Shown: positions 1-24,000 of the stretch, piece after piece
How positions within the stretch are numbered: position 1 is the stretch's first letter
How the letters are laid out: each line of letters begins with the position of its first letter
NCBI GenBank assembly: GCA_036509075.1
Contig: DATCGG010000530.1
Span: forward strand, 19,325-43,324
DNA: 24,000 nt
Source of the DNA: Gemmatimonadaceae bacterium
Lineage (GTDB): Bacteria; Gemmatimonadota; Gemmatimonadetes; Gemmatimonadales; Gemmatimonadaceae
Direction of reading: 5' to 3'
Notes under the pieces: model-generated
Database searches by the model: none
What the model was told of the DNA's origin: nothing
The model's input: only the letters and a program-made list of their open reading frames with translations
Position numbers and translations under genes: made by a program

Positions 1-54
1 CGGCACCGACGGACGAGCGTCCTCGTCGACGCCTTCGATGTCGATGACGCTCAT
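1..54 (-). CDS. partial CDS (first 18 codons only), product unknown; possibly the pump component following the adaptor
   Basis: The ATG (54-52) overlaps the TGA stop of the upstream adaptor gene (ATGA at 51-54). The frame stays open to the window edge (MSVIDIEGVDEDARPSVP...). It is too short to assign a family. Confidence 0.25.
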   Translation of the reverse strand, partial: MSVIDIEGVDEDARPSVP

Positions 55-1211
55 GACTTCGCTCCCGCGGCCGACGCCGACGACGAGTCTACTGCTGGCA
101 CCGGTTTCACTACACGCCCCGGCGCGACCTTCTGGATGCCGTCGACGACGACTCGATCGCCAGCCGTTAGGCCCGACTCGATGATCCAGAGATTTCCACT
201 CCACTGCCCCGTGTTCACGTCGCGGGCAGTGACCGTATCTCCGACGCCGACCACATACACAAACTGGCGTCCAAGCCCCTGCTGCACGGCACGCTGCGGC
301 ACCGCAACCGCATTCGAGCGTTGGAACCCTTCCAGTCGCACACGCACGAACTGACCCGGCAGGAGGCGTCGATCGGCGTTCGTGAACTGCGCGCGAAACT
401 CCTGTGTTCCACTGGCCGAGTCGAGCGACGGAGCCATGAAGTTGATGCGACCGATGCGCGGGAGCTCCGAACCGTCCGGCAGCACGAGCCGGACTGCGGC
501 ACCGCTCGTGCCGCCTTCGCCGCTGCTCACACTCCTTGCCCCCGCCGCCAGCAGCGCGCGCGACTGCGGATCCTGCTGCCACGCGAGCAGCTGCTGCGAC
601 GACGGGTGAAAGGTGACGTACACGGGATTCAGCTCATCGATCGTCGTGAGCAGCTCGTTCGGACCCGTGACTCGCGCACCGAGCTCGAGACGTGAGCGAC
701 CTGCTTGTCCGGCGATCTCGGCGCGAATGACGGTGTCGTCGAGATCATGCTTCGCGGCATCCGCGGCCGCCTGCGCCGCCTCGACCTCCGATCGCGCGTT
801 GTCGACATCCTGCTGCGCGACGGCGCGGCGCGGGATGAGCGGCTCGAGCCGCGCGACGGTGCGCTTCGCATTCTCCAGCCGAGCGGCGGCACTGCGATAG
901 GCGGCTTCGTATCGCACGACGTCGAGGCGGTAGAGAACCTGGCCTTTCGCGACGAACGCCCCTTCAGTGAATGGGCGCTCGGTGATGATGCCTTCGACGC
1001 GCGACCGAACTTCGACGCGTCGGAACGGCGACACCTGGCCGACGAACTCGTACGCTTCGGGGATCGTCGCGGGCGCAACGGTCACGATGCCGACTTGCGC
1101 CGGCGGCGGAACGAACGCCTTCGCGGGAGCCTTCTCGCAGGCGGTCGTTGCCGTGAACAGCGTAATCAGCGCGAGCGCGAACGCGCTGCGGCGCGTGGGC
1201 GTGCTGGGCAT
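51..1211 (-). CDS. efflux transporter periplasmic adaptor (membrane fusion protein, AcrA/MexA-like), lipoprotein
   Basis: 386-aa ORF with a lipoprotein-type signal ending in Cys (LITLFTATTAC). It has an alpha-hairpin region (RYEAAYRSAAARLENAKR ... EVEAAQAAADAAKHDL) flanked by barrel-sandwich/beta-barrel segments typical of MFPs. GC3 is high. Confidence 0.85.
   Translation of the reverse strand: MPSTPTRRSAFALALITLFTATTACEKAPAKAFVPPPAQVGIVTVAPATIPEAYEFVGQVSPFRRVEVRSRVEGIITERPFTEGAFVAKGQVLYRLDVVRYEAAYRSAAARLENAKRTVARLEPLIPRRAVAQQDVDNARSEVEAAQAAADAAKHDLDDTVIRAEIAGQAGRSRLELGARVTGPNELLTTIDELNPVYVTFHPSSQQLLAWQQDPQSRALLAAGARSVSSGEGGTSGAAVRLVLPDGSELPRIGRINFMAPSLDSASGTQEFRAQFTNADRRLLPGQFVRVRLEGFQRSNAVAVPQRAVQQGLGRQFVYVVGVGDTVTARDVNTGQWSGNLWIIESGLTAGDRVVVDGIQKVAPGRVVKPVPAVDSSSASAAGAKS
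165..172 (+). repeat. dispersed 8-mer CGTTAGGC
   Basis: Exact match inside the adaptor CDS. The sense strand reads GGC CTA ACG (G-L-T). Confidence 0.9.
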
Positions 1212-1385
1212 GCAGTGGGAGGCCGATGAACGGCAAGGATGAGTCGATCGACTGCGGGTGTTCCGAAATGTGACCGGGCCGGCACGGTGGGAGGAAGATC
1301 CTTACCGTTGTTTAACACGTTGGCGCCCGGTCGGCTCGATGCCGGCGCCTCGTCACGACGACCCGGTTGTCCGACTATCGCACCG

Positions 1386-1393
1386 CGTTAGGC
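1386..1393 (+). repeat. dispersed 8-mer CGTTAGGC
   Basis: Exact match. Its TAA (sense GCC TAA CGC) is the pepT stop codon. Confidence 0.9.
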
Positions 1394-2680
1394 TCGGGTC
1401 GTGCTGCTCCACAGTTGAGCCAACTCGACGCACATCTCCGTCGCCTGGGCCATGTCCTGTACGCTGACCCACTCGTGCGGCCCATGAATGTTCTGCATCC
1501 CGGTAAACAGATTGGGTGTCGGTAGCCCCATCTCGGTCAAGCGGGACCCGTCCGTCCCCCCGCGCGTGGGCGTGGACCGCGGCTCGAGCCCCACCCGGCG
1601 GCACGCCTCGCGCGCCAGCTCCACCGGCCGCATGTCCTTCTCGAGCCAGTAGCGCATGTTCCGATACTGCGGCGTGATCGTGCAGGCGATGCGCGCACGC
1701 GGCTCCGTGGCCTGCACGGTCGCGCAGACCTGTTCTACCAGCTCGCCATGCGCTCGCAGCCCATCGAGCTCGAAATCTCGCAGGATGAAATGCAGCACGG
1801 CCTCCGACGAGGTACCGCTCATCTGGTAGACGTGGATGAATCCGGCGCGGCCCTCCGTCGTTTCCGGCGTCCGCGTGACGTGAGGCAGGAGTTCGATGAT
1901 CTTCGCGGCGAGATGCAGCGCGTTGACCAACGTGTCCTTCGCGTGGCCGGGGTGGATCGACACACCTGTAACGCGCACCTCGGCTTTGTCGGCAGAGAAG
2001 GTCTCGTAGACGATCTCGCCGAGCTCGGCGCCGTCGAGCGTATAGGCGGCCATGGCCTCCAGATCGCCCGGAAGACGTGGATCAACCCCTCGGCCGACTT
2101 CCTCGTCCGGAGTGAAGCAGATCCGGATAGGTCCGTGCGGCAGGTCGGGGTTGCTCAGCAGGTGCCTGGCCATGGCCATGACGATCGCAACGCCTGCCTT
2201 GTCGTCGGCACCGAGCAGCGTGCTGCCACTCGCCGTGATGATGTCGTCTCCGATCTTCTCTGCCAGGTAGGGAAACCGGTCGGGTGAGAGCCGAACGTCC
2301 GGCGCGTCCGGCAGAACGATCTCGCCGCCATCGTAGCGATGGTGCACGATCGGCTTCACGCCGGTCGCGTTGAACTGGGGCGCTGTGTCCACGTGCGCCA
2401 GAAAGGCGATCGTGGGCACCGGCCTCGAGGTTGTCGCCGGGATCGTGGCAAGCACGGCGGCATAGTCTGTCAACCGAACGTCCTGCGCACCGATCGCCGT
2501 GAGCTCCGCCTGCAGCAATTTGAGCAGGTCGAACTGCCGTGCCGTGCTCGGCGTCGCAGTCGAGGCTTCGTCGCTCTGGGTGTCGACGCGGACGTAGCGG
2601 ACGAGTCGCTCCTCGAGCTCCGCATCGAATGTGGTCGTTCGCGCTGCGTCAGCTGCCGGCGACTCGGCCCGTGTGCCCAT
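1388..2680 (-). CDS. pepT: peptidase T (tripeptide aminopeptidase, M20B family)
   Basis: M20B-type motifs are present: AHVDTAPQFNATGVKP, GADDKAGVAIVMA, FTPDEEVG. The ATG at 2680 gives 430 aa and has AAGGAG 11 nt upstream. The ORF-track extension to 2797 adds a non-homologous leader. Confidence 0.85.
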   Translation of the reverse strand: MGTRAESPAADAARTTTFDAELEERLVRYVRVDTQSDEASTATPSTARQFDLLKLLQAELTAIGAQDVRLTDYAAVLATIPATTSRPVPTIAFLAHVDTAPQFNATGVKPIVHHRYDGGEIVLPDAPDVRLSPDRFPYLAEKIGDDIITASGSTLLGADDKAGVAIVMAMARHLLSNPDLPHGPIRICFTPDEEVGRGVDPRLPGDLEAMAAYTLDGAELGEIVYETFSADKAEVRVTGVSIHPGHAKDTLVNALHLAAKIIELLPHVTRTPETTEGRAGFIHVYQMSGTSSEAVLHFILRDFELDGLRAHGELVEQVCATVQATEPRARIACTITPQYRNMRYWLEKDMRPVELAREACRRVGLEPRSTPTRGGTDGSRLTEMGLPTPNLFTGMQNIHGPHEWVSVQDMAQATEMCVELAQLWSSTTRA

Positions 2681-2700
2681 ACGGTTCAATTCTCCTTCGT

Positions 2701-3456
2701 TCAGGGTCGGCCCAGGGAGCCGAAGAGAATGTGCGCGAATGGAACGAATCCGGCGCGTTGAAGCGTTCTGCGCGATGGCTCGTTCGTCGTGCTGCATCGC
2801 GCGGAGGGAATAGCTCCCAATTCATAGCACAGCCGCTTGAGCTCCTGCACGAGATATGTCCCGATACCTCGTCGACGAAACGGCTCATCTACATTCATGT
2901 AGATGTCGCTGTAGGGACGGTTGTAATGAAACAGCATCCCGCCGCGCGCGACGACCGCCCCATCGATCTCGACAACCCATTCCCCACCGCCCTGCCGTTC
3001 TTCGATGGCCGTCCGGATCGCGTCCGGAGGCGTGACACACCGCAGCGTGGCGCCAGTTACGGTGTGCATCGTCGTCGCGGCGTCCCTGAAAACGATCCGC
3101 TCTGTGCCGATGTCCTGCGCCCGCGTGAGGCACATCATCGTCGACAGTGTATCGCTGGTCTGAACCTCGAACGCTTGCGGATTGCTCGCATCGAGAAACG
3201 CGTCGAAGAGCTCGAACGCGCGCAGGCGAAACGCCGGCTCGAGATAGAACTCGTACACCGTCGCCCTATCGCGCCACGGGCCGGCCACCGCGACGGACCC
3301 ATAGCCGATCGCCCTGTCGTCGTGGGTAATCGCATACTCGAGCGTCCAGCCGAGCCGGGCGTGGATGGAATCGTGGACGATCTGCCCATCCATCTCCCGA
3401 CGAAAAACGTCTCGTAGTGACTCGATCTCGGCGTGCTCTGCTCGCCGCACCTGCAT
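2701..3456 (-). CDS. GNAT family N-acetyltransferase (two GNAT-like halves)
   Basis: 251 aa. The C-terminal half carries the acetyl-CoA binding motif RRRGIGTYLVQELKRL followed by the N..S..L..AGF pattern typical of GNATs. Confidence 0.75.
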   Translation of the reverse strand: MQVRRAEHAEIESLRDVFRREMDGQIVHDSIHARLGWTLEYAITHDDRAIGYGSVAVAGPWRDRATVYEFYLEPAFRLRAFELFDAFLDASNPQAFEVQTSDTLSTMMCLTRAQDIGTERIVFRDAATTMHTVTGATLRCVTPPDAIRTAIEERQGGGEWVVEIDGAVVARGGMLFHYNRPYSDIYMNVDEPFRRRGIGTYLVQELKRLCYELGAIPSARCSTTNEPSRRTLQRAGFVPFAHILFGSLGRP

Positions 3457-3470
3457 GTGGTTCGCGGTTG

Positions 3471-3478
3471 GCCTAACG
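3471..3478 (-). repeat. dispersed 8-mer CGTTAGGC (GCCTAACG on + strand)
   Basis: Exact match. Its TAG (sense CGT TAG GC) is the hydrolase stop codon. Confidence 0.9.
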
Positions 3479-4513
3479 ACTCGACGGCGCTGGCACCGCG
3501 GCCGTGCTGGTCACCGAGCCAGTCCGCACTGCGCCGACCACTTCAAGCACTGCCTTGATCACGACATCCGGTCGGTCCAGCTGGATGTAATGCGTTGCGT
3601 CGGACACGAGCTCGTGGCGGCTGTGCGTCGACCACGTGGCTTCGTCATCGTGCAATGCCTTCCAGGCGACTTGCATGCGGTCGCCCTGATCACGCGTCAG
3701 GCCCGCGCTCTTGAGGACGGTGTCCGACATCGGAGCCATTGCCGTCAGCACCACTAACGGACGGTCTCCGAGCTGGCGATACTGCCCGGCCGTTTGGAGC
3801 GTCGCGGCAAGCCCTTTCAACTCGTCCAGCGTTGGCCCGAGCGACGTCGACGTGTACGCTCCCGCCGCACGGATCGCGCCCGGAGGCAGCTTGGGCGATG
3901 CGCCGTCGGGAACCAGTCGGATGATGCCCGTCCACGAGAGTGCAGCCACGGCGGACAACATGCCCGTCGGCGGTTGCATGGAATTTCCCGTAGCCTTCCG
4001 TAGCCGTTCGAGCTGGTCCGGATGCGACGCATCTACGAATACCAGCCCTGCCACTTCGGATGGGTAGAGGCCTGTGAAGAGCAAGGCATACGGGCCTCCC
4101 AGCGAATGCCCGGCGACCACGTACGGCGCGTGCTCACCGGCCTTGATGAGCGCTATGTGCAGGTCCTCGCTTACGCGCTTGCTGTCGAACGCGCCCGGGT
4201 CGGCATCACTCCACATGATCCCCGCGCGGCTGTAGGCGCACGTGCGGGTCGTGGTCGCGATCGAGTCATGCACGAGCGCCCAGCTCAGTGATCCGAGGTT
4301 GTCGAGACCCGACTCGAGGATGACGGTCGGAGATCCAGCGCCTCGGCAATCCAGCTGGATGTGTCGCCCCCCAATGTCCACGAGCCGTCCCGGCGCCGGA
4401 TAGTTTCGGGCGGCCCGAGAGCGCATGACCGCTTCGGCGGACGCTCCGAACACGATCGCCAGAACGAGGAGACCTCCGAGGCCGACCGCGATTCGCTTCG
4501 CCCATCGTTTCAT
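3473..4513 (-). CDS. alpha/beta hydrolase, N-terminally membrane-anchored or secreted
   Basis: 346 aa. It has an N-terminal hydrophobic segment (IAVGLGGLLVLAIVFGA), the nucleophile elbow GHSLGG, and downstream D and H candidates (DASHPD, DATHYIQLD). Confidence 0.75.
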   Translation of the reverse strand: MKRWAKRIAVGLGGLLVLAIVFGASAEAVMRSRAARNYPAPGRLVDIGGRHIQLDCRGAGSPTVILESGLDNLGSLSWALVHDSIATTTRTCAYSRAGIMWSDADPGAFDSKRVSEDLHIALIKAGEHAPYVVAGHSLGGPYALLFTGLYPSEVAGLVFVDASHPDQLERLRKATGNSMQPPTGMLSAVAALSWTGIIRLVPDGASPKLPPGAIRAAGAYTSTSLGPTLDELKGLAATLQTAGQYRQLGDRPLVVLTAMAPMSDTVLKSAGLTRDQGDRMQVAWKALHDDEATWSTHSRHELVSDATHYIQLDRPDVVIKAVLEVVGAVRTGSVTSTAAVPAPSSR

Positions 4514-4554
4514 CCAATACTCCTCGATGTGGTTAGAGACGCGAGCGCTGAACG

Positions 4555-5790
4555 TTACACGAGCCTCTTCGTCGTAGCGAGGCAGCGCTCGATGTCATCC
4601 ACGTTGTTGAACAGCGCGGGTGAGACGCGAACCGTTCCGTCACGAACCGTTACCTCGATATTGGCGGACTGAAACGCCGCCCGAACGTCGCTCGGTTGCT
4701 TCGCGGTATAGAACGTCACGATCGACGAGCGGTTTCCGTGAGGCGTGAACAGCCGGTGCCCCTGTTTCTCCAGCCCGTCCTGAAGCCGCCGGGCGAGGTT
4801 GTCCACCGTGTGCGCCTCGATGCGATTGACACCGACTTTCTCGAGATAGGAGAGCCCGGCGCTGAGGGTGTACACGTCGCCGAACGAACGACTCGAGTAG
4901 TCGAACCGCTTCGCGTTCGTCGCGATCTCGTAGCTGTGATCCGGCAACTCCTTGCCAGCATGCATCTCACCGAAGCGATCGAGCCGAAGGCGATCGGCGA
5001 TCGCCGTGCGAACATACAGGGGAGCCACGCCCCAACCAGCGAGAAGCCATTTGTAGGAACCGGCGCACAGGACGTCGACTCCGGCGGCAACGACGTCGAT
5101 CGGAAACATGCCCACCGCTTGAATCGCGTCGGTGTAGAACAGTGCGCCCTTCGCATGGGCGACGTCGGCGATCGGCCGCATGTCGTGCCGGAGCCCGTTC
5201 TGATGCGAGACCCACGCGACGGACACGAGCCGCGTGCGCGTGTCGACGAGCGGCTCGAAATCGCTCGCGTCGACGAGGCCGTTGCGGTGCTTCGCGATGC
5301 GAAGCTCGACACCGTTCAGCTTTTCGAGCTGGCGATACAGCACGAACTCCGTGTTGTAGTGCAGCTCGTCGATGACGACATTGTCGCCCGCCTTGAGCCC
5401 CAGTCCGGCCGCGACGACGTTCTCGCCCTCAGCGGTAGAGAACAGAAGTCCGATCTCATCGGGGGACGCCGCGCCGATCAGCCGGGCGAACTGCACGCGC
5501 ACCTCGTCGCATTTCTTGAGCAGCGGCCCGAGTTGGAACGAGCGCCTCGCCTTCTCCTCGAGGAACGCGTGGCCAGCGCTCACCACCTGCATTGGGATCG
5601 GCGCGATGTACGCGGAGTTCAGGAAGGTTCGCTCGTTGACAATGGGAAAATCACCTCGGACTCCGAGCGGGTCGTCGCCGAACGCGACGCGTTCCGGTGG
5701 CATCGCGACCGTCGCCGATGGGCGTACCACCGACGCCGCCGCCATCGAAGCGGCCGCGGCGACAAACGAACGTCGATCCAATGGCGTCAT
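4555..5790 (-). CDS. class V aminotransferase-fold PLP-dependent enzyme with twin-arginine (Tat) signal
   Basis: From the ATG at 5790: MTPLDRRSFVAAAASMAAASVVRP, an RR plus hydrophobic Tat-type leader. The body resembles cysteine desulfurase/epimerase-like class V enzymes (DAIQAVG, GSYKWLLAGWG with candidate PLP lysine). The ORF-track extension to 5982 was rejected. Confidence 0.75.
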   Translation of the reverse strand: MTPLDRRSFVAAAASMAAASVVRPSATVAMPPERVAFGDDPLGVRGDFPIVNERTFLNSAYIAPIPMQVVSAGHAFLEEKARRSFQLGPLLKKCDEVRVQFARLIGAASPDEIGLLFSTAEGENVVAAGLGLKAGDNVVIDELHYNTEFVLYRQLEKLNGVELRIAKHRNGLVDASDFEPLVDTRTRLVSVAWVSHQNGLRHDMRPIADVAHAKGALFYTDAIQAVGMFPIDVVAAGVDVLCAGSYKWLLAGWGVAPLYVRTAIADRLRLDRFGEMHAGKELPDHSYEIATNAKRFDYSSRSFGDVYTLSAGLSYLEKVGVNRIEAHTVDNLARRLQDGLEKQGHRLFTPHGNRSSIVTFYTAKQPSDVRAAFQSANIEVTVRDGTVRVSPALFNNVDDIERCLATTKRLV

Positions 5791-6088
5791 GGTTTCGCGG
5801 GCTGAGCCGCGGGCTTGGGGTTTACATGATGCTGTGACGCGTACACGCGATGGCGCTAGATTGTCGAGAGAGTTCGGCCATCTGCACAAGACGTCGTCGT
5901 GACCAGTCTCAGGAGGGCGCTGTGAGACTCGAAGACCTGCTCCAATCCCACTCGAATCCGGAGGCGCACAAGCCGGATTCATTGCCCGGTCGCATCTTGC
6001 CGCCGGACCCCGCTCCGCCCGCCCGACCGACGATTCCCCCTCCGACCTGCGGCACCCTGCCGCCCACGGTCTCGTCCGTCATCGATTT

Positions 6089-6095
6089 GTTAGGC
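6089..6095 (+). repeat. dispersed motif, 7-mer core GTTAGGC (5' flank T)
   Basis: Core match in the divergent intergenic region upstream of the ECF sigma gene. Confidence 0.8.
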
Positions 6096-6202
6096 GGGCT
6101 GGGAAAGTTCGGCCGCTGAGGAGAAGGTAATCCGCGCGGCCCTCGCTCTGCCGTCGCGGGGGCTCGCCGAGTGAGAATCGCCACGCCGTCGTCGCATCTC
6201 AT

Positions 6203-6832
6203 GTGACGATGGACCGATTCCACGCCTTTTCCCGCGCATGCCTGGTTGCCGGCCTCGGCTACAGTCGTAGCTTGGAGGGCATGCCCCGGTCGCCCGATGC
6301 GGTGTCGCGCACGCTCGAGTCGCTGCTCCAGCGGTACCGCGAGTCGGTGCTGCGCATCGGACGTCGGCACGGACTGTCGGATCACCTGCTCGACGAAGCC
6401 GTCCAGGAGCTGCGGATCCGGCTCTGGCGTGCATTCCCGGGAAGCGACCAACTCGCCGCCGTCAGTCCCGGATATCTCTACCGCGCCGCTGTGACCGCCT
6501 CGCTGATGGTGATCCGTCGCCGTCGCGCGAAGCGGGAAAGTGGCGTCGAGATGACACCCCGGTTCGAGGAGATAATCCCCGCGCGCGAGCCTCGTCCCGA
6601 CCAGGCGTTCGACGAGTCCGAGCTCGCCGAGCGCCTGATGCGGGCCGTCGACGAATTGCCTGCCGCACGACAGGCAGTCGTCCGGCTCCACCTCCAGGGC
6701 TACCACCGCGACGAGATCGCGGGGCTCCTTGGGTGGAGTGAGGCAAAGACGCGCAACCTGCTGTATCGAGGGCTCGATGACCTGCGCGCATTGCTCGCGA
6801 AGCGAGGCATCGGGCCGGGAGCGGTCGTATGA
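6203..6832 (+). CDS. ECF-type RNA polymerase sigma factor (sigma-70 family)
   Basis: Region 2 (LLQRYRESVLRIGRRHGLSDHLLDEAVQELRIRLWRAF) and region 4 HTH (LPAARQAVVRLHLQGYHRDEIAGLLGWSEAKTRNLLYRGLDDLRALL) are present. The start is uncertain: GTG at 6203 or ATG at 6281, which would give 183 aa. Confidence 0.85.
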   Translation: MTMDRFHAFSRACLVAGLGYSRSLEGMPRSPDAVSRTLESLLQRYRESVLRIGRRHGLSDHLLDEAVQELRIRLWRAFPGSDQLAAVSPGYLYRAAVTASLMVIRRRRAKRESGVEMTPRFEEIIPAREPRPDQAFDESELAERLMRAVDELPAARQAVVRLHLQGYHRDEIAGLLGWSEAKTRNLLYRGLDDLRALLAKRGIGPGAVV

Positions 6833-7452
6833 ACGAAGAAGATCTGGTCAGGCTCTATCAACGAGGCGCCACACGTCGCGAGGCAACACGCGACGGCTGC
6901 GTGCCCCCGGAGGCGCTGCTCGATGTGGTAGAACGCCGAGGCCCCGAGGCGACGCGACTCCAGAGCGTCAATCACGCGATGGCCTGCGCCGATTGCCGCG
7001 AGGAGCTCGAGCTGCTGCGCGCCACACGCATCGTGCGCGATCGTGCGCGCCTGCCGCGCTTCGGATTCGCCCTCGCGGCATCTCTCGTCTTGGCGGCCGG
7101 CTTGGGGTTCTACGCCTTCGGTCGGCAGCGCGCACCAACCGGCTTGGGCGATGCCGGCGGCGTGACGCGCAGCGGGTCCGACGACGTCCAGCTCGTAACC
7201 ACCGGTGCGGTATCCACCCAGGCGCCGAACCTCGTCTGGCGATCCGCCACCGGCGCCGCGAGCTACGTCGTCGAGCTGCGCCGTGAGGATGGAACGCTGC
7301 TCGCCCGCGGCACGACGGCGGACACCGTGTTCGCGGTCCCGGACAGCGTGCGCGCGGGACCGGACTCGGACGCCTACTGGGCCGTGACCGCCCGGCTCTC
7401 CGATGGCACCTCACTCTCGTCGACCGCCCGGCGCATTCGCCTAACGCCATAG
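6829..7452 (+). CDS. anti-sigma factor, ZAS-type (C-x24-H-x3-C-x2-C), single-pass membrane protein
   Basis: The start overlaps the sigma gene stop (ATGA, 6829-6832). Cys24 (6898-6900) and H49-AMA-C53-AD-C56 (6973-6996) fit the zinc anti-sigma motif. One TM helix (FGFALAASLVLAAGLGFYAF) is followed by a ~100-aa extracytoplasmic domain. Confidence 0.7.
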   Translation: MNEEDLVRLYQRGATRREATRDGCVPPEALLDVVERRGPEATRLQSVNHAMACADCREELELLRATRIVRDRARLPRFGFALAASLVLAAGLGFYAFGRQRAPTGLGDAGGVTRSGSDDVQLVTTGAVSTQAPNLVWRSATGAASYVVELRREDGTLLARGTTADTVFAVPDSVRAGPDSDAYWAVTARLSDGTSLSSTARRIRLTP

Positions 7453-10319
7453 AGCAGGCCGCCTGCCACCGCCAGTCCGAGCACGATTGCGATCCATAGC
7501 CATCGGTTTGCTGGCGCGGTCAGCGGAACAGTGACGAGCGGATCACCCACGACGGCGAACGCTGCCCAAGTGGCTGGTGGGCTTCCGCGGCGGATCGCGG
7601 CGAGCTTCGCGGTGCGGGCTGCGTCGGCGACTGCCTGCCCGGCCGCAAGCGCGCGATAGAAATCATCGATGAACTGAACGGCATCGGTGTCGCGGATTCG
7701 CCATTGCGTCGCCAGCACCGAACGCGCGCCCGCCGCCAGCAGCGGCGCCGTGAGTCCCTGCACGCCTTCCCCGCGCACCGCGACGCCTCGGGCTGTGCGA
7801 CACGCGGACAGCACCACGAGTCCCGCGTCGAGCCGAAGCGCCGAGAGCTCTCCGGGGCCGACGAAGCCGTCGTCGCCCTCGCCGGCCGCGACCGCGAGAG
7901 CCGTACGTGCCACCGAACGCTCGTCCACCAGCGCATGCGTCGCGAGATGGACGATCGCGAACGAATCGAGTGTGGCGTGCTTGAGATAGCTCTCGCTCGC
8001 TCGCTCTCGCAGACGCAGCTCCGACTGGTGGCCGAACCGGGCCACGAGTTTGGCTTCATCAGCCGATGCGCGAAGCCGTGGGAGCCCTCCGTTCATCGAG
8101 AATGCGTCGCGATAGACGTCGGCGGCGGAGCCGCCGTTAGGCGCGATCTCGTTCGCGAACCGCGGATCGCCGAATGCGAGAATCCGCGGCGCGCCACGAT
8201 CTCGACGCGGGCGGCCGTGGAGGTCGGCCACGACCGCCGCGGAGGGCGCCAGGCTCAGCGCGAATCGATCGATCAGGTATCGACCGTCGCGAATCCGAAC
8301 CGCGTCGAATGGCAGGTGCTGAAGCGGGCCGTCGCCGATGATCACCAGCCGAGAAACATCCGCAGGCAGACTCTCGAGCGCAGAGCCGAACACGGCGTCG
8401 CCCAGCCGACGGGCGAGTGTGTCTGCGCGCGCCCCCGCCTCTATCATCGCAGAGAAGGCCTGGATGTCGGCGGCGATCGAATCAGCGGGCGGTCGGCTCA
8501 GCGCGGACGTGCCTTTCGACGAGAGCACGAACAGCGTGGTGGGCTCGCCTCGCAAGCCAGTAACGAACTCGAGCACGGCCGTACGTTGGTCCGGCACCGT
8601 GGGCACGACGAACCCGGTGACCCGCTCGCGCGTTAGGCCGTTGCCACTGCGGGCGAGATGGTCCAGCAGTTCGCGGGCTCGGCGTCGCTCCACCAGCGCC
8701 AACGCGCCGTCGACGCGGCCACCGGCGACGAGCCCCGCGATGATCGACGCGAAGCCCACCTCGGTCTCGTCGTAGCCTTTGTGCGCCTGGAACGCGAGCA
8801 CCCTGAGCTCGCGATCGTTGAGCGCCGCGCGCAGGGAATCCATCGCGTTCGTGGCGTCGATCAGCTCACGCTCGGCACGCGCCACGTCGCCCTGGGCAAC
8901 GTGGATCTGCGCGATGCGCGAGCGCGCCGCATACCGATCGAGGTCGGTTACGCCGCTGGTCGAGGCGAGCATGGCTCGAAAGCGACGCTCCGCCTCGACG
9001 AGATTGCCCTCGTGGAGTGCGACGACGCCGTACTCGTACTCGAGTTGCGGAACGTACGCCATCAACCCATGGGCCCGCGCCACCGTCTCGGCCTCGCCGA
9101 AATGCGTGCGTGCAGCCGTCCAGTCGCCACGGCTCATGGCGACGCGTGCCAGCCCGAATGAGGCGGAGTGCTGCTCCAGCGGTAGCTGAAGGCGCTGAGC
9201 CCGCGCGAGGTCGTCGCGATACGCCGCTTCGGCCGCATCGACCTGGCCCGCATCGAGCGCGATCGCGCCGTCGACGTAGCGCACGTAGGCCAGCCCCCAC
9301 CCATCGCCTTGCCGCAGCATCATCGTGCGCCCGCGCTCGAGCTCTCGGCGAGCCGACAGCATATCACCGAAGTGCCAGCTCACCACGGCGAGGCGCAGCC
9401 ACGCCCATGCCGCGATGAACTCGTTGCCCGACGCTCCGGCCTCGACGAGCACCGCCGAGAGATCGCGTCGGGCTGCATCGTGGTCGTAGAGATCGAGCTC
9501 CGCGGTGCCGCGCCACCACAGTGCGAGCGCGACACCCCGTCGATCGTGCACGCGCTGGGCGGCGGCGACGGCGGTGTCGAGCAACGCAGCAGATCGCGCA
9601 TGATCGCCAGCCCCCATGTAGAACGCGCCCAGCATCGCGAGGCAGAACGATTCACGTCGTAGGTCGCCGGCCTGACGCGCCAACGCGAGCCCGCGAAGCG
9701 CTTCCTGGCCCGCCTGCATGTTCCCTTGAAGGGCCAGCACGGCGGCTCTCGAACACCTCCCCTGCGCCACGAGAGCGGGGTCGCGCCGCGGCGCGAGCCC
9801 GAGCCCACTGTCGACGATCGGCAGCGCGACCGCCGCCGACTCGCGCCGAAGCCGGGAGATCGTGAGCCCGAACAGCGCCTGGGCCACGGCCACCGAGTCG
9901 TTGGCCGAGCGAGCTGCTTTGGCAGCCGTCACGAACCAGGCGGACGCGGAATCGAGCGGCGCATGATAGAGTCGAGATTCCGCGCGGCCTAACGCGGCCC
10001 AGGCAGCGTACGACGACCCGGGAGCCGTTGCGGCCGCGACCCTCGCGTACAGTCGATCGGCGCTGGCATCCTCGTACGTCAGTCGCGTGATCGTCGCAAC
10101 CCCGAGCAAGGCGCCGAGATCCGACGAATCACGAGCGAGCGACGCGCGCCATCGCGCGAGGGCCGGGCCCGCGCTGTCGACTTCGACGGCGTGCGTCGCC
10201 TGTCGAACGACGTCGGCGGGACGGTCGGTCGCGACCACAGCCTGCAGGACCAGGACAGCGGGAAGCGCGAGGTGCACGCCGCCGAACTCCGGCAAGGAGA
10301 GAGCACAGTCGGCCGGCAT
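7374..10319 (-). CDS. TPR-repeat / CHAT-domain (caspase-like) protein with C-terminal membrane anchor
   Basis: 981 aa. The N-terminal ~600 aa are TPR-like A/L/R-rich repeats. The C-terminal CHAT signature has a His (HLATHALVD; His codon 7935-7937) and a Cys (VVLSACRTARG; Cys codon 7800-7802). An N-terminal hydrophobic stretch (VHLALPAVLVLQAVVA) may be a signal peptide. A C-terminal TM helix (WLWIAIVLGLAVAGGLLYGV) is followed by a basic tail. Confidence 0.85.
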   Translation of the reverse strand: MPADCALSLPEFGGVHLALPAVLVLQAVVATDRPADVVRQATHAVEVDSAGPALARWRASLARDSSDLGALLGVATITRLTYEDASADRLYARVAAATAPGSSYAAWAALGRAESRLYHAPLDSASAWFVTAAKAARSANDSVAVAQALFGLTISRLRRESAAVALPIVDSGLGLAPRRDPALVAQGRCSRAAVLALQGNMQAGQEALRGLALARQAGDLRRESFCLAMLGAFYMGAGDHARSAALLDTAVAAAQRVHDRRGVALALWWRGTAELDLYDHDAARRDLSAVLVEAGASGNEFIAAWAWLRLAVVSWHFGDMLSARRELERGRTMMLRQGDGWGLAYVRYVDGAIALDAGQVDAAEAAYRDDLARAQRLQLPLEQHSASFGLARVAMSRGDWTAARTHFGEAETVARAHGLMAYVPQLEYEYGVVALHEGNLVEAERRFRAMLASTSGVTDLDRYAARSRIAQIHVAQGDVARAERELIDATNAMDSLRAALNDRELRVLAFQAHKGYDETEVGFASIIAGLVAGGRVDGALALVERRRARELLDHLARSGNGLTRERVTGFVVPTVPDQRTAVLEFVTGLRGEPTTLFVLSSKGTSALSRPPADSIAADIQAFSAMIEAGARADTLARRLGDAVFGSALESLPADVSRLVIIGDGPLQHLPFDAVRIRDGRYLIDRFALSLAPSAAVVADLHGRPRRDRGAPRILAFGDPRFANEIAPNGGSAADVYRDAFSMNGGLPRLRASADEAKLVARFGHQSELRLRERASESYLKHATLDSFAIVHLATHALVDERSVARTALAVAAGEGDDGFVGPGELSALRLDAGLVVLSACRTARGVAVRGEGVQGLTAPLLAAGARSVLATQWRIRDTDAVQFIDDFYRALAAGQAVADAARTAKLAAIRRGSPPATWAAFAVVGDPLVTVPLTAPANRWLWIAIVLGLAVAGGLLYGVRRMRRAVDESEVPSESRAVTAQ
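7439..7446 (-). repeat. dispersed 8-mer CGTTAGGC (GCCTAACG on + strand)
   Basis: Exact match inside the anti-sigma/CHAT overlap. It is in frame in both genes (R-L-T and G-V-R). Confidence 0.9.
8135..8142 (+). repeat. dispersed 8-mer CGTTAGGC
   Basis: Exact match in the CHAT CDS. The sense strand reads CCT AAC (P-N). Confidence 0.9.
8631..8638 (+). repeat. dispersed 8-mer CGTTAGGC
   Basis: Exact match in the CHAT CDS. The sense strand reads CTA ACG (L-T). Confidence 0.9.
9987..9994 (-). repeat. dispersed 8-mer CGTTAGGC (GCCTAACG on + strand)
   Basis: Exact match in the CHAT CDS. The sense strand reads TTA GGC (L-G, with the rare TTA codon). Confidence 0.9.
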
Positions 10320-10458
10320 CGGCCGCAGGAGGGACGACGACCGCCTTTGGAGACAGCGTACTGAGCGTTACGGGACGCGTCAAGCAGATATCGCGAAACC
10401 CCACGAGAACAAAATCGAAATTGCGGCATCATCTGGATGACTGCGTCCGTGTCTTCCA

Positions 10459-11382
10459 ATGATGAGGGCCCCGCTCATGACCCGTTCGACACTCACTCGG
10501 TCGGTCGCGTGCGCCATCGCATGCGCCGGCCTGTCGATCTTTACCCGCGGCGCCGCCGCCCAGATCATGTCCGCACCCGCCACGCCTAACGCAACGTCCG
10601 GCACCGCGCTCACCGACTGGAACATCTCGTATCGCATGCTCGCCAACTGGCGTGTCGGCCAGACGATCGGCCGCCTCCAGATGATCGTGTCGAACACGGA
10701 CGCCGGCATGATCTTCCTCGCGCCCGGCATGTACGCGACGCCGCAGGACGCGATCGCCGACCTGAGCACGTTCTATCAGCAGATGCAGATGCAGGCGTAC
10801 CCCGTCGAGCAGCCGGCGATGGGAACGATTGCCGGATTGCGCTCGATCACCGCGATGTACGCGAGCGCCGATCTGATGGGACGCATGGTACAGGGCCGGT
10901 ACATTGCGCTCCTCACGGCGCACGGCACCGGTGTCAGCCTGCTCGCCATGACCACGCAGGACAAGATGGCCACGCTGCGCACGACCCTCGATCAGCTCGC
11001 GGCGAGCGTCAAGGCCGAGGCACCCTCCGTGAATCGTCAGGCGATGGCGGCACTCGCCGGCCAGTGGATCCTGTATGACGGCAAGGTCGACCCGGTGACG
11101 ACGAGCAGCGGCGGCGCCTCGCACAGCTACGAGGAGACCGTGGTGTTCGACGGACAGGGAAGCTACCGCTGGTCATCGGCTTCACAGGTGTCCGTGACGA
11201 CCCCCGGTATCTCGGCGGGCGCGGGTTCGGCGAACGGCTCCACGACCGACGGAGACCAGGGGTCGTACACGGTGATCGGTAATACGCTCGTGCTGAAAGG
11301 CACGAAGGGCCAGCTCGCAGTCGACTTCCAGCTTGGGAACGGCCAGCTCATCGCGGCCGGGAAGCGATACGTCCGCCAGTAA
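10459..11382 (+). CDS. secreted hypothetical protein
   Basis: 307 aa with signal peptide MMRAPLMTRSTLTRSVACAIACAGLSIFTRGAAAQ. GC3 is high. No family was recognised. Confidence 0.6.
   Translation: MMRAPLMTRSTLTRSVACAIACAGLSIFTRGAAAQIMSAPATPNATSGTALTDWNISYRMLANWRVGQTIGRLQMIVSNTDAGMIFLAPGMYATPQDAIADLSTFYQQMQMQAYPVEQPAMGTIAGLRSITAMYASADLMGRMVQGRYIALLTAHGTGVSLLAMTTQDKMATLRTTLDQLAASVKAEAPSVNRQAMAALAGQWILYDGKVDPVTTSSGGASHSYEETVVFDGQGSYRWSSASQVSVTTPGISAGAGSANGSTTDGDQGSYTVIGNTLVLKGTKGQLAVDFQLGNGQLIAAGKRYVRQ
10584..10591 (-). repeat. dispersed 8-mer CGTTAGGC (GCCTAACG on + strand)
   Basis: Exact match in the secreted hypothetical CDS. The sense strand reads CCT AAC (P-N). Confidence 0.9.
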
Positions 11383-11383
11383 A

Positions 11384-11608
11384 GCCGCACCGGCGGCGGC
11401 CCTGGTGGCACTTGCGTTAGGCGACACGGCGGCAGCGCTCTCGGCGCTCGAGCGGTCGCAGCGAACGAGCGGTCGAGTGTGGTCCGAATATCTGGGGATC
11501 TTCGATCGCGCGTACGATCCGGTGCGCCGGAGTCCAAGGTTCATCGCACTCGTGCAGCAGGCGAACCTGGACATGGGGCGATTCGATCAGATGCGTCGCG
11601 GGCGCTAG
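11384..11608 (+). pseudogene. remnant of the 3' end of a TPR-repeat gene
   Basis: The translation ...LALGDTAAALSALERS...WSEYLGIFDRAYDPVRRSPRFIALVQQANL resembles the usual C-terminal module of TPR proteins (...Y...DP.LR.DPRF.AL...L). No matching upstream body exists. The only in-frame ATG (11333) lies inside the preceding gene. Confidence 0.4.
11415..11422 (+). repeat. dispersed 8-mer CGTTAGGC
   Basis: Exact match in the TPR remnant frame, reading TTA GGC (L-G). Confidence 0.9.
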
Positions 11609-11632
11609 GGCCGTGCGCCGTGTGCTGCAGCC

Positions 11633-11800
11633 CTAGGCCTCCTGCCCCTCCGCCTTTCGTCGATCCATCTCCGCCTGGCCGCGGCGGATCGAGCACCAGT
11701 CCTTGTGTTCCGCCACCGGCATACCGCATTCGACGCAAATTCGCACGCGCGGGGTGGGCGCTGGGGTGTTCGACGAGAAGAGCCGCTTGAGAAACGACAT
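11633..11800 (-). CDS. small CCHC (C-x2-C-x6-H-x3-C) protein, 55 aa, paralog 1
   Basis: MSFLKRLFSSNTPAPTPRVRICVECGMPVAEHKDWCSIRRGQAEMDRRKAEGQEA, with GGAGAT 6-7 nt upstream of the ATG at 11800. Compared with paralog 2, most differences are synonymous third-position changes. The ORF-track entry (to 11992) over-extends the N-terminus. Confidence 0.7.
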   Translation of the reverse strand: MSFLKRLFSSNTPAPTPRVRICVECGMPVAEHKDWCSIRRGQAEMDRRKAEGQEA

Positions 11801-11935
11801 TCCGGATCTCCGCGATACGTTGAAAGACGTGGTCCGTACGAAGGGAGGGGCGACTCGGTTACACCGTCCCCACGCGGGCGAGTCGATTGGCGGCAGACGC
11901 TTCGTTAGATCACCGTATCCCGCAAAGGGTTGGTA
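11633..11935 (-). repeat. tandem segmental duplication, copy 1 (small ORF + ~135 bp leader/upstream)
   Basis: It aligns by eye to 12106-12400. Identity is about 80 percent over the ORF and the 70-nt leader and about 65 percent further upstream, up to the shared ACCAACC block. Confidence 0.7.
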
Positions 11936-12044
11936 AAGCCCGCCAACGTTCAGTCGAAGCTGGAGCTGAGAGCCGACAAGTCCTTTAGGCAAGCACCGTT
12001 GGCCCCGGTCACTTCACGTGGTTCTTCCAGCCGTAAACTGAAGC

Positions 12045-12067
12045 GGGGAGCTCGGTGAAGGCTCCCC
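12045..12067 (-). terminator. stem-loop downstream of small ORF paralog 2 (possible intrinsic terminator)
   Basis: GGGGAGC (12045-12051) and GCTCCCC (12061-12067) form a perfect 7-bp GC-rich stem with a 9-nt loop, about 40 nt after the stop at 12106. Only a weak U-tract follows in the minus sense (GCUUCAGUUUA). Confidence 0.35.
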
Positions 12068-12105
12068 ACTCTTCTTGCTACGATCGTCGGCGCAGACACC
12101 TCTCG

Positions 12106-12264
12106 CTATCCTGCGGCCTTCCGTCGCTCCATCTCCGCCTGTCCGCGAAGGATCGAGCACCACTCCTTGTGATCGGCCACGGGCATGCCGCATTCGACGC
12201 AGACACGGACGCGCTGCGTAGGCGCTGGCGCGTTGGACGAGAACAGCCGCTTGAGGAACGACAT
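12106..12264 (-). CDS. small CCHC protein, 52 aa, paralog 2 (below the ORF-track length cut-off)
   Basis: Hand translation gives MSFLKRLFSSNAPAPTQRVRVCVECGMPVADHKEWCSILRGQAEMERRKAAG*. GGAGAT lies upstream of the ATG at 12264. The same Cys/His spacing as paralog 1 is kept. Confidence 0.7.
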   Translation of the reverse strand: MSFLKRLFSSNAPAPTQRVRVCVECGMPVADHKEWCSILRGQAEMERRKAAG

Positions 12265-12400
12265 TCTGAATCTCCGGGGGACGTTGAAAGACGCGGTCCG
12301 TACGCAAAGAGGGGTGGCTGGGTTACAACCCGTTACGCAAGGCCGATCCGGCCGCGGGCGGGTTGCTCATTAGATGCGCGGATCCCGCAGATGGTTGGTA
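12106..12400 (-). repeat. tandem segmental duplication, copy 2
   Basis: See copy 1. In this copy the upstream part is also the 3' end of the DUF418 gene. Confidence 0.7.
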
Positions 12401-13506
12401 GCTCCATCGCAGCGGCTCCAATCTCGCATACGTCGCCATGCGCCAGAGCCACTCGAGCGGTCCATAGCGGAACCGAGCGAGCCAAAGGTTGCTGAACAGC
12501 ACAATCACGGTGGCGAACACGAGCCAGGCGCCGACATACGTGGCCTCGTGCAGCTTGATGCCGAGCGGCTTCGCGAGATACCAGATGGTCACGGCCTGCA
12601 GGACGTAGTTCGTGAACGCCATGCGGCCGGCCGCACCGATGGGGCGCATTCGCTCCAGGAGCGCGGGGCGCTTCGCGAGAAGCAACAGTGCCCCGCCGGC
12701 GTACGTGAAGCAGAGCCACTGATCCTTCACGAGACCAGCGAGCGTCCGTTCTGCCCAGAAGGCGCCCATGAGGTATTGGGGCGGGCGAGGAACATGGTAG
12801 AGCACGAGCCACGACACCGCCCAGGCCGCGAGTCCGAAGAGCATCCAGCGACGTATGAGCCGCTCGTGTCGCAGCGGCTCATCGACCACGCCGACGCGAA
12901 CGGCGAGGAAACCCAGGAGGAGAAGTGGAAGGCTCTCGTCCGGGACGAGCCACCACCACGCCTTGAGCAGCGGAAACGTCCTGTGTGTGAAGTGGGTGAG
13001 AAGGCCCATCACGGCGTTCAAGACGGGCGGGAACATGGCGCTGACTACCACCGTCCATTGAAGTGTGCGTGTCGACCACCGACGCATGGCGAGGAGGACC
13101 ACGCCGCATACCGCATACATCGTGAGGATATGGAAGCCGATGAGGCGCTCGACGACCCAGCCGATCACGAACAGCGTCGTCAGGCGGCGCAGGAGGATCG
13201 GCACGACGGGCGCGCTGCGCGCCTCGAGCCGACGAAGCAGTAGCGCGACTCCGGCGCCGAACAGCAGCGCAAACGTCCCCCATGCCTTCTCCTCGACACC
13301 GACCCACACGGCCCACCCGATCAGACCCTGCCAGCCCGTGCTCTCCAATCGCATGAGCTGGTGAAAGTGAACGAGGACCATGAAGACGAGCGCGAGACCG
13401 CGGATCACGTCCAGCGAGTGCAGACGCTCCTCCGTCTCAACCGGCGCCGCGCGGGGTGACGGGCGGTGGGACGCGATCGGCGACGAAACGCGTGCAGTGG
13501 CGAGCA
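12323..13506 (-). CDS. DUF418/YeiB-like polytopic membrane protein
   Basis: From the ATG at 13506: ...ERLHSLDVIRGLALVFMVLVHF..., many TM helices, and the C-terminal hallmark GPLEWLWR. A ~25-aa tail follows the usual family end. The ORF-track start at 13915 overlaps the kinase gene and was rejected. Confidence 0.75.
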
Positions 13507-13507
13507 T

Positions 13508-13514
13508 GGTTAGG
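13508..13514 (+). repeat. dispersed motif, 7-mer core GTTAGGC (5' flank G)
   Basis: Core match abutting the proposed DUF418 start codon (sense GCCTAACC ATG). Confidence 0.8.
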
Positions 13515-13677
13515 CGGGCGAGGTGTGGAAGTCCATCCTGATCGCCCATCCCATTAGCAACCGCGACGCCGTCTTGCGCAGTGAGCACATCTCGCTGACC
13601 CGCATGCACTTGGCGCTGACGCTGAGCGCCGCGGGCGCAGGCGACGCGTAACGAGTCGATACGGCGCGGGCTCCGTT

Positions 13678-15399
13678 TCAGGTCGCACGCGGTATGGTGA
13701 CGGTCGCCGTCGTGCCGGTTCCGAGCGCGCTTTCGAGTGAGAGCTCGCCGCCGTGCCCGGCCGCAATGCGGCGCGCGATCGCGAGGCCGAGGCCCGTGCC
13801 TTCCGCGCGTGTGGTGACGAACGGCTCGAAGGCGGCGGCGAGCGTCTCCGGTGACATGCCGCGTCCAGTGTCCCGCACCTCGATGCGCGCGTGGTTCGTG
13901 TCCGCCCGGGCGCACACGCGAACCACTCCGCCCGGCACATCGAAGGCCTGCGCCGCGTTGAGCAGCAGGTTGAGGAAGAGCTGCTCGAGCGCCGCCGCGT
14001 CGCCTAACACGACGAGCGGCACATCGCCCGTGTCGACTTCCACGCGCGCGCCAGCAGACTGCAGCTCCGGTTCGCTCGCGTGGAGGGCCGCGTCGAGCGG
14101 GACGAGCAGGTCCACTGGGGTGCGCGCGACGCGCCCGCTGCGAGCGACGCGGAGCGCGCCGCTCACGGTGTGCTGTATCCGGTCGACGGCGCGCAGGGCG
14201 CGCCGAAGCGGCGCGCGGAGCGGTGACTCGACTTCGAGCTTCTCCTCCACGCGCTGAAGGTCGATGCGCATCGCCGTGAGCGGATTGCGCACCTCGTGCG
14301 AGAGTGACGCCGCGAACTCGCCAACCGCTGCCAACGACTCGCGCCGCGCGAGCGAGTCGAGCGTGCGACGGAGACTTTCCGACATGGTGTTGAACGCCTC
14401 GGCGAGTCGTCCGAGCTCCTCACTCTCCTGCACCGGGACCGTCCGGCCCATCTCGCCGCGCGCCACGCCATCGGCCGCGAGCGCGAGGTCGCCCAGGGCG
14501 CGCGTTAGGCGCCGAGTGAGCACGATGGCAGCGAGCGTGCTGAGCGCCGCCACGACGAGCAACGCTACCAGCCCGCGCCGCGCCGCGTCGGCAAAGGGCG
14601 CCTCGTAGTCCGCCACGGGCGCCGCGGCGACGATCTCGATCGCGGGGTCGTTCAACGTGCGCCGCGCAACCAACCAGCGCTCGCCGTTCCAGTTGAAGGT
14701 CGGCTTGCTTGCGAGATCCGGGTCGAACGGCGTGGCGAGCAGAGGCAGGCCGGTGCGGCGATCGAAGGCGGCCAGCGTGGTGCCGCCGGTCGCTCCCGTG
14801 GCTCGGACGATCGCCGATCCCGGGACTGCAGCCTCGAGACTGCCGATCGCACGCTCGGCATGCTGCGACCACAGGGTGAGGACCGGACGGAAGACTCCCC
14901 CGCTCGTAGCCGTATCGCCAGCGTGGGTCCAGCGGACCGCACCGGCGGCATCACGAACAACGGCAAAGCGCACCGCCGTCGGGAGGATCGCCGGTGCGGA
15001 CACCGCACCCACAGTGTCTCCGATCGCGCGACGCACCTCGATCGTTTCCGCGAGGTCGAGCAATGCCGAGCGTTGCTCCACCCATCGGAGTCCGGCCTCG
15101 TTGGCCGCCGACAACACCGCGGCATCGAGCCGCGCCGTAAGCAGTGCTTCGCCCGCGCGTCCGCTCGCACGCGCGAGCCAGAGCGCGAGCAACGCCAGCG
15201 GCACGATCGCAGCCGCGAGCACGACGAGAATGAGCTGCGTGCGCAGCGAGGGGCGAGGCGACCGGGCTGCGCTCGACGACGAGCCGGGCTGCGCCCCGGA
15301 GACTCTCGCGAGCGACGCCGCCGGCACGTCCGGCACGGCTTGCGGTGACAGCTGCGACGACGTCTCGCGCGCCGGTCGAGCCACGGTCGTGTCAGCCAT
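13678..15399 (-). CDS. sensor histidine kinase (periplasmic sensor, HAMP, HisKA, HATPase_c)
   Basis: Two TM segments flank a ~260-aa periplasmic domain, followed by a HAMP region. Motifs: H-box SLSHEVRNPLTAM, N-box LFLNLLLNAAQA, G1 DTGRGM, G2 GTGLGLAIARRI. The ATG at 15399 overlaps the activator gene stop (ATGGCTGA). Confidence 0.85.
   Translation of the reverse strand: MADTTVARPARETSSQLSPQAVPDVPAASLARVSGAQPGSSSSAARSPRPSLRTQLILVVLAAAIVPLALLALWLARASGRAGEALLTARLDAAVLSAANEAGLRWVEQRSALLDLAETIEVRRAIGDTVGAVSAPAILPTAVRFAVVRDAAGAVRWTHAGDTATSGGVFRPVLTLWSQHAERAIGSLEAAVPGSAIVRATGATGGTTLAAFDRRTGLPLLATPFDPDLASKPTFNWNGERWLVARRTLNDPAIEIVAAAPVADYEAPFADAARRGLVALLVVAALSTLAAIVLTRRLTRALGDLALAADGVARGEMGRTVPVQESEELGRLAEAFNTMSESLRRTLDSLARRESLAAVGEFAASLSHEVRNPLTAMRIDLQRVEEKLEVESPLRAPLRRALRAVDRIQHTVSGALRVARSGRVARTPVDLLVPLDAALHASEPELQSAGARVEVDTGDVPLVVLGDAAALEQLFLNLLLNAAQAFDVPGGVVRVCARADTNHARIEVRDTGRGMSPETLAAAFEPFVTTRAEGTGLGLAIARRIAAGHGGELSLESALGTGTTATVTIPRAT
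14002..14008 (-). repeat. dispersed motif, 7-mer core (GCCTAAC on + strand, 3' flank A)
   Basis: Core match in the kinase CDS. The sense strand reads GTG TTA GGC GAC (V-L-G-D). Confidence 0.8.
14503..14510 (+). repeat. dispersed 8-mer CGTTAGGC
   Basis: Exact match in the kinase HAMP region. The sense strand reads CTA ACG (L-T). Confidence 0.9.
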
Positions 15400-16735
15400 C
15401 GGAGCCGATATCGTGCCGGGCGAGAATGCGGTCGAGCCGAGGACGCGAGATGCCGAGGATTTGTGCCGCGCGTGCCTTGTGCCCGCGCGTAGCGGCGAGC
15501 ACCCGAAGCACATGTTCGCGCTCGACGTCGTCGAGCGTGCCGAGCTTCGCCGGCCCCTCCGGCGCCGCGCCACCGAGCACCAGGTGTTCGGCGCGGATGA
15601 CGTCGCCGCTCGCCACGACGACGGCGCGCGTTAGGCAGTTCTCCAGCTCGCGCACATTGCCCGGCCACGCGTGCCGCGCGAGCCCGGCGAGCGCGTCGGG
15701 CGCGAGCACCGGCTCGGGCCGTCCCACGGCTGCGGCGGCGCGGCGAACGAGCGTCGCCGCGAGTAACGGGAGGTCGCCCGCGCGCTCTCGGAGCGGCGGC
15801 ACGACGATCTCGACGACACGCAGCCGATAGTACAGGTCCGCGCGGAATTGCCCTGCCGCGACCATCGCCTCGAGGTCCCGGTGTGTCGCGGCGATCACCC
15901 GCGCCTCGGTGCGTTCGGGTCGGTCCGCGCCCACGGGGTAGAACTGCCGTTCCTGCAGCACGCGCAGGAGCTTCGTCTGAAAGTCGGCCGACGTGTCTCC
16001 GATCTCGTCGAGGAAGATCGCGCCACGTCCGGCGAGCGCGAACTTGCCACGGCGATCGCCCTGGGCGCCCGTGAAGGCGCCGCGGACATGGCCGAAGAGC
16101 TCACTCTCGAGCAGCGTCGCGGGCACGGCGGTGCAGTTGATCGGCACGAACGGCTCGACCGCCTCGCGCGAGTGGTCGTGGATGGCTTGCGCGATCAGCT
16201 CCTTGCCGGTACCGCTCTCGCCGCGAATGAGGACGTTCGCACGAGTCGCGGCCACCTGACCCACGAGCTTGTAGATCTCGATCATGCGCGGGTCGCGCCC
16301 CACGAGGTCCGCGAGCCGCTGTGGCGTTTCCTCCTCGTCGCGGCGACCGCGGGCAGCGCGCTGACGCGCCCGTCGATCGTCGATCACGCGTGCGACTCGC
16401 GTCCGCAGCTCGTGGAGATCGAGCGGCTTTACGAGGAAGTCGGTCGCGCCTTCCCGCATCGCCGCCACCACCGTCGGCATGTCGTCGAATGCGGTCATGA
16501 GCAGCACGGGAATGTCGGGAGCGCGTTCGCGGAGCAGCGCAAGCAACGCCAGCCCGTCCATCCCCGGCATGCGCACATCGGAGAGCACGACATCCGGTGC
16601 GCGCTCGGCGAGCAGGGCCACCGCGCGCGCGCCGTCGCCGGCCGAACGCACGTCATACCCCGCCTCGGCGAGCGCCTCGACGAGCGCTTCGCGCACGACC
16701 GTATCGTCGTCGACGACGAGCAGAGATCCGCTCAT
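15392..16735 (-). CDS. sigma-54-dependent response regulator (NtrC family bacterial enhancer-binding protein)
   Basis: REC domain (LLVVDDD ... LSDVRMPGMDG), AAA+ Walker A GESGTGKE, sigma-54 contact loop GAFTGA, ...NVRELEN..., and a C-terminal Fis-type HTH (GHKARAAQILGISRPRLDRIL). The start at ATG 16735 gives 447 aa. Confidence 0.9.
   Translation of the reverse strand: MSGSLLVVDDDTVVREALVEALAEAGYDVRSAGDGARAVALLAERAPDVVLSDVRMPGMDGLALLALLRERAPDIPVLLMTAFDDMPTVVAAMREGATDFLVKPLDLHELRTRVARVIDDRRARQRAARGRRDEEETPQRLADLVGRDPRMIEIYKLVGQVAATRANVLIRGESGTGKELIAQAIHDHSREAVEPFVPINCTAVPATLLESELFGHVRGAFTGAQGDRRGKFALAGRGAIFLDEIGDTSADFQTKLLRVLQERQFYPVGADRPERTEARVIAATHRDLEAMVAAGQFRADLYYRLRVVEIVVPPLRERAGDLPLLAATLVRRAAAAVGRPEPVLAPDALAGLARHAWPGNVRELENCLTRAVVVASGDVIRAEHLVLGGAAPEGPAKLGTLDDVEREHVLRVLAATRGHKARAAQILGISRPRLDRILARHDIGSDG
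15629..15636 (+). repeat. dispersed 8-mer CGTTAGGC
   Basis: Exact match in the activator CDS. The sense strand reads TGC CTA ACG (C-L-T). Confidence 0.9.
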
Positions 16736-16745
16736 CTGATCGGGA

Positions 16746-18629
16746 TCACGGTACGACCGCCCGCGCATGCGTCGAGTCCCAGCCGGCGAGCTCCCACAGC
16801 TCGTTGGCCGCGTGCCCTGCAGTGAAGTAGATGCGGCGCCCGTCGGGATGCACGGCGATCGGCGTGAAGTTGCCGGTCATTCCGAACCGCAGCGTGCGGG
16901 TCGCGCCGTCCGCGAGCGACACTCGGTCGACGCGCACCGAGGAGCGCCCCGGGGTGCCGAGCACCGCGTCGGCCTGGTTCGCCCGCACCACGTAGATGTA
17001 GCGTCCGTCGGCGGCCCAGTTGATCGTAAAGAGCTGGTCCGGCATACGCACGCGCAGTAGCTCGCGCACGGAGTTGCCCGCGAGGTCGCTCACGCGGAGT
17101 GCCGACCCCTGGCGGTCCTCCGTGGGCACCACCTGCGCGAGCAGCCGGCCATCTGGCGACATCTCGCCGCTAATGTCCTGGGGTCGCGCGTGCGGCCAGC
17201 TCGCAAGGACACGAGTGGCGCCAGTCGCCACGTCGGCTGCCACCGTCCGCACCGTGCTGTCGTCATCGTACCGGCGGTAGACGACTTCCTTACCGTTAGG
17301 CGTCCAGCCGAGGTTCCACGGCACGGTCCACAAATGAGCGGTCGTGTCGCCGGCGAACACCTGTCGGGCCTCACCCGTCGTGACGTCGACGACGAACACT
17401 CCCGCGCGGCGATTGGCGTCTTCGCCGCGCGTGAAAACGCGCGTGCCATCCGGCGACCAATGCTGCCGGCCGTAGATCCGTGACAGCGTCGTTCTTACCT
17501 TATGTGTCTCGCCGGTGAGGAGCGAGCGGAACGTGAGGGTCGGCTGGGCCCACTGGTCCTTGTCGCGATCGGGCACGTTGTGCACCAACCACTCCCCGTT
17601 CCGCGAGATGCCGAGCGCCGAGAGCGCGCGCGTGACATCGCGGTCGTCCATCCGTACCGGCTCACCGACGACCGCGCCCGTCGCGGTGTCGATCGTCGCC
17701 TGGTACAGATACCTGGCGCCGGTGCGCACCGTGTAGAGGAGACGCCCGTCGTTCGTCGCGCCGACGCCGGACACGTTCCATGTATCCGGCTTCAGGAGCC
17801 GCGCCTCACCGTCGGCGCGGCCATCGCGCACCGGTTGCAACCAGAAGCCCGGGGTGCCAGCGCGATCGCTGCTCAGAACAATGGCACGCCCGTCCGGCGC
17901 CCACCCGTTAGGCGTATCGTCGCTCGGCCACGTCACGAGGGGCCAGGTCCGCCCGGTCGCGATCTCGAGGATGCGCGCGTCGCGGGGTCCAACGCTCGGA
18001 TGCTCCGCGCTCCCGTTGTACGCGGCATAGCGACCGTCGGGCGAGAAGAGCACATCGCCCAACACCCACGTCACGTTCTTGAAGAGGAATCGGATGCCGC
18101 CGCCATCGAGGTCCAGCCAGCCGTAATCGAACCGCCCATTCGTTCGGTCGAGCTCCAGGATCACATGTCGGCCGTCCGGCGAGAAGCCGTTGACCTCCAT
18201 GTAGTAGTAGGCGGAGTCCTGGAACACGACGCGCGGATTGTGGCCGTCCGCGTCGACGACGCGGATCGAGTAGCGCTCGTCGTCGTCAGACCAGGAGAGC
18301 GCGATCCGGCGCCCGTCCGGCGACATCCTCGAGGTCTCGACGTACGCCTCCGACCCCCAACTGGCCTTGAGGCCGATTGGTCGAAGCGCGCCGGTCGCGA
18401 GGTCCCGCACGGCGAGATCCCCGGTGGACACGTCGATCGTGCTGAGGAATCGCCCGTCGGCGGTTGGGTAGCCGTAGTCGTTGAACTGCGCCTCGGAGAG
18501 AAGCCGACGCGCAACGACCCCGACTTGGCCGCGCAGCGCAGCCTTTTCAATGGCGGCGAGACGCTGGGGGTCGGGGCGAGTGCCGCACGCGGCGACGAGG
18601 GCGAGCGCTGAGAGGGCGAGGCGGCGCAT
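16746..18629 (-). CDS. TolB-like / PD40 beta-propeller repeat lipoprotein
   Basis: Repeated [FWM]SPDGR blades are present (MSPDGRRIAL, FSPDGRHVIL, FSPDGRYAAY, WAPDGRAIVL, WSPDGTRVF, MSPDGRLLA, HPDGRRIYF). From the ATG at 18629: MRRLALSALALVAAC lipoprotein signal. Only 10 bp separate its stop from the activator gene start. Confidence 0.8.
   Translation of the reverse strand: MRRLALSALALVAACGTRPDPQRLAAIEKAALRGQVGVVARRLLSEAQFNDYGYPTADGRFLSTIDVSTGDLAVRDLATGALRPIGLKASWGSEAYVETSRMSPDGRRIALSWSDDDERYSIRVVDADGHNPRVVFQDSAYYYMEVNGFSPDGRHVILELDRTNGRFDYGWLDLDGGGIRFLFKNVTWVLGDVLFSPDGRYAAYNGSAEHPSVGPRDARILEIATGRTWPLVTWPSDDTPNGWAPDGRAIVLSSDRAGTPGFWLQPVRDGRADGEARLLKPDTWNVSGVGATNDGRLLYTVRTGARYLYQATIDTATGAVVGEPVRMDDRDVTRALSALGISRNGEWLVHNVPDRDKDQWAQPTLTFRSLLTGETHKVRTTLSRIYGRQHWSPDGTRVFTRGEDANRRAGVFVVDVTTGEARQVFAGDTTAHLWTVPWNLGWTPNGKEVVYRRYDDDSTVRTVAADVATGATRVLASWPHARPQDISGEMSPDGRLLAQVVPTEDRQGSALRVSDLAGNSVRELLRVRMPDQLFTINWAADGRYIYVVRANQADAVLGTPGRSSVRVDRVSLADGATRTLRFGMTGNFTPIAVHPDGRRIYFTAGHAANELWELAGWDSTHARAVVP
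17294..17301 (+). repeat. dispersed 8-mer CGTTAGGC
   Basis: Exact match in the TolB-like CDS. The sense strand reads CCT AAC (P-N). Confidence 0.9.
17906..17913 (+). repeat. dispersed 8-mer CGTTAGGC
   Basis: Exact match in the TolB-like CDS. The sense strand reads CCT AAC (P-N). Confidence 0.9.
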
Positions 18630-18660
18630 GTGTGTGCCGGTCTGGGTGCCCCTGCCTGAG

Positions 18661-18675
18661 GCAAAGGGAGCACCA
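18661..18675 (-). promoter_or_regulatory. candidate sigma-54 (-24/-12) promoter A
   Basis: The minus strand reads TGGTGCtccctTTGC. GG and GC sit at the exact spacing of the TGGCAC-N5-TTGC consensus. The -12 GC is 32 nt upstream of the TolB-like ATG. It has the same variant form as promoter B. Confidence 0.55.
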
Positions 18676-18752
18676 GCAAGGCAATACGACCCAATCGTCG
18701 GGCGCGCAAGGGCTTGGATAGTCCTTACCAGTCCGCGCAGCGCGCCCATCGA

Positions 18753-18790
18753 GTAACGAGACGTTACGAGCATTCGTCGAAAGCGTTACG
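18753..18790 (-). promoter_or_regulatory. candidate enhancer (UAS) array A for the NtrC-type activator
   Basis: The + strand reads GTAACG-aga-CGTTACGA-N13-GCGTTACG. This is a perfect 6-bp inverted repeat plus a third half-site, with CGTTAC units 22 bp apart. It lies 78 bp upstream of promoter A and overlaps the stop codon of the 118-aa ORF. Confidence 0.5.
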
Positions 18791-19142
18791 TCCGACAGTA
18801 GCCGAAGCAAAGCGTTGGTGCTTGCTGGCTGCCGATCGGATACGTGAGGTCAGGCTGGTGCCAGCTCTCCTGACGCTGGCAGGTGGTGCTCGCGGAGTCC
18901 GGTGGCGCGAAGACAAGGTACGCGACGTCACGCAGGTCGACCGTGTCGCCGCGCTGTACGACGACCCCTTCGGACCACCGGACGTGCGCGAGAGTGATGC
19001 GCCCGACGGTGGTGGCGCCGTCGCGCCAGCGGAGGCGGACCTCCCACTGTCGCCACCCACCTTGTGTGAGGCTCGCCTCTGCGACTCCGGCGCAAAGCGC
19101 CGCGCTCATGAGCGAGGCCGATATCAGGTTAGTCATGCGCAT
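18786..19142 (-). CDS. small exported protein, 118 aa, unknown function
   Basis: From the ATG at 19142: MRMTNLISASLMSAALCAGVAEA signal peptide. GAGGG lies ~10 nt upstream and GC3 is high. The C-terminus is ...LCFGYCRT. The part of the ORF-track entry upstream of 19142 has lower GC3 and was rejected. Confidence 0.5.
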   Translation of the reverse strand: MRMTNLISASLMSAALCAGVAEASLTQGGWRQWEVRLRWRDGATTVGRITLAHVRWSEGVVVQRGDTVDLRDVAYLVFAPPDSASTTCQRQESWHQPDLTYPIGSQQAPTLCFGYCRT

Positions 19143-19147
19143 GGTCT

Positions 19148-19366
19148 CTAGCCCTCGGCCTTCATGGCCGACATCTGGGACACACCACCACGCGCCGAGC
19201 TCGATGTGATAGTTGCCCCGTCGGGCGTCGCGGTTTGGTCGATGGCGTGGCCGGCCACGGTAGTTAGGCACGCCACCGTGCACAGCAACGTGATTGCAGC
19301 GCACGGGCGCCTGCTGTGCCGCGTGGGCATATCTGTGCGCGACGAGCGCGATTGTATCGTTATCAT
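19148..19366 (-). CDS. candidate small exported peptide, 72 aa
   Basis: MITIQSRSSRTDMPTRHSRRPCAAITLLCTVACLTTVAGHAID... has a basic n-region and a hydrophobic core. GC3 by hand count is ~77 percent, higher than the overlapping frame. GAGGA lies 10 nt upstream. The stop is 5 nt before the next ATG. Confidence 0.4.
   Translation of the reverse strand: MITIQSRSSRTDMPTRHSRRPCAAITLLCTVACLTTVAGHAIDQTATPDGATITSSSARGGVSQMSAMKAEG
19263..19269 (+). repeat. dispersed motif, 7-mer core GTTAGGC (5' flank A)
   Basis: Core match inside the candidate 72-aa ORF (TGC CTA ACT, C-L-T). Confidence 0.8.
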
Positions 19367-19468
19367 GGTGAAAAATTCCTCGGGTCTGGTCAGGCACTCG
19401 TTAGGTCATCGTTGTGGCGCTGAACGCCGTCGCCCGTCGCCCGTCCCCGGCCGTCGTTCGATAGTTGC

Positions 19469-19476
19469 CGTTAGGC
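19469..19476 (+). repeat. dispersed 8-mer CGTTAGGC
   Basis: Exact match in the intergenic region between the small exported protein genes. Confidence 0.9.
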
Positions 19477-19523
19477 GGGATCGCGGGTACCAACGTCCAG
19501 GAGGTGCCGTTCAGGTTTGCGCT

Positions 19524-19985
19524 TCACGAGCAGAACGGCACGCCGGTGAACACCCACAGCCACCAGCAGCTGCTCCCGCTCCCGTCCGTCGGCCGCCACG
19601 CCGGCGGGGCGCTCGCCTTCTCGATGACGCGCGTGGCGGAGGACACCTTTTCCCCGGGCGCCGCGTACACAGGGCGCGCGATGCCGCCTGGCATCGGGTA
19701 TGGGCTGATGCGTCCCGCGAGGACGCTCACGTCTTCGGGGGCACCGGCCTCGTCGTCGAACACGCCGAGCAAAAGGGCCAAGCGCAGCCGCTCGAGAATC
19801 CGTGCGCCACTGGCGCTCGCTCGCGTGATGTCTCGCTTATCCTCGATCGACGCGGCGCGAACTTGTGCCTGGCGGAGCCGCGTGACGCCGGCGGTCGCGC
19901 GGCTCGTCGCGCCGCCGCCCTGCTGTTGGGCGGTAAGAGTGAATGCTGGGAAGGCTATAACAGCAAGGAGGAGACGCGCGCGCAT
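19524..19985 (-). CDS. small exported protein, 153 aa, unknown function
   Basis: From the ATG at 19985: MRARLLLAVIAFPAFTLTAQQQ signal peptide. GC3 is high. The C-terminal tail GSGSSCWWLWVFTGVPFCS is aromatic and hydrophobic and is bracketed by Cys. Confidence 0.55.
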   Translation of the reverse strand: MRARLLLAVIAFPAFTLTAQQQGGGATSRATAGVTRLRQAQVRAASIEDKRDITRASASGARILERLRLALLLGVFDDEAGAPEDVSVLAGRISPYPMPGGIARPVYAAPGEKVSSATRVIEKASAPPAWRPTDGSGSSCWWLWVFTGVPFCS

Positions 19986-20054
19986 GGTTTCCGTCCTGTC
20001 GATTGTGGTGGCGCGTCGCGACGGAGACGCCGTCGGCGCGCACGCCACGCTCAG

Positions 20055-20069
20055 GCAAGGCCGGCACCA
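20055..20069 (-). promoter_or_regulatory. candidate sigma-54 (-24/-12) promoter B
   Basis: The minus strand reads TGGTGCcggccTTGC, with the same GG-N10-GC geometry and the same deviations as promoter A. It lies 70 nt upstream of the ATG at 19985. Confidence 0.55.
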
Positions 20070-20082
20070 ACAGGCGGAAATA

Positions 20083-20090
20083 GCCTAACG
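20083..20090 (-). repeat. dispersed 8-mer CGTTAGGC (GCCTAACG on + strand)
   Basis: Exact match in the intergenic region between UAS array B and promoter B. Confidence 0.9.
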
Positions 20091-20145
20091 CACGACGTTG
20101 CATGCGCTTGCGCGCGGAGCCGTCGCGCGGCGCTCACACGACACC

Positions 20146-20183
20146 GTAATGGCGCGTTACGAACTGCGTCACGAGGCGTTACG
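20146..20183 (-). promoter_or_regulatory. candidate enhancer (UAS) array B
   Basis: The + strand reads GTAATG-gcg-CGTTACGA-N13-GCGTTACG, the same architecture and spacing as array A. It lies 77 bp upstream of promoter B. Confidence 0.5.
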
Positions 20184-20208
20184 GGCAGGTAGTGACGAAC
20201 GAGGTCAG

Positions 20209-20216
20209 CGTTAGGC
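20209..20216 (+). repeat. dispersed 8-mer CGTTAGGC
   Basis: Exact match in the intergenic region, 32 bp beyond the distal CGTTAC unit of array B. Confidence 0.9.
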
Positions 20217-20375
20217 TGCGACACGAGCGCGACTTCGCCGCGGCGGACTCACCGCGGTCGCGACGTCCCGCCACACGGTTGAGCGTGACGAGGCCGAAAC
20301 GGCTGCCCCGCAACGCGTTGACCCGGTGAGAGACGGGTGAGGAGTCGTCGCTATTCTGCGCGCGGTTGAAACCCT

Positions 20376-20951
20376 ATGAACCGCATAACGACTCCCACAA
20401 TGACGAACACATCACTCACCGCTCGCCCCGCCGGGCGGAGAAGCATCGTTGCCCGAGCTGCCATCCTGTTGCTGACCGCCGCCCTCGTGAGCGTCGCAGG
20501 CTGCGGCGCCGGCGGCGCCACGGAGCCCACTCGGGACCCGAACACCAACCCGAAGCCGAAAACCGACCCGGACGGAATGCCGCCCGGCGCGCGCCAGCTG
20601 ATCAACATCGATCGAGTCGAGCTTCCGGCCATGATCTACGACGGTCCTGCGTCCGACACCCAGGGCCGAAGCTACGACGAGGTGACCATCGTGGTCACGC
20701 GCGGCTCGATGGAGTTCGTCTCCGCCGAGCGTTTCACCATGGTCTTTGACCTGCTGATCACGGCCGACGGTACTGTCAGCACGAAGTCGATGTCCATCGA
20801 CGGCACGTACGAGATGCAGGGGCCCGTATTCAAGTTCCACCCCACGGATGGCCTCGATCGCGACTTCGGGGGCTCACGGGGCAACGGCGTGGTTACCGTG
20901 CACGTCGACCTCATTGGAAGTGGCGAGGCGAACTATTACAACTTCGACTAA
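20376..20951 (+). CDS. hypothetical lipoprotein
   Basis: 191 aa. The signal has a lipobox (AAILLLTAALVSVAGC), followed by a Pro/Asn/Thr-rich linker and a beta-rich body. The start could also be the ATG at 20400. Confidence 0.65.
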   Translation: MNRITTPTMTNTSLTARPAGRRSIVARAAILLLTAALVSVAGCGAGGATEPTRDPNTNPKPKTDPDGMPPGARQLINIDRVELPAMIYDGPASDTQGRSYDEVTIVVTRGSMEFVSAERFTMVFDLLITADGTVSTKSMSIDGTYEMQGPVFKFHPTDGLDRDFGGSRGNGVVTVHVDLIGSGEANYYNFD

Positions 20952-20959
20952 TGCGCCTT

Positions 20960-20967
20960 GCCTAACG
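20960..20967 (-). repeat. dispersed 8-mer CGTTAGGC (GCCTAACG on + strand)
   Basis: Exact match in the intergenic region, 9 nt after the lipoprotein stop. Confidence 0.9.
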
Positions 20968-21005
20968 CTTTCGCACGGCTACGCGGTGCCGCGGCGCGGT
21001 GGTGG

Positions 21006-21386
21006 CTATGTGGCCGGAGCCGAGGCCGCAGCCGCGTTGCTCAGCACGACCGCCAGGACGGCATCGTGCTCGGCCGGCGGACTGAACTCCGCCCACTCAA
21101 AGTCCTCTTCCACCACGGCAGTATGGCCCGGCGGCATGTAGACTATGTCGCCGGCGCTCACCACCTCCTCGCGGTCGGCATACGTTATCCGCATTCGTCC
21201 CCGTATGACGTAGCCCCAATGGGGGCACGGGCATCGGTCGTTAGGCAACCCCTTGAAGAGCGGGCCCAGGTCCGCGCCGGCGGGCAGCGAGACGATCCCC
21301 GCGCGCAAGCCGCCCCAATCCGCGCCGCGCACCGCGGCTGGGTCAGCGCCAAACAGGACCGGGAGTTCGTCACGTGATGCGTGCAT
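21006..21386 (-). CDS. cupin domain protein
   Basis: 126 aa. The core CPHWGYVIRGRMRITYADREEVVSAGDIVYMPPGH matches the two-motif cupin beta-barrel pattern. Confidence 0.75.
   Translation of the reverse strand: MHASRDELPVLFGADPAAVRGADWGGLRAGIVSLPAGADLGPLFKGLPNDRCPCPHWGYVIRGRMRITYADREEVVSAGDIVYMPPGHTAVVEEDFEWAEFSPPAEHDAVLAVVLSNAAAASAPAT
21239..21246 (+). repeat. dispersed 8-mer CGTTAGGC
   Basis: Exact match in the cupin CDS. The sense strand reads CCT AAC (P-N). Confidence 0.9.
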
Positions 21387-21456
21387 GGTGTGCCTCCTGT
21401 GAACCGACGACGAGCGAGTACCGTAAGCGCTTTGCTCTCGGGCCGCGATGTCGCTC

Positions 21457-22863
21457 TCATGGCGGCGTCACAGGCGTGGCCGGGGGTACGTTGGCGTTGA
21501 GGCGAAAGAGATTCGTTGGGTCATACTTCGTTTTGAGCGCCACCAGGCGGTCGTAGCGAGCGCCAAACGCCGCCCGGACCTCCTCGCCGTCGGCATCCGC
21601 CCCGACGGCGTTGGAGTACACACCGGTCGAGAACGGACGCCAGGACGCCCACACGGAGCGGGACCACGCCACCTGCGCCGCGTCCTCCGCTGGGTCATCC
21701 CAGCAGGAGAGCACGAGTGCGTCCCACCGGGCCTCTCGGTGCGCGAACGCCGTCGTGGCGGGCGGCACGCGTGTCGCCGCGTTCCCGAGCTGCTGGAAGA
21801 GGAAGAAGGTCAGGGGTGACGGGACCGCCGCGAACTGCTCGACGACACGCGAGGCCAGCCCGTCTGGGATCTCGCGCATCATGGCGGATTTCCAGTAATA
21901 GCGGCGTCCGCGCGGAAAAGCGCCATCGAGGGCGGTCTGGAACTGGGCGTAGGGTACGGGACCGATCTGGTCGAGGACCGGCGGGCCGAACGCCTTCAGT
22001 GGGCGCAGCGCACGTTCCCCGTCGTCCAAGCTCCCGCAGTGGCACGCGGCGACGGCGACAACCTTTGCCCCGTCGGGCGTCGTGAGGAACGCGCAGGCGG
22101 TGTTCACCTCGTCAGGCGCCGCGGCGACGAAGTCGCGGTAGAATTGGATCACCTCCGGCGCGCGCTCTAGCGGGTGCGCGACCATGCCAGCGACGACCAT
22201 CGGGCCGACGGGGTGCAGTCGGAACTCGAAGGCGGTGACCACGCCGAAGTTGCCGCCGCCGCCTCGGATCCCCCAAAACAAGTCGGCGTTCTCTGTCGGG
22301 CTGGCCGTAAGGAGGCGCCCGTCGGCCGTGACTACGTCGGCGGCGAGGAGGTTGTCGCACGTTAGGCCGTACCGGCCGGCGAGCCACCCGAGCCCGCCAC
22401 CGAGCGTCAGTCCGGCGACCCCGGTGTCCGAGACGCTTCCCCCAGTGGTGGCCAAGCCGTGGGCCTGCGCGGCCGCGTCGAGCGCGGCCCAGCGAACGCC
22501 CGGCTCCACGCGGGCCGTGCGCCCGGTGGCGTCGACGGCGATGCCTTGCATCGGGGACAGGTCGATCATGAGACCGCCGTCGCAGACCGCCGTGCCGGCC
22601 GCGTGGTGATCGCCGCCGCGCACGGCCACGAGCAACCGGTGCGTTCGCGCGAAATCCACGGCTCGGCGCACGTCGGCCGCGTTGACGCACCGGGCGATGA
22701 GGCCAGGCCTGCGGTCGATCATGCCGTTCCAGACGCGGCGAGCGTCGTCGTAGCCGGGCGCGCCGGGCGATAGCAGTCCGCCTCCAAGGGCCGCGCCGAA
22801 GTCGCGGACGGTCTCCCAGCCGATCTGACTCGCGACGTCGTTCACGAGGTAGGTATCCGACAT
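21457..22863 (-). CDS. FAD-binding oxidoreductase (FAD-linked oxidase with C-terminal BBE-like domain)
   Basis: PCMH-type FAD domain (VAVRGGDHHAAG, GVAGLTLGGGLGWLAGRYGLTCDNLLAADVV, LFWGIRGGGGNFGVVT) and a BBE-like end (YDRLVALKTKYDPTNLFRLN). The ATG at 22863 has GAGGAA 8 nt upstream and gives 468 aa. Confidence 0.85.
   Translation of the reverse strand: MSDTYLVNDVASQIGWETVRDFGAALGGGLLSPGAPGYDDARRVWNGMIDRRPGLIARCVNAADVRRAVDFARTHRLLVAVRGGDHHAAGTAVCDGGLMIDLSPMQGIAVDATGRTARVEPGVRWAALDAAAQAHGLATTGGSVSDTGVAGLTLGGGLGWLAGRYGLTCDNLLAADVVTADGRLLTASPTENADLFWGIRGGGGNFGVVTAFEFRLHPVGPMVVAGMVAHPLERAPEVIQFYRDFVAAAPDEVNTACAFLTTPDGAKVVAVAACHCGSLDDGERALRPLKAFGPPVLDQIGPVPYAQFQTALDGAFPRGRRYYWKSAMMREIPDGLASRVVEQFAAVPSPLTFFLFQQLGNAATRVPPATTAFAHREARWDALVLSCWDDPAEDAAQVAWSRSVWASWRPFSTGVYSNAVGADADGEEVRAAFGARYDRLVALKTKYDPTNLFRLNANVPPATPVTPP
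22360..22367 (+). repeat. dispersed 8-mer CGTTAGGC
   Basis: Exact match in the FAD oxidase CDS. The sense strand reads GGC CTA ACG, encoding the conserved G-L-T of the YGLT.DNL motif with the rare CTA codon. Confidence 0.9.
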
Positions 22864-23024
22864 GGCGGCATTCCTCGCTGAAGTTGGGTGCGCGATGGAG
22901 CTGAACATACAGCCGCCGCGATGCGCCTGTCGAGGCGTGGCCGTTAGAGCACACACCGGATCGGCCCTACCCGTATCCGCACCGCCGGGCACGCTCTGGA
23001 ATCACCCGAAACCGTTCGGAAGAG

Positions 23025-23032
23025 CGTTAGGC
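23025..23032 (+). repeat. dispersed 8-mer CGTTAGGC
   Basis: Exact match in the intergenic region between the FAD oxidase start and the TPR gene stop. Confidence 0.9.
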
Positions 23033-23079
23033 AGTCTGAGGCCAGCTCTCGAGTACCGGGCGGCAACGCGACGCGTCAG

Positions 23080-23976
23080 TCAGCTCAGCAACCGCTCGAT
23101 CATGCGGCGCGCGGCGGTGTCCTCCGCATCGTCAGGATGCACCTTACGCGGCAGTAACGTCGACGCGCGTCCTGCGTCCTCACGCGCGTGGCGTCGGTCA
23201 CCGACCGCGTGGTACGCGCGAGCGCGGTTGAGCACCGGCCATATCCAGGCTGGCGCAAGAGTGACCGCTCGATTCAGGTCGCTGATTGCCTCCGTCACAC
23301 GCCCGCGTTCGAGCAGCAACACGCCGCGGCTGTTCCACGCCGGGGCATGGGTCGGCGTCAGCTCGATGGCTGCGCTGCAATCGGCGATCGCCTCGTCGAT
23401 CCGACCGAGGCGATGGAGCGCGATGGCTCGTTCGCACAATACCAGAGCGTCATCAATACCGTAGCGCCGCGCCGAGGCGAAGTCCTCGACGCATTCGTCG
23501 AAGCGGCCGAGGTCATGATTTAACTTCCCGCGAATGACGTACGCGAGCGCGAGTGACGGGTCCGCGGCCAGCTCTTCGTTCAACTTCGCGAACAGTTCCA
23601 GGTCATCAAAGCCCTCGTTCCGCTGTAGCTCGAGCAAACGAACGCGCTGTTCCGCCTGCGTCAGCGGCCGCGCACCGGGCCGCTGATATCCCACATTGAT
23701 GACCCAATTCTGATCGTACCTGTTGTAGTACAGGCGGTCGAGCAAGTCGGGGTGGATTCCCTCCCCGCGCAGCCAGGTATCGAGCAGCGTCTCATCGACC
23801 AGCGGTGCGTCCGGCAGCCAGCGTTGCCAGCGAATCGCGCAACCGTGTTGGCATCCGATCGACGCGAGCTCGCGCTCGTCAGCGAACAACTCGAGGACCG
23901 GCCCGCCCAGGCAGGGACAGTGACGATTGTCCTCCGGTATCTCCTGGATCTGCAGCGCAGTTGCGAGCTCCCTCAA
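23080..23976 (-). CDS. TPR-repeat protein (N-terminus may lie beyond the window)
   Basis: The C-terminal half has TPR-like repeats (ALAYVIRGKLNHDLGRFDECVEDF, CERAIALHRLGRIDEAIADCSAAIEL, AWNSRGVLLLERGRVTEAISDLNRAV). The ORF-track start is a TTG, and the frame stays open from 23977 to 24000. Confidence 0.65.
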   Translation of the reverse strand: MRELATALQIQEIPEDNRHCPCLGGPVLELFADERELASIGCQHGCAIRWQRWLPDAPLVDETLLDTWLRGEGIHPDLLDRLYYNRYDQNWVINVGYQRPGARPLTQAEQRVRLLELQRNEGFDDLELFAKLNEELAADPSLALAYVIRGKLNHDLGRFDECVEDFASARRYGIDDALVLCERAIALHRLGRIDEAIADCSAAIELTPTHAPAWNSRGVLLLERGRVTEAISDLNRAVTLAPAWIWPVLNRARAYHAVGDRRHAREDAGRASTLLPRKVHPDDAEDTAARRMIERLLS

Positions 23977-24000
23977 CGACCTTTGATCGCTGGTGTCGAC

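What the first reader, a model, noticed from the sequence alone, without database searches (positions are those of the whole stretch)
165..23032. Highly over-represented non-palindromic 8-mer CGTTAGGC/GCCTAACG, about one copy per kb, across unrelated genes and spacers
Counts (manual scan of both strands): the exact 8-mer occurs 20 times, 14 as CGTTAGGC and 6 as GCCTAACG on the + strand. The 7-mer core GTTAGGC/GCCTAAC occurs 24 times; coordinates are in the feature list.

Expectation: under an independent-base estimate assuming roughly two-thirds G+C (not computed exactly), one specific 8-mer with three A/T positions should appear about once on both strands in 24 kb. By my count about 17 of ~25 TTAG tetramers and 7 of ~10 CTAA tetramers on the + strand lie inside this word.

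Context: the 3 nt on either side show no conservation, so this is a bare word and not part of a REP/MITE-like element. Spacing is aperiodic.

Coding behaviour: copies sit in the efflux adaptor, CHAT, kinase, activator, TolB-like, cupin and FAD oxidase genes and in 7 intergenic sites. In coding regions the word is read as Leu-Thr (CTA ACG), Pro-Asn (CCT AAC) or Leu-Gly (TTA GGC). CTA and TTA are codons this GC3-rich sequence otherwise avoids. In the FAD oxidase a conserved G-L-T is spelled with CTA just to make the word. Each orientation contains a stop triplet in one frame, yet no copy truncates a gene. That argues for selection on the DNA or RNA word under protein constraint.

Orientation: the bias is 17:7 (+ vs -), or about 14:5 relative to the sense strand (mRNA mostly reads GCCUAAC).

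Interpretation: the density and distribution recall DNA uptake sequences (Neisseria DUS, Pasteurellaceae USS) or cyanobacterial HIP1. The orientation bias recalls Chi/KOPS-type polar motifs. I do not recognise this word as any described motif.
Basis: partly seen in the sequence, partly recalled or inferred. Interest (0 to 1): 0.85.

Follow-up and report, generated by a model that had tools for sequence, protein, structure and literature searches.

The report
Hyper-abundant 8-mer word in Gemmatimonadaceae genomes
A bare 8-letter DNA word, CGTTAGGC, is written about once per kilobase, even into conserved genes through rare codons, in some soil Gemmatimonadaceae including the cultured Gemmatirosa kalamazoonensis; it resembles the DNA-uptake words of Neisseria and Haemophilus, matches the integron core site, and its function is unknown.

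Summary
CGTTAGGC/GCCTAACG occurs 20 times in the window (14+/6-), against about 0.4-0.6 expected under dinucleotide-preserving or protein- and codon-preserving shuffles.

The window comes from a soil Gemmatimonadaceae MAG. The same bare word is hyper-abundant (0.3-1.5 per kb) in related MAGs, in isolate T265 and in cultured Gemmatirosa kalamazoonensis. Its megaplasmid 1 carries 778 copies against 39 expected. The word is absent from Gemmatimonas and about 30 other loci.

Copies are created by synonymous rare codons. On the plasmid, 79% of all TTA codons lie in the word, and the word supplies 44% of TAA stops. Positions turn over quickly between species. Close neighbours are under-represented. 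Orientation shows no Chi- or KOPS-type skew, and the window's sense-strand bias is local. The published SMRT methylome does not list the word.

New points: the 7-mer core is the canonical integron core site (GTTRRRY). Plasmid 1 carries an integron (IntI plus about 49 attC sites) whose attC ends are this word. A phage contig also carries the word.

Best reading (about 0.35): a protein-recognised double-stranded DNA signal amplified by an uptake/recombination drive, as for DUS/USS. Rivals are a Chi-like or self tag, an IntI-related site, and a nucleoid-protein site. No paper in the searched library contains the word.

The parts
165..172 (+). CGTTAGGC copy inside the HlyD-family adaptor gene (51-1211, -). 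The sense strand reads GC CTA ACG (G-L-T).
1386..1393 (+). Copy that supplies the TAA stop codon of the M20 peptidase gene (GCC TAA CG on the - strand). Conserved in L002.
3471..3478 (-). Copy that supplies the TAG stop codon of the alpha/beta-hydrolase gene (CGT TAG GC). Conserved in L001 and L002. The synteny break with the GNAT gene starts here.
6089..6095 (+). 7-mer-only copy (TGTTAGGC), intergenic between the aminotransferase and ECF sigma genes.
7439..7446 (-). Copy in the overlap between the 3' end of the CHAT gene and ORF 6901-7452.
8135..8142 (+). Copy in the CHAT-domain gene. The sense strand reads G CCT AAC G (P-N).
8631..8638 (+). Copy in the CHAT-domain gene. The sense strand reads GC CTA ACG (L-T).
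9987..9994 (-). Copy in the CHAT-domain gene. The sense strand reads xCG TTA GGC (L-G).
10584..10591 (-). Copy in ORF 10459-11382 (+, no Pfam hit). The sense strand reads G CCT AAC G.
11415..11422 (+). Intergenic copy.
13509..13515 (+). 7-mer-only copy (GGTTAGGC) in the DUF418 gene.
14002..14008 (-). 7-mer-only copy (TGTTAGGC on the - strand) in the histidine-kinase gene.
14503..14510 (+). Copy in the histidine-kinase gene (GC CTA ACG, L-T).
15629..15636 (+). Copy in the sigma-54 activator gene (GC CTA ACG, L-T).
17294..17301 (+). Copy in the PD40/TolB-like gene (G CCT AAC G, P-N).
17906..17913 (+). Copy in the PD40/TolB-like gene (G CCT AAC G, P-N).
19263..19269 (+). 7-mer-only copy (AGTTAGGC) in a region of weak, unannotatable ORFs.
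19469..19476 (+). Copy in a region of weak ORFs (called intergenic).
20083..20216 (+). Inverted pair GCCTAACG...CGTTAGGC spanning 134 nt. The termini pair as a 10-bp stem. The left copy supplies a TAA for ORF 19465-20088. Size and ends fit an attC site, but internal similarity to the Gemmatirosa attC sites is poor.
20960..20967 (-). Intergenic copy between ORF 20469-20951 and the cupin gene.
21239..21246 (+). Copy in the cupin gene (21006-21386, -). The sense strand reads G CCT AAC G.
22360..22367 (+). Copy in the FAD/BBE oxidase gene (GC CTA ACG, G-L-T).
23025..23032 (+). Intergenic copy between the oxidase and TPR genes.

Best explanation
CGTTAGGC (core GTTAGGC; first base C>>T>A>G; 9th base a purine) is a lineage-specific signature word. 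It is read as double-stranded DNA by some sequence-specific protein in a subset of Gemmatimonadaceae. That subset includes Gemmatirosa kalamazoonensis, isolate T265 and relatives, and the soil MAG lineage of this window.

The word is held at about 0.3-1 copy per kb on chromosome, megaplasmids and at least one phage. The force acts on word density per kilobase, not on individual positions, RNA or protein.

The most likely mechanism is the one known for DUS/USS. Conspecific DNA fragments carrying the word would be taken up or recombined preferentially. Any mutation towards the word would then be transmitted more often (a molecular drive), until every protein-compatible context is partly saturated.

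Shown:
- Extreme enrichment.
- Action at the DNA level.
- Near orientation-neutrality.
- Deficit of close neighbours.
- Rapid gain and loss of positions.
- Restriction to certain lineages.

Inferred: a reader protein, biased uptake or recombination, and natural competence in these bacteria.
For: Enrichment:
- Window: 20 observed against 0.4-0.6 expected.
- G. kalamazoonensis megaplasmid 1: 778 against 39 expected under order-3 Markov, z=117, the top 8-mer.
- Plasmid genes: 542 against about 20 after synonymous shuffling.

DNA-level force under protein constraint:
- In the invariant DDPLGVR motif, Leu is CTC/CTG/CTT in 14 orthologues and TTA only in L044, where it makes the word.
- A CGG to AGG change makes a site in L001.
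- 309 of 391 TTA codons on the plasmid lie in the word.
- 32% of NCG-Leu-GGC contexts and 61% of G-Pro-Asn-G contexts carry the word.

Orientation:
- All four open frames, both stop frames and intergenic DNA are used.
- Sense:antisense is 37:32 in the window's clade.
- Strand counts in chromosomal loci are balanced.

Spacing: neighbours 130-300 nt apart number 35 against 83 expected, and the CV is 0.81. This fits a benefit per fragment that saturates.

Turnover: only 1 of 8 sites is shared between Gemmatirosa species in orthologous genes. Density is kept while positions are not.

Lineage restriction: the word is present in the window, L001, L002, L005, L023, L044, L047, L188, L207, L288, L289 and L397. 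It is absent from L003, L004, L006-L022, L046, L290, L291, L396 and others.

Tandem arrays: intergenic arrays share the 8-mer but have periods of 7, 11, 14 and 17 nt; arrays of period 12 and 18 include in-frame coding repeats. This points to the word itself as the recognised unit.
Against: - Natural competence is not documented for Gemmatimonadota, and I could not examine competence genes in these genomes.
- Inverted-pair terminators, typical of Neisseria DUS, are rare. Only 2 close hairpin pairs occur among 778 copies.
- A true phage contig (terminase, DNA polymerase) carries 9 copies in 16.8 kb, while 79 related phages have none above chance. An uptake drive does not obviously act on phage DNA. 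A cis-acting benefit in this host explains it more simply.
- The megaplasmid shows a weak replicon-scale polarity of about 57-58%.
- Relatives that lack the word show no alternative 'dialect' word.
- The identity of the core with the integron core site is not predicted by this model.
Confidence: 0.35

Rival explanations
1. The word is a cis-acting protective or recombination signal. It could be a Chi-like site for a RecBCD/AddAB-type helicase-nuclease, or a 'self' tag that spares DNA from a host nuclease or defence system. Selection would then keep it dense on any DNA that must survive in this host.
For: - It is a non-palindromic 8-mer with a soft first position, like Chi variants.
- It is present at host-like density on both megaplasmids.
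- It is present on a genuine phage contig but not on 79 related phages.
- CGTTAGGC is weakly enriched on the putative leading strand of plasmid 1, about 57-58%. The cumulative curve turns at about 250 kb and about 800-900 kb, in step with the sign of the GC/AT skew.
- The deficit of close neighbours fits a saturating function.
Against: - No Chi-type skew. The log-likelihood ratio is -7.95 for 75% and -3.96 for 70% over 11 chromosomal loci, and the KBS708 chromosome locus is 8:8.
- The observed/expected ratio of 20-50 and the 30-60% saturation of permissive contexts, at the cost of the rarest codons, exceed what I recall for known Chi sites (own knowledge).
- Tandem arrays are not a Chi feature.
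Confidence: 0.2
2. The word is an integron-integrase (IntI) site. The dispersed copies would be attI/attG-like core sites bound by, or recombined by, the lineage's IntI. Alternatively the word spread from, or is co-opted by, the integron system.
For: - GTTAGGC/GCCTAAC fits GTTRRRY/RYYYAAC (PMC3053210).
- G. kalamazoonensis plasmid 1 carries an integron integrase at 856,827-857,786 (TIGR02249, 423 bits against a cut-off of 265).
- Next to it lie about 49 same-orientation attC sites, 92-128 nt long, between 810.3 and 856.2 kb. Their ends are GCCTAACG...CGTTAG(G/R)C.
- The cassettes encode GNAT, NYN and Cass2 proteins.
- Of the 16 GTTRRRY heptamers, only GTTAGGC is enriched: 892 against 26.
- The window holds one attC-sized inverted pair.
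Against: - More than 90% of copies are solitary, have no hairpin partner, and lie inside conserved genes where they arose by synonymous substitution. Cassette insertion at those sites would destroy the gene.
- A bare core site is a poor IntI substrate (own knowledge).
- No tyrosine recombinase is found among the window's ORFs.
- The match may simply be the host-wide pressure converting attC R boxes to the one compatible variant.
Confidence: 0.12
3. The word is a binding site for an abundant nucleoid-associated or chromosome-organising protein. Selection would act on regular site density.
For: - The word is orientation-neutral, occurs on all replicons, and is more evenly spaced than random.
- Clustered arrays with variable period could act as high-affinity loading sites.
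Against: - I know of no nucleoid protein that imposes a strict 8-bp word at 20-50-fold enrichment against codon bias (own knowledge).
- The fast positional turnover and the patchy presence among close relatives are unusual for a core chromosome-architecture system.
Confidence: 0.12
4. The word is a by-product of a sequence-specific mutation or repair bias, such as very-short-patch-type repair linked to an m5C methyltransferase. It would have no function of its own.
For: - The most enriched one-off variants are C-to-T changes at the terminal Cs. TGTTAGGC is 28-fold and CGTTAGGT 2.6-13-fold enriched.
- A phage replicating in the host also carries the word.
- m5C is not excluded by SMRT data.
Against: - Creating the word needs several steps towards A/T in a 67-73% GC genome, for example CTC to TTA.
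- A mutational process does not predict the deficit of close neighbours.
- The G-to-A mirror variants are not enriched.
- The three detected methylation motifs do not match.
Confidence: 0.05

Closest known systems
Neisseriaceae DUS (GCCGTCTGAA family) and Pasteurellaceae USS (AAGTGCGGT core)
   Same: - A short non-palindromic word at about 1 per kb on both strands.
- It lies in coding and non-coding DNA and is restricted to certain lineages.
- Copies are squeezed into genes in tolerated frames.
- Spacing is more even than random.
- Singly mismatched relatives are present.
   Different: - It occurs in a different phylum with no documented competence.
- It is only 8 bp, with no flanking AT tracts.
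- Hairpin pairs are rare.
- It supplies many stop codons.
- It forms tandem arrays.
- It is found on a phage contig.
- Its core equals the integron core site.
- Biased uptake has not been tested.
Cyanobacterial HIP1 (GCGATCGC)
   Same: - A bare 8-mer at about 1 per kb, written into genes against codon preference.
- Its function is unresolved.
- It is restricted to certain lineages.
   Different: - HIP1 is a palindrome and overlaps methyltransferase targets.
- This word is non-palindromic and is not among the m6A motifs of the KBS708 methylome (PMC3974934).
Chi (e.g. E. coli GCTGGTGG) and KOPS/AIMS polar octamers
   Same: - An over-represented non-palindromic octamer.
- A weak leading-strand preference on the megaplasmid.
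   Different: - No strong replication polarity. A skew of 70% or more is rejected in chromosomal loci.
- Enrichment is far higher and carries a codon cost.
Integron core site GTTRRRY / inverse core RYYYAAC of attC and attI
   Same: - The 7-mer core fits the consensus exactly.
- In G. kalamazoonensis, the about 49 attC sites next to an IntI gene end in this very 8-mer.
   Different: - Over 90% of copies are solitary words inside ordinary genes, not paired hairpin sites at cassette boundaries.
- No IntI gene lies in the window.

Membership tests
DNA uptake sequence (DUS/USS) | Short word hyper-abundant (about 1 per kb) across whole replicons on both strands | tested here: met
   Window: 20 in 24 kb. 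Megaplasmid 1: 778 in 1.106 Mb against 39 expected. Chromosome locus: 16 in 22.5 kb.
DNA uptake sequence (DUS/USS) | Restricted to one lineage and absent from relatives | tested here: met
   Present in 12 or more Gemmatirosa-like or related loci. Absent from Gemmatimonas UBA7669, L396 and about 30 other loci.
DNA uptake sequence (DUS/USS) | Competent cells preferentially take up DNA carrying the word | not testable with these tools
   This needs uptake-competition assays, for example in strain KBS708.
DNA uptake sequence (DUS/USS) | Competence machinery (ComEC, DprA, type IV pilus/PilQ, a DNA receptor) is encoded | not tested
   Only about 20-kb chromosome samples were accessible. Literature searches gave nothing specific.
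DNA uptake sequence (DUS/USS) | Frequent inverted pairs acting as terminators (a Neisseria trait) | tested here: not met
   Only 2 close hairpin pairs (19 and 22 nt) among 778 copies. The other -/+ pairs at about 89 nt are attC sites.
Chi | Marked co-orientation with replication (about 70-80% on the leading strand) | tested here: not met
   Log-likelihood ratio -7.95 (75%) and -3.96 (70%) over 11 loci. Plasmid 1 shows about 57-58%.
Chi | Modulates a RecBCD/AddAB-type enzyme | not testable with these tools
   A biochemical or genetic assay is required.
KOPS/AIMS | Very strong skew that switches at dif | tested here: not met
   Strand counts within loci are near balanced.
HIP1-type palindrome | Palindromic word overlapping a methyltransferase target | tested here: not met
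   The word is non-palindromic. The KBS708 methylome motifs are RGATCY, ATGCAC and CCAGN7TCA.
Integron attC / core site | Sequence fits GTTRRRY (core) and RYYYAAC (inverse core) | tested here: met
   GTTAGGC / GCCTAAC; consensus taken from PMC3053210.
Integron attC / core site | Copies occur as inverted pairs 57-141 nt apart, forming an imperfect hairpin downstream of a cassette ORF | tested here: not met
   In the window, 18 of 20 copies are solitary. The single pair 20083-20216 (134 nt) folds weakly (z=-1.6) and aligns poorly to the Gemmatirosa attC sites. On plasmid 1, only about 9% of copies lie in attC sites.
Integron attC / core site | Integron integrase gene nearby | tested here: not met
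   No tyrosine recombinase among the window ORFs. The feature is met only on G. kalamazoonensis plasmid 1 (TIGR02249, 423 bits).
REP/MITE-type repeat | The word is embedded in a longer conserved element | tested here: not met
   No flank conservation in the window, in the pooled clade or across 778 plasmid copies.

The most novel reading that the evidence does not exclude
The hyper-abundant word and the integron core site are the same signal for a reason. In these Gemmatimonadaceae, one recognition system would read G|TTAGGC. That system could be an uptake receptor tuned to attC ends, or IntI or a domesticated relative of it.

Under this reading, the host genome has been saturated with integron core sites. 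New attC sites and cassettes would be built from the host's own word, which already terminates about 9% of genes. That would link DNA-uptake specificity, cassette genesis and genome-wide word drive in a cultured organism.
Probability: 0.1. Interest if true: 0.95.

Novelty: new member of a known kind. Interest (0 to 1): 0.8.

Why it matters
As far as I know, sequence-specific uptake words have been established in only two bacterial families. The origin and function of other hyper-abundant words such as HIP1 remain open.

Here a comparably extreme word appears in an abundant but poorly studied soil phylum. It is also present in Gemmatirosa kalamazoonensis KBS708, which has a finished genome and a culture-collection strain. 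Uptake, binding, nuclease-protection and integrase assays are therefore feasible.

The word gives a simple marker for binning or host-assigning contigs, plasmids and phages of this lineage.

Its identity with the integron core site, in a genome that carries a roughly 49-cassette integron using that word, offers a concrete handle on a long-standing question: where attC sites and new gene cassettes come from.

Tried and rejected
- Exact look-up of the longest CHAT ORF found nothing, probably because of a wrong start. Two JGI contigs had no retrievable DNA.
- The maximal-order Markov expectation is uninformative because the sub-words are enriched too. I used lower-order and codon-preserving nulls instead.
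- Candidate 'dialect' words in other Gemmatimonadales (ACGTTCGA, GACGTTG, CCCCTAC, CCACTAG, ACAGGGAA) turned out to be tandem arrays or REP-like elements, not dispersed words. A second search found no alternative hyper-abundant word in relatives that lack the motif.
It mostly returned tandem repeats, many from unrelated AT-rich contigs. It still yielded the Gemmatirosa lead (L188) and the variable-period arrays.
- The viral double-word scan was mostly chance hits.
- I rejected a general sense-strand (RNA-level) bias, because its sign flips between loci.
- Orientation runs on the plasmid (z=-3.6) were computed with both copies of the 53-kb tandem duplication included and were not recomputed without it. 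A weak replicon-scale polarity is also present.
- The GNAT gene next to the copy at 3471 is not an integron cassette. No attC follows it.
- The pair 20960/21239 is not an attC. It spans the cupin gene.
- Rfam found nothing for the attC-like array.
- Literature searches for the word itself, and for Gemmatimonad* together with 'uptake sequence', gave no hits.
- The accessions I tried for the 21-kb KBS708 element (NZ_CP007127, NZ_CP007131) were not in the plasmid collection.

Full report
**Observation.** CGTTAGGC/GCCTAACG occurs 20 times in the 24-kb window (14 on +, 6 on -). Dinucleotide-preserving shuffles expect 0.41. The 7-mer GTTAGGC occurs 24 times, expected 0.89. An order-2 Markov model expects 0.53, and the word is by far the most deviant 8-mer. 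Shuffles that keep every protein sequence and the codon usage of my gene calls give a mean of 0.60, max 4. Flanks carry no conserved sequence. The refutation criterion 'O/E near 1 once codon and dinucleotide bias are modelled' is not met.

**Where the window comes from, and how far the word extends.** The class-V aminotransferase of the window is 100% identical to a protein of a 'Gemmatimonadaceae bacterium' MAG.

A scan of one genome per species with an alignment of its orthologues returned 43 loci.
- The word is the top 8-mer in L001, L002, L023 and L005 (orthologue identity 93, 92, 86 and 79%; 0.5-0.85 per kb).
- It is absent from the other Gemmatimonadales, Acidobacteria and Alphaproteobacteria loci, including orthologues at 74-80% identity.

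Metagenome contigs L044/L045 (90%) and L047 (80%) carry it at 0.7-1.0 per kb. L046 (80%) does not.

A metagenome contig rich in the word (L188) proved to be Gemmatirosa. Its RNR is 99% identical to a Gemmatirosa MAG and 89% to G. kalamazoonensis.
- The cultured type strain KBS708 has 16 copies in a 22.5-kb chromosome sample, 0.17 expected.
- I fetched its megaplasmid 1 whole. It has 778 copies in 1,106,233 bp (0.70 per kb) against 39 expected under order-3 Markov, the top 8-mer at z=117.
- The first 50 kb of plasmid 2 holds 20 copies.
- Isolate T265 and a syntenic MAG have 7 copies per 22.6 kb.
- Gemmatimonas sp. UBA7669 has none, L396 has none, and L398 has two (not significant).

The word is therefore genome-wide and restricted to certain lineages. 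Its distribution within Gemmatimonadaceae is patchy. Relatives without the word show no substitute word.

**Anatomy.** Pooled sites (n=59; n=778) show no flanking conservation. The exceptions are a purine at position 9 (80%) and codon-phase periodicity. Position 1 is soft (C 778, T 77, A 21, G 16), while the inner GTTAGG is strict.

On the plasmid, by my crude codon-likelihood gene calls, the 778 copies fall as follows:

| Context | Copies |
|---|---|
| xCG TTA GGC | 309 |
| G CCT AAC G | 186 |
| Intergenic (19% of copies; 12.6% of the DNA is non-coding) | 148 |
| GCC TAA stop codon | 46 |
| CGT TAG stop codon | 42 |
| C GTT AGG C | 24 |
| GC CTA ACG | 23 |

So 44% of all TAA stops and 21% of all TAG stops lie in the word, and 9% of genes end in it. 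In the window, copies 1386 and 3471 are such stop codons, and both are conserved in L001/L002.

**The force acts on DNA under protein constraint.**
- In the invariant peptide DDPLGVR, Leu is CTC/CTG/CTT in 14 orthologues and TTA only in L044, where it creates the word.
- L001 gained a site by a synonymous CGG to AGG change.
- On the plasmid, 309 of the 391 TTA codons lie in the word.
- 32% of NCG-Leu-GGC contexts use TTA, against 1.2% overall.
- 61% of G-Pro-Asn-G contexts are CCT-AAC, although CCT is only 2.4% of Pro codons.
- Synonymous shuffling of plasmid genes leaves about 20 copies against 542 observed.
- The enriched one-off variant CGTTGGGC (151 against 49) is the synonymous TTG stepping stone.

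**Dynamics.** In orthologous RNR and PD40 genes of G. kalamazoonensis, a Gemmatirosa MAG and T265, only 1 of 8 sites is shared. Density is maintained while positions are not. After collapsing clusters, neighbours 130-300 nt apart number 35 against 83 expected, and the spacing CV is 0.81. Extra copies close to an existing one are disfavoured or add nothing. That argues against a purely mutational origin.

**Orientation.** The window's 14:6 strand bias and 13:2 sense bias are not general.
- Pooled sense:antisense is 37:32 in the window's clade, and the sign flips between loci.
- Over 11 chromosomal loci, the log-likelihood ratio against no skew is -7.95 for a 75% skew, -3.96 for 70% and -0.37 for 60%.
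- The KBS708 chromosome sample is 8:8.
- On plasmid 1 the cumulative orientation curve rises from about 800-900 kb through 250 kb and falls in between. This roughly follows the sign of the GC/AT skew. About 57-58% of copies have CGTTAGGC on the putative leading strand, also after correcting for gene strand.

That polarity is weak. KOPS-type polarity is excluded and Chi-type polarity is disfavoured.

**Methylation.** The published SMRT methylome of KBS708 reports only RGATCY, ATGCAC and CCAGN7TCA (PMC3974934). The word is therefore not a detected m6A target. m5C remains untested.

**Mobile DNA.** A viral-contig scan found several 64-69% GC contigs with dispersed copies. One is a genuine phage region with a terminase and a DNA polymerase. 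It has 9 copies in 16.8 kb, whereas 79 related phages (0.91 Mb) hold 13 copies in total. The host of this phage is not known. A Gemmatimonadaceae host is inferred only from the word and the G+C content.

**Arrays and the integron link.** The metagenome scan returned tandem arrays that share the 8-mer. Intergenic arrays have periods of 7, 11, 14 and 17 nt; arrays of period 12 and 18 include in-frame coding repeats. Several sit on Gemmatirosa-like contigs that also carry dispersed copies.

On plasmid 1, the region 810.3-856.2 kb holds about 49 same-orientation copies of a 92-128-nt hairpin element. Its sequence is GCCTAACGAATCGTTGCAGCTGAC...CAGCTGAACTCCAGCGTTAG(G/R)C. Between the elements lie small ORFs encoding GNAT, NYN and Cass2 proteins. 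Beside the array is a 319-aa protein that scores 423 bits on the integron-integrase model TIGR02249, cut-off 265. This is an integron.

GCCTAAC and GTTAGGC fit the inverse-core and core consensus RYYYAAC/GTTRRRY (PMC3053210). Of the 16 GTTRRRY heptamers, only GTTAGGC is enriched, 892 against 26. About 9% of plasmid-1 copies belong to attC sites. The rest are solitary.

In the window, only the pair 20083-20216 (134 nt) has attC-like ends and size. It folds weakly and aligns poorly to the Gemmatirosa attC sites. No recombinase gene is present.

**Interpretation.** The data require a pressure with these properties:
- it acts on double-stranded sequence;
- it is nearly orientation-free;
- it acts per kilobase rather than per position;
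- it is strong enough to override codon bias;
- it can be gained and lost among close relatives.

The only well-understood process with these properties is the uptake/recombination drive of DUS/USS. I take that as the best explanation (0.35). Competence and biased uptake are inferred, not shown.

Several findings keep rivals alive: the phage copy, the plasmid polarity, the scarcity of hairpin pairs and the integron coincidence.

| Rival | Confidence |
|---|---|
| Chi-like or self-tag signal | 0.2 |
| IntI-related site | 0.12 |
| Nucleoid-protein site | 0.12 |
| Repair or mutation bias | 0.05 |

Chance, codon bias and assembly artefact are excluded.

**Novelty.** Full-text searches found no paper containing either form of the word, and none linking Gemmatimonad* with uptake sequences. 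The KBS708 genome paper does not mention it. I file this as a new member of the class of hyper-abundant genomic words. The link to the integron core site is unexplained and potentially important.

**Caveats.**
- Gene calls are from my own simple caller.
- Plasmid 1 contains a 53-kb tandem duplication that counts some sites twice.
- Only 22.5 kb of the KBS708 chromosome was accessible.
- The breakpoints of the plasmid skew were chosen after seeing the data.

Noticed in passing
NZ_CP007129.1 (G. kalamazoonensis plasmid 1) 810,280-857,786 = L308:10280 to L309:7786: A complete integron. The integrase lies at 856,827-857,786 (- strand; TIGR02249, 423 bits). About 49 attC sites (92-128 nt) lie on the same strand as the integrase. 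Cassettes include GNAT, NYN and Cass2 genes. A further solitary attC lies at 881,735-881,829. The PLSDB record has no annotation.
   Followed up: partly
L014:11227-11330 and 20346-20440; L011:20481-20640; L039:2716-2790; L008:3363-3410: Gemmatimonadales that lack the word carry short tandem arrays with other units: heptamers GACGTTG, ACGTTCG and ACAGGGA, and the octamer CCCACTAG. In L014 and L011 the arrays come in inverted pairs flanking a 'GAGACAAACCTCG'-like spacer. Word-bearing contigs have (GCGTTAG)n arrays instead (L263:175-590, L204:3-80, L209:17-73, the last downstream of era).
   Followed up: no
NZ_CP007129.1, many sites (e.g. the first rows listed): A second repeated element on plasmid 1. 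It consists of 'CTCCACGTACG...' followed by three 11-nt units (GGACTGAAGNA), then GGACCAAC and a small hairpin. GGACTGAA occurs 120 times against 6.5 expected.
   Followed up: no
L014:3773, 5495, 15943-16271; L034:4504, 5528, 5625, 13378, 13466, 16089: A REP-like element 'CGACGCAATGCGTCGCCCCTACCGGTCCAAGGCC'. It is shared by two Gemmatimonadales MAGs and is partly in tandem with a period of about 109 bp.
   Followed up: no
window 2701-3478 versus L001 and L002: The GNAT acetyltransferase gene of the window is absent from L001. In L002 a different 313-aa gene takes its place. The synteny break begins exactly at the word that forms the hydrolase stop codon (3471-3478). No attC follows the GNAT gene.
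   Followed up: partly
L288:9507-9558 and L188:3645-3707: A cluster of 3-4 copies sits in the same intergenic spot, between the hexapeptide-transferase gene and the B12-dependent RNR gene, in two Gemmatirosa species. In L288 it includes a perfect 8-bp-stem hairpin, GCCTAACG-GTCAG-CGTTAGGC, that overlaps the stop codon. The long RNR leader behind it was not examined for a cobalamin riboswitch.
   Followed up: no
L315 (IMGVR_UViG_3300020577_002214, 1-16837); also L077, L083, L148, L152: Viral contigs of 64-69% GC carry dispersed copies at about 0.3-1.3 per kb (L152 lowest, 4 in 13.7 kb). L315 encodes a terminase and a DNA polymerase, and its 79 terminase relatives lack the word. The word might therefore serve as a host-assignment marker.
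   Followed up: partly
NZ_CP007129.1 positions about 1,000, 54,060 and 1,102,698: The 53-kb tandem duplication described in the genome paper is visible as repeated sequence. It duplicates the orientation pattern of the word in the first 106 kb.
   Followed up: partly
L207:839-918; L242:1112-1180; NZ_CP007129.1:1,005,342-1,005,437: In-frame tandem repeats (periods 18 and 12 nt) inside protein-coding genes. Their repeat unit contains the word, so the encoded proteins carry short peptide repeats dictated by it.
   Followed up: no

Follow-up and report, generated by a model that had tools for sequence, protein, structure and literature searches.

The 24,000-nt stretch of Gemmatimonadaceae DNA analysed here (the window) contains a two-component system with an adjoining lipoprotein gene, a cluster of small exported protein genes and a gene for an integral membrane protein. 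Three regulatory units, designated A, B and C, lie among them, each preceding a real gene in the correct orientation, and all on the minus strand (Table 1). The three units are built alike, with one or two GTAACG-N3-CGTTAC operators near -110 (and -132), an element CAAS-N3-WTGC in the middle, and a promoter (T)GGYGY-N5-TTGC with the GG-N10-GC signature. The original prediction had described two such promoter/array units, and both A and B are confirmed; a third unit of the same build, at 13662-13557, had been overlooked.

Table 1. Features of the three regulatory units and of the genes that they precede
Feature	Position	Strand	Remarks
Unit B distal operator GTAACGcctCGTGAC	20168..20182	-	1 mismatch; centre about -132; pairwise identity 0.91 in 10 orthologous B regions
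Unit B proximal operator GTAACGcgcCATTAC	20146..20160	-	76 nt gap to TGG; centre about -110
Unit B mid element CAAGCGCATGC	20100..20110	-	identity 0.94 vs 0.70-0.75 in flanking spacers
Promoter B, sigma-54 type, TGGTGCcggccTTGC (TGGTGC-cggcc-TTGC)	20055..20069	-	predicted start near 20043
Predicted targets of unit B		-	sp1, sp2, sp3
sp1, 153-aa secreted protein	19524..19985	-	orphan family; signal peptide; GC3 0.82
sp2, 72-aa small ORF	19148..19366	-	poorly conserved
sp3, 118-aa secreted protein	18786..19142	-	orphan family of 180-200 aa proteins, here with an internal deletion
Unit A distal half-site CGTAACG	18784..18790	-	22 bp upstream of proximal site; overlaps sp3 stop codon
Unit A proximal operator GTAACGtctCGTTAC	18753..18767	-	perfect palindrome; 77 nt gap to TGG; identity 0.96
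Unit A mid element CAAGCCCTTGC	18706..18716	-	identity 0.96 vs 0.63-0.65 in flanking spacers
Promoter A, sigma-54 type, TGGTGCtccctTTGC (TGGTGC-tccct-TTGC)	18661..18675	-	predicted start near 18649
Predicted targets of unit A		-	PD40 lipoprotein, response regulator, histidine kinase
PD40/TolB-like beta-propeller lipoprotein, 627 aa	16746..18629	-	lipobox LVAAC; Pfam PD40; below TolB equivalog cut-off
NtrC-family response regulator/enhancer-binding protein	15392..16768	-	REC, AAA+ with GAFTGA, HTH_8 (Pfam)
Sensor histidine kinase	13678..15399	-	periplasmic domain, then HAMP, HisKA, HATPase_c; likely start MADTT... overlaps end of regulator gene
Unit C operator GTATCGactCGTTAC	13648..13662	-	palindrome, 1 mismatch; 16 nt after kinase stop; ends 76 nt before -24 element
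Unit C mid element CAAGTGCATGC	13602..13612	-	starts 41 nt before -24 element
Promoter C, weaker sigma-54 type, cGGCGT-cgcgg-TTGC	13557..13571	-	GG and GC at exact spacing; predicted start near 13545
Predicted target of unit C		-	DUF418 membrane protein
DUF418/HGSNAT-like integral membrane protein, 394 aa	12323..13507	-	Pfam and translation; predicted promoter C target

The PD40 lipoprotein has orthologues of about 630 aa. The gene that follows it encodes the NtrC-family activator with intact GAFTGA loop that had been assigned to operon A, and its REC, Sigma54_activat, AAA_lid and HTH_8 domains were all recovered. In Pfam the regulator matches Response_reg (1.6e-32), Sigma54_activat (2.1e-66), AAA_lid_14 and HTH_8; the phospho-acceptor context SDVRMPGMDG and the GAFTGA loop (ELFGHVRGAFTGA) are those of an NtrC-type enhancer-binding protein. 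The best NCBIfam matches are to ntrC and AtoC, and the best PDB matches to the NtrC-family chains 4l4u and 1ny5. The protein falls below every NCBIfam equivalog cut-off tested (NtrC, AtoC, ZraR, GlrR and the PEP-CTERM regulator), with bit scores of 441 against 558.6 for ntrC, 422.5 against 714 for AtoC, 364.6 against 502.6 for PEP_resp_reg and 351.8 against 760 for ZraR, and we therefore regard it as a member of an unnamed subfamily. The window's regulator had no exact match in the contig collection, probably because the gene was called there from a different start.

None of the three small genes of unit B (sp1, sp2 and sp3) gave a match in Pfam or NCBIfam. Sp1 carries an invariant SPYPMP motif and a C-terminal CWWLWVFTGxPxC; tblastn finds it in 15 loci, and not one of its 23 homologues has a Pfam domain. 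The position of sp2 is taken in two loci (L002 and L027) by a PD40 lipoprotein of 334-350 aa. The TAA stop codon of sp3 lies inside the distal CGTAACG of unit A. AlphaFold predictions were of insufficient quality for a fold search, with pLDDT values of 48 for sp1 and 44 for a full-length sp3 homologue.

The promoter claims of the original prediction proved accurate: both TGGTGC-N5-TTGC elements are present where described, their GG/GC spacing is exact, and the -12 C lies 32 nt upstream of the ATG at 18629 (A) and 70 nt upstream of that at 19985 (B). The pattern TGGYRC-N5-TTGC matches only at A and B in the 24 kb when both strands are searched, against 0.25 matches expected, and at least two matches arose in 4 of 100 shuffles. 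All three promoters bear the sigma-54 signature, a -24 GG and a -12 GC separated by exactly 10 bp, and they keep their place 5’ of a gene, in the orientation of that gene, in approximately 30 loci. The -24 hexamers do depart from TGGCAC: A and B have TGGTGC, C has cGGCGT. Promoter A is preceded by an invariant block, ATTGrGTCGTATTGCC, and a conserved leader extends from promoter B to the ATG at 19985. Compared with shuffled sequence, a hairpin conserved in this leader shows no added stability (z = -0.42), and Rfam gave zero matches between 13300 and 20500 at E ≤ 1. Since no terminator was found between the units, transcripts from B could read into A. A sigma-54 protein is on record for Gemmatimonas aurantiaca T-27 (YP_002761129.1), listed in supplementary file 1 of PMC3162934.

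Upstream of these promoters the two arrays lie as originally described, at distances of 78 (A) and 77 bp (B) and with units 22 bp apart. They had been written as separate GTAACG and CGTTAC units; these sites exist, but are better read as operator palindromes, GTAACG-N3-CGTTAC, in which the spacer is invariably 3 nt. Array A comprises a perfect proximal palindrome and a distal half-site; both sites of array B are palindromes, each with a single mismatch. The composite CGTAACGC-N13-TCGTAACG-N3-CRTTAC has just two matches in the window (18790-18753 and 20183-20146), also with up to 3 mismatches tolerated, and none in shuffled sequence. Enhancers (UAS) were taken to be inverted repeats some 80-150 bp upstream of a promoter, usually at least two of them in helical phase; the palindromes here have their centres near -110 and -132, a separation of 21-22 bp. 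The gap from operator to -24 element is 76 nt in 29 of 54 units, 77 nt in 23 and 75 nt in the remaining 2. The proximal operator of unit B is conserved in eight loci (L001, L002, L022, L024, L027, L032, L035 and L041). The distal half-site of unit A has an identity of 1.00 across 18 orthologous regions, a value confounded by coding sequence because the site overlaps the sp3 stop codon. The CAG(G/T)TAG block that had been noted beside both arrays does occur in the window but lacks conservation in the orthologues.

Three further candidate sites were rejected as chance occurrences, with no GG-N10-GC promoter at unit distance from any of them: a lone CGTAACG half-site at 10366, 47 nt before a CHAT gene; a palindrome-like sequence with 2 mismatches at 12322-12336, shared only with the near-identical loci L020 and L022; and another at 4639-4653, inside an aminotransferase gene.

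The original prediction had also held that the sequence between array and promoter is not conserved. This is incorrect: a conserved mid element starts there, 41 nt before the TGG in both A and B. CAAS-N3-WTGC begins at precisely this distance from the -24 element in every unit type and spans about -67 to -57, where the IHF site of IHF-assisted sigma-54 promoters is usually located. In having a conserved element midway between enhancer and promoter the units resemble nifH, Pu and glnHp2. The IHF core CAA-N4-TTR is matched in three of five unit types (unit A and the units of a divergent group of loci), units B and C reading CAAG-NGC-ATG instead; the full WATCAANNNNTTR consensus is not conserved. 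Literature searches returned no description of IHF in Gemmatimonadota. We rejected the mid element as a -35 hexamer because the fit is weak and confined to unit A.

Promoter C lies 50 nt upstream of the ATG at 13507. It is conserved in nine loci (L001, L002, L020, L022, L023, L026, L027, L028 and L038) and has a counterpart, GGGCAG-N5-TTGC, in L004, L042, L044 and L045. In the main group of loci unit C has a single operator only. In the divergent locus L004, unit C precedes a gene with 46% identity to the DUF418 gene.

Comparison of approximately 30 related Gemmatimonadaceae loci shows that the blocks are kept, at 91-100% conservation, while the spacers between them drift to 63-75% identity. 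In footprints of orthologous regions (18 for unit A, 10 for unit B) the operators, the mid element and the promoter have identities of 0.86-1.00, the spacers 0.63-0.75; many of these loci belong to fairly close relatives, and some of the intergenic conservation (leaders, 0.78-0.82) may reflect limited divergence or other functions. All elements persist, in register, in the divergent group, despite identities of only 43% for the PD40 protein and 56% for the kinase. The operator is common to both groups, and the HTH region of the regulator, TRGHKARAAQ[IL]LG[IV]SRPRLDR[IL]LA, shows I/L and I/V exchanges only, in the divergent group. On the basis of this co-conservation and of their co-location, the palindromes are probably the operators of the regulator encoded at the locus. 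There are 54 copies of the operator-promoter composite in 213 kb of orthologous loci and three in the window (0.01 expected); it is absent from 175 kb of unrelated control loci.

We interpret the locus as a self-contained, autoregulated sigma-54 regulon of three units and of the classic NtrC type, a reading to which we assign a probability of roughly 0.78. A two-component sensor locus of soil Gemmatimonadaceae thus appears to switch on itself together with neighbouring genes for envelope and secreted proteins. The kinase would phosphorylate the regulator, perhaps with the help of the periplasmic PD40 lipoprotein; regulator dimers would then bind the operators through their HTH_8 domains and assemble into an AAA+ ring. 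The intervening DNA would loop, probably with a bending protein assisting at the mid element; using ATP, the GAFTGA loops would remodel the closed complex of sigma-54 holoenzyme. Because unit A would drive both regulator and kinase, the circuit would be positively autoregulated. The enhancer-binding-protein layout originally proposed agrees with the data in every sequence-level prediction that could be tested. Since the activator domains, the in-register conservation of the units and the composite counts all fit this model, autoregulation, with the small exported proteins under the same control, remains the best inference.

A different protein might occupy GTAACG-N3-CGTTAC at genuine sigma-54 promoters, be it an enhancer-binding protein encoded elsewhere, a repressor or a co-regulator, so that the regulator of the locus would not be the direct activator. 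Several enhancer-binding proteins are indeed listed for G. aurantiaca (supplement of PMC3162934). Moreover, similar half-sites can be used by unrelated enhancer-binding proteins, as the operator of GcsR illustrates, TGTAACG-N4-CGTTCCG, which is repeated in tandem ahead of a sigma-54 promoter (PMC4894688). The units nevertheless lie on both sides of the regulator's own operon in every locus examined, and operator and HTH region have remained unchanged together across the deep split between the two groups. This reading also runs against the usual arrangement in NtrC-family systems, which is autoregulation by the operon-encoded regulator, and we consider it unlikely. That the blocks are promoters for another sigma factor (housekeeping or ECF) or conventional operators, with GG-N10-GC a coincidence, seems decidedly improbable. 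The non-consensus -24 hexamers would suit such an explanation, and unit A offers TTGCGC-N17-TATTGC as a possible, if weak, -35/-10 pair that spans the mid element and the block preceding -24, but this reading fails for units B and C and for the divergent group. A simple scan of the unit regions yielded no sigma-70-like promoter, GG, GC and TTGC are exactly spaced in 49 of 49 distinct units, and a gene for a GAFTGA activator adjoins them.

The common architecture of A and B is also what a duplication of regulatory DNA would give, and their likeness might be a remnant of one, or chance, with no present function. Given the comparative data this is very unlikely and hardly credible: conservation is limited to discrete blocks between which the spacers drift, the blocks are maintained in three unit types and two deeply diverged groups, and chance would produce only about 0.01 composites per window. 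A further idea has a dedicated protein, architectural or co-regulatory, bind the rigidly placed mid element, in a phylum for which IHF-type looping is undescribed. The whole locus would form a closed envelope-signalling circuit in which the kinase receives feedback from sp1, sp3 and the PD40 lipoprotein, giving secreted-protein autoinduction in Gemmatimonadota; we hold this to be unlikely.

The regulon of NtrC type that we favour is of known design, an ordinary though well-supported example. NtrC (NR-I) at glnAp2, AtoC, ZraR and the Aquifex proteins NtrC1 and NtrC4 share its architecture of REC, AAA+ (GAFTGA) and Fis-type HTH domains. Paired inverted-repeat sites some 100-140 bp upstream of a -24/-12 promoter are likewise a family trait, as are a cognate kinase in the same operon and autoregulation, here predicted. 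NtrC itself recognizes TGCACC-N5-GGTGCA rather than GTAACG-N3-CGTTAC, the predicted targets at this locus are envelope and secreted proteins and not nitrogen or acetoacetate genes, and the spacing of operator and promoter (75-77 nt) is unusually rigid. The palindrome arms are nearly those of GcsR, likewise upstream of a sigma-54 promoter. However, the operator is not of the GcsR/TyrR type: the GcsR spacer is 4 nt (between 7-bp arms) as against 3 nt here, and the TyrR consensus is TGTAAA-N6-TTTACA (PMC4894688). GcsR of Pseudomonas aeruginosa is a TyrR-like enhancer-binding protein (PMC4894688), a class other than the response-regulator type found here. It also belongs to an unrelated taxon and serves unrelated genes, those of the glycine cleavage system.

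Gemmatimonadaceae are an abundant and largely uncultured soil lineage, and to our knowledge almost none of their regulation has been studied by experiment. Literature searches found no description of the present regulon. The analysis supplies a concrete regulon and operator for an uncharacterised NtrC-family two-component system of this family, comprising the GTAACG-N3-CGTTAC site, three target promoters, a fixed architecture and a candidate bending site. As the mechanism is a textbook one, the value of these results lies in annotation and in a defined experimental handle, not in a new principle. All of the predicted targets are exported or membrane proteins, in keeping with a proposed role of sigma-54 chiefly in control of the cell exterior (PMC3162934).

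All of the regulatory features and genes of the locus lie on the minus strand, and their positions are collected in the table. The original prediction described two sigma-54-type promoters, A and B, each preceded by an identically built repeat array, and this observation was confirmed: both matches lie at the predicted positions and are conserved in orthologous loci. They are the sole matches to TGGYRC-N5-TTGC in the 24-kb window (both strands), where 0.25 would be expected; two or more were reached in 4 of 100 shuffles. The array pattern CGTAACGC-N13-TCGTAACG-N3-CRTTAC, with up to 3 mismatches, was found in the window only ahead of these promoters, and gave zero matches with shuffled sequence. 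Pattern searches of the window also reproduced the array coordinates, the distances to the promoters (78 and 77 bp) and the 22-bp periodicity. A repeat finder and a palindrome search define the operator unit as a 15-bp inverted repeat, GTAACG-N3-CGTTAC, which with ≤2 mismatches occurs six times in the window versus 0.62 expected.

Features of the locus, with window positions
Feature	Position	Strand	Description
Unit A array	18790-18753	minus	
Unit A proximal palindrome	18753-18767	minus	perfect GTAACG-N3-CGTTAC
Unit A block before -24	18676-18695	minus	ATTGrGTCGTATTGCCTTGC, 20 nt, invariant
Promoter A	18675-18661	minus	cTGGTGCtccctTTGCc; -12 C 32 nt ahead of ATG 18629
PD40/TolB-like beta-propeller lipoprotein		minus	behind promoter A; 627 aa; below TolB equivalog cut-off
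Response regulator		minus	behind promoter A; 458 aa; Response_reg, Sigma54_activat, AAA_lid_14, HTH_8; SDVRMPGMDG and ELFGHVRGAFTGA
Histidine kinase		minus	behind promoter A; HAMP/HisKA/HATPase_c
Mechanical PD40 ORF	16746-18773	minus	675 aa
Unit B array	20183-20146	minus	
Unit B palindromes	20146-20160 and 20168-20182	minus	one mismatch each
Promoter B	20069-20055	minus	tTGGTGCcggccTTGCc; 70 nt ahead of ATG 19985
Predicted unit B leader	19986-20043	minus	58 nt
sp1	19524-19985	minus	small ORF
sp2	19148-19366	minus	small ORF
sp3	18786-19142	minus	small ORF, 118 aa
Unit C operator	13662-13648	minus	GTATCGactCGTTAC; 16 nt past kinase stop codon
Promoter C	13571-13557	minus	cGGCGTcgcggTTGC; 76 nt beyond unit C operator, 50 nt ahead of ATG 13507
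CHAT protein	7374-10319	minus	981 aa
Palindrome-like, aminotransferase gene	4639-4653		GTCACGaacCGTTAC
Palindrome-like, DUF418 gene end	12322-12336		GTTACAaccCGTTAC

The two-unit picture stands for both of its members but missed a third, unit C, which precedes a gene for a DUF418/HGSNAT-like membrane protein. Defining the composite as a palindrome (≤1 mismatch) followed after 74–79 nt by nGG-N8-TTGC, we found three in the window versus an average of 0.01 in first-order Markov simulations. The orthologous loci contain 54 in 213 kb, with a gap of 76 nt in 29, 77 nt in 23 and 75 nt in two; 175 kb of unrelated loci from the same search contain none. The palindrome-like sequences in the aminotransferase gene and at the DUF418 gene end are probably due to chance; both are without a promoter at the unit distance, and the latter was not found in diverged orthologues.

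The DNA between array and promoter had been regarded as unconserved, which proved incorrect. An 11-bp mid element (CAAGCCCTTGC, CAAGCGCATGC and CAAGTGCATGC in the window units) starts in all three exactly 41 nt upstream of the -24 hexamer, counted to its first base, and is among the most informative positions over 49 distinct units. The only IHF feature that it matches is the core CAA-N4-TTR, in three of five unit types. A second conserved spot in this interval is a TTG near -45. Conversely, the CAG(G/T)TAG block of the original prediction is not conserved in orthologous regions.

Related loci (48) were gathered by alignment of the PD40 protein; the DNA comes from an uncultured member of the Gemmatimonadaceae in soil or rhizosphere metagenomes. 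In every orthologous locus (PD40 78–100% identical) promoter A is found 46–47 nt ahead of the ATG, and CGTAAC sites occupy positions of about -115, -93 and -82, counted from the unit A TGG. The divergent group (loci L004 and L042-L046), whose PD40 protein is only 43% identical, retains this arrangement with TGGCGC-N5-TTGC as promoter A. Unit B is kept in L001, L002, L003, L020, L022, L024, L027 (twice), L032, L035, L037, L040 and L041. Unit C is kept in the main group, where it has a single operator; its divergent-group counterpart reads GGGCAG-N5-TTGC with two operators 21 bp apart, ahead of a gene 46% identical to the DUF418 gene of the window. With one operator in the main group and no T in its TGG, promoter C is probably weaker and more dependent on the activator than A or B.

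Conservation is concentrated in blocks. Pairwise identities, over 18 regions for unit A and 10 for unit B, respectively, average 1.00 and 0.91 for the distal site, 0.96 and 0.86 for the proximal palindrome, 0.96 and 0.94 for the mid element, and 0.95 and 0.91 for the promoter, versus 0.63–0.65 and 0.70–0.75 for the drifting spacers. The TAA stop codon of sp3 falls within the unit A distal CGTAACG (…TGT CGG ACG TAA CGC), so that the conservation of this site derives partly from coding sequence. The 20-nt block abutting the unit A -24 element upstream scores 0.93; it has no equally strong counterpart in units B or C. The predicted unit B leader is highly conserved (0.82 identity). It can fold into a long GC-rich hairpin, whose stability does not exceed that of shuffled sequence (z = -0.42), and it has no Rfam match.

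An NtrC-family activator with a GAFTGA loop, as originally predicted, is indeed encoded behind promoter A. No other protein of the locus is as well conserved as this regulator (94–96% identity in the main group, 77–78% in the divergent group), and in its HTH region, TRGHKARAAQ[IL]LG[IV]SRPRLDR[IL]LA, the groups are distinguished by I/L and I/V swaps alone. This near-unchanged region matches the unchanged operator across both groups, and the case that the regulator would read GTAACG-N3-CGTTAC is indirect but coherent. The regulator reached no NCBIfam equivalog cut-off (best scores: ntrC, 441 bits versus 558.6; AtoC, 422 versus 714); among solved structures, it is closest to the NtrC-family chains 4l4u and 1ny5 and to LuxO.

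The enhancer-binding-protein interpretation has strong comparative support and needs to take in the third unit and the mid element. The layout is of the classic NtrC type, with operators centred near -110 and -132 and a possible bending site at about -62 ahead of the -24/-12 promoter. Once phosphorylated, the regulator would form oligomers at the enhancer and reach the closed sigma-54 holoenzyme through looping, and its GAFTGA loops would open the holoenzyme complex; unit A would provide positive autoregulation of the circuit. Simple scans revealed no sigma-70-like promoters in the regulatory regions and no terminators between units, the few minus-strand terminator-like matches all being within sp1 and sp3; read-through from B to A is therefore possible.

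The closest published operator found is TGTAACG-N4-CGTTCCG, that of the TyrR-like enhancer-binding protein GcsR from Pseudomonas aeruginosa (PMC4894688); its arms nearly coincide with those found here, but its spacer is 1 nt longer and GcsR belongs to another class of regulator. The supplement of PMC3162934 lists sigma-54 in Gemmatimonas aurantiaca T-27. No published description of the regulon was found in the literature searched. The locus is another case of a well-known type of system and not mechanistically surprising; annotation can profit from it, and it can readily be tested.

The mechanical PD40 ORF runs upstream across promoter A, and some database gene calls are similarly long (667–680 aa). 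ATG 18629 is favoured as the start by the lipobox and by the length of most orthologues (about 630 aa). The three small ORFs behind promoter B have a high third-position GC of 0.78–0.82, and the first and third have signal peptides. Their presence in most related loci by tblastn (35–70% identity) shows them to be real genes. They belong to orphan families without a Pfam domain. That of sp1 has only 23 members, with an invariant SPYPMP and a C-terminal CWWLWVFTGxPxC whose two cysteines might mark a disulfide-bonded or sorting-type C-terminus. Sp3 belongs to a family usually 180–200 aa long (homologues P0146-P0244, about 100 members, invariant QGGWRQW), as a variant with an internal deletion. 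AlphaFold models of sp1 and sp3 were unusable.

The CHAT protein combines TPR repeats with a CHAT (caspase-like) domain, an architecture characteristic of conflict and signalling systems in prokaryotes; its ATG is preceded at 47 nt by a single CGTAACG, with no sigma-54 promoter there. In some orthologous loci (L002, 2356-3360; L027, 4214-5266) the sp2 slot is occupied by a classical PD40 lipoprotein of 334–350 aa with the WSPDG repeat, and the content of the unit B operon is thus variable. The additional B-type unit of L027 (1231-1357) is found roughly 2.3 kb upstream of the usual one. It precedes other genes, among them a putative ORF of 218 aa whose lipoprotein-like signal sequence is internal; some genomes can thus have a larger regulon.
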